Source: Bacteroidota bacterium (GTDB taxonomy: Bacteria > Bacteroidota > Bacteroidia > NS11-12g > UBA955). Taken from it: a DNA stretch of 64,000 nt. Positions 1-64,000 of the stretch are shown here, one piece after another. Below the pieces are notes generated by a model, which saw only the letters and a program-made list of their open reading frames with translations, made no database searches and was not told where the DNA came from. The stretch lies in contig JAURFW010000002.1 of NCBI GenBank assembly GCA_030834125.1, positions 289 to 64,288 of the forward strand. The letters are read 5' to 3'. Position 1 is the first letter of the stretch. The number at the start of each line of letters is the position of its first letter. Position numbers and translations under genes: made by a program.

Positions 1-736
1 TTAAGAAAACTTCTGTGCATCCCTGTGTCTCAATCTCAGAAATAGGACGCTCCACAACATTGTAGCCGTATTCTCTTGCCAACTCCAAAACAATCTTCCT
101 CATGATGCCATCTACGCAGTATTCGCCAATAGGCGGCGTTACAATAAAATCGCCCATCACAAAAAAGATATTACTCGAAATGCCTTCGCAAATACGCTCG
201 TTATCGTTAAAAATAATGGCCTCGTCCCAGTTTTGCTGTTTGGCATACTTTGCAGCCAATACATACAGCATACTTGAAGTAGTTTTTAAAGTACTTGTAA
301 AGTTTGAATTCTTCGAAAGCTCCTTATAGTTTCCTAGAGTTAATCCATCTTCATTTAGAGCATATTGATTCTCACTGTTAGGGAGTTCTTTGATCTCCAC
401 CAACACCCTCGTATTTTCATCTTCAATCCAATAACTTCCCTTTCCTTCACGGATGTAGGAAATTCGTATTCGAGCACAACTCCAACCCTCATTTTGGATC
501 GCCTTTTGAATTCTGCTTTCTAATTGACCAAACTCAATCTGAGGTGTAGGCATTTGAAGTAATACTAAAGACTTATGTATGCGTTCAGAATGTAAAAAAC
601 TGTGCTGAATGCGTCCCTGATGATATTTTAAGGTCTCGAAAAAACCATCCCCATAACGATAAGATCTTGAATTAAAGGTAAAGTAATCTGAATTACCAGT
701 TAAGAGTTCACCGTCTAATAAAAATATAGTTCTCAT
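1..736 (-). CDS. Class IV (branched-chain / D-amino-acid / aminodeoxychorismate-lyase type) aminotransferase. The C-terminus is truncated by the window edge.
   Basis: Reverse-strand translation from the ATG at 734-736 gives 'MRTIFLLDGELLTGNSDYF...EGISSNIFFVMGDFIVTPPIGEYCVDGIMRKIVLELAREYGYNVVERPISE'. The fold-type IV motif 'E.....N.F' is present. There is no stop codon before position 1. Confidence 0.7.
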   Translation of the reverse strand, partial: MRTIFLLDGELLTGNSDYFTFNSRSYRYGDGFFETLKYHQGRIQHSFLHSERIHKSLVLLQMPTPQIEFGQLESRIQKAIQNEGWSCARIRISYIREGKGSYWIEDENTRVLVEIKELPNSENQYALNEDGLTLGNYKELSKNSNFTSTLKTTSSMLYVLAAKYAKQQNWDEAIIFNDNERICEGISSNIFFVMGDFIVTPPIGEYCVDGIMRKIVLELAREYGYNVVERPISEIETQGCTEVFL

Positions 737-1155
737 CTCGAATAATAAAACTTCAATGGACCTTCAGAAATAATCAAACTATCATTAGTTCCCAACTCAA
801 TATTGAAGTTTCGGGTGTGAGCCGCTGCTACCGCACTTGAATCATAATGGAAATCGAAATAGAGTTGCTCCGTCATACTATCTTGTTCTAGGCTAAAACT
901 TCCCGCGCTGTGCTTTTGTAATTTTTCAATATCATATAAGAAACGATGAGATTCAAAATCAATATACATAGTATCGGTTGATTCAAAAGGTCCGATAGAG
1001 GTGTCGTTTTTTGTAATATCTCTATAAATCCACTTTCCACCAAGTTCGGTAAAATCAGATGCTGCTGATTCTAATTCTTCATTAGTAGCGGTTGACTTAT
1101 TCTGACAAGAACAAATGAATATCAAACCAATCAAAAGGAAAATATAATGTCTCAT
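733..1155 (-). CDS. Hypothetical lipoprotein. Signal peptide with a lipobox-like 'ICSC'. The start is taken at the internal Met 'MRHYIF'.
   Basis: The ORF track lists 733..1185. A hydrophobic N-terminus is followed by Cys. No recognisable catalytic motif. Its stop overlaps the downstream start (ATGA). Confidence 0.45.
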   Translation of the reverse strand: MRHYIFLLIGLIFICSCQNKSTATNEELESAASDFTELGGKWIYRDITKNDTSIGPFESTDTMYIDFESHRFLYDIEKLQKHSAGSFSLEQDSMTEQLYFDFHYDSSAVAAAHTRNFNIELGTNDSLIISEGPLKFYYSR

Positions 1156-1162
1156 ATGAAAT

Positions 1163-1771
1163 TTATTTTCGTTTGCTAATTTCATCTCTTATTCGAGCGG
1201 CTCTAGCGTAGTTTTCATCGGCAATTGCCTCTTGAAGCATATACTCTAAATCTTCAAGCTCAAACTCTTCAAAAGGATTATCTGTGCTCAAAGAAGAAGG
1301 GGGAGGATTAAATTCATTTTCTGAATCTACTCTTCCTGGTGAAAGCTTATCATCTGGGTCATTATCATCTATAAACGCTGCCTCATCCATAATGTTTTGC
1401 ATTACAAAAATGGGGGCCTTGTTTTTCATGGCAAGTGCAATCGCATCTGATGTTCTTGAATCCAGTTTGTGAGATTGACCATTTTGTTCAAAAAGAATTG
1501 AAGAAAAGTATATTCCTTCTTCCAACCTTTCTATAACTATTTCCTTAATGGTAATATTGAATTCTGAAATTACAGTAGTAAACAAATCATGAGTAAGCGG
1601 TCTGCTTGGCTTCATTTCTTCCATTTCCATAGCAATTGCTTGTGCTTCTACGGCTCCTATGAGCACTGGAAGTTGCATCTTGCTTTCGGTATTCTGCAAT
1701 ACTAAAGTGTAAGCACCATGGGAGTGCGCCGGAAGGATATTTTTAATGAAGACTTCGACGCGCTTAGACAT
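1163..1771 (-). CDS. Bifunctional nuclease family protein (BFN/DUF151 domain plus a UvrB/C-like C-terminal motif).
   Basis: 202 aa. 'AHSHGAYTLVLQ...LPVLIGAVEAQAIAMEMEEMKPSRPLTHDL' matches the BFN fold. The C-terminal 'ENYARAARIRDEI' resembles a UVR motif. Confidence 0.6.
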   Translation of the reverse strand: MSKRVEVFIKNILPAHSHGAYTLVLQNTESKMQLPVLIGAVEAQAIAMEMEEMKPSRPLTHDLFTTVISEFNITIKEIVIERLEEGIYFSSILFEQNGQSHKLDSRTSDAIALAMKNKAPIFVMQNIMDEAAFIDDNDPDDKLSPGRVDSENEFNPPPSSLSTDNPFEEFELEDLEYMLQEAIADENYARAARIRDEISKRK

Positions 1772-1774
1772 TTC

Positions 1775-2716
1775 TTAGGCTTTTAATGCTGAAATTAATT
1801 TAGGAACCACTTCAAATGCATCGCCAACAATACCGTAATCGGCAGCTTTAAAGAATGGTGCTTCTGGATCTTTATTAATAACCACAATTATCTTTGATGA
1901 GCTAACACCAGCAAGGTGTTGTATGGCTCCGGAAATACCTATGGCAATATATAAATTGGGTTTAATGGTAATTCCTGTTTGACCGACGTGCTCAGAGTGG
2001 GGTCTCCATTCCATGTCACTTACAGGTTTAGAACATGCCGTTGCTCCGTTCATTAGATCTGCCATTTCTTCAACCATACCCCAGTTTTCAGGACCTTTTA
2101 ATCCCCTTCCACCAGATACTACAACTTCTGCCTCTGTAAGCGCTACTTTTCCCGTAACCTTGTCTGTTGAAACAACATTTATTTTGGAATTTGCACTTTC
2201 ACCATTGTATGCAGAAATGTTACAAGTTTGTGGGTTTTCTTTGATATCAAAAGAATTAGGGGTTAGCGCTAAAACTTTGGTACTTTTATTTAGCGTAACG
2301 TAGGCAAATGCTTTGCCGGAATACACTCCACGCTTAACCGTAAAATCATTTGCTGAAGCTGGAAGAGATACCACATTGGTTGCTAAAGATGCATTTGAAC
2401 TAACTGCAATTTGTGGAGATAAGTTTTTCCCTGTATATGAGTTGGATAAGATTATTACAGTTGCATTTACAGATGCACTTGCCGCAGAAATTATTGTGGG
2501 CGCAGAATCTGCATTAATATGATTTGTATCACCTAAGGCAATGAACGACTGCGCACCATATTTGCCTAATTCATCGGTGTTGCCAGAAGCTTGGAAAGCC
2601 ATAGCCACTAATTCTATTCCCATCATTTGTGCAAGTTGAGAACCGTAAACTAATGCCTCAATAGAGCTTTTCTTATACTCATTATTTTCTAATTCTAAAA
2701 ATACTGCTACGCTCAT
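1775..2716 (-). CDS. etfA: Electron transfer flavoprotein alpha subunit.
   Basis: 313 aa. The C-terminal FAD-binding region is 'PNLYIAIGISGAIQHLAGVSSSKIIVVINKDPEAPFFKAADYGIVGDAFEVVP'. It lies immediately downstream of etfB. Confidence 0.9.
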   Translation of the reverse strand: MSVAVFLELENNEYKKSSIEALVYGSQLAQMMGIELVAMAFQASGNTDELGKYGAQSFIALGDTNHINADSAPTIISAASASVNATVIILSNSYTGKNLSPQIAVSSNASLATNVVSLPASANDFTVKRGVYSGKAFAYVTLNKSTKVLALTPNSFDIKENPQTCNISAYNGESANSKINVVSTDKVTGKVALTEAEVVVSGGRGLKGPENWGMVEEMADLMNGATACSKPVSDMEWRPHSEHVGQTGITIKPNLYIAIGISGAIQHLAGVSSSKIIVVINKDPEAPFFKAADYGIVGDAFEVVPKLISALKA

Positions 2717-2717
2717 A

Positions 2718-3449
2718 TTAGATAACTTTTAAATCGTTCTTTAAGATGTTAATTAATTCTTCTGCATTGTCTGCATCAATCATTTTTACTCCAGACTTAG
2801 GTGCAGGAGATTCAAATGAAGAGATATTACTGTATTCGGCTGCGCCTGAAGCGGCAACCACATTTAAAGGCTTTGTTCTCGCAGCCATAATACCTCTCAT
2901 ATTCGGAATTCTTGGTTCGCACAGGTCTTTTTGTGCAGATGCAACGCAAGGAGTAGGACAGCTTACGGTTTCTCTTCCTCCGTCAATATCCCGAGTCATG
3001 GTGCAATTTCCGTCTGCATATTGGATTTCAGTTACTACGTTAACAGAAGGGATCCCTAATTCGGCAGCTAGAAGTCCACAAACTGCGCCACCGTTAAAAT
3101 CAATACTTTCTCTTCCAGTTAGAATTAAATCATATTCAGTAGCGTGTTGTGCAATTTCATGAGCAACAAACTGTGCATCGTAAGCTATTGAATTTACACG
3201 AATAGCTTCGTTAACACCCATACTAAGTGCTTTACGAATGCTTGGGTCGTTTTCTGCAGGACCCACATGGATTACAGTAACAGTTCCATTATTAGCTTCT
3301 GCAATTTCCAATCCTTTGGTAATTGCCAATTCATCGTAGGGATTAATAATGAACTGTACTCCGTCTTTTTGTAATTCAGTTTTATCAGAGTTGAACTGAA
3401 TTTTTGTCGTTGTATCTGGAACGACACTCATGCACACTAATACTTTCAT
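2718..3449 (-). CDS. etfB: Electron transfer flavoprotein beta subunit.
   Basis: 243 aa. 'MKVLVCMSVVPDTTTKIQF...INPYDELAITKGLEIAE' matches the EtfB family. The etfB-etfA operon order is conserved. Confidence 0.9.
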   Translation of the reverse strand: MKVLVCMSVVPDTTTKIQFNSDKTELQKDGVQFIINPYDELAITKGLEIAEANNGTVTVIHVGPAENDPSIRKALSMGVNEAIRVNSIAYDAQFVAHEIAQHATEYDLILTGRESIDFNGGAVCGLLAAELGIPSVNVVTEIQYADGNCTMTRDIDGGRETVSCPTPCVASAQKDLCEPRIPNMRGIMAARTKPLNVVAASGAAEYSNISSFESPAPKSGVKMIDADNAEELINILKNDLKVI

Positions 3450-3531
3450 GAATCTCGAAATTTACTGCAAAACTACAAAAAAATACAGCAATAATTCTCT
3501 AGGTTAGGCAATTGCTTGTTACTTTCGTAAT

Positions 3532-4860
3532 ATGTCGAAAATTCACTTCATTGCAATTGGCGGTGCAATCATGCATAACTTGGCTTTGGAACTCTTAGCG
3601 CAGGGACATTCTGTTACTGGAAGTGACGATGAAATTTTCGACCCCGCACTTTCTCGCTTAATTGCAGCGGGCATAGCACCTGAAAAAATGGGCTGGTATA
3701 CCGAAAAGTTAGACAGTTCAATGGATATTGTTATTTTGGGAATGCATGCTCGTATTGATAATCCCGAATTATTAAAGGCAAAAGAATTGGGATTAACCAT
3801 AATGTCCTTCCCCCAGTATGTTGCTGAACATTCCAAGAATAAGACTAGAGTTGTAATTGCAGGTAGTCATGGAAAAACCACTTCCACCGCGATGTTAATG
3901 CACATGCTCGAGCATGATCATATCAAATTTGATTATGTGGTAGGATCGCAAATAGCAGGTTATGAAAGAATGGTGAAGTTGAGTGATGCGCCAATAATAA
4001 TTATTGAGGGTGACGAGTATTTATCTTCACCCCTAGATTTAAGGTCGAAATTTTTACATTACAAGCCACATTTTGCAATGGTTACAGGCATTGCTTGGGA
4101 TCACATTAATGTATTTCCGACTTTTGAATCCTACAAACAAACTTTTCATGAATTCCTTAATACAGTAGAAAAAAAGTGTTTCTTTTTTGAGGATGATGAG
4201 TTTTTTAGAGAATTTCAAAAAGGTAGAAGCAATGTGATTCCGTACAAGGCACATGCATGGTCTGTATTGAATGACGGAGTTGCTGTAGCATATAATAATT
4301 CGAATATTTATTTACCATTTTTTGGGGAGCATAATGTTCAAAATGCAACCGGTGCGGTTTCACTTGCAGTTCAATTGGGCATGGAAGAACGCGATGCATG
4401 GGAGGCTTTAGCGAATTTCCCGGGAACAGCAAGAAGATTAGAACTGATGGGGGAAGCACAAAATTTAAAAGTATTTAGGGATTTTGCCCATGCTCCGAGC
4501 AAGGTAAAAGCAACCGTAAACGCGGTTACAAATCAGTTCCCTGATTGTAAAACAATTGCAATTCTTGAATTGCATACTTTTTCTAGTTTAAATCCGGAAT
4601 TCATGGCTCAATATGCAAATACTATGGATGCTACTGAACATGCTATGGTTTTGTTTAATCCTCATGTGTTTGAACAGAAAAAGATGGAAATACCAACGAA
4701 AGAAATTGTTCAGTCTAGAACAGGAGTAAAAGCCTTTGATAATTTCAAAGATTTATCGGAATTTGTAGATGAATTAATGTTGGGTGAGGAAAGAAAGGTG
4801 TTGCTTTTGATGAGTTCAGGTCCAGGATTGAAGCCGTTTGAAAATAAATATACTGGATAA
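3532..4860 (+). CDS. mpl: UDP-N-acetylmuramate:L-alanyl-gamma-D-glutamyl-meso-diaminopimelate ligase (Mur ligase family).
   Basis: 442 aa. It has the N-terminal Rossmann region 'IHFIAIGGAIMHNLALELLAQGHSVTGSD' and the Mur ligase central P-loop 'IAGSHGKTTSTAM'. Confidence 0.7.
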   Translation: MSKIHFIAIGGAIMHNLALELLAQGHSVTGSDDEIFDPALSRLIAAGIAPEKMGWYTEKLDSSMDIVILGMHARIDNPELLKAKELGLTIMSFPQYVAEHSKNKTRVVIAGSHGKTTSTAMLMHMLEHDHIKFDYVVGSQIAGYERMVKLSDAPIIIIEGDEYLSSPLDLRSKFLHYKPHFAMVTGIAWDHINVFPTFESYKQTFHEFLNTVEKKCFFFEDDEFFREFQKGRSNVIPYKAHAWSVLNDGVAVAYNNSNIYLPFFGEHNVQNATGAVSLAVQLGMEERDAWEALANFPGTARRLELMGEAQNLKVFRDFAHAPSKVKATVNAVTNQFPDCKTIAILELHTFSSLNPEFMAQYANTMDATEHAMVLFNPHVFEQKKMEIPTKEIVQSRTGVKAFDNFKDLSEFVDELMLGEERKVLLLMSSGPGLKPFENKYTG

Positions 4861-4914
4861 AATTTATTAATAAATTGTTCATAAACCCCTTGTTTGTGAA
4901 CCTACCTTTGTGGC

Positions 4915-5763
4915 ATGTCTTCAGTTTCTGAATTGCCAGTAATCGCTCGTCAGGTACGTCGCGATATTTTACGTATGGTTCATGCCGTAAATAGCGGTCA
5001 TCCCGGTGGATCACTTGGATGTGCGGATTACCTTACTAGTTTGTATTTCGAATACATGAAACATGATCCCAACAATTTTACCGGCCATGGAAAAGGGCAA
5101 GATGTTTTTGTTATGAGTAATGGCCATATTTCGCCTGTGTTCTATTCTGTTTTGGCTCGTTCTGGGTATTTTGAAATTTCAGAACTTTCAACTTTTAGAA
5201 AAATAAATACCCGTTTGCAAGGTCATCCCACTACGCATGAAGGATTACCTGGAGTTCGCGTAGCTACCGGTTCACTGGGGCAAGGCATGAGTGTGGCAAC
5301 TGGATTTGCGCTTGAAAAAAAATTAGATAATGACCCAAGTACTGTTTGGGTATTAACCGGTGACGGAGAATTACAAGAAGGTCAGGTATGGGAGGCGGTT
5401 ATGTTCGCTGCCCATAACAAGGTAGATAACATGATTGTTGCGGTTGATTTTAATCAACAACAAATAGATGGTTCTACTGGCGAAGTGATGGGAATAACTG
5501 AATTGAAATCTAAATTTTTAGCTTTTGGTTGGGAAGTTTTGGAAATGGATGGTAACAACTACGATAGCATTCATGAAGTCGTACCTCAGGCGCAAGCCAA
5601 ATTGGGCGGAGGGAAACCAATAATAATAATAATGAAAACCGAAATGGGTCAGGGTGTAGACTTTATGATGGGGACACACGCATGGCACGGAAAGGCTCCA
5701 AATGATGAGCAGTTAGCCGAAGCATTAAGACAATTGCCTGAAACTCCATACGGAGATTATTAA
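4915..5763 (+). CDS. Transketolase, N-terminal (TPP-binding) subunit.
   Basis: 282 aa. 'HPGGSLGCADYLTSLYF' and 'GSLGQGMSVATGFAL' match the split-transketolase N-terminal section. Confidence 0.9.
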   Translation: MSSVSELPVIARQVRRDILRMVHAVNSGHPGGSLGCADYLTSLYFEYMKHDPNNFTGHGKGQDVFVMSNGHISPVFYSVLARSGYFEISELSTFRKINTRLQGHPTTHEGLPGVRVATGSLGQGMSVATGFALEKKLDNDPSTVWVLTGDGELQEGQVWEAVMFAAHNKVDNMIVAVDFNQQQIDGSTGEVMGITELKSKFLAFGWEVLEMDGNNYDSIHEVVPQAQAKLGGGKPIIIIMKTEMGQGVDFMMGTHAWHGKAPNDEQLAEALRQLPETPYGDY

Positions 5764-5781
5764 AAATTGTATCTTTACCCT

Positions 5782-7158
5782 ATGAGAGCATTATTAACCA
5801 TTGGATTAGCTCTACTTTTTTCAATTAAAAGTACGGCACAAATTCCATATGCTTTTCCGGGTAAGAAAACACGTATATTATTTCTGGTTGATGGAAGCGG
5901 CAGTATGCTTACTCCAATGACAAAGGGCAGTCGCTGGGAAATAGCTGGTGAATTAATTACAAAAATTGTAGATAGCCTTCGTGCAGTGAAAGATGTTGAA
6001 ATTGGCTTGAGAGTCTTTGGTCACACCAAAAGAAACGTGCTGCAAGATTGTAATGATACCAAGTTAGAAATCCCATTTGGACCATACAATCACAAAATGT
6101 TCCGGAGTAAAATGAAGTCTATTCGCCCTTTAGGGTATACCTCGATTACTCAATCATTATTAGCAACAGAGCAAGATTTTCCAGCAGATGATAATGCTCG
6201 TAACGTTGTAATTCTTGTAACTGACGGGGTGGAAGAATGCCCTGGGGATCCTTGTGAGGTTAGTAAAGTATTGCAAGAAAAGGGAATAATTTTAAGGCCT
6301 TTTATAGTGGGTTTAGGTACTGACGCTAATGCCTTTAAAAAGATTTATTCTTGTGCAGGAAAATATTATAATGCAGAAACTGCACCTGAATTTAATAAGG
6401 TAATGGGAGTGATTATCTCTCAAGTATTGAATAACACATCAGCCCAAATTAATTTATTAGATGAGCAAGGTAGACCAACAGAAACAGACGCTGCAGTGAC
6501 CTTTTTTGATAGAACAAGTAGTGAGAGAGTGGAGCATTTTATGCATACCATGAATGGCCGGGGTTTACCAGATACCATTTATTTAGATCCTATGCGTCAG
6601 TATGATATGTTGGTGCATACATTACCTCCAATACGTAAAGAAAATATTAGTTTAATTGGCGGAATGCATAATACGATCGCAGTTGACGCTGCACGTGGAG
6701 ATTTGTATTTGAAAATTTCAGGGAATATGGCCTATCCCTGGTTGAAGGCTATCGTAAAGAAAAAGGGTTCTTGTGATGTTCTGTATGATCAATCGTTTAA
6801 CCGTCCTCAAAGATATTTAACAGGGTTTTACGATGTGGAAGTACTCACTACTCCACGAATGGTGTTTAAAAACATCAACATCTCCCAAAATAATACTACT
6901 ACATTGGATGTCCCTGGCCCTGGATTATTACAACTCGCAATGAAGGGTGATGTAAAAGGGTCTATATTCTTGCAAAAGGAAGATAATACCTATGAATGGG
7001 TTGCAGATTTACCCGAAACTAGAGGTAATCACGATCTTTATTTTCAGCCTGGTAACTACGAGTTAGTATACAGGAAAAAGGGAGAGACAAGAACATTATA
7101 CAGCAAGAAAACTCAAATTTCTATAAAATCAGGACTTAATACAAAATTGGCAATATAA
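5782..7158 (+). CDS. Secreted von Willebrand factor type A (vWA) domain protein.
   Basis: Signal peptide 'MRALLTIGLALLFSIKSTAQ'. MIDAS motif 'ILFLVDGSGSM' and 'VILVTDGVEE'. The ORF track start of 5767 was trimmed to the Met that precedes the signal peptide. Confidence 0.75.
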   Translation: MRALLTIGLALLFSIKSTAQIPYAFPGKKTRILFLVDGSGSMLTPMTKGSRWEIAGELITKIVDSLRAVKDVEIGLRVFGHTKRNVLQDCNDTKLEIPFGPYNHKMFRSKMKSIRPLGYTSITQSLLATEQDFPADDNARNVVILVTDGVEECPGDPCEVSKVLQEKGIILRPFIVGLGTDANAFKKIYSCAGKYYNAETAPEFNKVMGVIISQVLNNTSAQINLLDEQGRPTETDAAVTFFDRTSSERVEHFMHTMNGRGLPDTIYLDPMRQYDMLVHTLPPIRKENISLIGGMHNTIAVDAARGDLYLKISGNMAYPWLKAIVKKKGSCDVLYDQSFNRPQRYLTGFYDVEVLTTPRMVFKNINISQNNTTTLDVPGPGLLQLAMKGDVKGSIFLQKEDNTYEWVADLPETRGNHDLYFQPGNYELVYRKKGETRTLYSKKTQISIKSGLNTKLAI

Positions 7159-8118
7159 ATGAAATCATTTGAAGTAACCGGAAAGAAAGACACTCGTAGC
7201 GGCTTTGGCGCAGGACTATTAGAACTTGGTAAAAATAATGCAGATGTAGTGGCGATGTGTGCAGATCTTACTGGGTCATTAACAATGCATCACTTTGAGA
7301 AAGAATTTCCAAATAGATTTTTTCAAGCGGGTATAGCAGAAGCAAATATGATGGGTGTAGCAGCCGGGATGGCATTAGCCGGAAAAATTCCTTTTACTGG
7401 AACTTTTGCTAACTTTTCTACGGGTCGTGTGTACGATCAAATCCGTCAGAGTATTGCCTACAGCGGGGCAAACGTAAAAATTTGTGCATCGCACGCTGGG
7501 CTTACTTTAGGTGAGGACGGAGCAACTCATCAGATTCTTGAGGATATTGGGTTAATGAAGATGTTGCCAGGAATGACAGTGATTAACCCTTGCGATTATA
7601 ACCAAACCAAACAAGCAACAATAGCAATTGCAGAGCATAAGGGACCTGTTTATTTGCGTTTTGGAAGACCCAAGTGGCCCGTTTTTATTCCTGAAGATGC
7701 TCAGTTTGAAATAGGTAAAGCATTGATGTTAAGCCCAGGTACCGATGTGAGTATTTTTGCTACAGGACATATGGTTTGGAAGGCTATTGAGGCCGGTATT
7801 GAGTTAGAAAAAATGGGAATCAGTGCAGAGGTAATCAATATACATACTATTAAACCGTTAGATGAAAAAGCAATTATTGAATCTGTTTCAAAAACAGGTT
7901 GTGCTGTAAGTGCAGAGGAACATCAAATGAACGGTGGTTTAGGAGATTCAATTGCTCAGGTGTTGGGCAAAAATCTGCCAAGTCCATTGGAAATGGTTGC
8001 AGTAAAAGACTCATTTGGTGAAAGTGGTACTCCTGATGAATTGTTAGTAAAGTATGGTCTAGACACGCCAAATATTATTGAGGCAGCTAAAAAGGCAATA
8101 GCGCGTAAATCAAACTAA
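7159..8118 (+). CDS. Transketolase, C-terminal (pyrimidine-binding) subunit.
   Basis: 319 aa. '[26 protein letters not shown]' matches the transketolase C-terminal section. It starts 1 nt after the vWA gene stop. Confidence 0.9.
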
Positions 8119-8167
8119 AAATTGATTCAATTGTTGGGAATTAAATGCCCCAACTGAATTTTTGTAA

Positions 8168-11100
8168 ATGAATACTAGAGATATTATCCAACGGCTTCTG
8201 GATTCGGGAGTTTCTAAGGATTATTTGAAGTCTCTTAATTCAAAATCCGCTCTTTATTTACATGGCTTATGTGGTGCATCGGCATCCTTACAGGTTTCTT
8301 TGTCGTTTGCCGCAAATCAGAGACCAATTCTTGTATGTTTAAGTAATAAAGAAGAAGCTCAGTATTTTAAGTCTGATTTAGAAAGTTGGTTAACGGGCCA
8401 AACAATTTATTTTCTTCCTAGTTCATTTTTAAAAGCATTTTCTACATCAAGGGAGCATGCGATGGGAGTTCAGGAACGTCTTGAAACATTAAGTGCTTTA
8501 AGAAAAAATAACCAACGAATAATTGTTACTTATACGGAGGCATTAGCAGAGCTAGTAGTAGACGAAGAACAATTGAGCAGTAACACCTTTGAGATTTTCA
8601 AAGGGCAAAATTTAGACGTGGATTTTCTGTCTGAGTTTTTATACGATAATGGATTTGAACGTGAAGATTTTGTTTTTGAACCCGGGCAGTTTAGTATTCG
8701 TGGTGGAATTATTGATCTATTTTCATTTGCTCATGAAGAACCTTTTCGAATGGAGTTAGATGGGGATATCATTGAAAGTATTAGGTCTTTTGATGTGAAT
8801 ACTCAGAGGTCCACCAAGGAGATGGCGCAATTTTCATTGGTTCCAAAACTTTCGGGTGGTGAAGGAAATAGAAGCACAAAGAAAATTCCAGTTTTCCAAT
8901 ATCTTAATGATGACACGCTACTTTTCTTAACGGAAAGAACTTTGCAGTTAGAGAACTTGGCAAAAGCATGGGAGCAAAATTTGCAATCCTATGTAAATGA
9001 TAAAGATCTACAGACAGATTCAGAATCGCTTCATCCAAAGGCAACTTGGATGACCCCAAAAGAGTGGATGGAGGGGTTGGAATCATTTAAAAATGTATTC
9101 TTTGGTGGTGATAGACCGGCAGAGAAACACGATACAATCAATTTTCAACAAGAGCCGCAACCGATATTCAAACGACACATTGAAATGTTAAAAGCTTGGA
9201 TGTCGGAAAATTCTCAAAAGGGATTTGAGACTTGGGTTTTTTCTGATAATTCAAAGCAAATTGAACGTTTACAGGTTTTGCTTAAAGATCAGGAATTAGA
9301 GCAAGCTTTTGAGCCTGTTTATGTGGGATTATCGGGTGGGTTTGTGGATTTTGATCATAAAATTGCCTTCCTCACTGAGCACCAACTATTTGATAAATAT
9401 TATAAACCTAAATCGAGACAAAGATATACTGGAACTGCATCCTTAACTCTTCGTGAATTAAGGCATTTACAGCCCGGGGATTACATCACCCACATTGATC
9501 ATGGGATTGGCAAATTTGCAGGATTAGAAAAGATGGAAGTAAACGGAGTGGCACAGGAAGTACTCCGAATTGTGTATAGAGACAATGATTTGCTTTATGT
9601 ATCGGTAAACAGCTTACACAAAATCAGTAAGTATTCCGGTAAAGATGGAACAGAGCCCAGTCTTCATAAGTTGGGATCGGGTACATGGGATAAGCAGAAA
9701 AAAAATACCAAGCGCAAGGTTAAAGATATTGCTAGAGAGTTGATTAAACTCTATGCACAAAGGAAGAAAGAAAAAGGCTTTGCATTCCAACCAGATAATT
9801 ATTTGCAGTTGGAGTTAGAAGCTTCTTTCTTTTATGAGGATACACCCGATCAAGCCAAGGCGGTAGACGCCGTAAAAGCGGATATGGAAAATGAAACTCC
9901 TATGGACCGTTTGGTTTGTGGAGATGTGGGCTTTGGTAAAACTGAGGTGGCAATGCGCGCTGCATTTAAATCGGTTTGCGATTCCAAACAAGTTGCAGTA
10001 TTGGTACCTACTACAATTCTGGCACAACAACATTACCGAACATTTAAAAAGAGATATTCCGGCTTTCCAGTAAATATTGATTACCTCAATAGGTTTAAAT
10101 CTGCCAAAGAACAAAAAGAGGTAATAAAGAAATTAAAATCCGGCGATATAGATGTGGTTATAGGAACACATAGACTCATTGGAAAAGATATTGAATTTAA
10201 GGATTTAGGATTGCTGATTATTGATGAAGAGCAGAAGTTTGGGGTAGGCGCAAAAGAAAAGTTGAAGCAATTTAGGGTTAATGTAGATACTTTAACCTTA
10301 ACTGCAACACCCATTCCGAGAACGCTTCACTTCAGTTTGATGGGGGCTAGAGATTTAAGTATTATTAATACTCCTCCACCCAATAGGCAGCCGGTTCATA
10401 CGGAATTAGCCGTCTTTAATAAATCATTTATTGGCGAAGCTGTATTACATGAGATAAATCGCGGTGGACAAGTATTTGTAGTACATAACAGGATCAGAGA
10501 TATTCATGAATTAGCCCGAATTATTGGCGAGGAAGTCCCCGAAGCCAGAGTTTGTGTGGGGCATGGACAAATGGAAGGTAGTGATTTAGAGGATGTTATG
10601 GTGAAGTTTATTGAAGGAGAATTTGATGTCCTCGTAGCTACAAGTATTATTGAAAGTGGTTTAGATATCCCGAATGCAAATACGATCATCATAAACAATG
10701 CCCATATGTTTGGGTTGTCTGACTTACATCAAATGCGCGGTAGAGTAGGGCGTTCAAATACAAAAGCATATTGTTATTTGCTATCTCCACCTATTTCTAC
10801 CTTACCTGAAGATTCTAGGAAAAGATTAAGAACTTTAGAGGAATACTCTGAATTGGGTAGTGGATTTCAAGTGGCTATGCGAGATTTAGATATTCGTGGT
10901 GCTGGAAACTTACTAGGTGCAGAGCAAAGTGGTTTTATTGCAGATATGGGTTTTGATATGTACCATAAAATCCTAGATGAGGCGCTGCGGGAGCTAAAAC
11001 AAGAGGAGTTTACTGAAGTTTTTGAAGAAACGGCAGAGTCTATTGAAAGTAGAGATTGCCAAATAGATACACATTATGAAATTTTAATTCCTTCTGATTA

Positions 11101-11542
11101 CGTTACCCAAACTTCAGAACGTATAAGTTTATATTCAGAACTCTCAAATATTGAAACAGAATTAGGATTAAGAGATTTTATCTCTGAATTAAAGGATAGA
11201 TTTGGGAATCCCCCACAACAGGTTTTGGCATTGGCCGATTCTATCCGTTTAAAATGGTTAGCCAAATCATTAGGGTTAGAAAAAGTGGCTTTACTTCAAT
11301 CTAAAATGCGTTGTTTCTTTCCTGGAGAACAAAATGCAGCAATATATCAGTCTGAAGCATTTCAGCATTTAATTCAATTGGTGGCAACTGAGCCCAAGAA
11401 GTACAATGCAAAACAAACAGATAAGGCTTTTATAATTGATGTTAGAGGAATAACGGATGTTTTTCAAGCATTGTATGAATTGGGAGAATGGAAATCTAAA
11501 ATGGGTAAGGCCGAAACTGTTTCTCAAGATGAGAGCATCTAA
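8168..11542 (+). CDS. mfd: Transcription-repair coupling factor.
   Basis: 1124 aa. Helicase motifs 'CGDVGFGKTEVAMRAA', 'LLIIDEEQKFGV' (DEEQ box) and 'LHQMRGRVGRS', plus a CarD/TRCF RNAP-interacting region and a UvrB-homology N-terminus. Confidence 0.95.
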   Translation: MNTRDIIQRLLDSGVSKDYLKSLNSKSALYLHGLCGASASLQVSLSFAANQRPILVCLSNKEEAQYFKSDLESWLTGQTIYFLPSSFLKAFSTSREHAMGVQERLETLSALRKNNQRIIVTYTEALAELVVDEEQLSSNTFEIFKGQNLDVDFLSEFLYDNGFEREDFVFEPGQFSIRGGIIDLFSFAHEEPFRMELDGDIIESIRSFDVNTQRSTKEMAQFSLVPKLSGGEGNRSTKKIPVFQYLNDDTLLFLTERTLQLENLAKAWEQNLQSYVNDKDLQTDSESLHPKATWMTPKEWMEGLESFKNVFFGGDRPAEKHDTINFQQEPQPIFKRHIEMLKAWMSENSQKGFETWVFSDNSKQIERLQVLLKDQELEQAFEPVYVGLSGGFVDFDHKIAFLTEHQLFDKYYKPKSRQRYTGTASLTLRELRHLQPGDYITHIDHGIGKFAGLEKMEVNGVAQEVLRIVYRDNDLLYVSVNSLHKISKYSGKDGTEPSLHKLGSGTWDKQKKNTKRKVKDIARELIKLYAQRKKEKGFAFQPDNYLQLELEASFFYEDTPDQAKAVDAVKADMENETPMDRLVCGDVGFGKTEVAMRAAFKSVCDSKQVAVLVPTTILAQQHYRTFKKRYSGFPVNIDYLNRFKSAKEQKEVIKKLKSGDIDVVIGTHRLIGKDIEFKDLGLLIIDEEQKFGVGAKEKLKQFRVNVDTLTLTATPIPRTLHFSLMGARDLSIINTPPPNRQPVHTELAVFNKSFIGEAVLHEINRGGQVFVVHNRIRDIHELARIIGEEVPEARVCVGHGQMEGSDLEDVMVKFIEGEFDVLVATSIIESGLDIPNANTIIINNAHMFGLSDLHQMRGRVGRSNTKAYCYLLSPPISTLPEDSRKRLRTLEEYSELGSGFQVAMRDLDIRGAGNLLGAEQSGFIADMGFDMYHKILDEALRELKQEEFTEVFEETAESIESRDCQIDTHYEILIPSDYVTQTSERISLYSELSNIETELGLRDFISELKDRFGNPPQQVLALADSIRLKWLAKSLGLEKVALLQSKMRCFFPGEQNAAIYQSEAFQHLIQLVATEPKKYNAKQTDKAFIIDVRGITDVFQALYELGEWKSKMGKAETVSQDESI

Positions 11543-12590
11543 AATCATCATATTATTATTAGCATTACAAACAATAATGGTCAAATCTCAATTACCAACT
11601 TATAACCCTGGATTAAGTTGGATGCCAGGAAAGGATACTGCATGGAATGGTAATCCCTTAAAAGATGGTAGATACGTAAATCACGAATTTCCAATGAATC
11701 ATTCATTTTCTTTGGTTTGGAAATGGAAAAAAAAGAAGAATCCGTACGATGCTGAAAAGAAAATAGATACGTTTCAACTACCTGTTAGTGATGATTGGTC
11801 TGATTTTTTAGATTCAACACAGGAAGGAATATTTTGGTTAGGACATGCGACTTTTCTCATTAGATTGGGTGGTAAAACCCTTATTACAGATCCTGTTTTT
11901 AATAAGGCTACAGTGGTAAAAAGGGAATCACCGTTTCCCATAGAAATAGAAAAGTTAAAGGGAATAGATTACATTTTAATTTCACATGATCACAGGGACC
12001 ATTTGGACAAAACCAGTTTAAGAAAACTAAAAAAGTTAAATCCGAATATTCAATATTTTACGGGATTGAGTATGGCTAAAATTTTGTCGGGATTCTTAAA
12101 GGGTGCAAAAGGCCAAACGGCGGGTTGGTATCAAAAGTATATTACAGAAGGGTTTGAATTATATTTCTTACCTACCAGACATTGGTGTAAACGATCTGTT
12201 GGAGATACAAATAAGCGTTTATGGGGCGCTTTTTTATTAAAAATAGGAGGTAAAACTATTTACTTCGGTGGTGATTCAGGATATGGTAGTCATTATGCTG
12301 ATTTGAAGAAATGGTTCCCTGAAATCAATTTAGCAGTTTTAGGTATTGGTGCTTATGAACCCGAATGGTTCATGGAGTCTAATCATACTTCACCAGCAAA
12401 AGCCTATCAAGCATTTAAGGATATGGAAGCAGATTATTTGGTTCCAATGCACTATGGAACATTCGATTTGAGCGATGAACCACTTGGGAAACCATTAAAG
12501 GTGATAAAAGGTATAAAAAATGAACAAGCCGAGACTGCAATAATACTGCCCCGGCTTGGTGATAATATCCTTAAAATGATGAAAGATTAG
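11529..12590 (+). CDS. MBL-fold metallo-hydrolase with a signal peptide.
   Basis: 'ILISHDHRDHLD' matches the HxHxDH metallo-beta-lactamase motif. The N-terminus 'MRASKIIILLLALQTIMVKSQ' is a signal peptide. The start was moved to 11529, so it overlaps the mfd stop by 14 nt. Confidence 0.75.
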   Translation: MRASKIIILLLALQTIMVKSQLPTYNPGLSWMPGKDTAWNGNPLKDGRYVNHEFPMNHSFSLVWKWKKKKNPYDAEKKIDTFQLPVSDDWSDFLDSTQEGIFWLGHATFLIRLGGKTLITDPVFNKATVVKRESPFPIEIEKLKGIDYILISHDHRDHLDKTSLRKLKKLNPNIQYFTGLSMAKILSGFLKGAKGQTAGWYQKYITEGFELYFLPTRHWCKRSVGDTNKRLWGAFLLKIGGKTIYFGGDSGYGSHYADLKKWFPEINLAVLGIGAYEPEWFMESNHTSPAKAYQAFKDMEADYLVPMHYGTFDLSDEPLGKPLKVIKGIKNEQAETAIILPRLGDNILKMMKD

Positions 12591-14407
12591 TTCTTCATTA
12601 TTTCCGTCATTCTATCAATTACGGATTGTGCGTTTTTCTTCTTAATAATAGGTTTTGATGTGTTGGTATTATTTTCAACTTTAGGCAGTGTAGCTTTGGT
12701 TTTCGTACTTGCCGCAACTTCTACTTCATCAGATTTTGCCTCCATCAAGGTTGAATCATTTGAGCTTTTTGAAAGGGTTTCAATTGCGATAGGCGCTTCA
12801 GATGTTTCTGATTCTAATATTTTTGAAGTTTTCTCAGTTGTTGCAGACATTGTTTCAGTTGCTTCTTCAACAGCAGGATCATCCTTTACTTTCTCTGCTT
12901 CAACTTCCTCTTTTATTTCTTCAGCGTCTTCAGTTTCAATACCTTCTTCTTCATAATTCATTGATTCTCCCAAAAATCCTAAAGGACAACCATTATTTGT
13001 GACAGAGCCAAATGTTCGGTAACAACTATCTCTCTTGTCAGGAACCATATCATTATCACGGTCCTTCCAAGTACCAATATTAATGTTTAATCCCAAAGCC
13101 CCAGATGCGGTAGATGCTTTTCCAAGATCCATTACCCCGAGTATATCATTTACACTTGCCCAGATTTGCAAGGGCCCAAGATTTAAACTCGTCCCTAAGC
13201 CAAGCCTTTGAACAGGAGTATTGAAGTCGTAATAGGTGTAATTAACACGCAAATCAACAAATTCACCTAATTCTTGGTGGAATGACGTGCTTACAAAACT
13301 TTTATCACCGGTTACCCCATAACCGTAACCTCCAACTAACTGAACATATGTTCTTGGTAATAGGAAGTACTCAAGGCCAAGTGTGTATCTGGGTTTAAAT
13401 GCTGTGGTGTAGGATTCTGCTTTGCTTGATTGTATGTCAAAAACAGACATTAAGGTATCAATAATTTGTAAATTCTGAATATCTTCAATCTGATTCGTAT
13501 CTAAACCAGTCCATTTCCAGGAAGAAGTGGGTAAACTAATTTCTTGTGCTCCCCAATCCCATGTCATACTTCCTAAGTTGCCTATAGATCCTGAAATTCT
13601 GATTTTTTCATTTAAACGATACACGGCACCTAGATTTACTTTATATCCTTTGTTGTACTTTAATGCATTTGAAAAATTATCTTGAATCAATTGATTCAAA
13701 TCTGCATTTGAATCGTTAAGGTAGTTTTCTATATCAATACCAAAAAGCGATGCTTGCCCTTTTAAAGAGCTTTGAATTTCCATTTGATAGATGCTCGCAA
13801 CGCCAGTATCAGTATTAATAATAATGTTCGCATCTTCTAGATTAACATTAGCAAAGCCATTAAGTAAAGAAAAACTAGCACCAACGCTTAAATTATGGCT
13901 TATAAAACGACCGTAAGAAATTGTATTCTGCAAATACGAACGGAATTGAGTACCGCTAAAATCTAATTCACAATCATCTTCAATAAATGCTGCATTCCCT
14001 AAGAATGCTAATCCCATTAAATCTTTAGGAATAAGGATTGCTCCTTCCGTTACCAAGGAAGAATTTAAAGCAACATAAGATTGAGCACTACGGTATCCTA
14101 AATGGAATATATCGGTTTGTTGCGTAACATCAAACCCCATTTGTTTATCCTTGTCTTTAATAATTCGGGTTGCAGTTTCTAATGGAGTCTCGTTTGCATC
14201 AAATAAAGAACTCAGCGTAATTCCGGATAGCGTAACTGCTTGATCTAGACGCGTTAGCCCAAGGGTAAATCGATACTGAGGTAAAAATGCTGGGTTTTCT
14301 AAATGTGATTGAGATAAATGCCTGTTGTTATAAGTAAAAGGGTTTTGTGCTAATAGAGAGGCGCTGAAACAACCCAAAACTGTAGATAATAATGCAATTT
14401 TTTTCAT
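12587..14407 (-). CDS. Outer-membrane beta-barrel protein with a thrombospondin type-3-like repeat and an acidic low-complexity tail.
   Basis: 606 aa. Signal peptide 'MKKIALLSTVLGCFSASLLAQ'. Alternating aromatic/hydrophobic strands, for example 'VQLVGGYGYGVTGDKSFVSTSFHQ'. 'DRDNDMVPDKRDSCYRTFG...GCP' fits the TSP3 pattern D-x-D-x-D-G/x-V-P-D-x-x-D-x-C. The C-terminus is a Glu/Thr/Ser-rich tail. Confidence 0.55.
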   Translation of the reverse strand: MKKIALLSTVLGCFSASLLAQNPFTYNNRHLSQSHLENPAFLPQYRFTLGLTRLDQAVTLSGITLSSLFDANETPLETATRIIKDKDKQMGFDVTQQTDIFHLGYRSAQSYVALNSSLVTEGAILIPKDLMGLAFLGNAAFIEDDCELDFSGTQFRSYLQNTISYGRFISHNLSVGASFSLLNGFANVNLEDANIIINTDTGVASIYQMEIQSSLKGQASLFGIDIENYLNDSNADLNQLIQDNFSNALKYNKGYKVNLGAVYRLNEKIRISGSIGNLGSMTWDWGAQEISLPTSSWKWTGLDTNQIEDIQNLQIIDTLMSVFDIQSSKAESYTTAFKPRYTLGLEYFLLPRTYVQLVGGYGYGVTGDKSFVSTSFHQELGEFVDLRVNYTYYDFNTPVQRLGLGTSLNLGPLQIWASVNDILGVMDLGKASTASGALGLNINIGTWKDRDNDMVPDKRDSCYRTFGSVTNNGCPLGFLGESMNYEEEGIETEDAEEIKEEVEAEKVKDDPAVEEATETMSATTEKTSKILESETSEAPIAIETLSKSSNDSTLMEAKSDEVEVAASTKTKATLPKVENNTNTSKPIIKKKNAQSVIDRMTEIMKN

Positions 14408-14427
14408 GACTTTAATATTTGAGTTGT

Positions 14428-16506
14428 TTATTGTGCGTTTAATTTGAATTTAGCTTTTGCTCGGAAAGCAAGAATAACATCCAGTCGAGTATCTGTGTAT
14501 ATACTTACTGGCTGTGTACCGCTGTTGTACGTATCAAATTTTGTAGTAATTCCCAGTTGGTTGGCATTCCCATTTCTTAAATTTTTAAGAAAATCTTCAT
14601 TCATTAATACCTCGGATAAATAGGTTGATTTCTGTGTTACTCTACCATTTGCATCGCAAATACCCGATTGAAGCAGTGTAACATCCTTTAAAGAGTCTAT
14701 TACAACATAATTTTCATCCATAAACATCAAATCTATAGTTCCACCTAATGGAAATCCGTTTATAGTTTTGATACTTAATTCTAATAATTGGAATGCACTG
14801 TCGAGCAGAGTTTCTCCAATTTCAACCGTATCAGTAAAACTGAAGTTGTTTGCACTAAATGTAATGGGTATATCGGCGTCAAATCCTAAAACTATCCCAC
14901 TAGTATTTTCAACATGATTTTCATAAACCCCTATAAATCCATCTGGATTCATCGTTGCTGTAGCATTAATCTCGAATGAAGTAGCAGGCATACCCAGACA
15001 GTCTACAATATCAGAATTAGTTTTGTCTATGGTGAAAGTTGCACTTTTCTCAGTTCCTCGTTCAGCGATAGACGGATAAGGGAAATTCATATCCTGTACA
15101 TTCATAGGAAGCGTATTGTTTTCTTCATCTTTTGATGTAATATTAATTTCTACAAGTATTGGAATTCCAAATGAATTGGTAACATATATATGCATTCTAG
15201 GATTTTCCATGCGGATTCCATTCCCAAGTTGAGCCAATTGGCTAACATCCAGGTCTTCGATAGCAATATCGTATGTTTTTTGCCCCAGATATCCATCTAC
15301 ATAACTAAATTCCATTGTACTAGGAATAAATTCAATTTCAATTTTATCTGAAGAATCAAAGTCAACCATTCCACTAGAGGCTTGAACCTCGGTTACAATA
15401 TCTGCTCTGAAAACATTATATTCTTGAGTAGGGTCTGAACCTAAATTTATACTGGTATTACTTAGATCTATTTGACTTTGGGAATTTCCTATTGGTGCAC
15501 TAATGTTTTGAGGGCCCAGTGGACTTCCTCCTTGGGTGGCATCGGTAAGCGTAAGTTTTAAATTTACTGCTGTAGGTAGTGATGAATTGATTTTAACATC
15601 AATATTTGCCAAACCCAATTCAATATTTTTCAATCTTATATCACTATTAGGGGCGCTTACATCAAGACTCATATTATTTACTGCAAGTGTTTGCGACGGT
15701 AATTTTGCTCGCCCACCAATACATTTAAGCTGGCTAAATGCAACCTCAATTTGTATTACATCTTGGAGATTAATAGGAACTTCGTTGCTGCTTTTTGATA
15801 ATTCAATTGAAGGAATGCTATAGCTGAGTTCGTTACTCAATGTTTTTCCTGTAATGTTTATACTGTCTTTGGCCGTTGCACCTGGAGGCAGACTAGAAAT
15901 ATTTATGGTTCCCAATAACTGTTGAGTAGGGAGATTGTCATAGATGGATAGTGAGAAACTGCTCAATTCGGTGGGTAGCCCGTTTCTTACACTAAAAACA
16001 ATAAAGCCATTTGATATTTTTAAACTTTCATATTCCGTACTAGGGGTCAAATTTGTAATAGCAGATATTGAGCTAGAAACTGCTGGGAAAGTATCATTTG
16101 TACCATCAGAAAGTTGCAATGCCGCTTGTGTTGCCGGATCTGTATTTGCAGACATTTCTTGAAGTGAAACTTGAATAGACTGATTTTGTCCTGCAAAATC
16201 TAATTCACCAATTGAAAATGTTGTAGTGCTTGTGCCTAAAGAAACATCCTTTAAAATACTATCTGCGATTAAATTAAACACAGAGTCTTGCTTAAATGTA
16301 AGTCGGATTAAGCCATTTGGGTCGTACTTAATGATAGAGTCTTGCTTTAACAAATCACGGGCAACTACTTTTGCTTGGGCCAGTGGTGTAAGAATTTCAG
16401 GGTTAATGGTAATATCTTGATATTTGTTAAAGTCAACATCAGACTTTTTACAAGATACAAACCAAAAACTAAGCACTAAACTTACGCCTAATAGAATTTT
16501 TTTCAT
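14428..16506 (-). CDS. Large hypothetical lipoprotein, co-directional with the downstream OMP gene.
   Basis: 692 aa. Signal peptide plus lipobox 'LSFWFVSCKK'. Ser/Thr/Asn-rich and beta-rich. No motif I can name. Confidence 0.5.
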   Translation of the reverse strand: MKKILLGVSLVLSFWFVSCKKSDVDFNKYQDITINPEILTPLAQAKVVARDLLKQDSIIKYDPNGLIRLTFKQDSVFNLIADSILKDVSLGTSTTTFSIGELDFAGQNQSIQVSLQEMSANTDPATQAALQLSDGTNDTFPAVSSSISAITNLTPSTEYESLKISNGFIVFSVRNGLPTELSSFSLSIYDNLPTQQLLGTINISSLPPGATAKDSINITGKTLSNELSYSIPSIELSKSSNEVPINLQDVIQIEVAFSQLKCIGGRAKLPSQTLAVNNMSLDVSAPNSDIRLKNIELGLANIDVKINSSLPTAVNLKLTLTDATQGGSPLGPQNISAPIGNSQSQIDLSNTSINLGSDPTQEYNVFRADIVTEVQASSGMVDFDSSDKIEIEFIPSTMEFSYVDGYLGQKTYDIAIEDLDVSQLAQLGNGIRMENPRMHIYVTNSFGIPILVEINITSKDEENNTLPMNVQDMNFPYPSIAERGTEKSATFTIDKTNSDIVDCLGMPATSFEINATATMNPDGFIGVYENHVENTSGIVLGFDADIPITFSANNFSFTDTVEIGETLLDSAFQLLELSIKTINGFPLGGTIDLMFMDENYVVIDSLKDVTLLQSGICDANGRVTQKSTYLSEVLMNEDFLKNLRNGNANQLGITTKFDTYNSGTQPVSIYTDTRLDVILAFRAKAKFKLNAQ

Positions 16507-16632
16507 AGTTTGAAGTGATTTTAATGTATCACAAAAATAGTTATATTAACGGATTTTACTCGTATTTCAGGGTATCATTTTGTGACAATACTTATTTTGT
16601 AATTAAGTGTTTTCGGCATATTTTCGAAATTA

Positions 16633-17289
16633 ATGAGAATAAGTGCGGAACAACTAAAAGGTAAATTTCCAGACTTTGATAATGAGTTAATTAATGATAT
16701 TTCAGAGTTTGGTTTTGTTAAGGAAGTTGAAAGCGGAGATGCAATTTTAAAGACGGGGCAAAGTCTTACTTACGCAATCGTTGTAATTAGAGGCGCTGTG
16801 AAAATTTATAGAGAGGGTGATGAAGGAGGGGAGTTCTTACTTTATTATTTAGATCCTGGACAGGCATGTTCAATGAGCCTTTCATGTATGCGATTTCAAG
16901 AAGAAAGTCAAATTATGGGGGTGGCCGTGGAAGATTCAGAATTATTATTAATACCTATTGAAAAAGTAAGTGAGTGGATGAGAGTTCATCGGACTTGGCA
17001 GGAATATGTAATTAATTCATACAGGAATCGTTTTGAAGAAGTATTGACGGTTCTAGACAGTGTTGCATTCCGCAGTATGGATGAAAGGCTGGAGTTTTAC
17101 TTAAAACGAGAAGCAATCCATAACAAATCCAACAAATTACACTTATCACATCAGGCAATTGCTAATGATTTGAATACCTCTAGAGAAGTAGTTTCCAGAC
17201 TTCTAAAGAAAATGGAACAACGCGGCTGGTTAACTCTTAACCGAAATCAAATCGATCTATTGCAAACAGAATCTAACGAAGAAGCATAA
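16633..17289 (+). CDS. Crp/Fnr family transcriptional regulator.
   Basis: 218 aa. A cNMP-binding beta-roll region, then the C-terminal HTH 'LSHQAIANDLNTSREVVSRLLKKMEQRGWL'. Confidence 0.85.
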   Translation: MRISAEQLKGKFPDFDNELINDISEFGFVKEVESGDAILKTGQSLTYAIVVIRGAVKIYREGDEGGEFLLYYLDPGQACSMSLSCMRFQEESQIMGVAVEDSELLLIPIEKVSEWMRVHRTWQEYVINSYRNRFEEVLTVLDSVAFRSMDERLEFYLKREAIHNKSNKLHLSHQAIANDLNTSREVVSRLLKKMEQRGWLTLNRNQIDLLQTESNEEA

Positions 17290-19570
17290 TGCTGCCTTCA
17301 TATACTTGAATATCGTTCTCAGGGCTTTTGAATGTACTACAGTAAATATATTGACCTGCGGGGCAGAATTCATCGTTGAACTTCCCATCCCATTTCTTGT
17401 TTATATCTGTAGTAGTAAATACCAATTGTCCCCAACGATTATAAATACTTATTTTATAGTCTGTAATTCTTAAAGGTGTAACCAACCCGAAGTCATCATT
17501 TTTTCCTTCGGAGTTTGCAGGACTAAAGGCATTGGCAAACCAGTATAATGGAATAGATTTTACGGTAATATCTTTAAAGGTAGTGTCATCACAACCATAT
17601 TGTGTATTTGCAATTAAACGAACGCGATAAACATCATGAGTTGGAAATTGATGAGTAGGACTTTCTAAATTTGAAAAATAGGTATCACCAAAATCCCAAT
17701 CCCAAATTTCATCGTATTCAGACTGGTTAATAAACTTAACGTCTTCTAACATTCTAGGTTGTTGAGGACTGTAATCAAATTTAGCGATAGCTCGAGGGTA
17801 AACTTCAAGGTTGGTAAGCGATGTATCTTTACAACCATAACTGTTTTCAACAATAAATTGTATTGGGAAAGTTCCAAAATCAGTGAACGCCACTGTTTCT
17901 GTTAGATTTGAACTCCTTACTCCATTTCCAAAATCCCATTGGTAGGAAATTATTGTACCTCCACCAGCAGTTGCGCCATTGTCAAAAAATATGGGGGTAT
18001 ATTGACAATCATTTTTATAATCAACATAAGCATATGGTTTAGGTGCTATGTAGACGTTTCTGAGCATCGTATCCTTACAACCTTTGGAATTGTATACAAT
18101 TAATCTAATATCTGGTAAGCCTACAGCACCATAATAATAACTAGCAGTTTTACCCTGTACGCTCGTACCTCCCATGCCAAAGTCCCAATTCTCCGATGTT
18201 ATGAACCCCGCACCAGGCCAGCTTTTTGATTCTAACTTAACTGTAGCATTCTCGCAAGTGTCAAATATTAGATAGTTTGCTACAGGAGCCGCATTTACTA
18301 AAATTCTTTTTTCAGCTGAATCTAAACAACCTGCCTGAGATCTTATAGTAAACTTAACATCCATTGTTCCGTAAGTTTGATAAAAGTGTACTGGACTCTG
18401 CTTACTAGAATAGCTGTTATCTCCAAAATCCCAAAGCCATTGAATTATTTTGTCTGTAGTTTGATTTGATTGATCAGTAAAAATGATACTGTCTTTCTGG
18501 CAATCGCCTACTACAGTGAATTGTGCTTTTGGGAATGGGGTAGTATCTGATAAAGTCCAAATACCATCAAAGTTTTTTCTAGCTCTGTATGAAATTCTAT
18601 TATTCGATGGATCTAAATCACCGCGCAAAGGATATTCCCACTTTGATTGTGTCGCATCCCATCTGAGTAAACCAAGATGATTTTCATCAATATCATCATT
18701 TGATCCACTATGGTCTGTTGTAGAGTATTGTAAATCTATGCTTACATCAGGTTTCACTGAATAACCATTCTGTTCTAAGATCCAATATCTATTTATAAAA
18801 CGCTTCGAATTTTCACCCTCGCACTCGTTATCCGTATGGAAAACTCCTATTGGTAAAGGTCTATTGTTAGGCACAGGTTGATCAACAGTAGGATAGGTAG
18901 ATAGAGCAATAAATCCAGAGTCCGAGGTATTAGATCCGGGAGTATTAACTGTAACGAGTGATAATATTTGCTCGTTACTGGCGTTAAGGAACGGGAAAAC
19001 ATAAACAGGACCTCCATTCCCAGTTCGTAGATTCCACTGAATACGTCCATATCCAAGACTTGAATTACTTTCTGAAATAACACCACCGTTACTGGTATAG
19101 GTCAAAGCATTGGACTGTTCGTTATTAATTATTAAAGTTCTTCCCTGGAGTTTTAATTTTGTATCATTCAAACGTAATCTACCCAATCCACCTCCATTAT
19201 GTCCTCCACCTACAAGAGTTGGAACCATTAAAGCGATTGTTCCATTTCCGCTTAATGTTAAATCGGGAAATGATGTAGTAGTTTTACCCTTAATCTCACC
19301 ATTTGTATTTGTAATTTCAACCTTGCCATCATTTGTTGTAAATACACCAGTATTTGCATCATTGATCCAATTACCATCTAATTTAATGGTTGAGTTGGGT
19401 TGCATTTTTATTTTAGCGTCTTTTTTTGCGATGTAATTCCCATTATTACCTTTTATAATAATATGAGATCCAGGCTGGGTAACGATATACCCATCATGTT
19501 GAACTAATCCTTGAGCAACGATTTGTAAAGAGATTAGCGAAAAAATGCCAAATGCAAATGACCTTAACAT
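17273..19570 (-). CDS. Secreted PKD-repeat protein with a T9SS type-B (gliding-motility-associated) C-terminal sorting domain.
   Basis: 765 aa. Signal peptide. Repeated PKD-like 'WDFGDN/WDFGNG...S' units. The C-terminal 'NAFSPANSEGKNDDFGLV...KISIYNRWGQLVFTT' matches the CHU_C/TIGR04131-type domain. Confidence 0.8.
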   Translation of the reverse strand: MLRSFAFGIFSLISLQIVAQGLVQHDGYIVTQPGSHIIIKGNNGNYIAKKDAKIKMQPNSTIKLDGNWINDANTGVFTTNDGKVEITNTNGEIKGKTTTSFPDLTLSGNGTIALMVPTLVGGGHNGGGLGRLRLNDTKLKLQGRTLIINNEQSNALTYTSNGGVISESNSSLGYGRIQWNLRTGNGGPVYVFPFLNASNEQILSLVTVNTPGSNTSDSGFIALSTYPTVDQPVPNNRPLPIGVFHTDNECEGENSKRFINRYWILEQNGYSVKPDVSIDLQYSTTDHSGSNDDIDENHLGLLRWDATQSKWEYPLRGDLDPSNNRISYRARKNFDGIWTLSDTTPFPKAQFTVVGDCQKDSIIFTDQSNQTTDKIIQWLWDFGDNSYSSKQSPVHFYQTYGTMDVKFTIRSQAGCLDSAEKRILVNAAPVANYLIFDTCENATVKLESKSWPGAGFITSENWDFGMGGTSVQGKTASYYYGAVGLPDIRLIVYNSKGCKDTMLRNVYIAPKPYAYVDYKNDCQYTPIFFDNGATAGGGTIISYQWDFGNGVRSSNLTETVAFTDFGTFPIQFIVENSYGCKDTSLTNLEVYPRAIAKFDYSPQQPRMLEDVKFINQSEYDEIWDWDFGDTYFSNLESPTHQFPTHDVYRVRLIANTQYGCDDTTFKDITVKSIPLYWFANAFSPANSEGKNDDFGLVTPLRITDYKISIYNRWGQLVFTTTDINKKWDGKFNDEFCPAGQYIYCSTFKSPENDIQVYEGSIMLLR

Positions 19571-19578
19571 GGAATTAA

Positions 19579-21396
19579 TTAACGCGTTAATTCAATTTGT
19601 TTTAACAATTTTTCTTGTTGTTCTAAAATTGTTTTTAATTGATTTTGAAGTTCTTGGTTCTGAACTTTAAGTTCTTCAATTTGTGCTTGTTGCTCTTGAA
19701 CAGATTTAATTAATGGCATTACAAATTCTGAGTAACGCAAGCCGTAATAGTCGCCTTCATTTTTTGGTTTGTCAACACCGCTAAAGTCGAATCCAACCTC
19801 ATTAGCCACTTTTTCAACCTCTTGAGCAATTAAACCAGTGTATCGAATGGTTTCCTTGTCGTATTTTGACTTCCACATAACTGTATCGCTGTGGATTCCT
19901 AGGAACTTATCAATTGCCTTTACATCGAAATTGTATGTAACAGGCTCTAGTTTCATGATGAAATCGAGTCCTTTAACATCTTTTCTTATGTTTCTTTTAA
20001 ATCTTCCATCAGACAAGTTGGTCCAAGCAACAGATCCACCAATGCTAGTAATGGAGTTATTCCCTACACGAATTTGATCAGAAGCAGTAGTTGTCGTTTG
20101 CGTTCCAAAAGCCGCAGTATTGTCTAGGTTTGTTGCATTAGGACCATTGTAAAATCCTACTGATACGTTGTAATATCCGGTTCTATTGTAGAAACCGGCA
20201 TAATAACCTATTCCTTGGTTGTAATAGCCGCTTGTGTTGTAATAACCGGCCGCATAACCAACATATGCATTACCTCTTCCTAAATTATTAGCATACAATG
20301 CGTAATTTCCGAGTCCTGCATTATAATGTCCATATACATTAGCACCAAGAGTATTGTAACCTACAGCTGCATTCATTATTCCAGAAATATTATTCTGGAG
20401 AGTATACATACCCACGCCTACATTGTAAGTTCCAGAAGTGTTATCGTATAAGCTCCTAAAACCTATTCCAATATTATAACTACCTGAAGTATTGGAACTG
20501 AGAGCTTGATACGCAATTGCTATATTATGACTTCCGTTGGTGTTATCATATAAAGTTCTAGCTCCAAGTGCAGTATTGTAATTACCGGTGTTGTTATCAT
20601 ACATCGATTCCCAACCTACACAGGTATTGTAATATCCCCCTGAATTAGAACTTAATGCATCTCTTCCTATGGCAATATTTGAGTAACCGGAGGAATTTTT
20701 ATTTGAGTTTAATCCAAATGAAATATTACTGTTGGCATTATTTAATTCACCGTACCAATTGTCATTCACTCTAAACCTTAGGGGTATGTTATCTATAGTT
20801 CCAAGAAAGTTTTTTGTTGAAGATAATCCTGAATTTCCTTCTGTGCTCCAAAATCCTTTTAAATGCACAAAACCACCATCTTTACTTAACAGTAGAGTGT
20901 CGCTGGATAACGAAATCTCTTGAATTTCGTTAAGCGTATCATTGTCAACAAATCTTTTTGTTGTTGCCACAGTTATTTGACCGTAGTCGTTAATCGTAAG
21001 AACTGGATATTCATCATCAGTACCGTAAGTATTTGCCGTAACTCCGGGCTTATTTATATCAACTTCACCTTTACCCTGTATGAAGCCTCCAGTTAGCCCT
21101 TTTCCAAATGTGATTGACCTCATTAATGGCACCCAATTGTTCTTTTCATAATACCAAAAACCTACAGTATCGTCTGTTTGATAAATTAATAATCCATCTG
21201 CTGGGCTTGGGATTAAAAATTTTTGTGCCCTAGACATTCTGGGAATCAAAACACCCTTATTTGTTGCACTTATATCTAACATTGCTGAACCATCAGGAGA
21301 ACTGCCCGTTTCATTGATTCCAACGTTTTGAGAAAATAGTGAGATTGAATTAATACATAAACTCAATAAAAGAGTACGAAAGTATTTTTGTGTCAT
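19579..21396 (-). CDS. Tail-fibre-domain protein. Gly/Tyr/Asn-rich head-like repeats, then a C-terminal intramolecular-chaperone (peptidase S74-type) domain and a coiled coil.
   Basis: 605 aa. Signal peptide. About 14-residue repeats such as 'NIAIGRDALSSNSGGYYNTCVGWESMYDNNTGNYNTALG'. The C-terminal 'DGRFKRNIRKDVKGLDFIMKLEPVTYNFD...YTGLIAQEVEKV' is typical of the endosialidase-chaperone autoprocessing domain. It ends in a heptad-like 'IEELKVQNQELQNQL' coiled coil. Confidence 0.75.
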   Translation of the reverse strand: MTQKYFRTLLLSLCINSISLFSQNVGINETGSSPDGSAMLDISATNKGVLIPRMSRAQKFLIPSPADGLLIYQTDDTVGFWYYEKNNWVPLMRSITFGKGLTGGFIQGKGEVDINKPGVTANTYGTDDEYPVLTINDYGQITVATTKRFVDNDTLNEIQEISLSSDTLLLSKDGGFVHLKGFWSTEGNSGLSSTKNFLGTIDNIPLRFRVNDNWYGELNNANSNISFGLNSNKNSSGYSNIAIGRDALSSNSGGYYNTCVGWESMYDNNTGNYNTALGARTLYDNTNGSHNIAIAYQALSSNTSGSYNIGIGFRSLYDNTSGTYNVGVGMYTLQNNISGIMNAAVGYNTLGANVYGHYNAGLGNYALYANNLGRGNAYVGYAAGYYNTSGYYNQGIGYYAGFYNRTGYYNVSVGFYNGPNATNLDNTAAFGTQTTTTASDQIRVGNNSITSIGGSVAWTNLSDGRFKRNIRKDVKGLDFIMKLEPVTYNFDVKAIDKFLGIHSDTVMWKSKYDKETIRYTGLIAQEVEKVANEVGFDFSGVDKPKNEGDYYGLRYSEFVMPLIKSVQEQQAQIEELKVQNQELQNQLKTILEQQEKLLKQIELTR

Positions 21397-21426
21397 ACAC
21401 GAGTTGTTAATATTTCGTAAATTTAA

Positions 21427-22221
21427 TTAAGTTTTTACAATTTTTTCAAAACTCTTTCTATTAAAGTTTTGTATTTTTTGCAAAAAGTTTGATTTTGATA
21501 GCAAAATTACCGGTTCTTGATCATTGAGATTTAGTTTTTTCACAATATTTGAATCTTTAGGTTCTAAGATGTTAACCTTGAATTTATTCCAACGATTTGG
21601 GAAGTCTAAACCATATAATCGAACGTGATCTTTTTGACCTAATTTTTTCACTTTTACTGATTTACTCCAGTTTGGTTTTGCTTCAATGGTTGATTTTATT
21701 TTACGACTAAAAGGAATTTGTATTATTGCCTTCCCATCAGGTTTTAAAACTCTGTAAATTTCCTCTATTGCGAAATTTTCATTTTCAATATGCTCGAGTA
21801 CATGATTGGCAATGACCCAGTCAAATTGCTCATTTTCAAATTGCAACTCAGTTAAGTCACCATCCTTCACATCTCTACCGTAAATATACTTATACCAACC
21901 TACTTTTTTATCAATTTGCGTGAGGTGAATATTAGGTTTGTTTTTTAAGATTCTTAAGAGTGCCTTTTCTGGAGCGACGTGCAGTATATTTCCAGAGGGC
22001 GGTAAATCTTCGAAGAACAGTTTAATCAATCGGTCACGGTCAGAGCTACAACAATTCGGACAATTTACTTTTCTTCTTCCTCCACCAATAATATTATATT
22101 TAACAGTAGCATCGTTATTGTGACCTCGGATAAACCAAAAGTTTGTGTTAATTCCGCAAATATTGCAATGCTGCGAACCCGTAGGAATGAAAAATGAAGG
22201 AATCGTAAATTCCATTGCCAA
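21427..22221 (-). CDS. Class I SAM-dependent methyltransferase.
   Basis: 264 aa. 'FDWVIANHVLEHIEN' (motif II/III) and a Cys cluster 'CNICG...CPNCCSSDRDR' at the N-terminus. Confidence 0.7.
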   Translation of the reverse strand: MAMEFTIPSFFIPTGSQHCNICGINTNFWFIRGHNNDATVKYNIIGGGRRKVNCPNCCSSDRDRLIKLFFEDLPPSGNILHVAPEKALLRILKNKPNIHLTQIDKKVGWYKYIYGRDVKDGDLTELQFENEQFDWVIANHVLEHIENENFAIEEIYRVLKPDGKAIIQIPFSRKIKSTIEAKPNWSKSVKVKKLGQKDHVRLYGLDFPNRWNKFKVNILEPKDSNIVKKLNLNDQEPVILLSKSNFLQKIQNFNRKSFEKIVKT

Positions 22222-22233
22222 TCAAAAATACAT

Positions 22234-22266
22234 AAAAAAAGGACGTGATAAGCACGCCTTTTTTTT
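22234..22266 (-). terminator. Rho-independent terminator for the PPIase gene: a stem-loop followed by a U-tract on the - strand.
   Basis: aaaaaaa-GGACGTG-ataag-CACGCC-tttttttt. GG/CGTG pairs with CACG/CC with one bulged A. It is flanked by an A-run and a T-run, so it could act bidirectionally. Confidence 0.6.
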
Positions 22267-22285
22267 ATAAAATAATGTTCAATTT

Positions 22286-23383
22286 TTACTTTTGGCTAGC
22301 CTTATCAGAAACTCCAACTAGTTCGGTTTCAAATATTAATGTAGCATTAGGTGGAATTACTCCTCCTGCCCCGCGTGCGCCATAACCTAATTTAGATGGA
22401 ATGATTAAGGTATACTTTGAACCTACATTCATTAGTGCAATACCTTCGTCCCAACCTGGAATTACTTGTCCTATTCCTAACTGGAATTCAATAGGTTGAC
22501 CTCTGCGGTAAGAATTATCGAATTCCATACCATTATCTAATTTACCACTGTAATGTACTTGAACAAATTTACTTGGAACAGCTGCCTCTCCCTGGCCTTT
22601 CTCATTAACAACATAAGCTAATCCGCTTTCAGTAAACTGTGCGGTAGGATAGTCTTCCATTACCATCTCTTTGAAGTTTTTATTAGCATTTGCTAATCTT
22701 TCTTTCTCTTCCTCGATAGCCTTTCGTGTGATTTCTTCATTCATTTTGTCAAATGCCTCTTTAGAAACCTGGAAGTTGTTCGCTGCATCTCCTTTTCGAA
22801 TGATTTCTAACTTCTCAATTTTATCTCCACCTTGAATGGCATCTACTACGTCTTGACCATCAATTACTTTACCAAATACAGTGTGCTTGCCGTCTAACCA
22901 TGGTGTTGCAACATGAGTTATGAAAAACTGAGACCCATTTGTGCCTGGTCCTGCATTTGCCATTGATAAAATACCAGGACCTGTATGCTTTAGGTCAGGG
23001 TGGAATTCATCAACAAAACGATATCCTGGTCCCCCAGAACCATTACCTTTTGGATCACCACCTTGTATCATGAAGTCTTTAATTACTCTGTGAAATGAAA
23101 GGCCATCATAAAATGGCTCTCCTTCTGGCTTTGCTTCATTAGGGATTTTCCCTTCTGCTAAGCCAACAAAATTACATACGGTTAACGGTGTTTTATCGAA
23201 ATACAATTCCAATAAAATGTTACCTTTAGTTGTTTGCATGTTTGCATACATACCATCGGCCAAATCTTCAATTTTTATTTTTTTGCTTTGATTCATGGAT
23301 TTTTGATTGAATGAGAATGAGGTCAATACTGTTAGAGCTACCGCTGCAGACAAGATTGAGATACTTTTTATATATTTTTTCAT
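22286..23383 (-). CDS. Secreted dual-domain peptidyl-prolyl cis-trans isomerase: an N-terminal cyclophilin domain fused to a C-terminal FKBP domain.
   Basis: 365 aa. Signal peptide. Cyclophilin motif '[15 protein letters not shown]'. FKBP region '[19 protein letters not shown]...[31 protein letters not shown]'. Confidence 0.85.
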
Positions 23384-23730
23384 ATTTCTTCTAATTCTAA
23401 TTTTAGTGTTTTTGATAGTTTGGACACCACAAGATCGTAAGAATGATCAATAAGTTCATAAACCATTTCTATGGATAGCCCTTCTAAGTAGACGGAATTC
23501 CATAATTTTTTGTTCATGTGGTATCCAGGTTTGATTTGCTCGAATTCTTCTCTGAGTTTAGTGCTTCTTTCGGGATCGCATTTTAGGGCAATTGATTGAA
23601 ATTCTTCAATGTCACCCACACAAAACATTTTTCCCATAACTTTCCAAACAACAGTTGTTTCATCAAACGGGAAGGTTTCTTCAACCCCTGTTTTTGATAA
23701 ACAATATGCTTGAATAGTTGTGAAGAACAT
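23380..23730 (-). CDS. MmcQ/YjbR family DNA-binding protein.
   Basis: 116 aa. '[30 protein letters not shown]' resembles the YjbR family. Confidence 0.5.
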
Positions 23731-23846
23731 ATTTTACAAAACTAAACAATCAAAACTAAATTTGTATTTCAAATATTGTTAAAACGTAATAGAATATTTA
23801 ATGAGCTCCAGAGTTAAATAAATATGAAGATTTTTGAAAAGAACGG

Positions 23847-25007
23847 ATGAGGAAAAATAATATAAATAGGAAATTAATGGAACATGCTAAAGTGTTGCTA
23901 ACATTAGCATTCACTTTTGTACTTATGACCAAAGAAGTATCAGCACAAACTCAAAAAATGAAATTCTCTCTTTGGGAAAAACTTGAATTTAAAGAGGAAA
24001 AAATTAAAGAGAAGACTTATTTAAAGGCTTGGTTGGGTAATCAGTTCTATACGGGAAGAGCCGCAGAATATTGGCCAGTACCAGATGATTATCCGGCAGA
24101 TAGAATGAAGCCAATAAAGCGTCAAGCGACATTTAAAAACGGATTAATGCACGGTGCTTACTTGCTGCAATCCCCAGATGGACTCTGGGTGCAGAAAGAG
24201 ACCTTCAGAAACGGAAAGAAGAATGGCCCTTTTGAATACTACGACGAATTTGGATCGCTTGAATTCAAAGGTACGTATGATGAAAATGAAGAATTTAATG
24301 GGTTATATCAAGGATTTTTTACTGCCTCATCCAAATTAAGGGTCCAAAATTATTATGTACACGGCAAGTTAGATTCTCTTTGCACAGAGTTTTATCAAAT
24401 TGGTAAAGTTCAAGCTGAAAGATGGTTTAGTGAAGGTACGCCTATTAAACAACATAAAACCTATTATGAAAATGGCGAAATTGCATCTATGATTGATTTT
24501 GATGATAATGGATATGTTCACGGTCGGTGGTATGAATTTCATAGAACTGGCTGTCCAGGAAAAGAAAGCTATTTTAAACACGGTGCTCAGGATAGTATTT
24601 CTAAAAGTTGGGATGCCATTACTTGTGATTTAATCAAAACTGGAATGTGGAAAGATGGGAAAAAAGAGGGTGTTTTTGTTAATTACAATCAGTTCATGGA
24701 TACCATTTTAGCGGAGTCATACAAAAATGGGTTGCTTCATGGTCTTCATACGAAATATACCATTATAAAAGACACTAAGAAAAATATAAGAATTCGCACC
24801 ATAGAAACTCAAGGTTATTATGAAAATGGCGTTCCCGAAGGTTACTGGGTATATAATATTAATAGTCATTACAGACAAAGAGAAGGGGCTTATAAAGACG
24901 GTCATAAAATTGGGCTTTGGAAGTATTATGATATCGATGGGAAGTTGTTGTTAACCCAGGTTTATTCAGAGAATGGAGAGAAAATAAAAGAAAAAATTCA
25001 TGACTAA
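23847..25007 (+). CDS. MORN-variant repeat / YwqK-family protein.
   Basis: 386 aa. Repeated 'NG.K.G.F..Y..G.L...G.Y.NG...G' units ('KNGLMHGAYLL', 'GKKNGPFEYY', 'GKKEGVFVNY', 'NGLLHGLHTKY'). Confidence 0.6.
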   Translation: MRKNNINRKLMEHAKVLLTLAFTFVLMTKEVSAQTQKMKFSLWEKLEFKEEKIKEKTYLKAWLGNQFYTGRAAEYWPVPDDYPADRMKPIKRQATFKNGLMHGAYLLQSPDGLWVQKETFRNGKKNGPFEYYDEFGSLEFKGTYDENEEFNGLYQGFFTASSKLRVQNYYVHGKLDSLCTEFYQIGKVQAERWFSEGTPIKQHKTYYENGEIASMIDFDDNGYVHGRWYEFHRTGCPGKESYFKHGAQDSISKSWDAITCDLIKTGMWKDGKKEGVFVNYNQFMDTILAESYKNGLLHGLHTKYTIIKDTKKNIRIRTIETQGYYENGVPEGYWVYNINSHYRQREGAYKDGHKIGLWKYYDIDGKLLLTQVYSENGEKIKEKIHD

Positions 25008-25647
25008 AATACAACCTTATATAATTGGTGTTACCGGCTTATCGGGTTCCGGTAAGAGTTATTATGTAGATAGACTGAAGGAGATTTTCTCAAAAAATAT
25101 TACCATTATCGGATTTGATGATTATTATAAACCTTTGGAGGAGCAGCATATTGACGATTACGGTGAGGCAAACTATGATCTTCCTACAGCACTGTATTCT
25201 GAAATGTTTTATGAGGATTTGTTGAAATTGATAGAATATCATCCGGTAATGATTAAAAAGTATCAGTTTGAACATTATGATGCACCTGAAGTGATAGAAA
25301 CTGTATCACCGGCACCAATTTTACTGGTTGAGGGATTATTTGTAATGGAGTTTTCTAAAGTAGACGCCTTGTTAGATTACAGGATTTTTATTGATTGTGA
25401 TACAGATTTGTGTTTCAACCGTAGATTAAAGAGAGATATGGCAGAAAGGAATATTCCAGAAAAACGCAGTTTACATCAATGGAAGCATCATGTTATGCCT
25501 GCTTACAATAATTTTATACTTCCACACAAAGAAAAATGCGATCTAGTAGTAATCAATGACGGTCCCGCAGATAAAAATATCCAAATTATCGTAGATTCAA
25601 TTTTTTCCGAGGCACACCCAACGGTATTGGAAGCAATTGGGCAATAA
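25000..25647 (+). CDS. udk: Uridine kinase family protein.
   Basis: 215 aa. P-loop 'IIGVTGLSGSGKS' and 'DLVVINDG'. Overlaps the upstream gene by 8 nt. Confidence 0.75.
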   Translation: MTKIQPYIIGVTGLSGSGKSYYVDRLKEIFSKNITIIGFDDYYKPLEEQHIDDYGEANYDLPTALYSEMFYEDLLKLIEYHPVMIKKYQFEHYDAPEVIETVSPAPILLVEGLFVMEFSKVDALLDYRIFIDCDTDLCFNRRLKRDMAERNIPEKRSLHQWKHHVMPAYNNFILPHKEKCDLVVINDGPADKNIQIIVDSIFSEAHPTVLEAIGQ

Positions 25648-25804
25648 AATCTTTATTTAAAATCATCATCGTAACCTTCAGAAGGTTATTAGATATCCTC
25701 CTTTTATAGATTTTGAGATAAAATAGGGGGAAATTTATCTACATTATCATTTAACTTTCAAAAAAATTTGAGAAAAATATTATTATCGTATATAAAATTG
25801 AATA

Positions 25805-26185
25805 ATGGAACATTTAACGGGAATACATTACGAAAGGTTTTATCGGGATTTAATTGAAAATGCTTTTTTAATACATGAGAAAGTAGAAGGAGAAACTTTA
25901 TCTGGAGAATGGAATACCTATTATAATTTTGAGGATGCCGAAGATGAAGCTTCTTGGGATGAGGCAACATTATCTGAATACGGAAATGCTTATTATTTCA
26001 AGGATGATAAAATTTATGAATGCATTATCTTTCTCGAAAATATGGAATGCACCGGGGTTAATCTATACAGCGATTTTAATGAAATTAAATCATTTGTTAA
26101 TGAATTATTAGAATTAGAATTAGATGATGAGGAATCATTATTAGCTAATCAACCGTGGGTAAAGGGCTATTTGAATAAAAATTAA
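25805..26185 (+). CDS. Hypothetical small acidic protein.
   Basis: 126 aa, Glu/Asp-rich. No recognisable motif. Confidence 0.4.
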   Translation: MEHLTGIHYERFYRDLIENAFLIHEKVEGETLSGEWNTYYNFEDAEDEASWDEATLSEYGNAYYFKDDKIYECIIFLENMECTGVNLYSDFNEIKSFVNELLELELDDEESLLANQPWVKGYLNKN

Positions 26186-26285
26186 AAAAATAGTTACTGT
26201 TACAAGAAAGGAATTGCAATTAAACTTTCTTAAACCTTCCTATTTGCATTTTTTATTATTGAATTAATTGAAAGTGAGTTTATAA

Positions 26286-27365
26286 ATGCAGAAAAGTAGA
26301 AATGATTTTTTAAATGAGTTAGCTTCTAAAAAAATCAAATATAATTTAGGTGCAGGAGTACCTCCACTTGATCTATATCCAAACCTAAATTTGGAAAAAT
26401 ATTTTGCTGGATTTAATATCATATCAAACCAGGACTTAATTGGCTATCATCATACAACTGGATTAATTCAAAAGGCTGCTTCTATTTTTTTAGAGGTTAA
26501 TGAAGGGTTAACTGTTGATTCTGATAATATCGTGATTTCTAATGGAGTCCAAGAAGCAATAACATTAACTATTTCTTTGTTTAGAAACAGTACTTTAGCT
26601 TGCTTAGATCCTTCATATCCAGGTTTTGAAGATGCGGCTGCAACATTTGGATGTAAGGTAAAAAAATTAAAAAATGTCAATTGGATCAAACAAATAGAAA
26701 AATTACCTGAAGGTAGCCTTTTTTATTTATCGTCAGATTTTTCAAATCCAGAAGGGTATTCGATTTCAATTGAAGACAGAAATAAGTTAGTTGAGATAGC
26801 TGAAAAAAATAAATTCTTCATTTTTGACGACGCTACCTATAGGCCTTTTAATTTAGATGTTTCATTTCCTTCGCTATTGTCACTTAATAGTGATTATGTT
26901 ATTCATGCTGTTTCATTTTCTAAATTTTTAGCTCCAGGACTACGTACAGCGTTTATTTATATACCACAAAGTTTAAAATCAGGGTTTGTTCGGTCCAAGT
27001 CTAATATTAGTTTAAATAATTCTGGTATTACTCAGTTTATCATAAAGAGATGGTTAGAAGAGAACAACTATAGTCTGAAAAAACAGTTAAATGCTATCAA
27101 GCAAAGATTAATTGCTAATAGAGAAATTACCAGAAAATTTAATATTTCGTATAATGGTGGTTTCTTTTGTACAATTGCCCTTGATAAAGATGCAGATTAC
27201 ACATTTTGTGAAAAATTATTAGAAAACGAAAAAATCGCGGTAATTCCAATGGAATTGTTTACTCAAGAAAAGAGATATAAAAATCAACTAAGGCTTTGTA
27301 TTGCTAATATCGATGCTGAAAAATTAGATTTGGTTTTAAATAAAATAATCAAATTCATAGCATAA
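26286..27365 (+). CDS. PLP-dependent aminotransferase, class I/II fold. First gene of the NRPS cluster and a candidate aryl-glycine transaminase.
   Basis: 359 aa. The PLP-lysine region 'SFSKFLAPGLRTAF' fits the S-x-S-K...G-x-R signature. 'DPSYPGFEDAA' also matches. Confidence 0.75.
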   Translation: MQKSRNDFLNELASKKIKYNLGAGVPPLDLYPNLNLEKYFAGFNIISNQDLIGYHHTTGLIQKAASIFLEVNEGLTVDSDNIVISNGVQEAITLTISLFRNSTLACLDPSYPGFEDAAATFGCKVKKLKNVNWIKQIEKLPEGSLFYLSSDFSNPEGYSISIEDRNKLVEIAEKNKFFIFDDATYRPFNLDVSFPSLLSLNSDYVIHAVSFSKFLAPGLRTAFIYIPQSLKSGFVRSKSNISLNNSGITQFIIKRWLEENNYSLKKQLNAIKQRLIANREITRKFNISYNGGFFCTIALDKDADYTFCEKLLENEKIAVIPMELFTQEKRYKNQLRLCIANIDAEKLDLVLNKIIKFIA

Positions 27366-27372
27366 TTTTATA

Positions 27373-28437
27373 ATGAAGATCAACGGAGTATTATTTGTAG
27401 AAATTTATGTAGGTATGGCTAAAATGGTTGCTTGGTGGCACCAAATGGCACTTGGTTTTACCTTGAAGGGTATAAGGGAGAGTAAAGGAAAGTATGGGGA
27501 CGAAATAACTTATTGGTTGCAGAGTGGAGATGCAAATATATTAATCACTTCTGCATTAGACCCTGCAGCTCATGATGTAATTTCCTTTGTTGACAGACAT
27601 GGCAATTCAATTAAAAGATTTGGTATTGAAGTTGATTCAATTAATAGTACTTATGACTTTCTAAAAAAAAGTTCTGCAATTTTAACTTCGGGAATCGTAG
27701 AGGAAGAAGTAGGCGATGAATACAGTGCTCGCATAAACATAAAGCTGTTTGACGATAATGAAATAAGTTTTGTGGAACGTAAAAATTGTGTAGCGCCGTT
27801 TGCAGGATTTAATAATATTGAACATTCTTTCAGTCAGAATTTTATCAAGAATATTGACCATCTTGCTTCTGTAGTTAGAATAAATGAGGCAGATTTTTGG
27901 AATCAATACCTCAGTAATATATTAAATCTTCAATTGGTTCAGACGATAGGAGAAGAATTTTTTGCCAATCTCCTTTCTGGAATGAAGATGTTTGTATTAA
28001 ATTCATCTATTGGAAAATTTAGTAAAGTAATTGTAGAGCCGCTCCCTGAAAAAGAAAAAAAATCTCAGGTAGATGTTTTTTTAAATAGCCATTTTGGAAA
28101 TGGAATTCAGCATCTTGCGTTTGAAGTTGATGATCTGATTCAGACGGTTGAATTACTTAAATCTAAAGGAGTTATTTTTACTAAAGTTCCTGAAAAATAT
28201 TATATTGATCTCGAAAAAGAGGCTCCTGAACTCCCCATAGAAATGCTACGAAAAGCAAATATCCTGTGTGAAAAGGATGAAGATAAAATTCTTCTACAAG
28301 TTTTTACAGAACCTATTGGAGATCGGCCTACGCTCTTTTATGAATTTATTCAACGTGTAAATAGTTATAAAGGCTTTGGGGCAACCAATGTTAAACAGTT
28401 ATTTAAAGCTCTCGAGAATCATTTAAATAATGACTGA
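27373..28437 (+). CDS. 4-hydroxyphenylpyruvate dioxygenase-like enzyme of the VOC superfamily, i.e. HPPD or hydroxymandelate-synthase type.
   Basis: 354 aa. Two VOC modules ('GVLFVEIYVG...', 'IDHLASVV', 'GIQHLAFEVDD'). The C-terminal 'QVFTEPIGDRPTLFYEFIQR' is diagnostic of the HPPD/HmaS family. Confidence 0.7.
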   Translation: MKINGVLFVEIYVGMAKMVAWWHQMALGFTLKGIRESKGKYGDEITYWLQSGDANILITSALDPAAHDVISFVDRHGNSIKRFGIEVDSINSTYDFLKKSSAILTSGIVEEEVGDEYSARINIKLFDDNEISFVERKNCVAPFAGFNNIEHSFSQNFIKNIDHLASVVRINEADFWNQYLSNILNLQLVQTIGEEFFANLLSGMKMFVLNSSIGKFSKVIVEPLPEKEKKSQVDVFLNSHFGNGIQHLAFEVDDLIQTVELLKSKGVIFTKVPEKYYIDLEKEAPELPIEMLRKANILCEKDEDKILLQVFTEPIGDRPTLFYEFIQRVNSYKGFGATNVKQLFKALENHLNND

Positions 28438-29617
28438 AATTAAAGATCATTCTGGAATTAAGGGCAATCCGTTAGATAGATGTTCTCCAATTGAAGTAGG
28501 AGAGCTGATCAGTTTTTTAAAGAAAAATCCTAATTCAAAATATAGAATAGGTGCTGGATTGAGTGGAGTGAGTGGAGCTGCGGTTCCTTTGCACGATGAA
28601 TTATATATTGATTTTTCCAATTATAAAAAATTAAACTGGATCGATAAAAAATCTGGATTATTCAGCGCTTTTTCAGGTAATACCATGTTTGAAATAAAAA
28701 ACTTTGTGGAAAAAGAGGGTTGGGATTTCCCAATTATGCCTGGAAGTTTTGAGAAAGCAACTATTGGTGGTATGATTGCTTGTAATGGAGGGGGGCTGTT
28801 CTCTTTGAGGTATGGTAAAATTGGAAACTTTGTTCGGGAAATTGATATAGTAACTTGTTCAGGAGATAAAATGAAATTTGGTTCACAATGCAGTAAAATA
28901 TCGGAAGGACCGGATTTCTCAAAACTACTCATCGGATCTGAAGGGAGTCTCGGATTTTTAGATAAGATTACTTTACAATGTACACGATTACCCGCAATTG
29001 ATCTTTATCGAATTTCTTCAACTTCTTTTTCCAAACTTTCTGCATCTGTATGTGATTTTTTAAAGTATAATCCCATTTATTTGGAAATGGCTGAGCAAGA
29101 TGCATTGCGCTTCAGTTCAGGGGCAAATGAATCAGTTATTTGGCTTGGTTTGCAAAAAGGGATGCGGTTTTCACCTGGAAATTCAAAATTTAAAATTGAA
29201 AATATACCTCCACAAAATATAAATGAGCGTTTGGATATTGGCCGAAATTTACAGAAATATAAAAAGTTTATTGATTTAGATATAAGTTTTCCGGTTGCCC
29301 ACAGTTCAGAAATTCTTACAGAGCTTAAATTTCTTTTAAATAATTATAATGTTGAATCAATCTTTTTTGGCCACGCTGGTGATGGTAACTGGCATATTCA
29401 TATATTCTATGATAATCTCAATCCTTTTAATGAACTAATGAGTTCCGAATTCGATTTAATTCTTTTAAAATACGGAGGGCATATTAGTGGAGAACACGGC
29501 ATTGGAAGAATTCATAAAAATAGATTCATCAAATTTAAGGATGAAGGATATCAAAATCTGTATGGTGTATTTAAAAAATATCTCGATCCGAAAAATCAAT
29601 TACCCTCAATTTTCTGA
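28430..29617 (+). CDS. FAD-linked oxidase (FAD_binding_4 / GlcD-type 2-hydroxy-acid oxidase or dehydrogenase).
   Basis: 395 aa. 'YRIGAGLSGVSGAAVP' and 'KATIGGMIACNGGG' match the FAD-binding PCMH-type domain. Overlaps the upstream gene by 8 nt. Confidence 0.65.
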   Translation: MTEIKDHSGIKGNPLDRCSPIEVGELISFLKKNPNSKYRIGAGLSGVSGAAVPLHDELYIDFSNYKKLNWIDKKSGLFSAFSGNTMFEIKNFVEKEGWDFPIMPGSFEKATIGGMIACNGGGLFSLRYGKIGNFVREIDIVTCSGDKMKFGSQCSKISEGPDFSKLLIGSEGSLGFLDKITLQCTRLPAIDLYRISSTSFSKLSASVCDFLKYNPIYLEMAEQDALRFSSGANESVIWLGLQKGMRFSPGNSKFKIENIPPQNINERLDIGRNLQKYKKFIDLDISFPVAHSSEILTELKFLLNNYNVESIFFGHAGDGNWHIHIFYDNLNPFNELMSSEFDLILLKYGGHISGEHGIGRIHKNRFIKFKDEGYQNLYGVFKKYLDPKNQLPSIF

Positions 29618-30231
29618 TGAATAATTTTATCCTTTTAGAGTTTGATCATATATCAAGATTTGATTATTCAGAATTGTCTAAATTCAGTGACGATTGGTGT
29701 GAAAGTATAAAAGAACCTAAACGAAGAATGGAAAGCCAGTTGGCGAGATTATTATTAAATAAAAGTTGTATTGAACTTTTAAATAAAAATCTGAGCCAGT
29801 GTGCATTCAAAAAAGATAAATTGGGTAAGCCGTTTCTTGAGAATTATCCGAAATACCATATTTCAATTTCTCATTGCAATGGATATGTTTGGACTGGAAT
29901 TTCAAACTCACCAATTGGAATTGATTTTGAAAAGATTGAATTAGAATGTATAGAGGATTTACGAATAGCATTTGATAATGAAGACTGGCAGAATATTTCC
30001 CATAATCCGGAATTGATTTTTGAATATTTTTCTCTCAAAGAATCATATTTAAAAATGTTGGGTATTGGGTTTACAAAAGAGCCATCGGAGATAAGAAATT
30101 ATACACTAAAAGATAACATTTATTCAGAACTATTTGATACCTCAAATCAGAAATTTATTTTTACTTTGATAATAAAAAATTTTAAACCTAGCCATTATAT
30201 TAAATCCAACCAAATATTCTCAAAATTATAA
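29617..30231 (+). CDS. Sfp-type 4'-phosphopantetheinyl transferase.
   Basis: 204 aa. 'LGKPFL', 'ISISHCNGYV', 'GIDFEKIE' and 'FSLKESYLKMLGIGF' match PPTase motifs P1a/P2/P3. Confidence 0.8.
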   Translation: MNNFILLEFDHISRFDYSELSKFSDDWCESIKEPKRRMESQLARLLLNKSCIELLNKNLSQCAFKKDKLGKPFLENYPKYHISISHCNGYVWTGISNSPIGIDFEKIELECIEDLRIAFDNEDWQNISHNPELIFEYFSLKESYLKMLGIGFTKEPSEIRNYTLKDNIYSELFDTSNQKFIFTLIIKNFKPSHYIKSNQIFSKL

Positions 30232-30232
30232 A

Positions 30233-30997
30233 ATGAACAATAATAACCTTAAGGATTATTTAGAGAGAGGATTTGTATTTTTTGATAATTATACCGTTAC
30301 CATAACGGAAGATCTTGAAAACAAAATTACGGGATCAGCACATTCGGTTAAGTTTTATGAATCTGATGGTGAAACTATCAGATCCTTTTATGGGTTTCAT
30401 AGGGATACCCATATCAAGGAATGGATTCAGCTACAAAAGCCGATACAAGAAATTTGTAAAAAAATATATCCAAATGAAGATATTTATATTCATCAGTCAA
30501 AAGTAAATATCAAAAACACCATAGAAAGTTCAGTTTGGCCATTTCATCGTGATTTCCCATTTTGGAATGTTTTTGATGGTATTGCTGATAATAGGCTGTT
30601 GAATGTAGTAATATTTATGGATGATGTAAATGAAGATAATGGCGCATTAAGTTTTATACCAGGGAGCCAAAAGTACTTTCTTGAAAGGGAAAAAGAATTT
30701 GCAAAACAGGGCTACAGTTTGGAAGGTTCGGCTTCGAATAATTTAAATTTTGATTTTAATCAATATGAAGTTGAAGCATTCAAACTTAAATTTGGAAATG
30801 AACTAATAACTGGTCCTAAAGGGTCGATTGTAATATTTAACCCAAATTTAGTGCACGGATCATCTTTTTCGACTCAAGATTTTAGCAGAAAATTAATGTT
30901 ACTCACTATTAATGTTTGTACCAATAAGCCTAAAATTCCAGCTATCCGCCCCGATTATTTATGTTCAACAGACTTTTCCCCGATAAAGTGGAATTAA
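30233..30997 (+). CDS. PhyH-family Fe(II)/2-oxoglutarate-dependent dioxygenase, a candidate amino-acid hydroxylase.
   Basis: 254 aa. 'VWPFHRDF' (H-x-D) and a distal 'NPNLVHGSS' His. Its stop is 6 nt before the NRPS-1 ATG. Confidence 0.65.
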   Translation: MNNNNLKDYLERGFVFFDNYTVTITEDLENKITGSAHSVKFYESDGETIRSFYGFHRDTHIKEWIQLQKPIQEICKKIYPNEDIYIHQSKVNIKNTIESSVWPFHRDFPFWNVFDGIADNRLLNVVIFMDDVNEDNGALSFIPGSQKYFLEREKEFAKQGYSLEGSASNNLNFDFNQYEVEAFKLKFGNELITGPKGSIVIFNPNLVHGSSFSTQDFSRKLMLLTINVCTNKPKIPAIRPDYLCSTDFSPIKWN

Positions 30998-31002
30998 AAG
31001 AA

Positions 31003-34000
31003 ATGAATCATAAAGAATATTGGTTAGCCTATTTGGAAATGATTCCAAAATTTTCATATGAATCCTTTTACACTGAAGAGCAAATAACAGAAAATATAGT
31101 GCTACCTGAAAGTTTGTCTAGATTATCTAAAATGAATAGTCACAACGCACAACTTTTACTAGCCGTAAGTATTTCAAAGTTGTTTAGTTTAAAAAATATT
31201 TTTGAAAACGTTTCTATAGAATTAGTTAACCAATATATTCCACTTCCAGATTGCAACGAACAAATTCTGAGTGATGCAGCCAAGAATGTTTTGACTAATT
31301 TTCGGCAACATTTAAATAATTTACCGGCAATTGAATTTCAGCCTTCATTAATAAACTTCTATCAACACGAGGCTAACAGGAAATCATTAATTAATTTCAA
31401 AATTGATGAATCCTTGAGCAAGTTGCAAGTGTTGATGCCGTCCAATTTTAAAACATTCGTAAATCTACTTTTCAAAGAAACATTCGATTTACTCGAAACC
31501 ATAGGAACCAATAAAGGAATTTCATTTTCTGATACACTCTTAAAGGAGTTTAATGGGATAAGCAGAAATAAGCTGCCAGAAATAGTTGAAAAATGCTGGC
31601 CAGAGATTCATGATTTCCCTTTAAAGCCCGAATTAAGTTACCTTGAAAATGGCGGAGATTCTATACAGGCAATTCGGTTACTTTCAAGGTTGCAGCGTGA
31701 TGGTTATTTTTCTGATCTCAGTAGCCTTATTAATTCAAAAAGTATTTTGGATTGGAAAATTGAATATCGAGGCGTTAGTAATTTATTACCAGATTCTAAT
31801 TTACGGACTTATCCACTTTCTGCAACTCAGAAATTAATTTGGGAAGATTGGTCTTCCTTAAACCAATTACATATTTACCATGAGCAGTTTCTTTTCAAAT
31901 TAGACAAATGTCCAACTTATGAAGTTATAAAATCTGCTTATGAATATATTTGGCAAAAATATCCGCAATTAAGGGTCAATATAGATTATGAAGAAAATGG
32001 CTTTATACAAATTGTCCAGGAGTCTAAAGCCGATTTTAGGATTATAAAAGGGAAGGGGATAGATGAGATTTTACAAGCTGATTTATCTGAACCTTTTGGA
32101 AAAATCCTGATGCGCTGTACTTTCATTGATTTAGATAAAGATAAATACATACTTTGGTCTCATCATCATGTTCTTCTTGATGGTTGGAGTGTAGGTAAAC
32201 TAATTGCTGAATTTATTGAAATTATTGAACGGGGAATACCAAAATTGACTATTTCACCAAACTATCAGCAGATTTTGCTAGGTAAAGAGAATTTAATAGC
32301 TAATGAAAATGAAACTGCATATTGGGAGAGTTTTTTCAATAATAGATCAGCTCTGGCACTTCCAAAAAAATCAGCAGAAAAGGGTGAATATGAAACGTTT
32401 ATTGCAAAATTAGATAATATTGAAAATTTCCGAAGTGCTTCGGAAAAGGCAGCGGTTAGTCTTCAGAGCTATCTGCTGACACATTTTTTTCTGACAGTTT
32501 TTAGTATTAATGGAAAAAATAATACTTATTTACATAGTATATCTTCCGGAAGAAGTTTAATTCCGGAATACGCAGAAGAAGCTGTTGGCCTATTTATTAG
32601 AAACATAATTCCAGGTTTTGAAATCAAAGAAGACGATACTATACTGAGTCTTCTCCAAAATTTTCACAAAGATTTTATCAAGACGGTTGAAATGGAATTT
32701 ACTTCACCGGAATTAATAAATTCTTATCAAGAAGAGCGTCCCGATGTGCTTTTTGTTTTTGAAAACTACCCGTATCAAACTATTAAAGGCGATAAAATAA
32801 GCGGTGAATTAATTGATAATCATGAATTAACAGGCTATCCATTTAGTTTTCTAATTATGCCTCAGGATGATTGTCTAAATATAAAAATCATTTATGATAG
32901 TGGAAGATTTAGTTCAGAGTTTATTTCTACTTTCTACCATAAGTTTAGCTCACTGCTATTACATTTTAAAGCCAATCTGAACGATAAAGTTTATCAATTG
33001 GAAGATAGCCTCAATAAACTATCCATAATCAATGATAAGTTTCCATTTTGGTATGATGAGATTATTCGTAAAACGTCAAAATCAAAAAATCAAATTAGCA
33101 GTTCTAGGAGCGAAGAAAAAATTGCTTTCAATAAGATAGAAAATCTTGCTGCCAGTTTCAGTAATTATTTTAAAGATTTGCAAAAGGGCAATCGAATTGC
33201 TGTTTTTGGCGAAAAGAATGAAAAATTACCAGCAATAGCATATTCTATTATGCGAAATGGTTTTGTATATCTGCCCATTAATATTTCATGGCCTTTAGAC
33301 AGAATTAGTAAAACACTTAAACTTGCTGAATGCAGTCATATAATTATCACGGATGATTCTCCTTCATTGGAATTGCCTGATTACTTGACCATTCATAAAG
33401 ATGTTTTTAGTATAGAATCTGATATTTCAATAAATTATCGACCTGAATTGGATGATGAAGCATATTTGCTTTTTACATCAGGATCAAGTGGCATGCCAAA
33501 GGGGGTAAGCCTTAGCCATAAAAATCTATCCTCATTTCTAGATGCTTGTACTGAATATTGTGACCCAAACAATTATGAATTAATTTTTAGTTTTACTAAT
33601 ATCGGTTTTGACCTCTCAATTTTTGAAAATTTATATGGATTGTATTCCGATAAGTCAATTCATGTCATTCATAAACCAATTCATTTGTGGGAAGAATTAC
33701 AAAAGTTTAATGGAATATTGCTAAATACAGTACCTTCTGTAATTATTAATCTGAAAAGGGAAGAAATAAAAAATATTTCTGTTTTACATACAGCAGGAGA
33801 ACCTTTTAGAAATTCTGCCTGGGAACTTTTAAAAGAAGGAAATCCAAACATAAAAATTTTCAATTGGTATGGACCTACTGAAACAACTACTTATTCCACG
33901 TGTGTAGATTTAAGTGATGCATACTCAGCTTCTATCGGTAAAGCTCTTAAACACGAACTTATATTTATAACCGATGCATTGGGACTTAAACAAATGGATG

Positions 34001-35937
34001 GATTGGATGGAGAAATAATTATTGGTGGAGAAGGTGTTGGAAGATATTTAATTAATGAAAATGAGAAATTCCTTTGCAAATCGGAACTCAATTTTTACCG
34101 AACTGGAGATAGAGCCTTAAGAAAAAATGGACAAATTTATCTGAGGGGTAGAGAAGATCGCCAAGTGAAAAGATTAGGCCAAAGATTCGAACTTTCAGAA
34201 ATTGAACTTTGGATTATAGCCAATTATAATCAAATAAAAAGAGTGTATTACTACAAAAGTAAAGATGAACAATTTTTACTTTTTCTTGAGACAGAAGTGC
34301 TAAAAGAAGCAGAAATAAAAACAGCACTTAGTAATCAATTTCCGGATTATATGTTACCAGAATTGATTAAAATAATGCCATCATTCCCTGAAAATGATAA
34401 TGGGAAAATGGATATCGGACAAATGTTGAAATCAATTGACAAGATTGATAATGCGGCCAAATCAGACTCTAAATTGCTTGCCTCTTTGAAGCAAAAAGAT
34501 GGTCTTTTCAAATCATTGAATGGTAACTTAAGTTTTACATCACAAGGAGGGGATTCAATCTTAGGGCTTAGAATCATAAGCAAATTGAAAAAAATGGGCT
34601 ATCGAATTGAGATTTCAGACCTACTAAATGCTGAAAGTCTTAATGAATGTTTCAGTAAACTTAGAATTGAAGAAATAACTACATCTTCTATTACAGAAGA
34701 TTTAGTTTTATTAAGCCCTATTCAGAAGTGGTTCAAGGAAGATTACAAAGGAAATCTAAATCATTTTAATCAAAGTGTTTTGCTTGAGCTTTTCATCCCA
34801 TTAAGTACCGAAGAGATTTTTACAAAGGTTAAAATTTGTTTCAATTCAATAGATCTTTTAAAAAGAAGTTTTAATAGTAAATGGGAAGAAGCCCAATCTC
34901 CAATTTTTCAAATTATTAATATTCAAGATCATACAGATATAACTGCTCATTGTGAAATACTTCAAAGATCTTTCAATTTGATCGATGGCCCCGTTGCTGC
35001 AATTGCCATTTTTAAAAGTCCTAATAGTGTTTTCCTTTTTATTAGTATACATCATTTTTACTGTGATGGAATCACTTGGAGGATTTTGATGGATCGTTTA
35101 CAAGATTCACTTACAGGAATCGAAAGTAGTCAAACTGATATTCAGGTTTTCGGAAGGGTCCAAGCAGCATGTAGAGATTTTGGTCAATTAGATGAAAAAG
35201 ACAATTATTATCCCAATATAATTTCCAATCCATTTCAGAATTTACAAGTTTGTTCGTACAAACAGTCAGAATTTAGAAACATTGAGTGGAACGCAAATCG
35301 AAGCAATCATTTTTTAAAAAATTGGAATAAAGAACATACTGTAAATGAAAAATTTGTGAGCTTTTTTCTACATAGTTGGTTAAGAGCTAAACAACCAAAA
35401 ACCGCAATTTTTTTAGAAACTCACGGTAGACAATATTCGGGAATTCCGGAAATTACAGAATCTATTGGTTGGTTTACCCAGTTTTATATGTTGAGCGAAA
35501 ATGACTATCCTTCACAAAAAAATGAAATCAATCATTACGTTAAGCAAAGTTTCTCGAAACTACCAAATAATGGTCTAGGCTATATGGGCATGAGTAATTG
35601 GCAAACCCCCCCATTCCCTATTTTACTAAATTTCCTAGGCAGTTTTGATGAAAACTGGAATTCTATGGCAAGACCGGTAAATTTTGATGAAAGTAATCAA
35701 GTCGATCCCGATAATCCTATGTTAGCTTTTGTTGAAATAAATGGAATTATACTCGAAGGAAAAATAAGATGGATGTTTAGAACTCATCCTGAAGTCCCAA
35801 TTGATTTATTTGTTGCAGAATGGGAAAAATCAGCTATTGATTTACTTTCTAGCGATTCAGATATATACAGTAACGAGAATATTGATAAGGATGACATAGA
35901 CAAAATATCTCAAATACTCAATATTCCTGATTTATGA
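31003..35937 (+). CDS. NRPS protein 1. An unassigned ~200-aa N-terminal region, then T - C - A - T - E.
   Basis: The ORF track has 30961..35937; the likely start is the ATG at 31003. T0 'LENGGDSIQAIRL' (~31651). C 'HHHVLLDGWS' (32161-32190). A: A2-like 'RNGFVYLPIN', A3 'LFTSGSSGMPKGV' (~33469), A4 'FDLS', A5 'NWYGPTETTTYST', A7 'YRTGDRA', A8 'GREDRQVKRLGQRFELSEIE', A10 'NGKMD'. T1 'QGGDSILGLRI' (~34543). E domain 'PIQKWF', 'HHFYCDG' (35050-35070), 'ETHGRQ' (~35416). Acidic C-terminal tail. Confidence 0.9.
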   Translation: MNHKEYWLAYLEMIPKFSYESFYTEEQITENIVLPESLSRLSKMNSHNAQLLLAVSISKLFSLKNIFENVSIELVNQYIPLPDCNEQILSDAAKNVLTNFRQHLNNLPAIEFQPSLINFYQHEANRKSLINFKIDESLSKLQVLMPSNFKTFVNLLFKETFDLLETIGTNKGISFSDTLLKEFNGISRNKLPEIVEKCWPEIHDFPLKPELSYLENGGDSIQAIRLLSRLQRDGYFSDLSSLINSKSILDWKIEYRGVSNLLPDSNLRTYPLSATQKLIWEDWSSLNQLHIYHEQFLFKLDKCPTYEVIKSAYEYIWQKYPQLRVNIDYEENGFIQIVQESKADFRIIKGKGIDEILQADLSEPFGKILMRCTFIDLDKDKYILWSHHHVLLDGWSVGKLIAEFIEIIERGIPKLTISPNYQQILLGKENLIANENETAYWESFFNNRSALALPKKSAEKGEYETFIAKLDNIENFRSASEKAAVSLQSYLLTHFFLTVFSINGKNNTYLHSISSGRSLIPEYAEEAVGLFIRNIIPGFEIKEDDTILSLLQNFHKDFIKTVEMEFTSPELINSYQEERPDVLFVFENYPYQTIKGDKISGELIDNHELTGYPFSFLIMPQDDCLNIKIIYDSGRFSSEFISTFYHKFSSLLLHFKANLNDKVYQLEDSLNKLSIINDKFPFWYDEIIRKTSKSKNQISSSRSEEKIAFNKIENLAASFSNYFKDLQKGNRIAVFGEKNEKLPAIAYSIMRNGFVYLPINISWPLDRISKTLKLAECSHIIITDDSPSLELPDYLTIHKDVFSIESDISINYRPELDDEAYLLFTSGSSGMPKGVSLSHKNLSSFLDACTEYCDPNNYELIFSFTNIGFDLSIFENLYGLYSDKSIHVIHKPIHLWEELQKFNGILLNTVPSVIINLKREEIKNISVLHTAGEPFRNSAWELLKEGNPNIKIFNWYGPTETTTYSTCVDLSDAYSASIGKALKHELIFITDALGLKQMDGLDGEIIIGGEGVGRYLINENEKFLCKSELNFYRTGDRALRKNGQIYLRGREDRQVKRLGQRFELSEIELWIIANYNQIKRVYYYKSKDEQFLLFLETEVLKEAEIKTALSNQFPDYMLPELIKIMPSFPENDNGKMDIGQMLKSIDKIDNAAKSDSKLLASLKQKDGLFKSLNGNLSFTSQGGDSILGLRIISKLKKMGYRIEISDLLNAESLNECFSKLRIEEITTSSITEDLVLLSPIQKWFKEDYKGNLNHFNQSVLLELFIPLSTEEIFTKVKICFNSIDLLKRSFNSKWEEAQSPIFQIINIQDHTDITAHCEILQRSFNLIDGPVAAIAIFKSPNSVFLFISIHHFYCDGITWRILMDRLQDSLTGIESSQTDIQVFGRVQAACRDFGQLDEKDNYYPNIISNPFQNLQVCSYKQSEFRNIEWNANRSNHFLKNWNKEHTVNEKFVSFFLHSWLRAKQPKTAIFLETHGRQYSGIPEITESIGWFTQFYMLSENDYPSQKNEINHYVKQSFSKLPNNGLGYMGMSNWQTPPFPILLNFLGSFDENWNSMARPVNFDESNQVDPDNPMLAFVEINGIILEGKIRWMFRTHPEVPIDLFVAEWEKSAIDLLSSDSDIYSNENIDKDDIDKISQILNIPDL

Positions 35938-38900
35938 GAAAAGAGGATATTTTATCAATAGTTCCGTTATTACCCGCTCAGCAATATATGCTTGCTGCAT
36001 CTGTAAAAGATGGGCAATCGACCTATATTCAACAATTGGTTTTCAAGGTAAGGAATTATGACGGTAAAGCTATTGAAGAATCAATAAACAAGTTAGTTCA
36101 AAATTATGAGTGTTTTCGTTCTTTAATTCTTTTTGAAGGATTAAAACAGGCTGTTTGGGTGAGTATTAAAAATATCACTCCCAAATTCATATATCATCAA
36201 ATTAATGAAGCGGAATTGGATGAATTCTGTAAAAACAGACTTGAGCAAGGCTTTAAGTTGGATAAGGAAGTAGCTATGAAATTAGATTGGATTGAGAGCC
36301 AATCAGATAATTACCTTCTCATCACATATCATCATCTTCTATTTGACGGTTGGGGGCGTCAAAAAATTTTGAGTGAGGTGCTTTTTGCGCTTAAATTTCC
36401 CAGAGCCTCCATTAAGCCAAAACTGAATATTAATTGGTATGAAGCATGGAAACAACTCAATCATAATGAGGCTTTAAATGCATATAATACCTACCTAACA
36501 AGGTTTGATACTTTTGCAAGTCTTACACAACTAGGCCAAGGTCAAAATAAAAACTGCACACATTCCATCTCAATTGAGGAGATTCAAATTTCGAAAGCCG
36601 CAAGAAATCTAAATTTAACTCAGGCGGAATATGTTCTTTTTTCATGGGCTTGCTTTATTTCAAAATGGACAAATACAAGCAAAGTGCAATTGGGACAAAT
36701 TAAACAAAATGGCCTGATTGATAGTTGCAGAGATGGTTTTGGTCTGGGTATTCAAACCCTCCCATTTCAATTGGATATTGACTTTAATGTTACTATTGCA
36801 GAAACATTAAAAGTATTCAAACAAAGAGAGCGCAAACTAACAGATTACAGCTTTGTTGATACTACCAATGAAATTTTCCAACAGATTACTTACGATTTCA
36901 TTATTGCCTTTGAAAATTATCCAATAGAAAATTCATTGGTTGATTTTGAACATGATTTTATATTAATAAAAAATTATGATTTCTCTGAATTTCCACTCAG
37001 TTTGGCTATTAGTCCAAATAATGGAAAATTAATTTTTGACTGGCATTATAATCAAAAACAATATTGTCAAAGACAGATTGAAACGGTTGCTAAACATTTT
37101 ATTGAGTGCCTTGAAAAATTGCCGGTGAATATTGATTCTAGACTATGCAATTTGCGATTTTGGGAACCGAAACCTATACCACAATTCAAAATTAAAACAT
37201 CTCAAGAAGATTTTTTTTCAAGGATTGAGAAACATATTATTCAGGGGGGAAGAGAAGAACTCTACATTCAGCTCAAGAAATATTTTCAAAAATATAATAT
37301 AAATAGAGTTTGGATTATTGGTGACAAGCATAGCAATTCAGATTTACTCATATGTGCAGCTTGGTATTGCAAAATTGAAGTTTTAAGTCTTAATGAAAAA
37401 GAGTCCGCAGCATTCGTAATGCACCTTCATGATGAGTATTCCGCTGATCTGATTTTTACAAATGTCTCACCTTCTAGTTTTCCAAAAGCCATTTCAATGG
37501 ATTGTTTGGATAACCTACCAGAAAATCCGAATTCGAAATTATCAAAAAAATCGGATGTGGCACTTTCTATTTGTACTTCAGGATCAACAGGTAGGCCAAA
37601 GGTAGTTCAACTGAATTTAGAAAATTTAATTGCTTTTTTTGAAGCATGGGAAAAGAAATTACCTTGGAAATCAAACGAAGTTTTTGCTTCAATCGCGCAC
37701 CCTGCCTTTGATATTGGAGTAGCCGAACTTATTTTCCCACTATGGAAAGGTTTTCAAACAAAACTTATTTCAAAGGAGACGTTGTCAGATCCTATATTGC
37801 TAAATAGAGAATTACATGATGTAACAGCCTTTCATATGGTTCCTTCTTTGCTTGAGAACTGGATAGAAAATTCTCCGGCAGATAATAAAAATAGAATTGT
37901 GATGACAGGGGGGGATAAAGTGCCTTCGAATTTGCAATCTAAACTATCAAAGAAATTTCCAAACGTTCGACTATTTCAATTTTACGGGCCATCGGAATGT
38001 TCAGTTTTATCTTCTGGATTTGAAAATACAGGAGATTTTGAAAATCACTTTTCTCCTTTAGGTACAAATTTTGATCACTGCGAACTTTTTGTTTTTTCAA
38101 AAGATATTAATCAGTCTGCCCCTTTTCAAGAGGGAGAAATAATTGTTTGTGGTCCAGCTGTTGGTTTGGGTTATGCTTTCGATAATGAGGATAATAAGTT
38201 TTTCTATTACAAAGGGCAAAAGGCCTACAGGACAGGAGATTTCGGATTTTTTGATGAAAATGGGAACTTGTTTTTCAGAGGCAGAAAAGATAATCAAATA
38301 AAAATCAATGGTCAGCGAATTGAACTTTCCAGGATTGAAACTGCTTTATCAGAATGGTCGTCAATTGAACATTGGGTTACTGTCAGTGATGGATTTAAAC
38401 TTTTTGCATTTGCCAAATCTGAAAAATCAAAGATTGAGAAACGTAGACAGGATTTACAAAATTGGTTGCCTTTTTATGCAATGCCGCATTTAATCCACTA
38501 TGTGAATGAATTTCCACTCAATAAGAATGGCAAATTAGACCGGCAACAATTAATTGAGTTAGGTAAAAAATTAGTTAATGTAAATATAGATTCAGCAATA
38601 GATGCTGATATTGATTTGTTATTCAAGGAACTTTTTCCAAATAGAGTTATAAATACAGCACTTTCTTGGTATGCTAATGGATTAAACTCGATAGATGCTC
38701 TTAAATTTTCTGGTTTGCTTAAGTCAAAACTGAAATTTACTATTGAAATAAATCAAATCCTTAGTATTGAAAGACTCACATCATTGAATTCATTAAAAAT
38801 TAAAGTTAATGATGAACCAGAAGAAATCACTATCAAGCCAGGTCAGGAGCTTTATTCAACAGCTGCAAGGATTGTATTTCTATCGGAATCAGATGATCAA

Positions 38901-41900
38901 TTTTTTAAAAGTTACTGGATTAACAGCGGTATAGTTTTACCTAAAGACATTGATACCAATGAGTTAAAATCATGGATATTAAATCAGACCAATTTGCACT
39001 TAGCAGTCATTGCCAATGACAATAAATACTTTTGGAAAGGAGTTGAACCTAAATTATTTGAGATTAAAGTTAGGAGTAGAAGCGAGTTTTCAGAGTTTGT
39101 TGAAAATAAATTTTTAAGCACAGATTCTTCGCTTTTTATGAGTTTTATTGGTTTTTCTGAAGGAGAAAATTATTTAGCATTTAAGGTGAATCATGCACTC
39201 CTGGATGGTTTAGGGTTGGAATTGTTGTGGAAGAAGTTGCAAAATGATCTTAAAAGTGGTTCAAGAAATAAAATAAATCTGATTGCTCCAAAAGAGGTTG
39301 AAATAGAACAAGATTTTTGGGAAAATTATCTCCAAGATGTTGAAATTAAAACGTTGCCTTTCTCGAGACAAAACTCCTCAAAAAAGAGAGTAAAAAGATT
39401 AAATATCAAACTCAATATCCAAGAAAAGGAAAGGTTACAAAAAATTTGCTCAGATTACGATTGTAGTTTATTTGAAGCAGGATTGATAATGTATTGTAAA
39501 CTATGGAAGTATTTTTATGCTTCTAAACCTCATACTATTGGAATTCCTGTAAATTTAGGCAGTTATGGCGAAGAAAATAATATTGCTGGAATGTCAGTAA
39601 ATATTCTTCCATTTCGCACGGATAACGAAAATTCCAAGGAAATACTTCAAAACTGGCGGTTCATATTTAAAAAAAGATTTACACCATTTTCGGATATAGC
39701 ACAATTGGATAAAAACCAGAAAAATGGCCTTCCTTTTTTCAATAGCACCTATCTCTACCATGCTCAAAAAGATATAGATAATACTTTTGAAAGTATAGAT
39801 TTTGAAAGAGCACAGACGGATTATGATCTTTCATTAGATTTCATTGAAACAAAAAATGATTTGATTTTTTCTTGGGAATTTAGGTCGGATTTTCTTTCAG
39901 AAACAGCTATCAAAAAAATTCATAGATGCTTATTTAATGATGTTGACATTAAAAATGATAGTAAATATTCAGTATTTACACCAATAAAATATCAATGGGA
40001 GCAAATAGTTGAGTTGTATTCTTCAAAAACAGCGTTAATATTTAATGATAAAAATTATAGTTATGCCGAACTTGCTAAGTTGGTTTTAGACCATCAAAAA
40101 AATTATCAAAATATTACTGATGGAATTGAGATTTTGATACTAGATCGTGACGTTTATTCAATTTCAAAACTACTTTTTCATTTAATTGAAGGAATTCCAT
40201 TTGTTCCTGTTGATGCAGAAACTAAACCAGATAGGATAGAGCAAATATTAATGTTGGCGAAAGATATAAATTTAAAAGATCCAACAAATAAAAATTTACA
40301 ATATGTTATAGCCACTTCTGGAACAACGGGTATACCGAAATTGGTGGGTGTGAGTAAAAGCGGTTATGGATCTGCCGTAGGTGCCTGGAAAGAGGATTAT
40401 AATATTAATTCAAACGATTGCTGCATGCAAGCCGCATCCTTTTCATTTGATGTTTCATTGGGTGATATCGGAAGAACATTTTTCAACGGTGCTACGATGT
40501 TACTATTAAATGCAAATGAACGGAAAGATCCGATGACAATGCTTCAAAAAATTTCGAATTTTTCGGTCACTGTTTTTGAAACTACACCACTAATCGCGCG
40601 TTGGTGGATATCTGAAAATATTAAACTTAAAACTTATTCAAGTCTTAGACTTCTTATTGTTGGATCGGATAGTTGGAAAATGGAAGAAATTAGAACTTTG
40701 TGCAAATCAAAAAATAAAGAACAGAAAGTTATAAATTCCTACGGGCTATCAGAAACAAGTATAGATAATAGTTTTTTCGACCCTGATTCAGATGATCAAA
40801 CATTCTATGCTAACGAGATGCTTGTTCCAATTGGAAAGGCAATGAGTCATTGCGAAATTGACATTGTGAATTCAGAAAAGCAAAGTTTAAAGAACGGAAT
40901 AGAAGGATTTATCAATATTTCAGGTCCGGCTGTGGGCTATGGTTATTTTCTTGATGGACATTGGACAAATTCGAATCCAGAACAATGGTTGACCGCAGAT
41001 CGTGGAATTATTGATGAGTGGGGGATTTGTCATTTTAAAGGAAGATCTGACCGTCAAGTTAAGGTAAGAGGGCAACGAGTTGAATTAGAAGAAATAGAAA
41101 ATATACTTTCGATAAATTCCAAAGGAACAATTTGGCATGTTGTTGATTTTGAACATGAATTTTCAATAGAGATGGCGGCATTTTACAACGTTGAATTATC
41201 AACTATTGAAATTCAAGAATTAAAAAAGTCAATAATCAGTAAATTTCCTAGTTATTTTTTACCAACACTTTTTATTCAAATTGAAAAAATTCCTTTAAAT
41301 ATTAATGGAAAAACAGATTTGAATGCTTTAAAGAAAATCGCTCAATCAAAATTTGAACAAAATGCTGAATTAAATGAAAATGAAGAAATAATTGAGAGGA
41401 TTTTGAGTTTATACAAGCAATGTTTTAACGAATCCGCAATTGAAGATCAAAACTTTTTTAGTAATGGTAAAAATAGTTTTGATGCAATGCATTTTGTAAG
41501 GACCTGGAATAAGATTTCTAATGAAAAAATGGCGGTACATCAGTTATTTGCGGCGCAAAATTTCAGAAATCTGGCTCAAATGTTAACTTTATCAGTAAGT
41601 ATTGATATTGAAAAAAGCTCAACAAAAAAGATTTCCAAGGCTCAAGAGGCAATTTGGTTTGAAATAAAACAGGGAAAAACAACACTTTATAATCTACCAC
41701 ATATAATAGAAATTCCAAATAAGTATAATATCAAAAAGTTTAAAGCGGCTTTTGAAAATACACTGAAAGTTTGTTCATCACTATTCGTGAGGTTTGAAGA
41801 AAATGATCTTGGAGACGTTTTTGAATTACCCTTAGATTGCGCAAATTATGTACTTCCCACAATCACAATTGAAAAATTGGAAGAGTTTAAATCGCAATCT

Positions 41901-43685
41901 TTTACAACAGAAATCAATTTGACGGAAGGTCCATCCTTTGAAGCGGCATTATTAATTAGTACAAATCAATATTATTTATATTTCAATCCTCATCACATAG
42001 TATATGATGGAGGTTCCGATGCTGTTTTATTGAAAATATTTGATAATTTTTATAACGATAGATCTGAAATCCTAGAAAATTATACAGAAGTAATAAGTAG
42101 TAATACCGTTGATTGGGAATCCTACTTCAACTTAGTTTCAAAACCTGAAATTTGTTTTCAAAAAACCGATAGTTCAATACAACCTGGTTTATTTATCCCC
42201 TGTAGCAAGGAAGACTCTTCAAAGATTTATTCTATCGCAGAAAATTATCAATGTACTACGACAATTATCATTTCAAACCTATTAACTAAGGCATTGAATG
42301 AATCAGGCATTAATATAAATTGGATTTCCCTTGCAGTAGATCATCGGACCTATGATTGTGTAGGTATGCATATGCGCGCGCATCCTTTTCCAGGTTATAA
42401 TTCTGAAGAGGAATTAGATTTAAATATAGCCAAACAAAAATGGGCATTAAGCAAACTTTTTTCTGCAGCCGATCAAAATTTAATCTATCCGGATTCAATT
42501 TCTGTAGAGGCTTATCATCAGGTAGGTTTGGTTATTCAACATCCATTTTATCTTGAAAATTTAAATTATAAAGAAAGAATTGACCTTACTCGACCTAGGC
42601 TTCCATTAAGTTTGTATGTGGAGCAGATAAATGATCAATTCTTTTTCCGTTGGGAATTTGATAATAGTCAGATTTCAATGGATAAAATTAAGGAAATACA
42701 TAGTAATTTTTTCATTCTAGCTGATGAATTGGAATTTAGGGATAAAAAAATCTTACAGTTTAATCCTGTTACTGCAGCAGGTAAAAAATCGATAATTCCT
42801 ATTGACATTTTACCAGAACTAGAACAAATTTGGGTAAAATATACAGGAAGAGAAAATATCGAAACACTTCATTTTTTTGAAGCTGGTGCTAATAGTCTAA
42901 AGGCATTATTAATGCTAAAAGAAATAGAAAGGAAATTGCAAATACGCATTTCTACAGTAGATTTTTTCAAACAACCAACACTTACGTTTCTTTCAAAAGC
43001 AGTCGAAAAATTTGAATACAATGAGCTCATTTTCAAATTACAAGATGGTAATGACAGTAAAGAATTATGGCTTTTACCTCCAATTATGGGATTTGGTTAT
43101 ATTTTCAATAGTTTGAAATTACCAGATAATTTGAAAACTTTTGCCTTTAGTTACCCTGCTGCAATGGGAATAAATAAAGCTGGAAATATCGAGGAATTAG
43201 CTAGAATGCTTTTCAAAGAGCGCATTTCGGCATCAGAATTACCGGAAGAAATTACATTGCTAGGGTATTCAATGGGTGCCTTGACTGCATTTGAGTTGGC
43301 AAAATTACTCGAGGAACATAATGTAAAAGTGAAGAAATTGATAGTGCTGGACAAAACTGCACAACCTGAGTTTGGTCGAATTCTTGAACAGGTAGAGTTA
43401 AGAAGTGAACTTATGGAAATAGCAAAACAAATCGCCATAGATTCAACTGAATATAAAAGAATTATTGAATATCTTTCATCCCATGAATTGATGATCGAAG
43501 CTTATCAGCAAGTTGGGTTTTTAAATTGTCCAATTGAGGTATTCTATTGTGAAAACGGATTTCAAAAATTAGACTTTAATAAATGGAAGAGATTCACTTC
43601 TTCCGAATTACAACTCCAATCTCTAAAAAAATGTAATCATTATCAAATTCCAGATATTTGGAATGAATTGGATCTGAATTATTGA
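35934..43685 (+). CDS. NRPS protein 2: C - A - T - C - A - T - C - T - TE, carrying the terminal thioesterase.
   Basis: 2583 aa. C1 'YHHLLFDGWG' (~36330). A1 'ICTSGSTGRPKVV' (~37575), 'FYGPSECSV', 'YRTGDFG', 'GRKDNQIKINGQRIELSRIE', 'NKNGKLD'. T1 'NGLNSIDALKF' (~38679). C2 'NHALLDGLG' (~39189). A2 'IATSGTTGIPKLV' (~40308), 'NSYGLSETSID', 'GRSDRQVKVRGQRVELEEIE', 'NINGKTD'. T2 'NGKNSFDAMHF' (~41470). C3 'HHIVYDGGS' (~41991). T3 'EAGANSLKAL' (~42885). TE 'LLGYSMGALTAFELA' with GxSxG (~43263). Overlaps gene 1 by 4 nt. Confidence 0.9.
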   Translation: MRKEDILSIVPLLPAQQYMLAASVKDGQSTYIQQLVFKVRNYDGKAIEESINKLVQNYECFRSLILFEGLKQAVWVSIKNITPKFIYHQINEAELDEFCKNRLEQGFKLDKEVAMKLDWIESQSDNYLLITYHHLLFDGWGRQKILSEVLFALKFPRASIKPKLNINWYEAWKQLNHNEALNAYNTYLTRFDTFASLTQLGQGQNKNCTHSISIEEIQISKAARNLNLTQAEYVLFSWACFISKWTNTSKVQLGQIKQNGLIDSCRDGFGLGIQTLPFQLDIDFNVTIAETLKVFKQRERKLTDYSFVDTTNEIFQQITYDFIIAFENYPIENSLVDFEHDFILIKNYDFSEFPLSLAISPNNGKLIFDWHYNQKQYCQRQIETVAKHFIECLEKLPVNIDSRLCNLRFWEPKPIPQFKIKTSQEDFFSRIEKHIIQGGREELYIQLKKYFQKYNINRVWIIGDKHSNSDLLICAAWYCKIEVLSLNEKESAAFVMHLHDEYSADLIFTNVSPSSFPKAISMDCLDNLPENPNSKLSKKSDVALSICTSGSTGRPKVVQLNLENLIAFFEAWEKKLPWKSNEVFASIAHPAFDIGVAELIFPLWKGFQTKLISKETLSDPILLNRELHDVTAFHMVPSLLENWIENSPADNKNRIVMTGGDKVPSNLQSKLSKKFPNVRLFQFYGPSECSVLSSGFENTGDFENHFSPLGTNFDHCELFVFSKDINQSAPFQEGEIIVCGPAVGLGYAFDNEDNKFFYYKGQKAYRTGDFGFFDENGNLFFRGRKDNQIKINGQRIELSRIETALSEWSSIEHWVTVSDGFKLFAFAKSEKSKIEKRRQDLQNWLPFYAMPHLIHYVNEFPLNKNGKLDRQQLIELGKKLVNVNIDSAIDADIDLLFKELFPNRVINTALSWYANGLNSIDALKFSGLLKSKLKFTIEINQILSIERLTSLNSLKIKVNDEPEEITIKPGQELYSTAARIVFLSESDDQFFKSYWINSGIVLPKDIDTNELKSWILNQTNLHLAVIANDNKYFWKGVEPKLFEIKVRSRSEFSEFVENKFLSTDSSLFMSFIGFSEGENYLAFKVNHALLDGLGLELLWKKLQNDLKSGSRNKINLIAPKEVEIEQDFWENYLQDVEIKTLPFSRQNSSKKRVKRLNIKLNIQEKERLQKICSDYDCSLFEAGLIMYCKLWKYFYASKPHTIGIPVNLGSYGEENNIAGMSVNILPFRTDNENSKEILQNWRFIFKKRFTPFSDIAQLDKNQKNGLPFFNSTYLYHAQKDIDNTFESIDFERAQTDYDLSLDFIETKNDLIFSWEFRSDFLSETAIKKIHRCLFNDVDIKNDSKYSVFTPIKYQWEQIVELYSSKTALIFNDKNYSYAELAKLVLDHQKNYQNITDGIEILILDRDVYSISKLLFHLIEGIPFVPVDAETKPDRIEQILMLAKDINLKDPTNKNLQYVIATSGTTGIPKLVGVSKSGYGSAVGAWKEDYNINSNDCCMQAASFSFDVSLGDIGRTFFNGATMLLLNANERKDPMTMLQKISNFSVTVFETTPLIARWWISENIKLKTYSSLRLLIVGSDSWKMEEIRTLCKSKNKEQKVINSYGLSETSIDNSFFDPDSDDQTFYANEMLVPIGKAMSHCEIDIVNSEKQSLKNGIEGFINISGPAVGYGYFLDGHWTNSNPEQWLTADRGIIDEWGICHFKGRSDRQVKVRGQRVELEEIENILSINSKGTIWHVVDFEHEFSIEMAAFYNVELSTIEIQELKKSIISKFPSYFLPTLFIQIEKIPLNINGKTDLNALKKIAQSKFEQNAELNENEEIIERILSLYKQCFNESAIEDQNFFSNGKNSFDAMHFVRTWNKISNEKMAVHQLFAAQNFRNLAQMLTLSVSIDIEKSSTKKISKAQEAIWFEIKQGKTTLYNLPHIIEIPNKYNIKKFKAAFENTLKVCSSLFVRFEENDLGDVFELPLDCANYVLPTITIEKLEEFKSQSFTTEINLTEGPSFEAALLISTNQYYLYFNPHHIVYDGGSDAVLLKIFDNFYNDRSEILENYTEVISSNTVDWESYFNLVSKPEICFQKTDSSIQPGLFIPCSKEDSSKIYSIAENYQCTTTIIISNLLTKALNESGININWISLAVDHRTYDCVGMHMRAHPFPGYNSEEELDLNIAKQKWALSKLFSAADQNLIYPDSISVEAYHQVGLVIQHPFYLENLNYKERIDLTRPRLPLSLYVEQINDQFFFRWEFDNSQISMDKIKEIHSNFFILADELEFRDKKILQFNPVTAAGKKSIIPIDILPELEQIWVKYTGRENIETLHFFEAGANSLKALLMLKEIERKLQIRISTVDFFKQPTLTFLSKAVEKFEYNELIFKLQDGNDSKELWLLPPIMGFGYIFNSLKLPDNLKTFAFSYPAAMGINKAGNIEELARMLFKERISASELPEEITLLGYSMGALTAFELAKLLEEHNVKVKKLIVLDKTAQPEFGRILEQVELRSELMEIAKQIAIDSTEYKRIIEYLSSHELMIEAYQQVGFLNCPIEVFYCENGFQKLDFNKWKRFTSSELQLQSLKKCNHYQIPDIWNELDLNY

Positions 43686-43692
43686 TAAAAAT

Positions 43693-46416
43693 ATGATTTC
43701 ATTAAATCAATATCAACTTCTATTTTTCAATCGCGAAATAAATTTTGGAAATTCAGCATCTAATGTGCTAAAAGGTTATGCTGAAATAAAATCTGCAAAT
43801 TTTGAAAGGCTGTATGATTCCGTAAATACAGTATTGAAAAAATCTGAATGGACCTATCTCAGCATAGATAAGAATAGCAGTAGTTGGATAATAAAAGATT
43901 CATGGAATGGAAGATTAGAGAAGTCAATATTTTTACCCGAAATAGCTATTGATAAACATTTATGGACAGTACAACTTGTTAAGGATGAAGATTCTGATAA
44001 AATTAGATTACATCTATTCCTGCATCACTGTTTAGCCGATGCACATTCTTTCAATCTTTTTTGGGATGCTGTTTTTAACCAATATCAAAATGGAATCTTT
44101 GAAATAGCACCACTTTTTCCGGAATTGAGCTACAGTAAAGGTCAATTAAATCAAAATAAAAAAAATCTACGGACAGACTTAGGAATTGGGAGCATCCGAA
44201 GAATTTCATTGAAATTCAATCAAAGAATAAAAAGGCATTTGATTACTCTTGCTAACCAAAACGGAACTAGCTTAATGTCGATGTTGCTTGAATATATTGA
44301 GAATGAACTTGAAAATTGTGAAGGTGATCTTGAAATCCCATTGAAATTAGGAATAGCACTTCGAAATCGAAGAAATGTTAATCAAAAAAATGCATTTCCT
44401 ACTGTAGTAAATTTTTTGCCATTACAGGAGGATAGCAACCTTAGTATGCAACAAAAGGTAATGCAACTGTTTCGCTATCAGGACTATCCCTTGATGAATT
44501 ACCTGAATGACAATAAACTACCATTAGCATTTAATGTGCTTTTTTCTTATCAAAAAGAATATTATTTAGTGGAAGATGGATTTGAATCAAAATTTACATT
44601 TGAAGCATCAACTAGTGATGACAATATACTAGGCATTCATCTCCTTGAATACGATGATGACAGTTTCATGCTTCATCTTGATTATAGAATTGATATTGCT
44701 TCGGAATCCTATTGGAAGTCAGTGCTTCGGAAAGTAAGTCGAAAAATTACTGCGGACTATTTAAAAATTCCTGATAATCGAGAAGTCAAGAATATTGCGA
44801 TACTTTATCCCAAAACAACTCAGTTAAATGATTTTTGGTATTATTTTGATCAAGCGCCTTCAGAAAAAATAGCATTAATATGTAATGATTATTGTTTGAC
44901 ATTTGCTGAAATTAGAAAACGCATTTCAGGGATTAAATTCAATCCTGAATTGAAACTTCATAGATTAATGCCTGAACGAACAATCGAAAATATTATTGAA
45001 TTATTGGCAGCATGGAAAAATGGAATAACGGTTACGTACCAACAATTAGATGATTTCAAAGAACCAGTAGGATCTAATGCTTCATTCGTTTTACAAGAAA
45101 CTACCGCCTATATTGCTCAAAGTAGTGGTACAACCGGTGAACAGAAAACCATTCAGATTTCATTCGATGGACTTTGTAGTCTTATTCCTGATTGGAAATT
45201 GAACTTTAAAACCGGAGATAGTTATCATCTTTGTTTGGCCGATCAAAGATTTGATGTGTTTTTTGGTGATTTACTTCGCAGTATTATTAGTGGAGAAACT
45301 ATGGTATTTGCAACTGATGATGAACGGCTGAATGCATTGAAAATTGATAGACTGTTAAGGGAATATGGTGTAAGTCATTTTGAATCTACTCCTTCTTTTT
45401 TAAGTTATTTGTTGCCAGAAATAACAGATCTTTCAGGAATCAAAGTAATAATATGTGGTTCTGAACCAATTCAAAAAGGTTTTTATGAGTCGCTTCAACA
45501 AAGCAGATTTAAAGATATTGATTTTTTTAACAGTTATGGTTTAACTGAATGCAGCATAGATACTGCAATTGCCAGGTTAAAAAGAGATAAAGAAGGTCGT
45601 TTCCCATCTGGATTTCCAGTTGGCGATCAGATAATTAGTATTAGAGATACTAAATTAGGGCTTAAACCCAAAGGAATTTGGGGAGAAATTTACATTGAAG
45701 GAAGCTGTGTTGGAATCCAATCTTGCAAAAATGATTCTTATAGAATATTCAAGACTGGAGATTGTGGAATGATAACAGAAGATGGATTAATTGTTAACGG
45801 AAGAATTAATGAAGATTTTATCAAAATAAATGGAAGAAGAGTACCTTCAGCCATGATAGAACAATTGACATCATCAATTAATGGAGTAAAGAATTGTCTT
45901 TGTATGGAAGTAAGGAACATGGCTGTACTATTTGTATTTGGTAATTCAGATGTTCAAATTATTCGAACAAGTCTCTCTAAAGTTCTCAGTCGTTATCAAC
46001 AACCAGATGATTATTTTTTCTGCTCAGAATGGCCTATCAACCAAAATGGAAAATCCGACAGAAAAAAACTCCTTGAGTGGTACCAACAGAAAAATATTAA
46101 TAAACAATCATGGCAACCGGGAACACATCCTTCAGATAAAATACTTTTTGAATGCCTTAAATCAAGAGAAAAATTATTTGGCGCTGCAAACGATTCTCTT
46201 ATTTCTTTTGGTTGGAATAGTATTGAACTATTATCATTGGCAAATGAATTGAATATGAAAGGGGTTTTTGTCCCTTTAGCTTCATTTATTCAAAATCCAA
46301 GTATTTCATTTATTCTCGAATCTGCAACTCAGAAACAAAAAATTGAAAATAGAGAAAACCCCGAAGCCGATGATTTCGACATTGATGATATATTGTCTAT
46401 ATTGAATAATAATTGA
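43693..46416 (+). CDS. NRPS protein 3: an N-terminally short C domain (candidate starter C), then A - T, and an acidic C-terminal tail.
   Basis: 907 aa. C 'LHLFLHHCLADAHS' (~44023), which sits only ~112 aa from Met1. A 'AQSSGTTGEQKT' (~45121), 'FDVF', 'NSYGLTECSIDT', 'FKTGDCG', 'NGRINEDFIKINGRRV', 'NQNGKSD'. T 'FGWNSIELLSLANEL' (Ser codon at 46219-46221). Tail '...ENPEADDFDIDDILSILNNN'. Confidence 0.85.
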   Translation: MISLNQYQLLFFNREINFGNSASNVLKGYAEIKSANFERLYDSVNTVLKKSEWTYLSIDKNSSSWIIKDSWNGRLEKSIFLPEIAIDKHLWTVQLVKDEDSDKIRLHLFLHHCLADAHSFNLFWDAVFNQYQNGIFEIAPLFPELSYSKGQLNQNKKNLRTDLGIGSIRRISLKFNQRIKRHLITLANQNGTSLMSMLLEYIENELENCEGDLEIPLKLGIALRNRRNVNQKNAFPTVVNFLPLQEDSNLSMQQKVMQLFRYQDYPLMNYLNDNKLPLAFNVLFSYQKEYYLVEDGFESKFTFEASTSDDNILGIHLLEYDDDSFMLHLDYRIDIASESYWKSVLRKVSRKITADYLKIPDNREVKNIAILYPKTTQLNDFWYYFDQAPSEKIALICNDYCLTFAEIRKRISGIKFNPELKLHRLMPERTIENIIELLAAWKNGITVTYQQLDDFKEPVGSNASFVLQETTAYIAQSSGTTGEQKTIQISFDGLCSLIPDWKLNFKTGDSYHLCLADQRFDVFFGDLLRSIISGETMVFATDDERLNALKIDRLLREYGVSHFESTPSFLSYLLPEITDLSGIKVIICGSEPIQKGFYESLQQSRFKDIDFFNSYGLTECSIDTAIARLKRDKEGRFPSGFPVGDQIISIRDTKLGLKPKGIWGEIYIEGSCVGIQSCKNDSYRIFKTGDCGMITEDGLIVNGRINEDFIKINGRRVPSAMIEQLTSSINGVKNCLCMEVRNMAVLFVFGNSDVQIIRTSLSKVLSRYQQPDDYFFCSEWPINQNGKSDRKKLLEWYQQKNINKQSWQPGTHPSDKILFECLKSREKLFGAANDSLISFGWNSIELLSLANELNMKGVFVPLASFIQNPSISFILESATQKQKIENRENPEADDFDIDDILSILNNN

Positions 46417-46432
46417 TAATATTTTAATCGTC

Positions 46433-46822
46433 ATGCATGAAATACAATTACCTCAAACAAGTTTCTACTACTTAAGAAATCATCCTTTAAAAGGAATGGG
46501 TGTATATTCATTGAGAGATTTCAAGATAGGTGAAATGATTTCAAAGAACTACGTTGCAATAATTGATTGGGAAATGGATGAAAATTCATCTTTTCAACAA
46601 CACTATCCAATGTATTGGACAGAGGAATTTGCTTGTATTGCATTTGGGATAATAAACCTTGTTAATCACAGCTCAAAGCCAAATTGTAGAATTAAAATAG
46701 ATTATGATTCTCAAACTATAGCTCTTTTAAGTAAAAAAGTAATTAATGCAGAAGAAGAATTAACAATTGATTATGGTGATGAACATTTTCCATTTAAATG
46801 TGGTAAAGTAAAAATTTATTAA
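46433..46822 (+). CDS. Small SET-domain protein, a putative protein/peptide lysine N-methyltransferase fold.
   Basis: 129 aa. 'GMGVYSLRDFKIGEMI' resembles the SET N-region G-x-G...I-x-x-G-E. 'LVNHSSKPNCRI' matches the NHSC-x-PN core with Cys to Ser. 'EEELTIDYGDEHF' matches the ELxxDY motif. It sits between NRPS genes 3 and 4 on the same strand. Confidence 0.6.
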   Translation: MHEIQLPQTSFYYLRNHPLKGMGVYSLRDFKIGEMISKNYVAIIDWEMDENSSFQQHYPMYWTEEFACIAFGIINLVNHSSKPNCRIKIDYDSQTIALLSKKVINAEEELTIDYGDEHFPFKCGKVKIY

Positions 46823-46895
46823 CCAAAGACCTTAGATGATAAAATATTAAACTAGTCATTCTGAATTTTTATTATAAATTATGTGAAAATACAAT

Positions 46896-49800
46896 TTGAA
46901 AAGGTCTGTTCTAATGAGAAATAATTACAATAAAGAAGATATTGCAGCAGTTTTCAAAACGCATTTTGCCGAACAGAGCCTTATCGTCATGGACATGGAT
47001 AAAGCGCAGAATTCGGAGTACATTGAAACAGCTCTAGTTAAAATTCAGGATCGCATTCTTCAGAAAAATGATATTGAAAACTGGGTTCAATCTATTCCGC
47101 GCTTTCGAGATGTATTTATTTATGAAAAACTGGAAGAGCCTGTTAGGGTAAGACTTAAAACAATCAACCCATCGATTGAAATTATTGATGCCAATAATTG
47201 GGATGATTCCAAAATCTTAGATTGGCTTGATACACAAGATTTGAATTTAAATATACAGCAAGGCCCATTATTCAAAATTTTCATTTTTAAAAGTGAAAAC
47301 TCCTCATATTTAGCTTGTTGTTATCATCATCTTCTTTTTGATGCTATTTCTATTCAATACGCCTTTGCTTCCTTATTAAAAGGGACTAATATTTCTTTTA
47401 AAGAATGGATACCTGTAAATGAAAATAATAAACAGATTAAAGTTGATGAAGTCGGATTTGAGATGCAAAATTTCGTTCCTCAACCGATAAAAGGAGTAGA
47501 CCAATTTTTATATGAAGAACTAGAACTGCCTGAATTGCATTACAAGGATTTTATGGCAAAATGGGCGGAGTTCATCTTTTTGGCCACAGGAGAAGATCAA
47601 ATTTGCATTGGTGAAGTTTTTAGCCTAAGAAATACAGAGCCTGCTGCGCAGGATGCTATTGGCTATTATGTGCAGACTTGGCCTTTAATACTAAAAAGTA
47701 ATTCTAGTATTAAAGAAGATATTGAAATTCAACGCTCAAAAATTCTAAAACATTTAGATAAGCCTGTACAGTCTTTATATCCCACTGGTCTTTTCGATCA
47801 TTGTTGGGTACTTGAACCAGAAATAAAAAGTGAATATAAAGCAATTTTTAGATCACGTCCACATTATTTACTTTCTATTGTAATTAAAGCAAATAATGAA
47901 GGTGTTTCACTTTGCTTTGTCTGGAATTTAAATAAAATTACTAAGCCAGCAGCTAAGGAAATAATAAATTCATTTAATGAATTTGTAAATAGTAAAAATG
48001 CGATAAAAAAAATAAATAAAGAGTCTTATCAACTTAAGCCTATCAATTATATTTGGACAGAAAAAATTAATTTAAATCCAGATAAAATTGCTGTTCGAGA
48101 TTCAAAAGGAAATAAATTAAGTTATAAGCAGCTTGAAGATCTTTCAGATTCCTTAGCATCTGTCTTGGATGTTAAAATACAAGAGCCTGTAGGAATAAGA
48201 ACATCTAATTCTGTTCTATTAATTGTTTCTATGTTGGCAATTTTAAAAAAGAGGGCAATATATGTACCCTTAGATCCAGAAATATCTGACGAAAGATTTA
48301 AATATATAATAAACGATGCCAATATTAACACTATTATCAGTGATTTAGAGGCAGTGCCTTTGAAAACAATGATTCATCCCATACAAAATAAAGTATCAGG
48401 GGTGCCAATGGATTTAAAGCCTGATTTAAATGATATCTGTTATCTGATTTATACTTCTGGAACTACGGGGCAGCCTAAAGGGTGTTCAGTAATGCAGAAA
48501 AATCTGAGCAACTTGTTTATTGGTACAGCATTGAAATTCGATTTTAAGAAAGACGATTCATGGATTCTTGCTCATAGCTATGGGTTTGATTTTTCAACAT
48601 GGGAAATTTGGGGAGCATTGCTTAATGGAGCTTCACTTTACATTCCTGACCGTAAAGATGTTAAGGATAGCTTTAAATTCTACAAAATATTACAACAGGA
48701 AGAAATAACTATACTTAATCAAACCCCAAAAGCCTTTGAAAATTTAATGATTGTTGGTGAATCAGAAGCACAATTAAGTAAACTACGATATCTGATTTTT
48801 GGCGGTGATAAATTAAATTTTCAAAAGATTTATAATTGGCAATTAAATAATGCTAAGGTAAAGGCAGTAAATATGTATGGTATTACAGAAACCACCGTTC
48901 ATGTTACTTTTAAGGAGGTTGAAGTTGAAGAATTTAGTAATATTGGCAATCCACTTCCTGGGTATGCACTTTCACTTAGAAATGTAAAAGGAAATATAGT
49001 ACCCGATGGTTTTATTGGAGAATTGTATGTTGAAGGAAGCGGCGTTTGCAATGGTTATTTCCAGAAAGAACAATTAACCGCAGAGAAGTTCGATTTTCAG
49101 AAAAACCCAACATATAGGAGTGGCGATTTGGGTTGGCGCATGAATAATGATTTCTATTATTTAGGAAGAAATGACCGTCAAATAAAAATAAGAGGATATA
49201 GGATTGAACTTGGTGAAATTGAATTTTTACTTCAAAAAGAATTTAAGAATCTTTTTAAAATACTTTTTATTAATAACAAGCTATTAGTTGCATTCCATAC
49301 TTGTCCTTTTGACATTGATAGATCCATGTGTATCTCGCTACTCCCAGAATATGGTATTCCTTCAAGGTTTATTAAATTAAAAGAAATTCCCCTTAATGTT
49401 AATGGAAAAACTGATGAAGAAGCTTTAAAAAATATTTTAAATGAAGTTCAAAAAGACAAATCAAATGGGACCGATGATTTGTTTTCATATTTTTCAAAAG
49501 TTTTAGGTAATAATTTAGACTTACACAGAAGTTTCATTGAAAATGGAGGTGATAGTATCAGTGCAATCAGGCTTATAAATACCCTTCGTAAGGATAATTT
49601 TAATCTTTCAATTCAAGATCTTTTTACAACCTCATCTCTTTCTCAATTAAAATTGAAAAAACTTAATGAGAATAGTATTAGAGAAAGTTGGATGAATGAT
49701 CCATTAATTGATACTTTAAATTTAGAAAATCAATTAAAAATTGATGGAGTATTTCCGCTAAGTGAGTCTCAAATTGGTATTTTATATGACAGTTTAGCTG

Positions 49801-52800
49801 GAACAGAAGATGTTTACATGGTTCAATTAACTTATGAAATTGGGTCTGATATTACCGTAAAACAGCTTCGCAAGGCATATTTAAATGTAATGCATGCTTT
49901 GCCAGCACTTCAACTTCAAATAAGAAAACACGAAGACACATTTCTTTGGGTATTACCCAAAGAACCTTTAGTAGAAATAGAACAGCTTGATTATTCCGGC
50001 AATCTAAATGATTTTCTTGCATCGGACTTTAAAAAACCATTTGATTTTTCTAAAAATTTAATGCGATTAAGTATTTTAACTAATGAGAATGGAAATAGTC
50101 AACTAATTTGGACTCATCATCATATTTTAATGGATGGATGGTCATTAGGGTTGTTTAGTAAATTATTATTTGAATCTCTAAAGGGTAATCCAATAATTAA
50201 GCAAACTTCATATTTGGATTTTTTATACAGCTTTAAAGACAAAAAATCATCCAATGAAACATATTGGAAATCTAGATTAGAGAAATGTAGTAATGATCCG
50301 TTGATACCATATCTAACTAAAGGTGAAGAATCGGATAATTATGGAGAGTTTGTATTAGAAATTAATGAAATCCCGTTATGGCGCGAACTTACCCATTCAG
50401 GACTAACTCAACATAATTTTGTTTATTCGGCTTGGCTTGCATTTTTAACAGCAGTTTTCAATAAAAATGAAATAAATATCGGAAATGTAATTTCTTTAAG
50501 AGAAGGTAATCTTGTTGAAGAGGTCGGTATGTTTATTCAAACTTTACCGTTTTATATGGCCACTGTTAAAGATGAATTATTTTCAGACTTTTCCGGTAGG
50601 GTGAAACATCAACTGCTCGAGGATATCGAACATAAGGAATTATCATATAAAACCCTTGAAGGAATAAATTTAAATTTAGACCATATTTTCGTTTTTGAAA
50701 ACTATCCAATTGATGAATCTGTATATGATAACTCATCTATCAGTATTGGGGAGTTTAAAGAAAGAACTGCCGCTAAATGGACCTTGATTTGTTATCCCAC
50801 TCAGAAAGGAATAAAAATTAGAACCTTGTTTCAAGGTGATTTTTATAATTCTGAATATGTAGGAGAGATAATGAGGAGGTTTGCAGAATTTATCCAAAAT
50901 ATTCATTGGGATTATAAAATAGGTTCTATTCCAAAATATATTACTAAGGCACCAATTCTGGAAGGTAAAAATAAACCTTTGCCGAAAATAGATAATCTAT
51001 TCGACTATTTTACCTCCAATGATGGTTTTAAAATTATCAGTATCAATGATGAGCTAACTGATGTCGATATTCACAATAAAACTAAAAGAATTGCGATAAA
51101 ACTCAGTGAACTTGGAATTGAAAATAATGAAGCTGTGGGAATCGACTTAAAATCAGTAAGTAATTTTGTTATTGCTGTATTGAGCATTTGGAAAGTTAAT
51201 GCGGTTCCTTGTTCAGTAGATTATCGTTATCCACAACAACGAAAATCATTTATTTGGGAAAATGCATCTTGCCGTTTTGTTATCTTAGAGAAAGATGGTG
51301 AAATATTTATTGAAACCAATGAATTTCCAAAAATGATGCAATCTGCAGATGCTTCGTTCATTCTTCATACCTCTGGATCAACAGGAATACCTAAAGGGGT
51401 TATTCAGACGAAAGACTGTTTGATTCATTTGGCTAATTGGACTGCAACTGAACTTGGATTAAACAAGAAGGATAGAATTTTAGCACTTTCCTCATTCGGT
51501 TTTGATGCTTCATATCACGAAATGATATTATGGCTTTCACTTGCAGGAACGCTTGTTGAAATGCCATACGAATCGAGACAGGATATTCAAGAAATTAGAA
51601 AATTTATTATTTCCAAACAAATAAGTATTGCTTGGATTCCTGCACGACTTCTAAATTCGATACTTGAAATTGAGCCCTTCTATTTCGATGAATGTCAATC
51701 TCTTAAACAAATTGTCACAACAGGAGAAGCATTGATTATTGGCGAAGCTCTAAGTAATTGGGTAAAGCGTGAAAATATCAGATTATTTAATTTTTATGGA
51801 CCTACCGAAACCCATGTGGTAACTGCGAAGGTTATAGATAAAAACAATATCTCAACAATCCCAGACATTGGCCAACCTATTAATAATGCCGCAATTGGTA
51901 TTTTCAACAGCGATGGGGAACCGGTACCAAAGGGATTTACTGGAGAATTATTCATTTCCGGTCCATACCTGGCTAATGGATATTTAAAAGACGAAGATTT
52001 AGATAGTAAAAAATTTGTTTATCGAAATAATGTAAGGTGGTATAAAAGCGGTGATATCGGTTGGTTTAATGAAAATCAAAATATTGAATATCTGGGTCGT
52101 TTAGATGATCAGATTAAAATAAGAGGTTATCGAATTGAGCCATTTGAGGTGGAATCTCTAATTCATAAAGTTGAGGGGGTAAAACAGGTCGCCATCGCGG
52201 TTGATAAAACAGAAGAAACAAAACTGATTGCTTTTTGGACAGGTAAAAAGATATCGGATATGGAATTTCGAAAAAACTGTTTGAAAATTTTACCAGAATT
52301 TATGATTCCCGAGGTTCAAATTTATCTCGATAGTTTGCCAAGAAATATTAATGGAAAAATTGATCGTAAATTACTGTTAGAAAATTATTTTTCAAATAAA
52401 GAAGCTACATCTAATAGTATACCTAATAGCTCGGGCTCTCGTTGTTGGAAAGCTATTTTGGGACATGAAAATTTTAGAAAAAATTCACAATTTCTGTCTG
52501 TAGGTGGTAATTCAATTAAAATTATGCGAATGCAAGCCTGGTTAGAAAAAAATTATGGAATATCTTGTACTGTAAAAGAGCTAATAATAAATCAAACAAT
52601 AGCCGAACTTGATGATTTGATTATTAAAAAAGATGCGGAAAGCACATTTTTATTACCGGATGCTATTCCCTTAAATAAGCTTCAAGATGATTTATTACTT
52701 GCAGAAGAAGGTAATTATATCTCTAAGGATTCTCCTTTTTTATTGTCTTTCACCTGCGACATGACGAAAAAATATGAAATCAATGAATTTGAAAGAGCAA

Positions 52801-53681
52801 TTGAATATGTTTTCGAGTGTTATCCGCATTTAACCTATGTTTTCGATAATAATCAAAAACGCAAACGGTTTGTAAAATGCGAGAACTTTAGAGAATTTAT
52901 AAAAGTCCCACTCCATAAAGATTCATTGCAATCCGCAGAGCCGTTGTTGAGAATTTTCCAGGAGGATGGTAAATTGACAGTCCAATGGCATCATATTGTA
53001 CTTGATGCGGTAGGCATTTCAATATTCATGCAAACCTTTTATTCTTTATTAGAGGGTGAAGAAACTAGAATTAAACGAAGTTATAATTCCTTTTTACAAC
53101 AACATAGTATTAAAAATATTGCAAAAACGGAAAGTTCATCAAAAGAATGTATAGTGTTCAATAAAATTATTGGACCTGATGAAAAAAAATTACTTGAAAT
53201 TCTTGGTATTGAATTAAAACTAAGTTTACATGATGTATTTTTATTGGTGTCGCATAGTCTTTTTGGTCTTGAAAGCCTTATTGCCTATACGGATAATGAA
53301 CTGCAATGCGGAATACCCGGAATGTTTACATTTTTAAATTGTAGTAGTGTAACTGAAAAAGGATGTATACTTCAAAAAAATGTAGTAAGTGATAAAAAGG
53401 TTTCAATGGTAACTAACTTTATGTATGCTCCCGAACTTCCGATTGATGTTAATATTGAATCGTCTGCTGTGAAATTATGTAAGTATCTTTATGAATTTCA
53501 AATTGAAGTATTTGAAGATAAAATTCAGTTGCAATTTATTTGTGAATTTGATAATAAATCGTCTGAGGATAAAGCAAATCAACTATTTAATAATATTGAC
53601 AAATTATTAGTTGAAAAGTCATTTCAAGCATTATTTGATCGAAGAAACAATGAGATTCATTTTGAAGATTTTGATTTTTAA
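46896..53681 (+). CDS. NRPS protein 4: C - A - T - C - A - T - C, ending in a condensation-type domain with no T or TE.
   Basis: 2261 aa. C1 'YHHLLFDAIS' (~47322). A1 'LIYTSGTTGQPKG' (~48454), 'FDFS', 'NMYGITETTVHVT', 'YRSGDLG', 'GRNDRQIKIRGYRIELGEIE', 'NVNGKTD'. T1 'ENGGDSISAIRL' (~49541). C2 'THHHILMDGWSLG' (~50112). A2 'FILHTSGSTGIPKGV' (~51367), 'FDAS', 'NFYGPTETHVVTA', 'YKSGDIG', 'GRLDDQIKIRGYRIEPFEVE', 'NINGKID'. T2 'SVGGNSIKIM' (~52491). C3 'WHHIVLDAVG' (~52989), about 400 aa to the stop. Confidence 0.9.
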   Translation: MKRSVLMRNNYNKEDIAAVFKTHFAEQSLIVMDMDKAQNSEYIETALVKIQDRILQKNDIENWVQSIPRFRDVFIYEKLEEPVRVRLKTINPSIEIIDANNWDDSKILDWLDTQDLNLNIQQGPLFKIFIFKSENSSYLACCYHHLLFDAISIQYAFASLLKGTNISFKEWIPVNENNKQIKVDEVGFEMQNFVPQPIKGVDQFLYEELELPELHYKDFMAKWAEFIFLATGEDQICIGEVFSLRNTEPAAQDAIGYYVQTWPLILKSNSSIKEDIEIQRSKILKHLDKPVQSLYPTGLFDHCWVLEPEIKSEYKAIFRSRPHYLLSIVIKANNEGVSLCFVWNLNKITKPAAKEIINSFNEFVNSKNAIKKINKESYQLKPINYIWTEKINLNPDKIAVRDSKGNKLSYKQLEDLSDSLASVLDVKIQEPVGIRTSNSVLLIVSMLAILKKRAIYVPLDPEISDERFKYIINDANINTIISDLEAVPLKTMIHPIQNKVSGVPMDLKPDLNDICYLIYTSGTTGQPKGCSVMQKNLSNLFIGTALKFDFKKDDSWILAHSYGFDFSTWEIWGALLNGASLYIPDRKDVKDSFKFYKILQQEEITILNQTPKAFENLMIVGESEAQLSKLRYLIFGGDKLNFQKIYNWQLNNAKVKAVNMYGITETTVHVTFKEVEVEEFSNIGNPLPGYALSLRNVKGNIVPDGFIGELYVEGSGVCNGYFQKEQLTAEKFDFQKNPTYRSGDLGWRMNNDFYYLGRNDRQIKIRGYRIELGEIEFLLQKEFKNLFKILFINNKLLVAFHTCPFDIDRSMCISLLPEYGIPSRFIKLKEIPLNVNGKTDEEALKNILNEVQKDKSNGTDDLFSYFSKVLGNNLDLHRSFIENGGDSISAIRLINTLRKDNFNLSIQDLFTTSSLSQLKLKKLNENSIRESWMNDPLIDTLNLENQLKIDGVFPLSESQIGILYDSLAGTEDVYMVQLTYEIGSDITVKQLRKAYLNVMHALPALQLQIRKHEDTFLWVLPKEPLVEIEQLDYSGNLNDFLASDFKKPFDFSKNLMRLSILTNENGNSQLIWTHHHILMDGWSLGLFSKLLFESLKGNPIIKQTSYLDFLYSFKDKKSSNETYWKSRLEKCSNDPLIPYLTKGEESDNYGEFVLEINEIPLWRELTHSGLTQHNFVYSAWLAFLTAVFNKNEINIGNVISLREGNLVEEVGMFIQTLPFYMATVKDELFSDFSGRVKHQLLEDIEHKELSYKTLEGINLNLDHIFVFENYPIDESVYDNSSISIGEFKERTAAKWTLICYPTQKGIKIRTLFQGDFYNSEYVGEIMRRFAEFIQNIHWDYKIGSIPKYITKAPILEGKNKPLPKIDNLFDYFTSNDGFKIISINDELTDVDIHNKTKRIAIKLSELGIENNEAVGIDLKSVSNFVIAVLSIWKVNAVPCSVDYRYPQQRKSFIWENASCRFVILEKDGEIFIETNEFPKMMQSADASFILHTSGSTGIPKGVIQTKDCLIHLANWTATELGLNKKDRILALSSFGFDASYHEMILWLSLAGTLVEMPYESRQDIQEIRKFIISKQISIAWIPARLLNSILEIEPFYFDECQSLKQIVTTGEALIIGEALSNWVKRENIRLFNFYGPTETHVVTAKVIDKNNISTIPDIGQPINNAAIGIFNSDGEPVPKGFTGELFISGPYLANGYLKDEDLDSKKFVYRNNVRWYKSGDIGWFNENQNIEYLGRLDDQIKIRGYRIEPFEVESLIHKVEGVKQVAIAVDKTEETKLIAFWTGKKISDMEFRKNCLKILPEFMIPEVQIYLDSLPRNINGKIDRKLLLENYFSNKEATSNSIPNSSGSRCWKAILGHENFRKNSQFLSVGGNSIKIMRMQAWLEKNYGISCTVKELIINQTIAELDDLIIKKDAESTFLLPDAIPLNKLQDDLLLAEEGNYISKDSPFLLSFTCDMTKKYEINEFERAIEYVFECYPHLTYVFDNNQKRKRFVKCENFREFIKVPLHKDSLQSAEPLLRIFQEDGKLTVQWHHIVLDAVGISIFMQTFYSLLEGEETRIKRSYNSFLQQHSIKNIAKTESSSKECIVFNKIIGPDEKKLLEILGIELKLSLHDVFLLVSHSLFGLESLIAYTDNELQCGIPGMFTFLNCSSVTEKGCILQKNVVSDKKVSMVTNFMYAPELPIDVNIESSAVKLCKYLYEFQIEVFEDKIQLQFICEFDNKSSEDKANQLFNNIDKLLVEKSFQALFDRRNNEIHFEDFDF

Positions 53682-54526
53682 TGAGAGATTCGTTAAAGCA
53701 TATAGTTGATAAACTTGCCGTTAAGGGTTTTAGAAAAGCGGGAGGAGATAGTTGGAATGATGCAATGAAAATAATGCATCAATTGATTACACATTATTGT
53801 TGCGAACCTACAGCTTCGGTTTGGAAGGATGACAACGGCACTATATACACAAATTTCTCACTTTTTTTTAAAGGTAAGATTCATAAGAAAATTGTTATAG
53901 GAGCGCATTACGACACATATGAAGATACTCCAGGTGCTGATGATAATGCCTCTGCAGTTGCAGTATTACTTGGATTATCGAGCAAATTGAGGGATATTGA
54001 AAATCTTCCTTATGATACTGAATTAGTTTTCTACGCTTGCGAGGAGCCACCCTTTTTCGGGACGGATGCTATGGGGAGTTTTAAGCATGCGATAGCTTGT
54101 TCTCCAGGCAATACAAATTTGATGATTTGTCTTGAAATGGTAGGTTTTTATTCTAATGAATTGGGTAGTCAGAAATATCCTTTTTCAATATTTAATTTAC
54201 TTTATGGGAAAAAGGCAAATTATCTAATGTTAGTTTCCAACTTCAAATCTAGAAGGGTTTTACGTCCTCTACGCAATGTATTTAAAGAAAGTTCTATGAT
54301 TTACAAGATCTTTATTTCTCCCTTCAAATCTTTCGGAATGGATTGGTCCGATCATAGAAATTACTGGTCAAAGAATATACCAGCAATCATGATTACAGAT
54401 ACTTCAGTATTTAGAAATTCAAATTATCATCAATTAACCGATACTCCAAATACTTTAGATTATGATAAAATGGCTGTTCTGACTCAAGATTTGTTTAAAT
54501 TAGTAAAAAATATAGAATTGAATTAA
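53681..54526 (+). CDS. M28-fold zinc metallopeptidase-like protein (aminopeptidase or glutaminyl-cyclase fold).
   Basis: 281 aa. 'IGAHYDTYEDTPGADDNASAVAVLLGLS' matches the M28 metal-ligand block H-x-D...D-D-N-A-S-G/A-V-A. 'YACEEPPFFGTDAMGS' supplies the Glu-Glu pair. Its start overlaps the NRPS-4 stop by 1 nt. Confidence 0.6.
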   Translation: MRDSLKHIVDKLAVKGFRKAGGDSWNDAMKIMHQLITHYCCEPTASVWKDDNGTIYTNFSLFFKGKIHKKIVIGAHYDTYEDTPGADDNASAVAVLLGLSSKLRDIENLPYDTELVFYACEEPPFFGTDAMGSFKHAIACSPGNTNLMICLEMVGFYSNELGSQKYPFSIFNLLYGKKANYLMLVSNFKSRRVLRPLRNVFKESSMIYKIFISPFKSFGMDWSDHRNYWSKNIPAIMITDTSVFRNSNYHQLTDTPNTLDYDKMAVLTQDLFKLVKNIELN

Positions 54527-54527
54527 C

Positions 54528-55295
54528 ATGCAAAATCACAAAAAAATTATTGGTCTTTTACCAAATGAAGATGCTTATGGTAATAATATAGCAGATACTT
54601 TTTATGGTAAAGGTGGGGGATATGATATTATTGAAAGAGAAGATGGACATTTTACATTAAACGGCGATAGTGACGCATATACGGAAGCATTTGATAATTG
54701 GTCTCAAATACAAAAATTATCAAGCAAATATGTTAATGGAAAAGTCCTAGACATAGGATGTGGTGGAGGAAAGCATTCAGTTTATTTTCAGGAACAAGGT
54801 GTTAATATTACTGGTATGGATAATTCTCCACTTGCATTGCAAATTTGTGGAGAAAGAGGCCTTGAAAATACTTTATTGTGTGATGTTCTTCGCCTAGACC
54901 ACACGGTTATTGATGAATTGGATTCAATCATTCTTTGGGGAAATAATTTTGGATTGCTTCAAAATTCAGTTGTAGCAAAAAAATTCTTCAAGAATTGCCT
55001 CAAAATGTGTAATCCTGATGCGAAAATACTGATAGAAACACTAGACCCTTATGGAAAAGCCTTCAATTTAGACGATGATAAATCATACATAGAAGAAAAT
55101 AGGCTTAATGGTCGATTAGGTGGGCAAATTCGGGTTAGAGTCAGGTATCGACATTTTGTTACCCCATGGAGAGATTATCTTTTTGTATCCAAACAAGAAT
55201 TGAATGAAATTTTAGAAGATACAGGTTGGATAGTTACTAATACTTTTGACGACAAAGAGATTGATCAATATATAGCGGTTATTGAAAGAAATTAA
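54528..55295 (+). CDS. Class I SAM-dependent methyltransferase. Last gene of the cluster string.
   Basis: 255 aa. Motif I 'VLDIGCGGGKHSVYF' and motif II 'ITGMDNSPLAL'. Confidence 0.7.
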   Translation: MQNHKKIIGLLPNEDAYGNNIADTFYGKGGGYDIIEREDGHFTLNGDSDAYTEAFDNWSQIQKLSSKYVNGKVLDIGCGGGKHSVYFQEQGVNITGMDNSPLALQICGERGLENTLLCDVLRLDHTVIDELDSIILWGNNFGLLQNSVVAKKFFKNCLKMCNPDAKILIETLDPYGKAFNLDDDKSYIEENRLNGRLGGQIRVRVRYRHFVTPWRDYLFVSKQELNEILEDTGWIVTNTFDDKEIDQYIAVIERN

Positions 55296-55355
55296 TTAAC
55301 ATATATTAACGGAAAAGTATAATTAGGTGGTTTTTCTTAGTGAAGTTTTTTACTC

Positions 55356-55859
55356 TTACAGAATCACTCTTTCACTTCCTTGGTACTTTGTATCGTAAAT
55401 TACAAAACCGGCATCTTCAAATATACCGGCAATCTCGCCGGGATTCATAAACAAAGATTTGCCATATTTCTGTTTGTGGTATTTGTGTGTATGACCAAAA
55501 AACACAGCATCATACCAACCTGTTTTTACCATTGTTTTTGCATAAAACGGATAATGAGTTACTCCAAAATTAAGACCATCTAATATTAATAAATCATCAT
55601 CATCTCCAATATATTCTCCGTGTATTAAAATATTAGTGTAATTCTGCGAAACTCTTTCAATTTGAAATTTATCACCGTCATTGTTTCCAAAAACGAGATG
55701 AAAGTTAATTCCAGAATCACCTAAAGTTTTTATAATGAACGGTGAACATAGATCTCCGCAAACTATTCCATGTTCTATATTTCTTCCTTTAATTATACTG
55801 ATGGCCTTGTTAAGGTTTTCCACATGATCGTGTATGTCGCTGATTATTGCTATTTCCAT
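55356..55859 (-). CDS. Metallophosphoesterase (YfcE/MJ0936 family).
   Basis: 167 aa. 'IAIISDIHDHVENL', 'GDLCSP' and 'FFGHTHK' match calcineurin-like phosphoesterase motifs. Confidence 0.8.
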   Translation of the reverse strand: MEIAIISDIHDHVENLNKAISIIKGRNIEHGIVCGDLCSPFIIKTLGDSGINFHLVFGNNDGDKFQIERVSQNYTNILIHGEYIGDDDDLLILDGLNFGVTHYPFYAKTMVKTGWYDAVFFGHTHKYHKQKYGKSLFMNPGEIAGIFEDAGFVIYDTKYQGSERVIL

Positions 55860-55925
55860 GGTGTGTATTAGAAATTTCCTCGAAAATACAAAAGCACGCT
55901 AAATTTGTAACAGATATTTGCAAAT

Positions 55926-56273
55926 ATGGCCATAATCATAACAGAAGAATGTATAAACTGTGGAGCTTGCGAGCCCGAATGTCCAAATAATGCAATTTAT
56001 GAAGCAGGTGTTGAATGGGCTATTTCTGAGGGAACAGAGGTACAGGGGACATTCAAAATGAAGAGTGGAGAGGATGTTGATGTTGACAAGAAATTCGGCC
56101 CCGTGAGTGATGAGGTTTATTATATAGTACCTGATAAGTGTACAGAATGTATGGGATTCCATGAAGAACCACAATGTGCAGCCGTATGCCCTGTAGATTG
56201 TTGTGTTCCAGATCCTGATAACGAAGAAACAGAAGACGTACTATTAGATAGACAGTCGAGACTGCATCCTTAA
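55926..56273 (+). CDS. 4Fe-4S ferredoxin.
   Basis: 115 aa. '[16 protein letters not shown]' and '[22 protein letters not shown]' form two Cys clusters. Confidence 0.85.
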
Positions 56274-56319
56274 GGTTTCTTTGTTTTTTAGTGCTAGAAG
56301 TCTTTATTTGTAGAGACTC

Positions 56320-57063
56320 ATGTCTGATAAGTTAATTTGTCTGCAGTCTTGGGCACCAATTCGTAAAGAACCAAGTTCAGCGTCCGAAATGGTAAGTTCA
56401 TTACTTTTTGGTGAAATAGTTTGGGTCCGAAAAGAACTTGATGATTCTTGGTTGGAAATACAAGCAATGTCACCTGAGTATATTGGATTTATTCCTAAGG
56501 GTTATTTGTGCGAATTACCTGCAGAAGAGTTTTCGGTAAAATCAATCTTTGAACCATCATACATACAATCATTACAAGAACCACAGTATAAAATACGATT
56601 AAGCCCTGGTTCTTTTCTTCCTGATTTTTCAAGTATCCCTATTTCTGGTATTGAATATTCAACACAAATAATAGCTACACAAAAAGTTGATGAATTTACT
56701 GTTATTCATCAATTTTTAAATACACCTTATTTGTGGGGCGGTAGATCAATTTGGGGTATTGATTGTAGCGGATTAACTGGTATTTTTGCTAGAATTCAAG
56801 GTGTAGAAATCCCTAGAGATGCAAGTCAGCAATACCACTTTATTAAGAAAGAAATTCAATGGGGAGAACACAAAAAAGGTGATTTAGCATTCTTTGCAAA
56901 TGAGAATGATAAAATTACTCATGTGGGAATTATTTTAGAGGAAAATAAAATAATACATGCCCATAACAGAGTTTGTATCGATACTTTAAACTCTAATGGC
57001 ATTATCAAACCATCAAAAGAGCTATCCCACAAATTATCAGCAATAAAGAGAATTGAACTATGA
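56320..57063 (+). CDS. NlpC/P60 (C40) family peptidase with an N-terminal SH3-like domain.
   Basis: 247 aa. The catalytic region 'GIDCSGLTGIFAR' (Cys) ... 'HVGIIL' (His) matches C40. Confidence 0.8.
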   Translation: MSDKLICLQSWAPIRKEPSSASEMVSSLLFGEIVWVRKELDDSWLEIQAMSPEYIGFIPKGYLCELPAEEFSVKSIFEPSYIQSLQEPQYKIRLSPGSFLPDFSSIPISGIEYSTQIIATQKVDEFTVIHQFLNTPYLWGGRSIWGIDCSGLTGIFARIQGVEIPRDASQQYHFIKKEIQWGEHKKGDLAFFANENDKITHVGIILEENKIIHAHNRVCIDTLNSNGIIKPSKELSHKLSAIKRIEL

Positions 57064-57503
57064 AGTTAGCCGAATATATTAACGATATGAAACCCGATTT
57101 CCACAAGTTATATGGTGCAAAATACGGTTTTGAAATTGGGCAATCTGAAGTACATATGGACTTAACATTAAACGCAACTACTCAATATTTGCAGAAATTG
57201 TTAATGTCGGGTAAAATGAAGGAAATACAGAATTTAGCTATGCAGGGTTCATTTGCCATGAAGGACAGTCCATATTACAACGAGTTGATGCAGAATGTAG
57301 TTGCTACCTATTATGGTTTAACTTGGGAAAACGAAAGAAAAACTCAGCTAGCCGAAGATATTCTTACATTTATTATTGATGGATTAAAACATCGGTTTAA
57401 TGCTGGTGGTTATAGTATGGATAAAAAAGGGGTAATGGATTTTCTTGGTATTGATTTGGGGATTTTAGGTAAAATGGGAGGAATGTTTAGTAAGTTCTTC
57501 TAA
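57060..57503 (+). CDS. Hypothetical protein.
   Basis: 147 aa with no recognisable motif. Overlaps the NlpC/P60 stop by 4 nt (ATGA). Confidence 0.4.
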   Translation: MKLAEYINDMKPDFHKLYGAKYGFEIGQSEVHMDLTLNATTQYLQKLLMSGKMKEIQNLAMQGSFAMKDSPYYNELMQNVVATYYGLTWENERKTQLAEDILTFIIDGLKHRFNAGGYSMDKKGVMDFLGIDLGILGKMGGMFSKFF

Positions 57504-57512
57504 CAAATAATA

Positions 57513-60059
57513 ATGGTGAAAAGCAAAATTAGAGGAGTCTTATTCATATTATTCATTTCTGGATGGAACATTACTTTTGCTCAATACCTACTTCCCAAAA
57601 AAATAAAGGGATTAACTCAAACACAGTTGCTCCTTGAGGAAACAGATGATGCCAAGTTAGTTTTAGAAAATCTTTCTGATTATCAGCACATTGAAAAAGT
57701 ATTAATAAATGGTGAAGTTGATATTGCAATAGCCTGTAAGGCACTTTCGTTAATTGATGCTGTTGAAGATCTTGAATTAAGAAAATTTGATGGGATTTTA
57801 TCCGATGAGGATATTCAAAATATTGAATGGGTCCCTAATCTGTTTATTTATATTCCAGTAGATAGGGAAGAGGCGTTTTTATTAAACCCAGCATGGCAAT
57901 ATATTAGAAATGCTGTTATAGAATTGCAAGAAATTCCAGTAGACTTTGAATTTTTTCAAGGATGGAAATCTATAAAGTATTTATGTTTATTAGGTGATTT
58001 TAATGCTACACAAGCCCAAAATGCAGCTGTTGCTATTCGCAATTATATTCCGAAAATTGAGCAAATAGGTTTTTCCCTTTTGGATATTAAAGATATGCCC
58101 ATGGCTTTGTCTGAGTTACCTTATTTGAAGTCGGTTGAGATTTATAATTCAATTGATATGGCACAAGGTTACGATTGGGACAATTTGGGTGAAATCACTA
58201 GGCCCTTATTTAAGGGGTTTGATACTATTTACTTAGATCCAAACCAGCGAACGGCTTTCGTAACAAAGCCTCTTTTTGTCCCATTACATTACTTTGCTTT
58301 TGAGCCTGAAATAACTACTTCTCAAGAGAAATTTATTGAAAATAGATTTCCTACAAAATCATATACAAATGATTATTTATGGTATGAAGATGAGGCCAAA
58401 AAAAATAGTGATTTTCTTCAATTTAGAGGTGTCAATCTCTCTGTTTACCAACCGATAAAATCATTTCAAAATGCTGTATTAAGCGAATATTCTTCCAATG
58501 ATGCTATTTTTCAAGGTAAAGGTGATTCAAATTATATTTTCTTATTGCCAAATAAAGGGGCTTTAATAATTCCTGCAAATTCATTAGAAATAACAAGTGG
58601 TTTTCCTTATTCCGGAAGCTATACTGCGCATGTTGCAACAGCAAACAAACTCGAAGACCTGTTTGCAGAAGGAGCATCAATGCAATTTGATAGCATAGGT
58701 AAAACATTTAGTATTAATCCTGAATTTTGGGTAAATATCATAATATATGCCACAGACTCAAAGGAGCCACTTACAATTAAATCTGGTAACTTTTTGCAGT
58801 TCTCTTATCTCACTGAAAAGAAGAATATTGGAAGTTTTTATTCATGGAATAGTAATTCTAGTAAGTGGGAAAATTATTATGACTACGATTATCAGTTTGA
58901 TGATGATAAAATTAGAGCAATTGATTTTTATCAAATAGCCCATGGTAAGAGACAACATATTAAGCAAATAGCGAATGAAAGTTATTCATTAGACGATCGA
59001 TTTGAATTAGCGGGATTTCATTATTTGTTGAATCCGGGTGAGAAAAATGTAAAAATCAAAAAGGAAAATGGCTTTTGGATAAATAGAAACACCGCAAAAG
59101 GAGATAAAACCATTCAATGGGTAAGAGGGCGGCCGATGTTTAAGTTGCGATTGTTACAAAGACAAAAGACTGCACCTAAGTTTCAAGATTTCATGATAAT
59201 GTCCATGGATCGCGGATTAATGCCGGAATGGAAAGAACTTGAAGATGTGGTATTGTCATTTGAAACTAACCTTAATAAAAAGGAAATAACCAAAATGTTA
59301 TCTAAAAAGCGTTGGTTAGATTTTCGATTGGTTGAATCAAGTGGTTTCTATGCATTAGAACTTAAAACGCAAAACGGATTTTACGAGATTCAACTTTCAC
59401 ATCCATTGGAAAGGTATAAAGTTCTATCAGATAAGGGTGAGAAAATGAATAGAAAATTACGTAGTGCAATTAATAAATATTTCGATGAAAGGAATATGAA
59501 AGATTTAGCTATGTTAATGTTTGAAAAACAAAAAAGTTCTCAAATTGAGAGGAGCCAATATGCCACAATATTTGATCGTATGCATTCCAATAAAGATGTA
59601 GTAAAATCCTTTAAAATTAGAAGTTTAGGTGAGTTTGCTGTAGGAGTTGTTACACCTTGTGATTTAGAATTAAATACAGAAATTATATTGAGCGATTACG
59701 GTAAGGTACCTTTAAACCCAAATAGAGTTTGGATATATTTTAAAAATGGCTCATCCGTGGGATTAGATGTAACTACGAGGATTCCATTTAATTACAAAGT
59801 AAGAGATATTGCCGCCATTTTAGCCGAGACTAAAAATTCAAACTCATCACAAATCACAAAAAACGGAAAACATACAAACATATTATACTATTATTTATCA
59901 GGAAAAGACCTTCTAACTCAAGGGATTGCTCCAAATAAAATAATGTATCTGCCGCTAAAGCCGCTACCGCAGCATATTAAAAATCATAATGAACTTTCTG
60001 ACTTTATGAATTGGAGTAGCGATAAGAAAAAGAAATTAAGAAAATCAAAAAAGAAATGA
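57513..60059 (+). CDS. Large hypothetical secreted protein with a Lys-rich C-terminus.
   Basis: 848 aa. Signal peptide 'MVKSKIRGVLFILFISGWNITFAQ'. C-terminal 'KKKKLRKSKKK'. No recognisable catalytic motif. Confidence 0.45.
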   Translation: MVKSKIRGVLFILFISGWNITFAQYLLPKKIKGLTQTQLLLEETDDAKLVLENLSDYQHIEKVLINGEVDIAIACKALSLIDAVEDLELRKFDGILSDEDIQNIEWVPNLFIYIPVDREEAFLLNPAWQYIRNAVIELQEIPVDFEFFQGWKSIKYLCLLGDFNATQAQNAAVAIRNYIPKIEQIGFSLLDIKDMPMALSELPYLKSVEIYNSIDMAQGYDWDNLGEITRPLFKGFDTIYLDPNQRTAFVTKPLFVPLHYFAFEPEITTSQEKFIENRFPTKSYTNDYLWYEDEAKKNSDFLQFRGVNLSVYQPIKSFQNAVLSEYSSNDAIFQGKGDSNYIFLLPNKGALIIPANSLEITSGFPYSGSYTAHVATANKLEDLFAEGASMQFDSIGKTFSINPEFWVNIIIYATDSKEPLTIKSGNFLQFSYLTEKKNIGSFYSWNSNSSKWENYYDYDYQFDDDKIRAIDFYQIAHGKRQHIKQIANESYSLDDRFELAGFHYLLNPGEKNVKIKKENGFWINRNTAKGDKTIQWVRGRPMFKLRLLQRQKTAPKFQDFMIMSMDRGLMPEWKELEDVVLSFETNLNKKEITKMLSKKRWLDFRLVESSGFYALELKTQNGFYEIQLSHPLERYKVLSDKGEKMNRKLRSAINKYFDERNMKDLAMLMFEKQKSSQIERSQYATIFDRMHSNKDVVKSFKIRSLGEFAVGVVTPCDLELNTEIILSDYGKVPLNPNRVWIYFKNGSSVGLDVTTRIPFNYKVRDIAAILAETKNSNSSQITKNGKHTNILYYYLSGKDLLTQGIAPNKIMYLPLKPLPQHIKNHNELSDFMNWSSDKKKKLRKSKKK

Positions 60060-61549
60060 CTCCTCTACAAATATTTACAGGACTTGCCAGTTATTTTACA
60101 TTACTACTAGGGGTTGGATATTTTACCGCAAAAAAATCCGGAGACTCCGGTTATTTTCTGGGAAATAAACAAAGCATATGGTGGATGGTAGCCCTAGGCA
60201 TGCTATCGGATTCAATGAGCGGTGTAAGTTTTATTTCTGTGCCTGGCGCGGTAGTTAATGTCAATTTCTCTTACATGCAAGTAGTATTTGGGTATTTCGT
60301 GGGCTACCTTATTATTTCGTATATATTACTACCTCTTTATTATAAGCGAAACTTAACTTCAATTTATGAATACCTAGAACAGCGTTTTGGGGCTGCCGAA
60401 CAGAAAACGGGTGCTTTCTTTTTTGTGATTTCTAGATTGTTAGGTTCAGCAGGACGACTGTTTCTAACAGCAATAATTCTTCAAAAGTTCTTATTCGATC
60501 CTTGGGGTGTTCCATTTGCCCTCACCGTTTCTATTATTATTTTATTGATATTAGCCTATACTTTTAAAGGTGGAATTGGGACTTTGGTATTTACTGATGC
60601 TTTACAAAGCACATTTCTTATTGGTGGACTATTAGTATGTTTTAGTTTGATTTATTTTTCACCGGAATTGTCTGATCACTCTTTATCATTCTTATTTTGG
60701 AAATCCTCTAGTTATACTACAATATTTAATTGGGATTACTTTTCTTCTAGTTATTTCGGAAAGCATTTTATAGGAGGAATTTTCTTATGTGTTGCTATGA
60801 CAGGCCTGGACCAAAATATGATGCAAAAGAATCTAAGCTGTCGTAGTCTTAAGGATGCTCAAAAAAACATGCTGATGACGGCATTTATAGTAGTTTTAGT
60901 CAACATCGTATTTCTGAGTTTAGGTGTATTAATGATTGAATTTTTATCTGCAAAAGGAACATTAGAGAGTACAATTGCACAAGGCACCGATTACATTTTC
61001 CCAAGTATAGCATTAAATCATTTGGGAACAGTGGGAGGAATAGCATTTGTACTTGGTTTATCGGCGGCAACGTTTTCTAGTGCAGATAGCGTGCTTACTA
61101 CCTTAACAACAAGTACATATTTTGACCTTTTGCATATCCATAAATCCAATGTTATTAGTGAAGAACAACGCTTAAAACGTAGGCAAATATTTCACATTGT
61201 TTTTGCCTTTTTACTTTGGTTGAGTATAATGGGATTCTATAAGTTTTCTAGTGGAGCAATAATTGATGTTGTATTACAGATGGCCAATTATACTTATGGA
61301 CCCTTATTGGGTTTGTTCGCTTTCGGTATTATATCGAAAAAGAAACTCAACCCCATTGGAATGATAACGGTATCAGTAATTGTGCCAGTTATTTGCTGGT
61401 ATTTAGGTAAAAATGAATATGTATCATCACTTATTGGACTAAGTCCATTAGAATGGGAGTATAAGTTTGGTTATGAACTACTCTTAATAAATGGAATACT
61501 ATCCAGTTTGGGTTATTGGTTTGTTTCAGTTATATCCAAGCGTTTTTAA
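60056..61549 (+). CDS. Sodium:solute symporter (SSS) family transporter.
   Basis: 497 aa, polytopic. 'YFLGNKQSIWWMVALGMLSDSMSGVSFISVPG' is typical of the SSS N-terminus. Overlaps the upstream gene by 4 nt. Confidence 0.75.
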   Translation: MTPLQIFTGLASYFTLLLGVGYFTAKKSGDSGYFLGNKQSIWWMVALGMLSDSMSGVSFISVPGAVVNVNFSYMQVVFGYFVGYLIISYILLPLYYKRNLTSIYEYLEQRFGAAEQKTGAFFFVISRLLGSAGRLFLTAIILQKFLFDPWGVPFALTVSIIILLILAYTFKGGIGTLVFTDALQSTFLIGGLLVCFSLIYFSPELSDHSLSFLFWKSSSYTTIFNWDYFSSSYFGKHFIGGIFLCVAMTGLDQNMMQKNLSCRSLKDAQKNMLMTAFIVVLVNIVFLSLGVLMIEFLSAKGTLESTIAQGTDYIFPSIALNHLGTVGGIAFVLGLSAATFSSADSVLTTLTTSTYFDLLHIHKSNVISEEQRLKRRQIFHIVFAFLLWLSIMGFYKFSSGAIIDVVLQMANYTYGPLLGLFAFGIISKKKLNPIGMITVSVIVPVICWYLGKNEYVSSLIGLSPLEWEYKFGYELLLINGILSSLGYWFVSVISKRF

Positions 61550-62923
61550 CATACTCTTGTAACTTTGTTCTTTTGAGAATAGTCTGAAGAAGTATTCTCC
61601 ATCCTCATCGCGATCAATAATAACATGCTTTGGTGCAGGAGTTAAACAGTGTTGTATACCTCCAAATCCGCCTATGCTTTCTTGGTAAGCAGCAGTATGG
61701 AAGAAGCCAATATATAATGGATCGTCTTTGCTATATTTAGGTAGGTAAATAGCATTTACGTGTTGTTCTGAATTGTAATAATCATCACTATCGCAAGTAA
61801 TACCTCCTAATAATACACGCTCATATTCTTCGTTCCATCTATTAATAGGTAACATGATGAACTTTTTATTAATTGCCCATGCGTCAGGTAGTTGAGTCAT
61901 GAAGCTAGAGTCAATCATGTTCCATTTCTCTCTATCGTTTTGTGCTTTTTGGTCTAATACACTGAAAATAGTTCCGCCAGATTCACCTACAGTAAATGAC
62001 CCAAACTCAGTAAAGATATCTGGTTCAGGTACATTGTTTTCTTCACATACTTGTTTGATCTGAGACACGATTTCATTTGCCATATACTCGTAATCATATG
62101 AGAATGTAAGTGAGTTTTTAATTGGGAAACCACCTCCAATGTTGAGGGTATCAAGTTCCGGGCATTCCTTCTTTAACTCGCAATATACTCTAAGACACTT
62201 GTGTAGTTCATTCCAGTAATAAGCTGTATCATAAATACCAGTATTGATAAAGAAGTGAAGCATTTTACATTGAACCTGAGGATTGTTCTTTATTGTAGAT
62301 CTATAGAAAGGAACAATGTCTTTGTAGCCAATACCTAAACGACTCGTATAAAACTCGAATTTTGGTTCTTCTTCTGCCGCAATCCTAATGCCACATTTGA
62401 ATTCTTTGTCTGTATACTCCATCAACTGCGCCATTTCTCTTTGATTGTCAAATACAGGAATAACATTTTTCCAATTATTGTTTATTAGGCTTGCGATGTT
62501 TTCAAGATAGTTATCTCGCTTGAATCCATTACATACAACAAACTTATCTTTGTTTAACTTGCCTTGTTCTTCAAGTGCTTCAATAATGTTTATATCAAAA
62601 GCCGATGAGGTTTCAATATGCACATCGTTATTAAGTACTTCATCTAAAACATGTTGGAAGTGATTAGACTTAGTGCAATAACAATAATAGTATTTCCCTT
62701 TGTAATCGGACTTGGCGATGGCCACATTAAACCATGATCGAGCTTTCTTGATATTTTCACTTATCTTGGGTAAGTAGGTGAATTTAAGAGGAGTTCCGTA
62801 TTGTTTGATTAATTCATTGAGTGGAATCTCATGAAAAGAAAGTTCTCCTTCTTCGCTAAGTTGGAACTCAGGAATAGGGAAATCAAATGTTTGTTGTATT
62901 AGGTCAATGTATTTGTTTTTCAC
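61526..62923 (-). CDS. speA: Orn/DAP/Arg decarboxylase family protein, likely the biosynthetic arginine decarboxylase.
   Basis: 465 aa. The N-terminal 'YGTPLKFTYLPKI...YYYCYCTKSNHFQHVLDEVL' carries a PLP-Lys within an AxKxN-like context. 'GGGFPIK' matches the Gly-rich loop. The size fits flavobacterial SpeA-like proteins. Confidence 0.55.
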   Translation of the reverse strand: MKNKYIDLIQQTFDFPIPEFQLSEEGELSFHEIPLNELIKQYGTPLKFTYLPKISENIKKARSWFNVAIAKSDYKGKYYYCYCTKSNHFQHVLDEVLNNDVHIETSSAFDINIIEALEEQGKLNKDKFVVCNGFKRDNYLENIASLINNNWKNVIPVFDNQREMAQLMEYTDKEFKCGIRIAAEEEPKFEFYTSRLGIGYKDIVPFYRSTIKNNPQVQCKMLHFFINTGIYDTAYYWNELHKCLRVYCELKKECPELDTLNIGGGFPIKNSLTFSYDYEYMANEIVSQIKQVCEENNVPEPDIFTEFGSFTVGESGGTIFSVLDQKAQNDREKWNMIDSSFMTQLPDAWAINKKFIMLPINRWNEEYERVLLGGITCDSDDYYNSEQHVNAIYLPKYSKDDPLYIGFFHTAAYQESIGGFGGIQHCLTPAPKHVIIDRDEDGEYFFRLFSKEQSYKSMLKTLGYN

Positions 62924-63097
62924 TATGTAACCGAATTAGATTGCAAAAAGTTTTCAAAAGTAATTTAAATAGATTAGTTTTAAAATTTTAGTTCATGTTA
63001 TTTAGTTCATAATTGCGTGATTATTGCAAACTCATTCTTATAATCAAGTAAATAAGCAGTATTTTTGCACAATATTTGACAATTAATCAAGAGAATT

Positions 63098-64000
63098 ATG
63101 AGTAAAATTAGTGTTATTGGAGCAGGAAACGTAGGCGCAAGTTGCGCAGAGTACATTGCAATCAAAAACTTCGCGGACGAAGTTGTATTGTTGGACATCA
63201 AAGAAAATTTTGCCGAAGGTAAAGCCATGGATTTAATGCAAACGGCTGCATTAAATGGTTTTGATACGCGTATCATTGGTTCAACAAATGATTATTCCAA
63301 AACACAAAGAAGCGACGTAGTTGTTATTACTAGTGGTATTCCAAGAAAGCCAGGTATGACTCGTGAAGAGCTAATTGGTATTAATGCGGGTATCGTTAAA
63401 ATGGTAATGGAGAATTGTTTACAACAATCCCCGGAAGCAATTTTTGTTATTGTTTCAAATCCAATGGATACAATGACTTACCTAGCAAAAACAACTGCTG
63501 GGTTGCCAAAGAATAGAATCATAGGCATGGGGGGAGCATTGGATAGTGCTCGTTTTCGCTATTTCCTTAGTCAAGCTTTGGGATGTCCTATGTCTGAGGT
63601 TGAAGGAATGGTAATAGGTGGACACGGAGATAAAACAATGATTCCACTAACTCGCCTTGCATCATACAAAGGAATTCCGGTAAGTGAATTTCTTTCTGAG
63701 GACCAACTTGCTGAAATTAAAGCTAGCACAATGGTTGGTGGAGCTACTTTAACAGGTATGCTAGGTACTTCGGCTTGGTATGCTCCGGGAGCAGCAGTAT
63801 CGACATTGGTTCAATCAATAGTTTGCGATCAAAAGAAAATGATGCCTTGTTGTGTTGAATTAAATGGTGAATATGGTGAATCAGATATTTGTATCGGTGT
63901 TCCTGTAGTATTAGGAAAATCTGGTTGGGAAAAGGTTGTAAATCTTGATCTTAATAATTCTGAAAAAGGAGAATTTAAAGCTTCTGCCGATGCGGTAAGA
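63098..64000 (+). CDS. mdh: Malate dehydrogenase (LDH-like, NAD-dependent). 5'-partial: it runs off the window end.
   Basis: Not in the ORF track because no stop occurs before 64000. From the ATG at 63098 the translation is 'MSKISVIGAGNVGASCAEYIAIKNFADEVVLLDI...VVITSGIPRKPGMTREELIGINAGI...VIGGHGDKTMIPL'. This carries the Rossmann motif 'GAGNVG' and the catalytic His in 'GGHGD'. Confidence 0.9.
   Translation, partial: MSKISVIGAGNVGASCAEYIAIKNFADEVVLLDIKENFAEGKAMDLMQTAALNGFDTRIIGSTNDYSKTQRSDVVVITSGIPRKPGMTREELIGINAGIVKMVMENCLQQSPEAIFVIVSNPMDTMTYLAKTTAGLPKNRIIGMGGALDSARFRYFLSQALGCPMSEVEGMVIGGHGDKTMIPLTRLASYKGIPVSEFLSEDQLAEIKASTMVGGATLTGMLGTSAWYAPGAAVSTLVQSIVCDQKKMMPCCVELNGEYGESDICIGVPVVLGKSGWEKVVNLDLNNSEKGEFKASADAVR

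Follow-up and report, generated by a model that had tools for sequence, protein, structure and literature searches.

The last module of the syringomycin synthetase SyrE has the architecture C-T-TE without an A domain, and the same system contains SyrB1, SyrB2 and SyrC. The pedopeptins, isopedopeptins and chitinopeptins are cationic cyclic lipodepsipeptides of Bacteroidota. In the capreomycin system, a carrier lacking an A domain is loaded in trans by the A domain of another module (PMC12400406), and there is thus precedent for an A-less module that is split between its C and T domains and loaded in trans (PMC12400406, PMC7539972).

We analyzed a 64,000-nucleotide stretch of a Bacteroidota contig (the window), which contains a real and intact 29-kb nonribosomal peptide synthetase (NRPS) cluster. 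The cluster belongs to a conserved family that spans roughly 20–40 lineages of uncultured Bacteroidota. It is therefore not strain-specific, a point that the initial annotation had singled out for checking. Orthologous clusters were found only in metagenomes and metagenome-assembled genomes of uncultured aquatic Bacteroidota. The best named NRPS proteins are 22–27% identical, and literature searches returned no characterised relative, in agreement with the initial annotation, which could match the locus to no characterised cluster. The family combines this lack of a characterised relative with unusual parts, namely a SET-domain methyltransferase, a half-condensation domain and two A-less modules.

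Cluster layout and domain content

The open reading frame listing gives 12 tightly packed genes between positions 26286 and 55295, rather than the 13 counted initially. All features described below lie on the plus strand. The run is unbroken, each gap is too small to hold an extra gene, and no frameshift or internal stop occurs across the 29 kb. The single orientation and tight spacing reported earlier thus hold: neighbouring genes overlap by 1–8 nt or are separated by ≤16 nt, with two exceptions. The gene for a PhyH-family hydroxylase overlaps the first NRPS gene (N1) by 37 nt, but a start of N1 at Met15 (nt 31003), the point from which the ortholog profile runs, would remove this overlap. 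The fourth NRPS gene (N4) is preceded by a 73-nt gap, which would widen to 91 nt should translation begin at the ATG chosen by metagenome gene callers. The GC content of the cluster (31.7%) makes it slightly AT-richer than its flanks (36.4% and 34.2%). Inside the cluster we found no transporter, regulator or resistance gene, no acyl-activating gene and no MbtH-like gene.

Domains of the NRPS proteins were called with Pfam on 23 motif-guided segments. This yielded 6 A, 8 T, 8 C, 1 epimerisation (E) and 1 thioesterase (TE) domain, exactly the counts previously read from core motifs, on four proteins that total 7409 aa (estimated earlier at ~7400 aa). N1 (30961..35937, 1658 aa, true start probably at nt 31003) has the architecture X-T-C-A-T-E, where X is a domain described below, and carries a Cys-like specificity code (DLFNHAWTYK). 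N2 (35934..43685, 2583 aa) is organized as C-A-T-C-A-T-C-T-TE, with a first C domain of the DCL class, a 4-hydroxyphenylglycine (Hpg)-like code (DIAHMGFVLK) in A1 and an Orn code (DVGEIGSIDK) in A2. N3 (43693..46416, 907 aa), the proposed initiation module, is C-A-T and shares the identical Orn code; the C-like domain at its N-terminus (HHCLADA) is divergent and could not be assigned to the starter C class. N4 (46896..53681; 2261 aa if translated from a TTG, 2255 aa if from the ATG at 46914) is C-A-T-C-A-T-C, with a Thr code (DFWNIGMVHK), a DCL-like second C domain, the code DAHAVTFVVK and an invariant F(E/D)DFDF tail at its end.

The E domain of N1 (34696..35934; motifs PIQKWF, HHFYCDG and ETHGR) scores 127 bits with the E-class HMM but 77 with the LCL and 7 with the DCL model, and it alone among the C-like domains of the cluster matches TIGR01720. 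As the initial annotation had proposed, A-less modules are present. One is the C-T-TE unit that ends N2 (41616..43682; Pfam Condensation, PP-binding at 3e-10 and Thioesterase at 3e-13), in which HHIVYDG, the GANS serine and GYSMG are kept across 6 orthologs. The other involves the first carrier of N1 (T0).

The six A-domain codes are near-invariant among orthologs (28 for N1, 38 for N3, 4 for N2 and 3 for N4). Codes were compared with what we take to be the reference Stachelhaus codes for Orn, Thr, Cys and Hpg, and the extraction, anchored on what we take to be the GrsA sequence, reproduced DAWTIAAICK for GrsA. Neither DAHAVTFVVK nor DLFNHAWTYK has an exact match among the reference codes, and the N2-A1 code shares 5 of 10 positions with Hpg, in the pattern D-I-x-H-x-G.

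Proposed module order and predicted peptide

The most probable reading, to which we assign a probability of about 0.7 from sequence comparison, is a single functional, vertically conserved assembly line of eight modules, accompanied by precursor and tailoring genes and working in the order N3, N4, N1, N2. This order, which we infer to differ from the gene order in the window, is drawn from three observations. Two independent lineages (L012, and L006 with L018) have a collinear N3-N4-...-N1-N2 arrangement; N3 also opens the cluster in L006 and L007, and 4-nt overlaps link N3 to N4 and N1 to N2 in other lineages. The termini resemble COM domains, with conserved acidic tails of the DDILSILN type common to N3 and N1 and KEDI..V heads common to N4 and N2. 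At the N1–N2 junction, an E domain faces a C domain that scores as DCL. Eight modules, two of them loaded in trans, would account for the count of 8 C and 8 T against 6 A domains.

The N4–N1 junction is formed by unusual domains. At the N-terminus of N1, X (31003..31626) is a half-condensation domain that consists of the C-lobe and has no HHxxxD motif. Its AlphaFold2 (AF2) model has a pLDDT of 93.4, its top Foldseek matches are all NRPS C, Cy or E domains (TMq ~0.5, TMt ~0.25), and hhalign places it at C-domain positions 176–385. Only 22 matches were found among 1.84e9 representative proteins, all starting at residue 1 of N1-type proteins; X is thus exclusive to the family and precedes an A-less carrier. 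That carrier, T0 (31627..31815), matches Pfam PP-binding weakly, but its GGDS serine is invariant and GGDSIQAI is kept in 29 of 29 orthologs when one conservative change is allowed. The compact C domain that ends N4 (52653..53678) contains HHIVLDA and a C5-like motif, IPGMFTFLN. Its N-lobe is recognized by hhalign with 97% probability, its tail is in register with the C-lobe, and a low-confidence AF2 model (pLDDT 58) matches whole C domains over ~430 columns. We propose that this domain condenses onto T0 of N1, with X possibly acting as a docking or recruitment module for the FDDFDF tail of N4, for a trans-acting A domain or for both.

In this order the assembly line would yield Orn-Thr-X-(A-less)-D-(Cys-like)-(Hpg-like)-Orn-(A-less), in which X stands for residue 3, and the TE would set the chain free. 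Synthesis would begin on N3, whose divergent C domain may N-acylate residue 1. Modules 1–3 would install Orn, Thr and a residue specified by DAHAVTFVVK, and module 4 would be split, with the terminal C domain of N4 serving T0. Residue 5 would be set by the Cys-like code and epimerised to the D form, residue 6 by the aryl-glycine-like code, and residue 7 would be Orn. The A-less C-T-TE of module 8 would then release the chain, probably by cyclisation, possibly with ring closure through Thr2. A domains of this system may load both A-less carriers (T0 and T8) in trans, as happens with capreomycin CmnI. The simplest assumption is that each carrier draws on the A domain that immediately precedes it, in which case residues 3 and 4 would be alike and Orn would occupy both positions 7 and 8. 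The product is probably a cationic, ornithine-rich (lipo)octapeptide with an aryl-glycine.

We considered whether the four proteins instead form two separate lines, with N3-N4 making a tripeptide that its terminal C domain releases by transfer to a soluble amine or alcohol and N1-N2 making a tetra- or pentapeptide freed by the TE. The TE sits in the middle of the gene order in the window, the blocks N3-N4(-M28-MT-PhyH) and cassette-N1-N2 are permuted between lineages with other genes in between, and chain-releasing terminal C domains are known, for example from enacyloxin and fungal CT structures, both of them among the fold matches. Nevertheless, both blocks co-occur on every contig that is long enough, N1 opens with a carrier that lacks both an A domain and a preceding C domain and so needs a donor, and the C domain at the end of N4 in turn calls for an acceptor. 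One line also fits the 8C/8T parity, and the restriction of X to N1 and of the FDDFDF tail to N4 is expected of a dedicated junction, so we consider two lines unlikely. A decaying, non-functional NRPS, with the A-less modules, the half-C domain and weakly scoring C and T domains as its remnants, is highly improbable. Several domains do score below Pfam or NCBIfam cutoffs, and the cluster is lower in GC than its flanks, but the 29 kb are free of frameshifts and internal stops, X is predicted to fold with high confidence, and the carrier serines, the C and E His motifs, the TE GxSxG and the specificity codes are all conserved in orthologs that are 36–100% identical. The near-invariance of the catalytic motifs and the six codes in orthologous clusters that share no more than 36–70% identity points to a functional assembly line with one conserved scaffold.

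Proposed aryl-glycine cassette and tailoring genes

Pfam confirmed all of the functions first assigned to the small proteins. The cassette opens with a PLP-dependent class I/II aminotransferase of the MocR/HpgT type (26286..27365; Aminotran_1_2, 9e-29). Its best NCBIfam matches are MocR-type aminotransferase domains, and it is the first cassette gene in four other lineages (L011, L012, L013 and L018). Next is a non-haem Fe dioxygenase of the Glyoxalase/HPPD fold (27373..28437), which we propose to be hydroxymandelate synthase (HmaS)-like. Against TIGR01263 (4HPPD) it reaches 218 bits, short of the cutoff of 277 bits. The HPPD determinants P243, N245 and F364 correspond to V219, V221 and V340 in this protein and are likewise Val in all 4 orthologs, whereas the Phe at HPPD position F336 is retained. 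Effects of the substitutions N241S, P214T and F337I in HPPD have been described (PMC13260116). The third gene encodes an FAD-linked GlcD/D-2-hydroxyacid oxidase (28430..29617; FAD_binding_4 and FAD-oxidase_C) whose 145 bits on glcD TIGR00387 fall far short of the cutoff, and which always lies between the dioxygenase and the phosphopantetheinyl transferase across the lineages read. GlcD-type oxidases usually act on D-2-hydroxy acids, whereas the HmaS enzymes known so far produce the S-enantiomer, which counts against the route proposed below.

An aryl-glycine cassette analogous to the HmaS/Hmo/HpgT route is supported by Val at the three positions on which the commitment of HPPD to homogentisate depends. 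The dioxygenase would form a mandelate, the oxidase would convert it to a benzoylformate in place of the FMN-dependent Hmo, and the aminotransferase would turn the aryl-glyoxylate into an aryl-glycine (Hpg or phenylglycine). The Hpg-like cassette of the initial annotation stands, with the corrections that the oxidase is not an FMN-type Hmo and that the dioxygenase is overall nearer to HPPD than to actinomycete HmaS, although its active site argues for HmaS-like chemistry.

Four further accessory genes accompany the NRPS genes. The Sfp-type 4'-phosphopantetheinyl transferase that had been placed within the cluster is there (29617..30231; ACPS and AASDHPPT_N, weakly AusB-like). The PhyH-family Fe/2OG hydroxylase of the GriE/EctD type (30233..30997; PhyH, 3e-19) matches PDB entries 7E01/7DZZ, the GriE leucine hydroxylase 5NCH and EctD. 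Its HxD triad (HRD) shows that it is not a halogenase, and it probably hydroxylates a free amino acid, judging from its sequence relatives. Downstream of N4 lie a cytoplasmic M28 di-zinc metallopeptidase (53681..54526; Peptidase_M28, 9e-20) with HxD/D/EE/E/H ligands and no signal peptide, and a class I SAM-dependent methyltransferase (54528..55295; Methyltransf_23/25/11). The peptidase gene follows N4 in L001, L006, L007, L012, L016, L017 and L018 and is translationally coupled to it in every lineage. The methyltransferase, found in L007, L009, L012, L017 and L018, is a conserved member of variable position.

A minimal SET-domain methyltransferase (46433..46822, 129 aa; Pfam SET, 8e-14) is encoded between N3 and N4. 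Its GxGV, NHS and ELTIDYG motifs are conserved, and its best PDB match is PBCV-1 vSET (8e-9). Its homologs, at 55–96% identity, form 5 homolog clusters and lie in the same slot of the cluster family wherever the context is readable; a DDE transposase adjoins the gene in L015. The gene had been described as interrupting the NRPS genes. It does lie between N3 and N4 but is not a mere interruption, since its homologs recur in other lineages at this position, a variable tailoring slot that otherwise holds PhyH, GT2, B12-radical SAM, amine oxidase or SDR genes. The position of all detectable homologs in this slot argues that the SET gene is no stray insert. No SET enzyme from bacterial secondary metabolism turned up in a literature search. 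Roles in peptide tailoring or precursor supply are proposed for the SET protein, the class I methyltransferase and the M28 peptidase, with ornithine side-chain amines as the most plausible substrate for methylation by SET.

These two assignments have to be weighed against other functions. That the SET protein is a protein-lysine methyltransferase, either regulatory or acting on a protein of the cell or of foreign origin, and is only a passenger of the cluster is a credible though minority possibility: its best structural relative is a histone methyltransferase, the core peptide codes are the same in lineages with and without SET, a transposase lies beside it in one lineage, and to our knowledge all characterised SET enzymes methylate protein lysines. 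Confinement of every detectable homolog to the N3–N4 slot, the typical tailoring enzymes that otherwise fill it, and the start of the gene on the same strand 16 nt past N3 argue instead for tailoring. For the cassette, the alternative is an HPPD paralog that makes homogentisate or another product, with an oxidase and aminotransferase serving another amino or keto acid. The dioxygenase is closer to HPPD (1T47, its best PDB match, 135 bits) than to HmaS (2R5V, 89 bits) and keeps F336, the oxidase falls outside the Hmo family, and the putative Hpg code is a partial match. We nonetheless regard this alternative as unlikely, because all three homogentisate-diverting positions are Val in every ortholog, homogentisate would leave a 2-hydroxy-acid oxidase and a transaminase with nothing to act on, the combined enzyme logic exactly fits aryl-glycine formation, and the cassette is strictly NRPS-linked in all lineages.

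Comparison with known systems

The N4–N1 junction resembles CmnA–CmnI and VioA–VioI of capreomycin and viomycin, in which a protein ending in C is followed by one that starts with an A-less carrier. In those systems, contact with the A domain depends on an N-terminal extension ahead of the carrier; N1 also has an extension, and the CmnI structure was among the top fold matches of X. The CmnI extension is ~20 disordered residues, however, whereas the 210 aa of X form a folded half-condensation domain. The two systems share negligible sequence identity and differ in their peptide, and the cluster lacks an MbtH-like gene.

Syringomycin shares the A-less C-T-TE last module and a PhyH-fold Fe/2OG enzyme, but the PhyH enzyme of the cluster has the HxD triad of hydroxylases rather than the HxA/G of halogenases. 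The cluster also has no stand-alone A-T protein or SyrC-type shuttle, and N3 has its own C domain. The pedopeptins, isopedopeptins and chitinopeptins share a Bacteroidota host and a C domain that opens the first module, and the predicted basic residues and a near-N-terminal Thr that could close a ring are also in common. Their synthetases were absent from the NRPS matches, and lipidation and cyclisation are putative for the cluster. Like the cluster SET protein, PBCV-1 vSET and bacterial SET proteins are single domains with GxG, NHS and ELxxDY; these known minimal enzymes methylate protein lysines, whereas the cluster SET and its close homologs sit in a tailoring slot among NRPS genes.

The Hpg cassettes of glycopeptides, nocardicin and CDA (HmaS/Hmo/HpgT) follow the same three-step enzyme logic beside an NRPS and, as in the cluster, have non-HPPD residues at the product-determining dioxygenase positions. 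They use an FMN-dependent Hmo where the cluster uses a GlcD-type FAD oxidase, and the N2-A1 code matches theirs in part. The closer relation of the cluster dioxygenase to HPPD than to actinomycete HmaS suggests independent recruitment.

Gene layout and domain content of the cluster

The ORF list places 12 genes in an uninterrupted run on the + strand (26286-55295). This agrees with the unbroken single-strand run described in the initial annotation, which had counted 13 genes; no intergenic gap is big enough for another. The close spacing, mostly by short overlaps, also stood as described with two exceptions. The PhyH gene (30233-30997) and the first synthetase gene, N1 (30961-35937), overlap by 37 nt, and the two genes would no longer overlap if translation of N1 began at Met15 (nt 31003), the first position covered by the ortholog profile. 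A gap of 73 nt lies upstream of the synthetase gene N4 (46896-53681), and it would be 91 nt if the ATG chosen by metagenome gene callers is the true start. An acidic 126-aa ORF without a Pfam or NCBIfam match (25805-26185, + strand) lies directly upstream. We placed it outside the cluster because other lineages lack it at this position.

All eight calls made earlier for the small proteins were confirmed by Pfam. As a Pfam search returns the best stretch per family only, the four synthetases were searched as 23 segments chosen by their motifs. This procedure gave X-T-C-A-T-E for N1, where X is a half-condensation domain, C-A-T-C-A-T-C-T-TE for N2 (35934-43685), C-A-T for N3 (43693-46416) and C-A-T-C-A-T-C for N4, and the previous count of six A, eight T, eight C, one E and one TE domains proved exact. 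The six AMP-binding domains all align to GrsA-PheA with D235 and K517 kept. Four of the eight PP-binding matches fall below the Pfam cutoff; all eight have the G-x-x-S motif, which is kept in orthologs. The His motif of the nine C-superfamily domains is likewise kept in orthologs, the Thioesterase domain has GYSMG, and the PPTase (29617-30231) belongs to the ACPS family. By each defining feature tested, the cluster is an NRPS system.

The GC content of the cluster is 31.7%, versus 36.4% and 34.2% in the flanks (GC3 of 0.18-0.27 versus 0.20-0.32). The possibility that the cluster is a mobile island was rejected: no tRNA or Rfam family was detected in the 64-kb window, the flanks contain no integrase, and the repeats that we found do not bracket the cluster and are internal only, at A-domain motifs. 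The flanks hold ordinary chromosomal genes, and no transporter, regulator or resistance gene was found in them.

Among these neighbors, a 605-aa protein (19579-21396, - strand) carries a Peptidase_S74 domain, an endosialidase/tail-fibre intramolecular chaperone whose usual home is phage tail fibres. It adjoins a 765-aa protein (17273-19570, - strand) that contains several PKD domains together with a CHU_C signal for type IX secretion; a protein of this kind is in keeping with an origin in Bacteroidota. Genes for an Orn/Arg/Lys decarboxylase-fold protein (61526-62923, - strand) and a sodium:solute symporter (60056-61549, + strand) lie 5-7 kb downstream of the ornithine-rich NRPS, and they may be connected with the supply or export of ornithine. 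Three predicted proteins of 692 aa (14428-16506, - strand), 147 aa (57060-57503, + strand) and 848 aa (57513-60059, + strand) match no Pfam family at E <= 1e-4.

Distribution, specificity codes and proposed assembly order

Comparison with related clusters, a check proposed in the initial annotation, indicates that the cluster is not strain-specific. Identical proteins occur on a few further metagenome contigs. For N3 there are ~38 orthologs (35-69% identity), below which identity falls steeply to 23%; for N1 there are ~28 that are full-length (36-72% identity). Metagenomes and metagenome-assembled genomes (MAGs) are the only sources of these sequences. Kordia, cyanobacteria and Bacillus (FenD), among others, supply the closest NRPSs of named organisms, at 22-27% identity. 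Because the orthologs are metagenomic only and named NRPSs are so distant, we assign the cluster to an NRPS family of its own that is deeply divergent and belongs to uncultured Bacteroidota. A search of N3 against 185,579 species-representative genomes (one per GTDB species) returned only a weak match in Emticicia sp. C21 (NZ_QVMT01000012.1:160037-180210; 43% identity over ~60 A-domain residues). Either these genomes do not seem to include the lineage carrying the cluster family, or it has gone unrecognised among them.

Across the eleven gene contexts read, the common core consists of the aminotransferase, dioxygenase, FAD oxidase, PPTase, (PhyH), N1-N4, M28 peptidase and methyltransferase (54528-55295). 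Gene blocks are permuted from lineage to lineage, and the flanking genes also vary. Two independent lineages (locus L012; loci L006 and L018) have the order N3-N4-M28-...-cassette-N1-N2, in which N3/N4 and N1/N2 overlap by 4 nt. Every carrier Ser, the HHxxxD motif, the E motifs and the TE GYSMG are kept down to 36-45% identity. In T0, the carrier behind X that has no A domain of its own, GGDSIQAI is exact in 24 of 29 orthologs and conservatively changed in the remainder. The six A-domain codes are near-invariant over all orthologs. Conservation of this kind points to a cluster that is under selection and makes one scaffold.

Stachelhaus codes were read by alignment to a GrsA-PheA anchor sequence, which gave the canonical DAWTIAAICK, and were interpreted with the reference codes for Orn, Thr, Cys and Hpg. 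The N3 A domain and N2-A2 share the code DVGEIGSIDK, read as Orn, and N4-A1 (DFWNIGMVHK) is read as Thr. The N1 A domain (DLFNHAWTYK) agrees at 8 of 10 positions with the Cys code DLFNNALTYK, and N4-A2 (DAHAVTFVVK) received no assignment. The N2-A1 code, DIAHMGFVLK, follows the Hpg-like pattern D-I-x-H-x-G. Hpg codes read D(I/A)xHLGLLCK, to which five of its ten positions are identical and the others conservative.

Class HMMs, built from generic NRPSs and checked on held-out sequences, served to classify the condensation domains. The C-terminal domain of N1 scores as E (127 bits versus 77 and 7) and has a weak TIGR01720 match, N2-C1 scores as DCL (147 versus 109 bits), and N4-C2 and N1-C, considered as possible dual E/C domains, have DCL-like or ambiguous scores. 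The C-like domain that starts N3, a possible starter C domain of a lipopeptide NRPS, has a conserved HHxxxDA and scores <20 bits against both LCL and DCL, the two condensation classes to which it was compared. Within the cluster, no acyl-ligase or ACP gene was found. The C-termini of N3 (46369-46413) and N1 (35884-35934) are alike, with acidic 'DD(I/L)..I..LN' helices of the '...DDILSILN' type, the N-termini of N4 and N2 both read 'KEDI..V', and F(E/D)DFDF at the C-terminus of N4 (53661-53678) is invariant in five lineages. These tails, heads and the N4 motif are probably docking (COM-like) elements. From the collinear lineages, the E and DCL scores, the shared termini and the N4 tail, we infer the synthetase order N3 -> N4 -> N1 -> N2. 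With eight C, eight T and six A domains, this order gives eight modules, two of which are A-less (N4-C3|N1-T0 and the C-T-TE of N2). The predicted peptide would be (acyl?)-Orn-Thr-X3-X4-D-(Cys-like)-(aryl-glycine)-Orn-X8.

A set of homologs (P0112-P0138) considered as N4 orthologs was ruled out, as these proteins are N1-type variants. They form a sister sub-family, which includes P0119 (L018:10001-16660), with an N1 version of 2160-2250 aa arranged as X-T0-C-(~270-aa insert)-A(DFTKIGEVGK, Asn-like)-(~340-aa insert)-T-E. The cluster of the sister N1 is otherwise equivalent, with an additional amidase and a second PhyH.

Split module, SET protein and probable tailoring enzymes

N1 opens with T0 behind X and N4 closes with a C domain, which is the layout of an A-less split module. 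In capreomycin biosynthesis (CmnA/CmnI), an A-less carrier at a C|T protein junction is loaded in trans, as determined by intact-protein mass spectrometry (PMC12400406), and PMC7539972 describes further A domains that act in trans. On this precedent, the A-less carriers would be served most economically by the A domains that precede them, N4-A2 and N2-A2. X itself (N1 residues 15-222; 31003-31626) matches no Pfam or NCBIfam model. Its AlphaFold2 model, built on a 33-sequence alignment, has a pLDDT of 93.4, and the top Foldseek matches, all to C, Cy or E domains of NRPSs, cover roughly half of the target (TMq ~0.5, TMt ~0.25). By hhalign, X corresponds to the C-terminal lobe of a C domain from the 'YW' motif onward, and HHxxxD is absent. 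The ortholog profile of X finds this region only at the N-termini of N1-type proteins. When 1.84 billion representative proteins were searched exhaustively with HMMER, just 22 bore X, all of them N1-type or fragments thereof, with the match beginning at residue 1 each time. X is therefore a half-condensation domain exclusive to the family.

We considered whether a single C domain had been split into an N-lobe on N4 and a C-lobe in X. This was rejected because N4 has both lobes: its last 345 residues contain the N-lobe (97% probability, hhalign) and a tail in register with the C-lobe, including a C5-like motif. The model of the N4 terminal domain, from three sequences, is of low confidence (pLDDT 58) and still matches whole C domains. 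We propose that X serves the split module in docking or recruitment and would bind the invariant FDDFDF tail of N4 or a trans-acting A domain.

The SET protein (46433-46822) is a minimal domain (Pfam 52 bits; vSET match at 8e-9) with the SAM-binding GxG, NHS and catalytic Tyr motifs, all kept in seven homologs. Only five homolog clusters are detectable (55-96% identical), and wherever the context is readable all lie in the N3|N4 slot of the same cluster family. This shared position in other lineages led us to reject a chance or lineage-specific insert. The slot holds SET and a 331-aa PhyH in L017 (12684-14120), GT2, SET and a B12-binding radical SAM enzyme in L014 (9125-11986), the same three with a DDE transposase in L015 (6388-11196), and an SDR, an amine oxidase and a WbsX glycosyltransferase in L016 (12708-15670); it is empty in L006 and L007. 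The homologs and the varied slot content thus mark SET as a dedicated accessory of the cluster and the N3|N4 junction as a diversifying tailoring slot, a hot spot within one cluster family, as judged from gene context. The same context points to the peptide or ornithine as the substrate, and SET would methylate ornithine side chains, ornithine being a lysine analogue.

The PhyH protein contains 'PFHRDFPFW', in which the Asp of the HxD triad is kept, and it is nearest to the free-amino-acid hydroxylases GriE and EctD. With this triad present, a SyrB2-type halogenase (HxA/G) was rejected, and PhyH is a predicted hydroxylase. The M28 peptidase (53681-54526) has a complete di-zinc ligand set and no signal peptide, and it comes after N4 in every lineage. 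Its role may lie in trimming the peptide or in releasing free Orn from N-acyl-ornithine by deacylation, the latter an idea based on the arginine pathway of Bacteroides, which runs via succinyl-ornithine.

The cassette comprises an aminotransferase (26286-27365), an HPPD-like dioxygenase (27373-28437) and a GlcD-type FAD oxidase (28430-29617). The dioxygenase reaches 218 bits with the 4HPPD equivalog model, short of its 277-bit cutoff. Its overall similarity, greater to HPPD of S. avermitilis (135 bits) than to HmaS of A. orientalis (89 bits), first suggested a true HPPD. The active-site residues speak against this assignment. P243, N245 and F364 of HPPD (1T47 numbering; human P239, N241 and F364) are V219, V221 and V340 in the dioxygenase, and all three valines are present in 4/4 orthologs (63-76% identity). 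In HPPD, N241S uncouples homogentisate formation, P214T (equivalent to human P239T) gives an oxepinone, F364 stacks on the substrate ring, and the S. avermitilis F337I variant makes hydroxymandelate (PMC13260116); going by the P214=P239 offset given in the same paper, F337 would be F364. Given the Val/Val/Val set and these mutant effects, a canonical homogentisate-forming HPPD is unlikely. No FMN_dh protein (Hmo family) is present; the oxidase is a GlcD-like FAD_binding_4/FAD-oxidase_C protein that is possibly a functional analogue of Hmo, not a member of its family. With a 2-hydroxy-acid oxidase and a MocR/HpgT-type transaminase as neighbors of the dioxygenase, the cassette would follow the logic of Hpg/Phg biosynthesis, working as the Hpg cassette does, and is not Hpg-family in all parts.

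Significance and comparison with known systems

Only a minority of Bacteroidota biosynthetic gene clusters (BGCs) are of the NRPS type: in 2,680 Flavobacteriaceae/Weeksellaceae genomes, their share was 8.3% (PMC10734526). As the family is known from metagenomes only, its product is beyond the reach of culture-based discovery. The retention of all specificity codes over deep divergence implies that the molecule matters to its hosts, and the predicted ornithine-rich aryl-glycine peptide would be a candidate antibiotic or signalling compound of plankton-associated bacteria. If X has the proposed role, NRPS engineering would gain a compact natural example of an A-less split module that includes a folded domain for recruitment. 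The cassette is a possible second evolutionary route to aryl-glycines, and SET offers a testable case of SET activity beyond protein methylation.

Our fullest reading is tentative, and we give it a probability of roughly 0.3. It holds that SET was recruited to methylate Orn side chains, that X is a half-C docking domain, these being two devices undescribed for NRPSs, and that a convergent aryl-glycine route (an HPPD-derived synthase and a GlcD-type oxidase) completes a new scaffold. If true, this would be the first case of a SET enzyme in bacterial secondary metabolism, and abundant aquatic Bacteroidota that have not been cultured would be the source of a new peptide scaffold.

In the protein databases and the literature searched, no characterised cluster of this architecture was found, with named NRPS proteins at most 27% identical. 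Literature searches on Hpg in Bacteroidetes, on hydroxymandelate synthase in flavobacteria, on SET with NRPS and on BGC surveys of Bacteroidota MAGs gave nothing specific. The cluster stands apart by its exclusive half-C domain, by a SET enzyme located in a tailoring slot, by proposed aryl-glycine enzymes that are non-canonical and by its confinement to uncultured Bacteroidota. Individual elements have counterparts in known systems. The cluster resembles capreomycin/viomycin in its split A-less module and the glycopeptide and nocardicin clusters in its proposed aryl-glycine supply. It shares the terminal C-T-TE with syringomycin, but lacks the halogenase and shuttle of that system.

Follow-up and report, generated by a model that had tools for sequence, protein, structure and literature searches.

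The hydroxyphenylglycine (Hpg) pathway of the glycopeptide, CDA, and nocardicin clusters of Actinomycetota follows a three-step logic in which the HPPD-fold Fe(II) dioxygenase HmaS (EC 1.13.11.46), the FMN_dh flavoenzyme Hmo (PF01070), and the ARO8/MocR-type aminotransferase HpgT are encoded in a cluster with NRPS genes. The pristinamycin pathway (PglA-E) supplies L-phenylglycine by transamination of phenylglyoxylate, and its route runs via phenylacetyl-CoA and benzoylformyl-CoA and is not known to include an HPPD-fold enzyme. In HmaS, a serine forms a hydrogen bond with the para-hydroxyl group of the substrate (PMC6199770). The S. coelicolor enzyme Hms takes 2-oxo-4-phenylbutanoate and other 2-oxo acids (PMC3720870), and Hms variants that contain S221M, including the engineered S221M/V223F/Y359A enzyme (PDB 3ZGJ; Pratter et al. 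2013), favor phenylpyruvate and convert it to (R)-mandelate (PMC6199770).

The locus described here, from a freshwater Bacteroidota genome, has the three-step logic, two of the three enzyme superfamilies, and the clustering with NRPS genes in common with the Hpg pathway, but its host lies outside the Actinomycetota and its oxidase is a FAD_binding_4/GlcD-type metallo-flavoenzyme that is not homologous with Hmo. Three genes at positions 26286-29617 of the window, the whole 64-kb stretch of DNA analyzed, head an NRPS cluster, with all of the genes discussed on the + strand. The first (26286..27365) encodes a compact class I/II (ARO8/MocR-type) PLP aminotransferase of 359 residues (Pfam Aminotran_1_2). 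The second (27373..28437) encodes an HPPD-family non-haem Fe(II) dioxygenase of 354 residues with Glyoxalase/VOC domains and an HmaS-like active site, making it a candidate (hydroxy)mandelate synthase. The third (28430..29617) encodes a short, 395-residue FAD enzyme of the VAO/PCMH family and of the GlcD / D-lactate / D-2-hydroxyglutarate dehydrogenase type (FAD_binding_4 and FAD-oxidase_C). ORF calls and domain searches thus match exactly the identities and positions given for the trio in an earlier note on this DNA, and the oxidase is of the FAD_binding_4/GlcD type named there, with no FMN-type Hmo or FMN_dh protein found in the 64-kb window. The note had also described overlapping reading frames directly upstream of PPTase and NRPS genes. 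The dioxygenase and oxidase frames do overlap by 8 nt, and those of the oxidase and the PPTase (29617..30231) by 1 nt, but a 7-nt gap separates the aminotransferase from the dioxygenase. Likewise, the PPTase gene follows the trio directly, but a PhyH-type dioxygenase gene (30233..30997), which the note did not mention, lies between it and the first NRPS gene. The trio, PPTase, and NRPS genes form one translationally coupled operon. Active-site residues and recurrence in relatives support the proposal that the trio is an aryl-glycine (Hpg/Phg-type) precursor cassette. We consider it reasonably likely that the trio removes one carbon from an aromatic 2-oxo acid and so supplies the downstream NRPS with an aryl-glycine.

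The strongest new evidence for this reading is comparative. The cassette of aminotransferase, HPPD-like, FAD oxidase, and PPTase genes recurs in the related MAG contigs L001, L002, and L005 and also in L006, with the PhyH gene kept as well in L006 and in L001, where the contig is long enough. Seven relatives of the dioxygenase were sampled (L006-L012; 36-64% identical). A GlcD-type FAD oxidase gene is adjacent or close to the HPPD-like gene in six of them (L006, L008, L009, L010, L011, and L012), an aminotransferase gene is likewise near or next to it in six (L006, L007, L008, L010, L011, and L012), and four have NRPS genes (L006, L008, L011, and L012). Oxidase, aminotransferase, and NRPS genes are all clustered with the dioxygenase in these last four loci, as in the window. 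Because the cassette recurs in relatives and the dioxygenase/oxidase pair recurs in distant loci, the arrangement of the trio is not a chance juxtaposition. The dioxygenase and FAD-oxidase pair is the conserved core of the cassette. L009 has this pair without an aminotransferase, and in L010 an FMO accompanies the trio. In L007, the dioxygenase and aminotransferase are found together with an enzyme of the FMO type in place of the FAD oxidase. Neither L009 nor L010 has NRPS genes within 10 kb. The cassette therefore does not serve NRPS clusters alone, which counts against the aryl-glycine reading. The canonical control locus, L014, encodes HmaS followed by an Hmo-HpgT fusion with FMN_dh.

The two-gene core and the arrangements in L007, L009, and L010 would also suit a pathway in which the aryl-glyoxylate or mandelate is used as such, whether as a keto- or hydroxy-acid unit, as a benzoyl-type precursor, or outside NRPS biosynthesis, with the aminotransferase acting only upstream to convert Phe or Tyr to the arylpyruvate. 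We regard this as rather unlikely for the window, where the trio shares an operon with PPTase and NRPS genes and where Asp235, which is typical of α-amino-acid activation, is kept in all six A domains, indicating that amino acids rather than keto acids are activated. The aminotransferases of the wider clade also argue against an unaminated end product because they are clear HpgT homologues. Compared with the canonical HpgT domain of L014, three of five (from L007, L008, and L010) share 37-42% identity along the whole protein (E 1e-93 to 1e-114) and the other two about 30%.

The aminotransferase in the window matches Pfam Aminotran_1_2 with an E-value of 9e-29 and has 1VP4 and LysN (2EGY) as its best PDB relatives. 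Its identity is 45% with the L006 orthologue, 26-30% with the aminotransferases of distant cassettes, and 23% (E 8e-20) with the HpgT portion of the Kitasatospora Hmo-HpgT fusion in L014. Its PLP site is intact, with N154, D182, Y185, S212-K213, R220, and R336 invariant between it, that HpgT domain, and the aminotransferases of the other cassettes. We propose that it converts the aryl-glyoxylate to the aryl-glycine, and it may possibly also form the arylpyruvate from Phe or Tyr. The compactness and divergence of this enzyme, and those of the oxidase, which is 22-28% identical to its wider-clade counterparts, count against the aryl-glycine reading.

The oxidase has the domain pair of LDHD, D2HGDH, GlcD, and LctD, but is about 65 residues shorter, at the N terminus and in the cap region, and at most about 30% identical to such generic members. 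Its best NCBIfam match, GlcD (TIGR00387), scores 145 bits, far under the 568-bit cut-off, and its PDB matches include LctD (7QH2) and D2HGDH (6LPN), with E-values of about 1e-26. It falls within a discrete family of short proteins comprising about 70 clusters. Residues R267, H315, H322, E355, and H356 are invariant between it and the cassette oxidases of other loci, and this Arg/His-x6-His/Glu-His site corresponds in order and spacing to Arg347/His398/His405/Glu442/His443 of mouse LDHD. The mouse enzyme is strictly D-specific and Mn-dependent, and LDHD-type mouse enzymes accept many hydrophobic D-2-hydroxyacids (PMC10589216). In contrast to these relatives, the oxidase belongs to a secondary-metabolite cassette and is proposed to act on an aryl 2-hydroxy acid: it would be a dehydrogenase or oxidase that converts mandelate to aryl-glyoxylate. 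The strict D-specificity of the characterized members of its family leads to the prediction of (R)-mandelate as a possible intermediate, where the canonical route has the (S)-enantiomer, and the stereochemistry would probably be opposite to that of the textbook Hpg pathway. FAD-containing D-mandelate dehydrogenase activity was reportedly found in Acinetobacter calcoaceticus by Allison, Fewson, and co-workers in the 1980s.

The dioxygenase, the sequence of which includes 'EPIGDRPTLFYEFIQR', has HPPD (EC 1.13.11.27; 1T47, human 3ISQ) as its best match in sequence and structure, at 135-273 bits and TM-scores of up to 0.90. Its PDB scores are 135 bits for 1T47, 117 bits for 3ZGJ, and 89 bits for 2R5V, and the profile of its family gives 273 bits against HPPDs and 192-208 bits against HmaS. 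The 4HPPD model TIGR01263 gives 218 bits, under the 277-bit equivalog cut-off. An AF2 model (pLDDT 91) has the two-barrel VOC fold and overlays with HPPD and HmaS structures at TM-scores of 0.86-0.90, and with HPPD structures alone at 0.88-0.90. A rough NJ tree supports the HmaS clade at 93%, and a split with 77% support puts the query clade on the side of the HPPDs. This closer overall relationship to HPPDs than to HmaS counts against the aryl-glycine reading.

Residues in the active site were compared by alignment, with numbering checked on the 1T47, 2R5V, and 3ZGJ sequences. The Fe triad of HPPD is kept (H163, H247, and E324, equivalent to H187, H270, and E349 of 1T47), as are Gln, Phe, and Asn residues of the pocket; the whole clade shares the Gln residues and, for binding of the aromatic ring, F336, F359, and N363 (1T47 numbering) without variation. 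In contrast, M206, V219, V221, and V340 replace S230, P243, N245, and F364 of 1T47, while F344 aligns with F368. Val219 corresponds to human P239 and to P214 of S. avermitilis in Gunsior's numbering, Val221 to human N241, and Val340 to human F364 and Gunsior's F337. At these three switch positions, the HPPD-defining Pro/Asn/Phe becomes Thr/Ile/Ile in HmaS (Thr214, Ile216, and Ile335 of 2R5V) and Val/Val/Val in the dioxygenase. Ring attack and the NIH shift in HPPD require this Pro, Asn, and Phe, and mutation of HPPD at the P243-, N245-, and F364-equivalent positions leads to HMA, oxepinone, or uncoupling, with homogentisate formation abolished or uncoupled. Aliphatic side chains where HPPD has Asn245 and Phe364 are a likeness to HmaS, and almost all of the roughly 100 clade members carry Val or Ile at both sites. 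The four exceptions all concern the Asn245 site, which is Ser in P0031 and in P0038, Thr in P0099, and Ala in P0104. The dioxygenase also differs from HmaS, having Met206 for the phenol-binding Ser201, Val219 for Thr214, and Phe344 for Tyr339. M206 is the equivalent of the engineered S221M in Hms, but this natural protein of another clade lacks the remaining two substitutions, its V208 and F344 being unchanged from the equivalent HmaS/HPPD positions, and the presence of only one of the three R-selective substitutions counts against the aryl-glycine reading.

The comparison with HPPD suggested in the earlier note thus gives a divided result, with active-site residues that are not those of HPPD and a tree that groups the protein with the HPPD side. 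The residues mark it as something other than a genuine HPPD. With its overall sequence and the rough tree nearer to HPPDs than to actinomycete HmaS, it looks like an independent lineage that is convergent with HmaS, and the HPPD-side grouping points to convergence rather than to HPPD function. As only hydrophobic residues (Met206, Val219, Val221, and Val340) surround the para position, phenylpyruvate is the more likely substrate, with a phenylglycine-type product rather than Hpg.

Loss of the phenol-binding Ser, together with the substrate breadth of S. coelicolor Hms (PMC3720870), the many hydrophobic D-2-hydroxyacids taken by mouse LDHD-type enzymes, and two A-domain codes without an assignment, would be compatible with the same three-step logic acting on another 2-oxo acid, whether non-aromatic or different in some other way, to make another non-proteinogenic amino acid. 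This appears improbable given the invariant ring-binding F336, F359, N363, and Gln residues of the clade, the HpgT-like aminotransferases of the cassettes, and a DAHP synthase gene that adjoins a related dioxygenase. The alternative raised in the earlier note, an ordinary tyrosine-catabolic fragment in which a tyrosine aminotransferase and a genuine HPPD lie alongside an unrelated glycolate/D-lactate oxidase, draws on the overall HPPD matches of the dioxygenase and on the database labels of its relatives ('HPPD' and 'glycolate oxidase'), but is very hard to reconcile with the replacement of all three HPPD-defining residues, the score under the TIGR01263 cut-off, a search of the 64-kb window that found no hmgA, maleylacetoacetate isomerase, or fumarylacetoacetase gene, the translational coupling to the PPTase/NRPS operon, and the dioxygenase/oxidase pairing kept across distant loci.

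Under the aryl-glycine reading, the trio would form a variant of the Hpg/Phg pathway, supported by the residues and gene order described above, with a flavoenzyme of another family than in the textbook route. In this scheme, the dioxygenase would oxidatively decarboxylate phenylpyruvate or 4-hydroxyphenylpyruvate and hydroxylate the benzylic carbon to give (hydroxy)mandelate. Oxidation of mandelate to aryl-glyoxylate would fall not to the FMN enzyme Hmo but to the metal-dependent FAD dehydrogenase, from the GlcD / D-lactate-dehydrogenase family. The PLP aminotransferase would convert the aryl-glyoxylate to aryl-glycine and, by analogy with HpgT, may take Phe or Tyr as the amino donor and thereby regenerate arylpyruvate. 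The product is most likely a phenylglycine-type amino acid, an end product possibly in common with the pristinamycin pathway. It would be activated by one of two A domains with non-standard codes, most likely the first A domain of the second NRPS (N2_A1).

As the earlier note had counted, the NRPS genes in the window encode six A domains. Their codes were read by alignment to GrsA, the sequence of which was checked and gives DAWTIAAICK, and compared with a panel of known codes. N1 (30961..35937) has an uncharacterised N-terminal region followed by T-C-A-T-E, with the Ala-like code DLFNHAWTYK. N2 (35934..43685) has the organization C-A1-T-C-A2-T-C-T-TE, with the codes DIAHMGFVLK for A1 and DVGEIGSIDK (Orn) for A2. 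N3 (43693..46416) has a C-like domain (HHCLADA), an A domain with the code DVGEIGSIDK (Orn), and a possible T domain. N4 (46896..53681) has a C-like domain, an A domain with the code DFWNIGMVHK (Thr), T, C, an A domain with the code DAHWVTFVVK, T, and a C-like domain. The two domains without a standard code are N2_A1 and that with DAHWVTFVVK in N4. N2_A1 (37071..38603; about residues 380-890 of N2) is the candidate aryl-glycine-activating domain. Its nearest code in this panel is that of Hpg, for example DIYHLGLLCK (PMC9113097), so that the search for an Hpg/Phg-like code proposed in the earlier note does find a nearest neighbor of this type, yet with only 5/10 positions in common (D, I, H278, G301, and K) compared with 4/10 for Gly. 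The nearness to Hpg codes lends the aryl-glycine reading weak support. The low number of shared positions, and the Gly module of LgrA as the best PDB match of the domain, count against this reading, as does the lack of a clear Hpg-type code in the partial NRPS sequence of distant cassette loci. His278 of the N2_A1 code would suit a hydroxylated ring better than phenylglycine.

The Sfp-type 4′-phosphopantetheinyl transferase matches Pfam ACPS and AASDHPPT_N, the latter at 24.1 bits, under the 27-bit cut-off, and its nearest NCBIfam model, AusB, scores 50 bits, far under the 225-bit cut-off. The PhyH-family Fe(II)/2-oxoglutarate dioxygenase (Pfam PhyH, E 3e-19) is probably a tailoring amino-acid hydroxylase; its nearest NCBIfam model, ectoine hydroxylase, scores 88 bits, far under the 336.5-bit cut-off. 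A SET-domain protein (46433..46822; Pfam SET, E 8e-14) is encoded within the NRPS operon. Genes for an M28 peptidase (53681-54526) and a class I methyltransferase (54528-55295) form the probable end of the cluster (53681..55295). An M28 peptidase gene also follows the N4 homologue in L006. The GC content goes up again past about 55 kb of the window.

The three open reading frames that the earlier note had read as a precursor cassette for aryl-glycines (hydroxyphenylglycine or phenylglycine; Hpg/Phg) are present as described: an aminotransferase with an Aminotran_1_2 domain (26286-27365), a dioxygenase of the VOC/HPPD family that includes 'EPIGDRPTLFYEFIQR' (27373-28437; 354 aa), and a flavoenzyme with FAD_binding_4 and FAD-oxidase_C domains (28430-29617; 395 aa). 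A 7-nt gap separates the aminotransferase and dioxygenase genes, the dioxygenase and oxidase genes overlap by 8 nt, and the oxidase gene overlaps by 1 nt with the gene for an Sfp-type PPTase located 3' of the trio (29617-30231). A PhyH dioxygenase gene (30233-30997) lies between the PPTase gene and four NRPS genes, which together encode the six A domains that had been noted; a SET-domain gene sits between the third and fourth NRPS genes, and the fourth is followed by genes for an M28 peptidase and a methyltransferase. Neither an FMN-type Hmo nor homogentisate-pathway genes were found in the 64-kb window, the remainder of which consists of housekeeping genes. The window is low in GC (0.30-0.39) and includes a T9SS CHU_C protein, and its closest relatives are MAGs labelled Crocinitomicaceae and 'Saprospira', which points to a freshwater Bacteroidota origin. 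GC is lower in the cluster (0.30-0.33 over 26000-55300) than in the flanking housekeeping DNA (0.34-0.39), which is compatible with horizontal acquisition. Immediately 5' of the cassette is an ORF for a 126-aa acidic protein with no family match (25805-26185, + strand). Elsewhere, a transketolase is split (4915-8118, + strand), with Transketolase_N at 4915-5763 and Transket_pyr plus the C-terminal domain at 7159-8118, the two halves being separated by a VWA-domain gene (463 aa, 5767-7158).

By its active-site residues, the dioxygenase is not an HPPD. Its score of 218 bits falls short of the 277-bit cut-off of TIGR01263, the equivalog for HPPD; against solved structures it reaches 135 bits for Streptomyces avermitilis HPPD (1T47), 117 bits for 3ZGJ, an engineered mutant of S. 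coelicolor Hms, and 89 bits for Amycolatopsis orientalis HmaS (2R5V). Residues were mapped with a 113-sequence L-INS-i alignment and an ungapped profile-to-1T47/human alignment; the three PDB sequences were rebuilt from alignments, with their numbering checked on known residues (the Fe triads, HmaS S201/T214/I216/I335/Y339, and 3ZGJ M221/F223/A359). The dioxygenase retains the Fe triad, three Gln residues, F336, F359, and N363 (1T47 numbering), and carries Met206/Val219/Val221/Val340/Phe344 at the positions of S230/P243/N245/F364/F368 in 1T47. A first pairwise HMMER alignment had placed Lys205 opposite Ser230, but both the multiple and the profile alignment give Met206. The enzyme is HmaS-like at two switch positions and has lost all polar contacts to the para-hydroxyl; of the features of HmaS, it has neither Ser201, Thr214, and Tyr339 nor a place in the HmaS clade. 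Among the matches, true HPPDs carry S/P/N/F and actinomycete HmaS S/T/(I,V)/I, with M/V/V/(V,I) found almost throughout the close family of the dioxygenase (~58 clusters, 47-100% identical) and L/V/V/(I,V) in most of a wider clade (~40 clusters, 33-43% identical). Published work connects the replaced positions with the switch between HPPD and HmaS: the S. avermitilis HPPD variants P214T and F337I (Gunsior) correspond to human P239 and F364, the F337I variant forms hydroxymandelate and oxepinone besides homogentisate, and human N241S is uncoupled (PMC13260116, PMC3739788). The Ser of HmaS is described as hydrogen bonding to the p-hydroxyl of the substrate (PMC6199770). A role for the trio in tyrosine catabolism was considered and rejected in view of the active-site residues and the gene context in the window.

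The family profile of the dioxygenase scores higher against HPPDs (271-273 bits) than against HmaS (192-208 bits), and a split with 77% support in a rough, thinly sampled neighbor-joining tree puts the clade with the HPPDs, apart from a 93%-supported HmaS clade. The comparison with HmaS and HPPD that the note had proposed therefore divides: the residues are not those of HPPD, yet the rough tree groups the clade with HPPD rather than HmaS. Because both profile scores and tree favor the HPPD side, the HmaS-like residues can be read as acquired independently, by convergence. An AlphaFold2 model (pLDDT 91) matched HPPD and HmaS equally well in Foldseek (TM 0.86-0.90), confirming the fold without separating the two. 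In a scan of 1.84 billion representatives, with residues read in the best-scoring 150, only 34 of these 150 HPPD-family proteins had the canonical S/P/N/F/F. Many had aliphatic replacements with the Ser kept; SVVIF, SPVIF, and SVTIF were frequent patterns; and the Met/Leu type formed a small subset. Many proteins labelled 'HPPD' in databases may therefore carry out other chemistry.

The flavoenzyme comes from a different superfamily than Hmo. The relatives of known structure that come closest are LctD, human D2HGDH, and a glycolate oxidase, and the enzyme retains the motifs 'HAGDGNWH' and 'SGEHG'. When it is aligned with cassette oxidases from six other loci, R267, H315, H322, E355, and H356 are invariant, and these residues match Arg347, His398, His405, Glu442, and His443 of mouse LDHD in order and spacing. 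Mouse LDHD is Mn-dependent and uses hydrophobic D-2-hydroxyacids as substrates; the L-isomers tested, namely L-lactate and those present in racemic substrates, gave no activity (PMC10589216). The window flavoenzyme is ~65 residues shorter than usual and belongs to a discrete family of ~70 clusters, outside which identity falls sharply to 30% or less. The aminotransferase is of a compact ARO8/MocR type with an intact PLP site, and shares just 23% identity with a canonical HpgT domain.

The decisive evidence is the comparative gene context. In four loci from close relatives (L001, L002, L005, and L006), the order aminotransferase-dioxygenase-oxidase-PPTase is kept as far as the contigs reach, with PhyH next in L001 and L006, NRPS genes called in L006, and an A domain with the code of the first NRPS downstream in L001. 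Genes were called around seven relatives, comprising L006, at 64% identity, and six distant members of the clade (L007-L012), at 36-41%. A FAD_binding_4/FAD-oxidase_C gene lies directly 3' of the dioxygenase gene in L006, L009, L010, L011, and L012, and within 2.3 kb of it in L008; an aminotransferase gene is adjacent or a few kb away in all but L009; and NRPS genes are found in L006, L008, L011, and L012. Full-length alignment of the L007, L008, and L010 aminotransferases with the HpgT domain of a canonical control locus from Kitasatospora (L014) gives 37-42% identity (E 1e-93 to 1e-114); in this locus, an 805-aa FMN_dh(Hmo)-Aminotran_1_2(HpgT) fusion (11020-13437) directly follows HmaS. Eleven dioxygenase/oxidase cluster pairs share an identical longest-contig size, a proxy for location on the same contig. 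No NRPS gene was found within 10 kb at L010 or at the dioxygenase-oxidase pair of L009, and the cassette may therefore also serve other pathways. Flavin monooxygenase-type genes (Pyr_redox_3 / FMO-like / Lys_Orn_oxgnase) lie beside the aminotransferase-dioxygenase pair in L007 (11151-12758), where one takes the place of the GlcD-type oxidase, and in L010 (12720-14702). At L015/L016, an HmaS-like dioxygenase (P0110; 6001-7107) that keeps the Ser, with the pattern S/V/V/I/Y, is encoded with an SDR (adh_short) gene on one side and an aminotransferase gene on the other, with CmlA-like, MbtH, and ABC genes adjoining. A third enzyme family may carry out the oxidation step at this locus, and the SDR neighbor suggests that different families were recruited for this step more than once.

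The A domains bear on the product. Codes were read by alignment to GrsA, whose sequence yields DAWTIAAICK at the canonical positions. The first NRPS has an Ala-like code (DLFNHAWTYK, 8/10); the second has DIAHMGFVLK, Hpg-like at 5/10, followed by DVGEIGSIDK (Orn), which recurs in the third; and the fourth has DFWNIGMVHK (Thr) and DAHWVTFVVK, to which no substrate was assigned. Loading of a keto acid was considered and rejected on account of Asp235, which is kept in all six A domains and argues for amino-acid loading. Among the codes compared, DIAHMGFVLK is nearest to Hpg codes, sharing D, I, His278, Gly301, and K with the published example DIYHLGLLCK (PMC9113097). The search for an Hpg/Phg code that the note had called for thus finds a nearest match to Hpg, yet one of only 5/10, with 4/10 for a Gly code and the LgrA Gly module as best structural homologue; the pocket appears compatible with an aryl-glycine. 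Within the partial NRPS sequence in the 10-kb flanks of the distant loci, no A-domain type was seen to travel with the cassette, and the 'DILQ...' codes there are ordinary Gly codes without special similarity to this domain.

We consider it probable that the trio is an aryl-glycine precursor cassette, an interpretation that the analysis supports and refines. The HmaS-like dioxygenase would convert an arylpyruvate to a mandelate, the FAD/metal dehydrogenase would oxidize this to an aryl-glyoxylate, and the aminotransferase would form the aryl-glycine for the NRPS. The cassette would thus work like the HmaS/Hmo/HpgT pathway, but strictly outside the HmaS and Hmo families. The hydrophobic para pocket (Met206, Val219, Val221, and Val340) favors phenylpyruvate as the likely substrate, and so phenylglycine, whereas His278 of the Hpg-like A domain points the opposite way. 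D-Mandelate is the (R)-enantiomer, and since the characterized oxidase relatives are D-specific, an (R)-mandelate intermediate is predicted by analogy, where the canonical pathway has the (S)-form. Variants of Hms engineered toward (R)-mandelate combine S221M with V223F/M and Y359A (PMC6199770; 3ZGJ); the window dioxygenase has a natural Met at the S221 position and lacks the other two changes. More tentatively, and with considerable doubt, we propose that an HPPD-derived lineage with Met/Leu for the phenol-binding Ser gained mandelate-synthase chemistry independently of actinomycete HmaS, that its (R)-mandelate passes to a dedicated, miniaturized, metal-dependent FAD D-2-hydroxyacid dehydrogenase on the way to phenylglycine, and that this pair is distributed over Bacteroidota, Acidobacteriota, and further uncultured lineages, where it supplies NRPS pathways and perhaps also ones without an NRPS.

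Hpg, Dpg, and Phg are characteristic constituents of glycopeptide, lipopeptide, and beta-lactam antibiotics and are recognized in genomes through the actinomycete HmaS/Hmo/HpgT trio. If the proposal is correct, mining rules built on that trio would miss cassette-fed pathways, and mining for aryl-glycine peptides could be widened to take in Bacteroidota and further phyla that have been little studied. The cassette would also represent a natural non-orthologous enzyme replacement, accompanied by a probable inversion in the stereochemistry of the intermediate. (R)-Mandelate synthases and aryl-2-hydroxyacid FAD dehydrogenases are sought for production of chiral mandelate and phenylglycine and, to our knowledge, have so far come only from engineering; the cassette would be a possible source of natural ones. 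A literature search turned up neither a link between a GlcD/FAD_binding_4 enzyme and Hpg/Phg biosynthesis nor a description of Hpg from Bacteroidetes; both absences are weak evidence given its poor coverage of subscription journals.

The NRPS genes have further unusual features. The gene between the third and fourth NRPS genes (46433-46822, + strand) encodes a protein of 129 aa with a SET domain (Pfam SET, E 8e-14). Such domains act as protein-lysine methyltransferases and are not a usual part of bacterial NRPS operons; given the two Orn A domains nearby, this one might methylate a side-chain amine. Three condensation-like domains have HHxxxDA instead of the canonical HHxxxDG (HHCLADA, HHLLFDA, and HHIVLDA), at residue ~111 of the third NRPS (43693-46416) and residues ~144 and ~2032 of the fourth (46896-53681), two of them at protein N termini and one at a C terminus, and the second NRPS has a degenerate 'NHALLDG' C domain at residue ~1070. 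In the first NRPS (30961-35937), residues 1-290 comprise ~200 residues with no Pfam match and then a carrier domain (GGDSI, residue 231) that precedes the first C domain, which suggests an unusual loading arrangement.

Follow-up and report, generated by a model that had tools for sequence, protein, structure and literature searches.

Four peptide synthetases of a Bacteroidota gene cluster: probable order of action and an unusual junction between two of the proteins

Four NRPS genes, N1 to N4, follow one another in the window (the whole stretch of Bacteroidota DNA that was analysed, 64,000 nucleotides), and only the product of the second gene ends in a TE domain. This raises the question of the order in which the four proteins act, and of whether they act on the same chain at all. 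The sequence-only reading had placed them in the order N3, N4, N1, N2. Our analysis supports this proposal, and the four proteins probably form one assembly line that runs in this order. Domain content, C subtypes, A-domain codes and conserved synteny were established from the sequences, and the hand-off from N4 to N1, the docking role of X and of the N4 tail, the loading in trans and the acylation are inferred. The gene order 1-2-3-4 in the window comes from a local exchange of two blocks of genes, and is not a trait of the family. The cluster family is undescribed, and it carries an unusual protein junction.

Domain composition of the synthetases

The four plus strand open reading frames extend from 30961/31003 to 53681 (Table 1). 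Pfam, motif and PDB searches reproduced the four domain strings that had been read from the sequence, with totals of 6 A, 8 T, 8 C, one E and one TE domain. As had been claimed, the TE is found solely in N2, and both the E domain and a T-bearing start are found solely in N1. Homologue alignments place the start of N1 at M15, in agreement with the earlier coordinate. The start of N4 is inferred from ortholog N-termini to be M7. The start of N2 overlaps the stop of N1 by 4 nt.

Table 1. Synthetase genes, their parts and neighbouring genes in the window.
Feature	Position	Strand	Description	Source
Class I/II aminotransferase	26286-27365	+		Pfam
HPPD-like dioxygenase	27373-28437	+	HmaS position	Pfam, NCBIfam
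FAD-linked oxidase	28430-29617	+	GlcD-like	Pfam
Phosphopantetheinyl transferase	29617-30231	+	Sfp-type	Pfam, NCBIfam
Fe/2OG dioxygenase	30233-30997	+	PhyH family	Pfam, NCBIfam
N1	30961/31003-35937	+	X-T-C-A-T-E	Pfam, motifs, PDB searches
N1 X domain	31003-31596	+	residues 15-212, without HHxxxD motif	
Rest of N1	31573-35934	+	T1 S234, C HH402, A, T2 S1199, E, tail DIDKISQILNIPDL	
N2	35934-43685	+	C-A-T-C-A-T-C-T-TE: C1 HH133-A1-T S919-C2 NHALLDG-A2-T-C3 HH2020-T3 S2321-TE GYSMG 2444	Pfam, motifs, PDB searches
N3	43693-46416	+	C-A-T: divergent Starter-type C (HHCLAD, residue 111)-A-T (GWNSI), tail DIDDILSILNNN	Pfam, motifs, PDB searches
SET-domain ORF	46433-46822	+	129 aa, between N3 and N4, SET E 8e-14	Pfam
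N4	46896/46914-53681	+	C-A-T-C-A-T-C	Pfam, motifs, PDB searches
N4 modules	46914-52652	+	C1 HH144-A1-T1 S887-C2 HH1075-A2-T2 S1873	
N4 terminal compact C	52653-53678	+	342 aa; HH2032, HHIVLD, C5-like GIPGMFT	
N4 C-terminus	53661-53678	+	HFEDFDF-COOH	
Metallopeptidase	53681-54526	+	M28 family	Pfam, NCBIfam
SAM methyltransferase	54528-55295	+		Pfam, NCBIfam

The C domains were assigned to subtypes with profiles derived from the alignments of Rausch 2007, a small set of 10 sequences per subtype, and family profiles of C domains were compared with the subtypes using hhalign. N2-C1 is a DCL domain by both measures (120 bits versus at most 45 for the other subtypes with the profiles, and 247 versus at most 123 with hhalign), and its best PDB matches (SrfA-C, TycB1, the C domain of bacitracin synthase 3 (BacC), and McyB-C1) are, without exception, C domains located behind an E domain. 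This is what a position behind N1 requires in the earlier proposal. The last domain of N1 is indeed a true E domain. It has the E2-E7 set of motifs (HHFYCDGITW, ETHGRQ, IGWFTQFY, NGLGYM, LNFLGSFD) and is most similar to known E domains, with 77.5 bits against GrsA-E (5isw) and a match to TycA-E. The C domain of N1 and N4-C2 also type as DCL. N2-C2 is LCL-like, and N2-C3 is Starter/LCL-like. The family of N4-C1 (HHLLFD) leans towards DCL as well (150, versus 99 for Starter and 91 for LCL in hhalign), although N3 has no E domain, which speaks against the proposed line.

Gene order in related loci

At least 13 related metagenome loci have the gene order N3-N4-M28-(tailoring)-N1(-N2). This synteny is independent of the domain arguments and colinear with the predicted order of assembly, and therefore supports it. 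The arrangement in the window is thus an ordinary gene-block swap, and the lack of colinearity that had been read from this locus does not hold for the family, in which most relatives are colinear. N2 is directly upstream of N3 in this window only, and in none of the 15 loci in which the region upstream of N3 is visible. N3 and N4 are neighbours wherever both are visible (15 loci), as are N1 and N2 (three loci), and the genes of either pair often overlap. In four loci, N3 is the first gene of its own transcription unit. Several short contigs show one block only, and no recognisable genes of the second block are present within 6 kb downstream of the M28 gene in locus L015.

In the order 3-4-1-2, the eight C and eight T domains strictly alternate, from the only Starter-type C domain at an N-terminus (N3-C) to the only TE. 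This perfect alternation argues against an alternative in which the locus encodes two convergent or separate lines. N3 and N4 would then make an acyl-tripeptide, and N1 and N2 would form a five-carrier line ending at the TE, with N1-T1 as an independently primed loading site. The terminal C domain of N4 would release the tripeptide onto a free amine, or onto the Orn delta-amino side chain of the N1-N2 product. Such a scheme could account for the separability of the two blocks, which are transcription units in three relative arrangements among the loci, and for the two predictions of Orn. It would also suit the terminal C domain of N4, which is divergent, compact and not typable, and N1-T1, which lacks an A domain and needs outside loading under any model. 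However, the two blocks co-occur in 19 related loci, of which 14 come from a scan anchored on the M28 gene and five were reached through other proteins of the cluster, and the extreme C-terminal tail of N4 and the always N-terminal X domain of N1 resemble a matched protein-protein junction. We consider two lines unlikely.

N3 as the proposed initiation module

We propose that N3 is the initiation module of the single line. It would start the chain with Orn, and its C domain would probably N-acylate this first residue. No acyl-activating gene was found in the cluster. The Pfam score of N3-C (17.7 bits) is below the gathering score of 30.6, and only with a family profile is the domain a clear member of the C superfamily. 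On its own, N3-C scores best as Starter (25.3 bits, compared to 13.5 for LCL and 8.9 for DCL, with 10 references per subtype). The 16-sequence family profile scores 123.6 for Starter (E 7e-16), compared to 81.7 for LCL and 81.3 for DCL in hhalign. N3-C is thus not an ordinary LCL domain, as the earlier proposal presumed. The sign on which that proposal relied, a short distance from Met1 to the HH motif, does not by itself mark a starter domain. From the C1 motif, which starts at residue 3, the distance to the HH motif is about 105 residues, inside the range of about 101-122 residues for the other C domains. The distance from Met1 is short mostly because there is no N-terminal leader.

N3 could instead be a stand-alone loader for N1-T1 and/or N2-T3, in a line N4 -> N1 -> N2 whose first C domain would be N4-C1. 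Single-module proteins with an unusual N-terminal region, namely EndD for enduracidin and Ramo17 for ramoplanin, complement A-less modules in trans (PMC8949500). N3 would resemble them by its very divergent N-terminal domain, and the identity of its A code (DVGEIGSIDK, Orn) with that of N2-A2 would fit a role as a loader. Enduracidin and ramoplanin combine Hpg, Orn, Thr and D-Ala, and their synthetases have few or no E domains; the enduracidin details reportedly go back to Yin and Zabriskie in 2006. Similarities between these systems (EndA-D, Ramo12-17) and the one described here include an Hpg pathway, the predicted residues Orn, Thr, Ala and Hpg, an A-less module, and DCL-like C domains that are not preceded by E domains. 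A single-module protein whose N-terminal region is unusual is a further shared feature. In contrast, there are eight carriers here rather than 17, and the host belongs to the Bacteroidota and is not an actinomycete. Moreover, the N-terminal region of N3 is a recognisable, complete C domain in which the HHxxxD motif is intact and whose profile is of the Starter type (EndD and Ramo17 were compared by description only). In each of the 15 loci that show the position of N3, the gene immediately precedes N4. The tail of N3 is like that of N1, which would dock on a C-domain head, and the head of N4 is like that of N2. Overall, N3 fits a starter better than a trans loader, and the latter role appears quite improbable.

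The junctions between the proteins

A motif, DD(I/L)DxIxxILN, is common to the tails of N3 and N1, and a KEDI... start to the heads of N4 and N2, a resemblance to COM-type pairs at the sequence level. The acidic C-terminal helix of N3 would dock on the N-terminus of N4, which would add Thr and a third residue. Likewise, N1, which carries an acidic C-terminal tail of its own, would add an Ala-like residue that is epimerised by the E domain, and pass the chain to the DCL domain C1 of N2. The tyrocidine, gramicidin S and surfactin type of linear (type A) NRPSs is similar in several respects. Gene order may differ from assembly order there too, the modules are C-A-T with a terminal TE, and where one subunit closes with an E domain, the next opens with a DCL domain. 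There, an acidic C-terminal helix pairs with an N-terminal C-domain head (PMC9113145), and the tails and heads described here resemble such a pair in sequence. Unlike in these systems, the cluster described here has one junction inside a module, between C and T, and four DCL-like C domains for one E domain.

This unusual junction lies between N4 and N1. The terminal C domain of N4 scores 23.7 bits in Pfam, below the gathering score of 30.6, and only a family profile clearly places it in the C superfamily. It has no sequence match in the PDB, and its profile aligns only around HHxxxD. Its scores for the subtypes differ little (Starter 97, DCL 87, Dual 62, LCL 59), and the references contain no CT class. 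A releasing or cyclising role is possible. In the single line, this compact domain would join the chain to whatever N1-T1 carries, so that the C and T domains of one module would reside on different proteins. It appears very improbable that the domain, rather than forming a peptide bond, hands the chain on N4-T2 over to the free thiol of N1-T1 or plays some other non-condensing role, with fewer residues in the product than there are T domains. The atypical, short domain and the lack of an A domain for N1-T1 would be in line with such a role, as would the GGDSI motif of N1-T1 in front of a DCL domain, as if the residue of the previous module were presented for epimerisation. Nevertheless, the catalytic HHxxxDG and C5-like motifs are kept as in condensing domains, and we know of no C domain that performs T-to-T translocation.

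On the N1 side, the junction involves the X domain, which has no sequence match in Pfam or the PDB and is N-terminal in every homologue found. X probably corresponds to half a condensation domain, a vestige of the C-terminal lobe, judging from profile comparisons and an AF2 model (pLDDT 71, pTM 0.71). With this model as the Foldseek query, the best matches were NRPS C domains, with RzmA (7c1k) first (probability 0.98). In hhalign, X is in register with the C-terminal lobe of C domains, and its profile has secondary matches on the C5 region of genuine C domains. The evidence is consistent but statistically weak (Foldseek E ~1e-2, hhalign P 0.025-0.66). The X domain of glycopeptide synthetases and the interface domain of siderophore synthetases also have a C-superfamily fold without catalytic histidines beside a carrier, and an oxygenase gene nearby (here the PhyH gene directly 5' of N1). 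However, these domains are full-length, have two lobes, and are internal or C-terminal. N1 X aligns solely to the C-terminal lobe, and an assignment to either class was ruled out for this single lobe of about 200 aa N-terminal to T1.

Of 20 N4 orthologs, 19 carry the tail F[DES][DE]F[DN]F, and the invariant FDxFDF tail of N4 and the X domain of N1 co-occur and are both conserved across the family. The two would probably hold the N4/N1 junction together. No fused N4-N1 protein, which would prove the junction, was found in the homologue searches. According to a review of docking, the NRPS classes are COM, PAX and beta-hairpin only, all at T/C or E/C junctions (PMC9113145). We tentatively suggest, as a possibility that is open to doubt, that N4-C3 and X-T1 form an undescribed NRPS interface built from the FDxFDF tail and a lobe platform, and that the DCL domains of the family epimerise without E domains. 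If so, a single leftover C-domain lobe would stand where the A domain is missing, as a platform for docking or positioning, and an intramodular split between C and T would occur in a widespread, uncharacterised family of Bacteroidota clusters. DCL-type C domains behind GGDSI carriers would also be capable of epimerisation in the absence of E domains.

Modules without A domains and predicted residues

The eight modules counted by the sequence-only reading are borne out by the C and T domains, but since there are only six A domains, two modules lack one. The A-less C-T units, comparable to modules of the SyrE, EndC or Ramo13 type, are N2 C3-T3-TE and N4-C3 / N1 X-T1, and N1-T1 and N2-T3 would have to be loaded in trans. 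No enzyme for this was identified in the cluster, and there is no stand-alone A-T protein, alpha/beta-hydrolase or SyrC-like shuttle between 26286 and 55295. Syringomycin synthetase SyrE likewise ends in C-T-TE without an A domain, and is loaded by SyrB1 and SyrC (PMC8949500). Unlike the SyrE system, the cluster lacks a halogenase as well as a stand-alone A-T protein and a SyrC-like shuttle, and its second A-less T domain is at the N-terminus of another protein.

The A-domain codes are DFWNIGMVHK (Thr) for N4-A1, DAHWVTFVVK (unassigned specificity) for N4-A2, DLFNHAWTYK (Ala-like) for N1 and DIAHMGFVLK (Hpg-like) for N2-A1. Together with the Orn codes, they suggest the order Orn, Thr, an unassigned residue, a position with a T domain only, Ala (converted to D), an Hpg-like residue, Orn, and a second position with a T domain only. 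N2 would thus contribute the Hpg-like residue, Orn and a last residue on its A-less T domain before the TE releases the product. A single D-residue had been predicted, at module 5. The E domain of N1 agrees with this position, but with four DCL-like C domains a single D-residue is probably an underestimate. T domains of the GGDSI type (N4-T1 and both T domains of N1) stand exactly before DCL or E domains.

Neighbouring genes

The aminotransferase, dioxygenase and oxidase genes at 26286-29617 look like a hydroxyphenylglycine-type precursor pathway by sequence, and the trio is conserved beside N1-like genes in related loci. Against the NCBIfam 4HPPD model, whose cutoff is 277, the HPPD-like dioxygenase reaches only 218 bits and is therefore a paralogue. 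The PhyH gene stops 6 nt ahead of the N1 start, and is directly 5' of an N1-like gene in five other loci, an adjacency that is not universal in the family. Among all loci fetched, the SET-domain ORF is found elsewhere only in an identical contig, and its insertion is lineage-specific. The M28 gene is directly 3' of the N4-like gene in every locus examined.

The gene set and its four synthetases

A single co-directional gene set occupies positions 26286-55295 of the window. It begins with a class I/II aminotransferase, an HPPD-like dioxygenase and a GlcD-like FAD oxidase, an arrangement that looks like a hydroxyphenylglycine (Hpg) pathway. An Sfp-type phosphopantetheinyl transferase (PPTase), a PhyH-type dioxygenase and the four NRPS genes on the + strand, N1 to N4 in gene order, follow. 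Downstream of N4 lie an M28 metallopeptidase gene and then a methyltransferase (MT) gene. The domain strings that the sequence-only reading had given for N1-N4 were recovered with Pfam, by scanning for motifs and by searching PDB sequences, and homologue alignments agree with its start of N1. The E domain that it had placed at the end of N1 is genuine, with all E motifs present and GrsA-E and TycA-E as the best matches. The C domain of N3 and the last C domain of N4 score under the Pfam gathering score. The catalytic second His is kept in all C domains, including the second C domain of N2 (N2-C2), where the first His is substituted. There are six A domains versus eight T domains.

Coordinates of features in and around the gene set
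Feature	Position	Domains or remarks
PhyH-type dioxygenase	30233-30997	stop 6 nt ahead of the N1 start
N1	31003-35937	X-T-C-A-T-E
N1-T1	31573-31815	GGDSI
N1-T2	34456-34692	GGDSI
N2	35934-43685	C-A-T-C-A-T-C-T-TE
N2-C2	38820-40088	NHALLDG for HHxxxDG
N3	43693-46416	C-A-T
SET-domain ORF	46433-46822	129 aa; Pfam E 8e-14
N4	46914-53681	C-A-T-C-A-T-C
N4-T1	49461-49715	GGDSI
N4 C-terminal end	53661-53678	F[DES][DE]F[DN]F-COOH
M28 peptidase	53681-54526	
ORF just beyond the cluster	57513-60059	848 aa; no Pfam match at E<=0.001
Flanking genes (- strand)	22286-23383 and 17273-19570	fused cyclophilin-FKBP peptidyl-prolyl isomerase; PKD-repeat protein with CHU_C type IX secretion signal

The flanking PKD-repeat protein is the best taxonomic clue, and its secretion signal points to a host in Bacteroidota. 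Freshwater and marine metagenomes commonly carry this cluster family, and N3 of the window has an identical copy on a JGI metagenome contig. GC content is 0.30-0.33 over the cluster (26001-56000) versus 0.35-0.39 in the flanks. Together with the 27-51% GC range of related clusters, this dip suggests wide distribution or horizontal transfer. The SET-domain ORF separates N3 from N4 in the window, whereas the two genes abut or overlap in relatives. Among all loci fetched, it is present only in the identical contig L001, and it could serve product methylation or else be an unrelated insertion. Predicted promoters and terminators were no more numerous than in shuffled sequence.

Condensation domain subtypes and assembly order

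The sequence-only reading had deduced from domain logic that the proteins act in the order N3, N4, N1, N2. Our subtype profiles derive from sequences in the alignments that supplement Rausch et al. 2007 (PMC1894796): 10 for DCL, 10 for Starter, 10 for Dual and 8 for LCL. Profiles of the ortholog families, compared with the subtype profiles by hhalign, gave a sharper picture than single sequences. The order needs a DCL domain at the head of N2, and N2-C1 is of this type. Its PDB matches and those of N1-C (SrfA-C, TycB1, the C domain after E of bacitracin synthase 3 (BacC), and McyB-C1) agree with the assignment. The C domain of N3 is other than an ordinary LCL domain at the family level. Two of the three findings that would have broken the order of the sequence-only reading are thus not seen, since N2-C1 is DCL and N3-C scores best as Starter; the third concerns the last C domain of N4, which fits no subtype. 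The short distance from the N3 start to its HH motif, which had also been taken as a starter sign, merely reflects an absent N-terminal leader.

Subtype scores of C and E domains (bits for single sequences, hhalign scores for family profiles; the E reference is GrsA-E)
Domain	Query	DCL	Starter	Dual	LCL	E	Assignment
N2-C1	single	120	42	41	45	10	DCL
N1-C	single	109	34	20	40	-1	DCL
N4-C2	single	147	67	27	65	4	DCL
N1-E	single	12	17	1	14	72	E
N3-C	single	9	25	1	14	1	weakly Starter
N4-C3	single	10	13	11	16	4	none assignable
N3-C	family	81	124	42	82		
N4-C1	family	150	99	70	91		
N4-C3	family	87	97	62	59		
N2-C2	family	91	99	62	113		
N2-C3	family	83	121	23	115		

Gene order in related loci

Related loci were gathered via N1 homologues (L008, L009, L010) and an M28-anchored scan, and annotated by BLAST against the domains of the window. 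When genome contigs were scanned with N3, the sole match was an Emticicia locus that is unrelated. The order N3-N4-M28 is invariant in the related loci, and N1 and N2 adjoin wherever both are visible. At least 13 loci read N3, N4, M28, (extras), aminotransferase, HmaS-like (HPPD-like) gene, FAD oxidase, PPTase, (PhyH or MT), N1, (N2). In four loci (L004, L031, L033, L036), N3 is the first gene of its unit, and this unit and the HmaS-like gene are divergently oriented. N2 is found upstream of N3 in none of the 15 loci with a visible N3 upstream region. Since relatives carry N3-N4-M28 ahead of N1-N2, the window order is, on this comparison, a swap of the blocks [N3-N4-M28-MT] and [tailoring-N1-N2].

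The usual family arrangement is colinear with the order deduced from domain logic, so that C domain subtypes and independent synteny together support the assembly order N3, N4, N1, N2. The non-colinearity claimed earlier holds for the window, but the family norm is colinear. Gene-order colinearity is broken in many NRPS clusters, and a simple two-block swap is unremarkable in itself. The more interesting result is the cluster family with its C|X-T junction between N4 and N1, whose mechanism we infer.

In L010, the N1-like protein P0020 (5952-12533) has 2193 aa versus the usual about 1650. Its C domain is separated from the A domain by some 540 extra residues, and the A domain is closest to the Thr-type N4-A1.

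Junctions between the subunits

The acidic tails of N1 and N3, DD(I/L)DxIxxILN, resemble each other, as do the heads of N2 and N4, where KEDI... runs into the C1 motif. Because of this likeness, N3/N4 and N1/N2 would fit as two junctions of one kind. In an alternative reading, N3 would act as a trans-loader of the EndD or Ramo17 kind (PMC8949500). The Starter-type catalytic C domain of N3, the docking-type tail and the constant place of the gene ahead of N4 make this a poorer fit.

At the proposed N4/N1 junction, the C-terminal end of N4 is conserved in 19 of 20 orthologs, despite just 22-65% identity in the terminal C domain. The M28 gene always follows N4 directly, with overlapping start and stop (loci L005-L008 and L014-L041). 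Removal of an N-terminal acyl-residue leader is one possible role of the peptidase, and a relation to the N4 tail is another. On the other side, the ~200-aa region X precedes N1-T1, begins every N1 ortholog and is N-terminal in all. A fusion search found no proteins joining an N4-like C domain to X-T. The lone internal X match, P0019, was rejected as an unrelated repeat protein.

X had no match in Pfam or the PDB sequence search, and hhalign against the C domains of the cluster found nothing. AF2 gave pLDDT 41 from 2 sequences, too low to use, and pLDDT 71 with pTM 0.71 from 6 sequences. For the 6-sequence model, Foldseek ranked NRPS C domains first, namely RzmA, CDA-C1, HtmB2-CT and a Cy domain; probabilities went up to 0.98, with E only ~1e-2. 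In hhalign, X aligned over its full length with the C-terminal lobe of each of the four subtype profiles (YW..., and C5 'IPLPD' vs 'INTLPxR'; P 0.025-0.66). The X profile also matches real C domains, in their C5 region. As model, Foldseek and both profile comparisons agree, X is probably the leftover C-terminal lobe of a C domain. N4-C3 possesses both a C5-like motif and a C-terminal lobe, so a single C domain split between N4-C3 and X was rejected.

The PhyH gene also adjoins N1 in L003, L008, L009, L027 and L037, and other clades have a methyltransferase or small 2OG oxygenase in its place. X could recruit the PhyH-type hydroxylase to N1-T1.

With N3, N4, N1, N2 as the order, N4-C3 would, on an unlikely reading, be a chain translocator, a role that is not known to have a precedent among C domains. 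N3-N4 and N1-N2 could also, though less probably than a single line, be convergent lines or make two products, in favour of which the terminal C domain of N4 fits no subtype. The only NRPS docking classes given in a review, COM, PAX and beta-hairpin, all lie at T/C or E/C junctions, and a C|T split with the features of N4-C3/X-T1 is absent from its list (PMC9113145). The conserved C|T split could add a docking type to NRPS engineering tools.

D-residues

GGDSI is the usual motif of carriers paired with an E domain. It is found in N4-T1, N1-T1 and N1-T2, exactly the T domains that precede a strongly DCL-type C domain or the E domain; the remaining five read xxNS(I/F/L). Four C domains are DCL-like, N4-C1 merely by leaning, versus one E domain, a mismatch that bears on D-residue prediction from sequence. 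A Dual E/C identity of N4-C2 and N1-C was rejected, as they lack the N-terminal HH(I/L)xxxxGD motif and have low Dual-profile scores. The DCL-type domains without an E partner either epimerise themselves, as reported for enduracidin and ramoplanin, or are DCL by descent only. The single D-residue claimed earlier, at module 5, where the E domain would convert the N1-A residue, is a lower bound only, because DCL-type domains and GGDSI carriers outnumber the sole E domain.

Predicted peptide

A-domain codes were read against a GrsA fragment, whose own code comes out as DAWTIAAICK; N4-A2 was re-read by hand. The peptide chemistry that we infer from the codes uses substrate readings (Orn, Thr, Ala-like, Hpg-like) predicted from published codes. 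Literature searches for Hpg-containing Bacteroidota NRPS found none.

Peptide positions in the supported assembly order
Position	Domain	Code	Predicted residue
1	N3-A	DVGEIGSIDK	Orn
2	N4-A1	DFWNIGMVHK	Thr
3	N4-A2	DAHWVTFVVK	no substrate reading
4	N1-T1		no A domain
5	N1-A	DLFNHAWTYK	Ala-like, epimerised to D by N1-E
6	N2-A1	DIAHMGFVLK	Hpg-like
7	N2-A2	DVGEIGSIDK	Orn
8	N2-T3		no A domain

The predicted peptide is set by the assembly order, and with a reliable order this uncharacterised cluster family becomes a usable target for structure prediction and heterologous expression.
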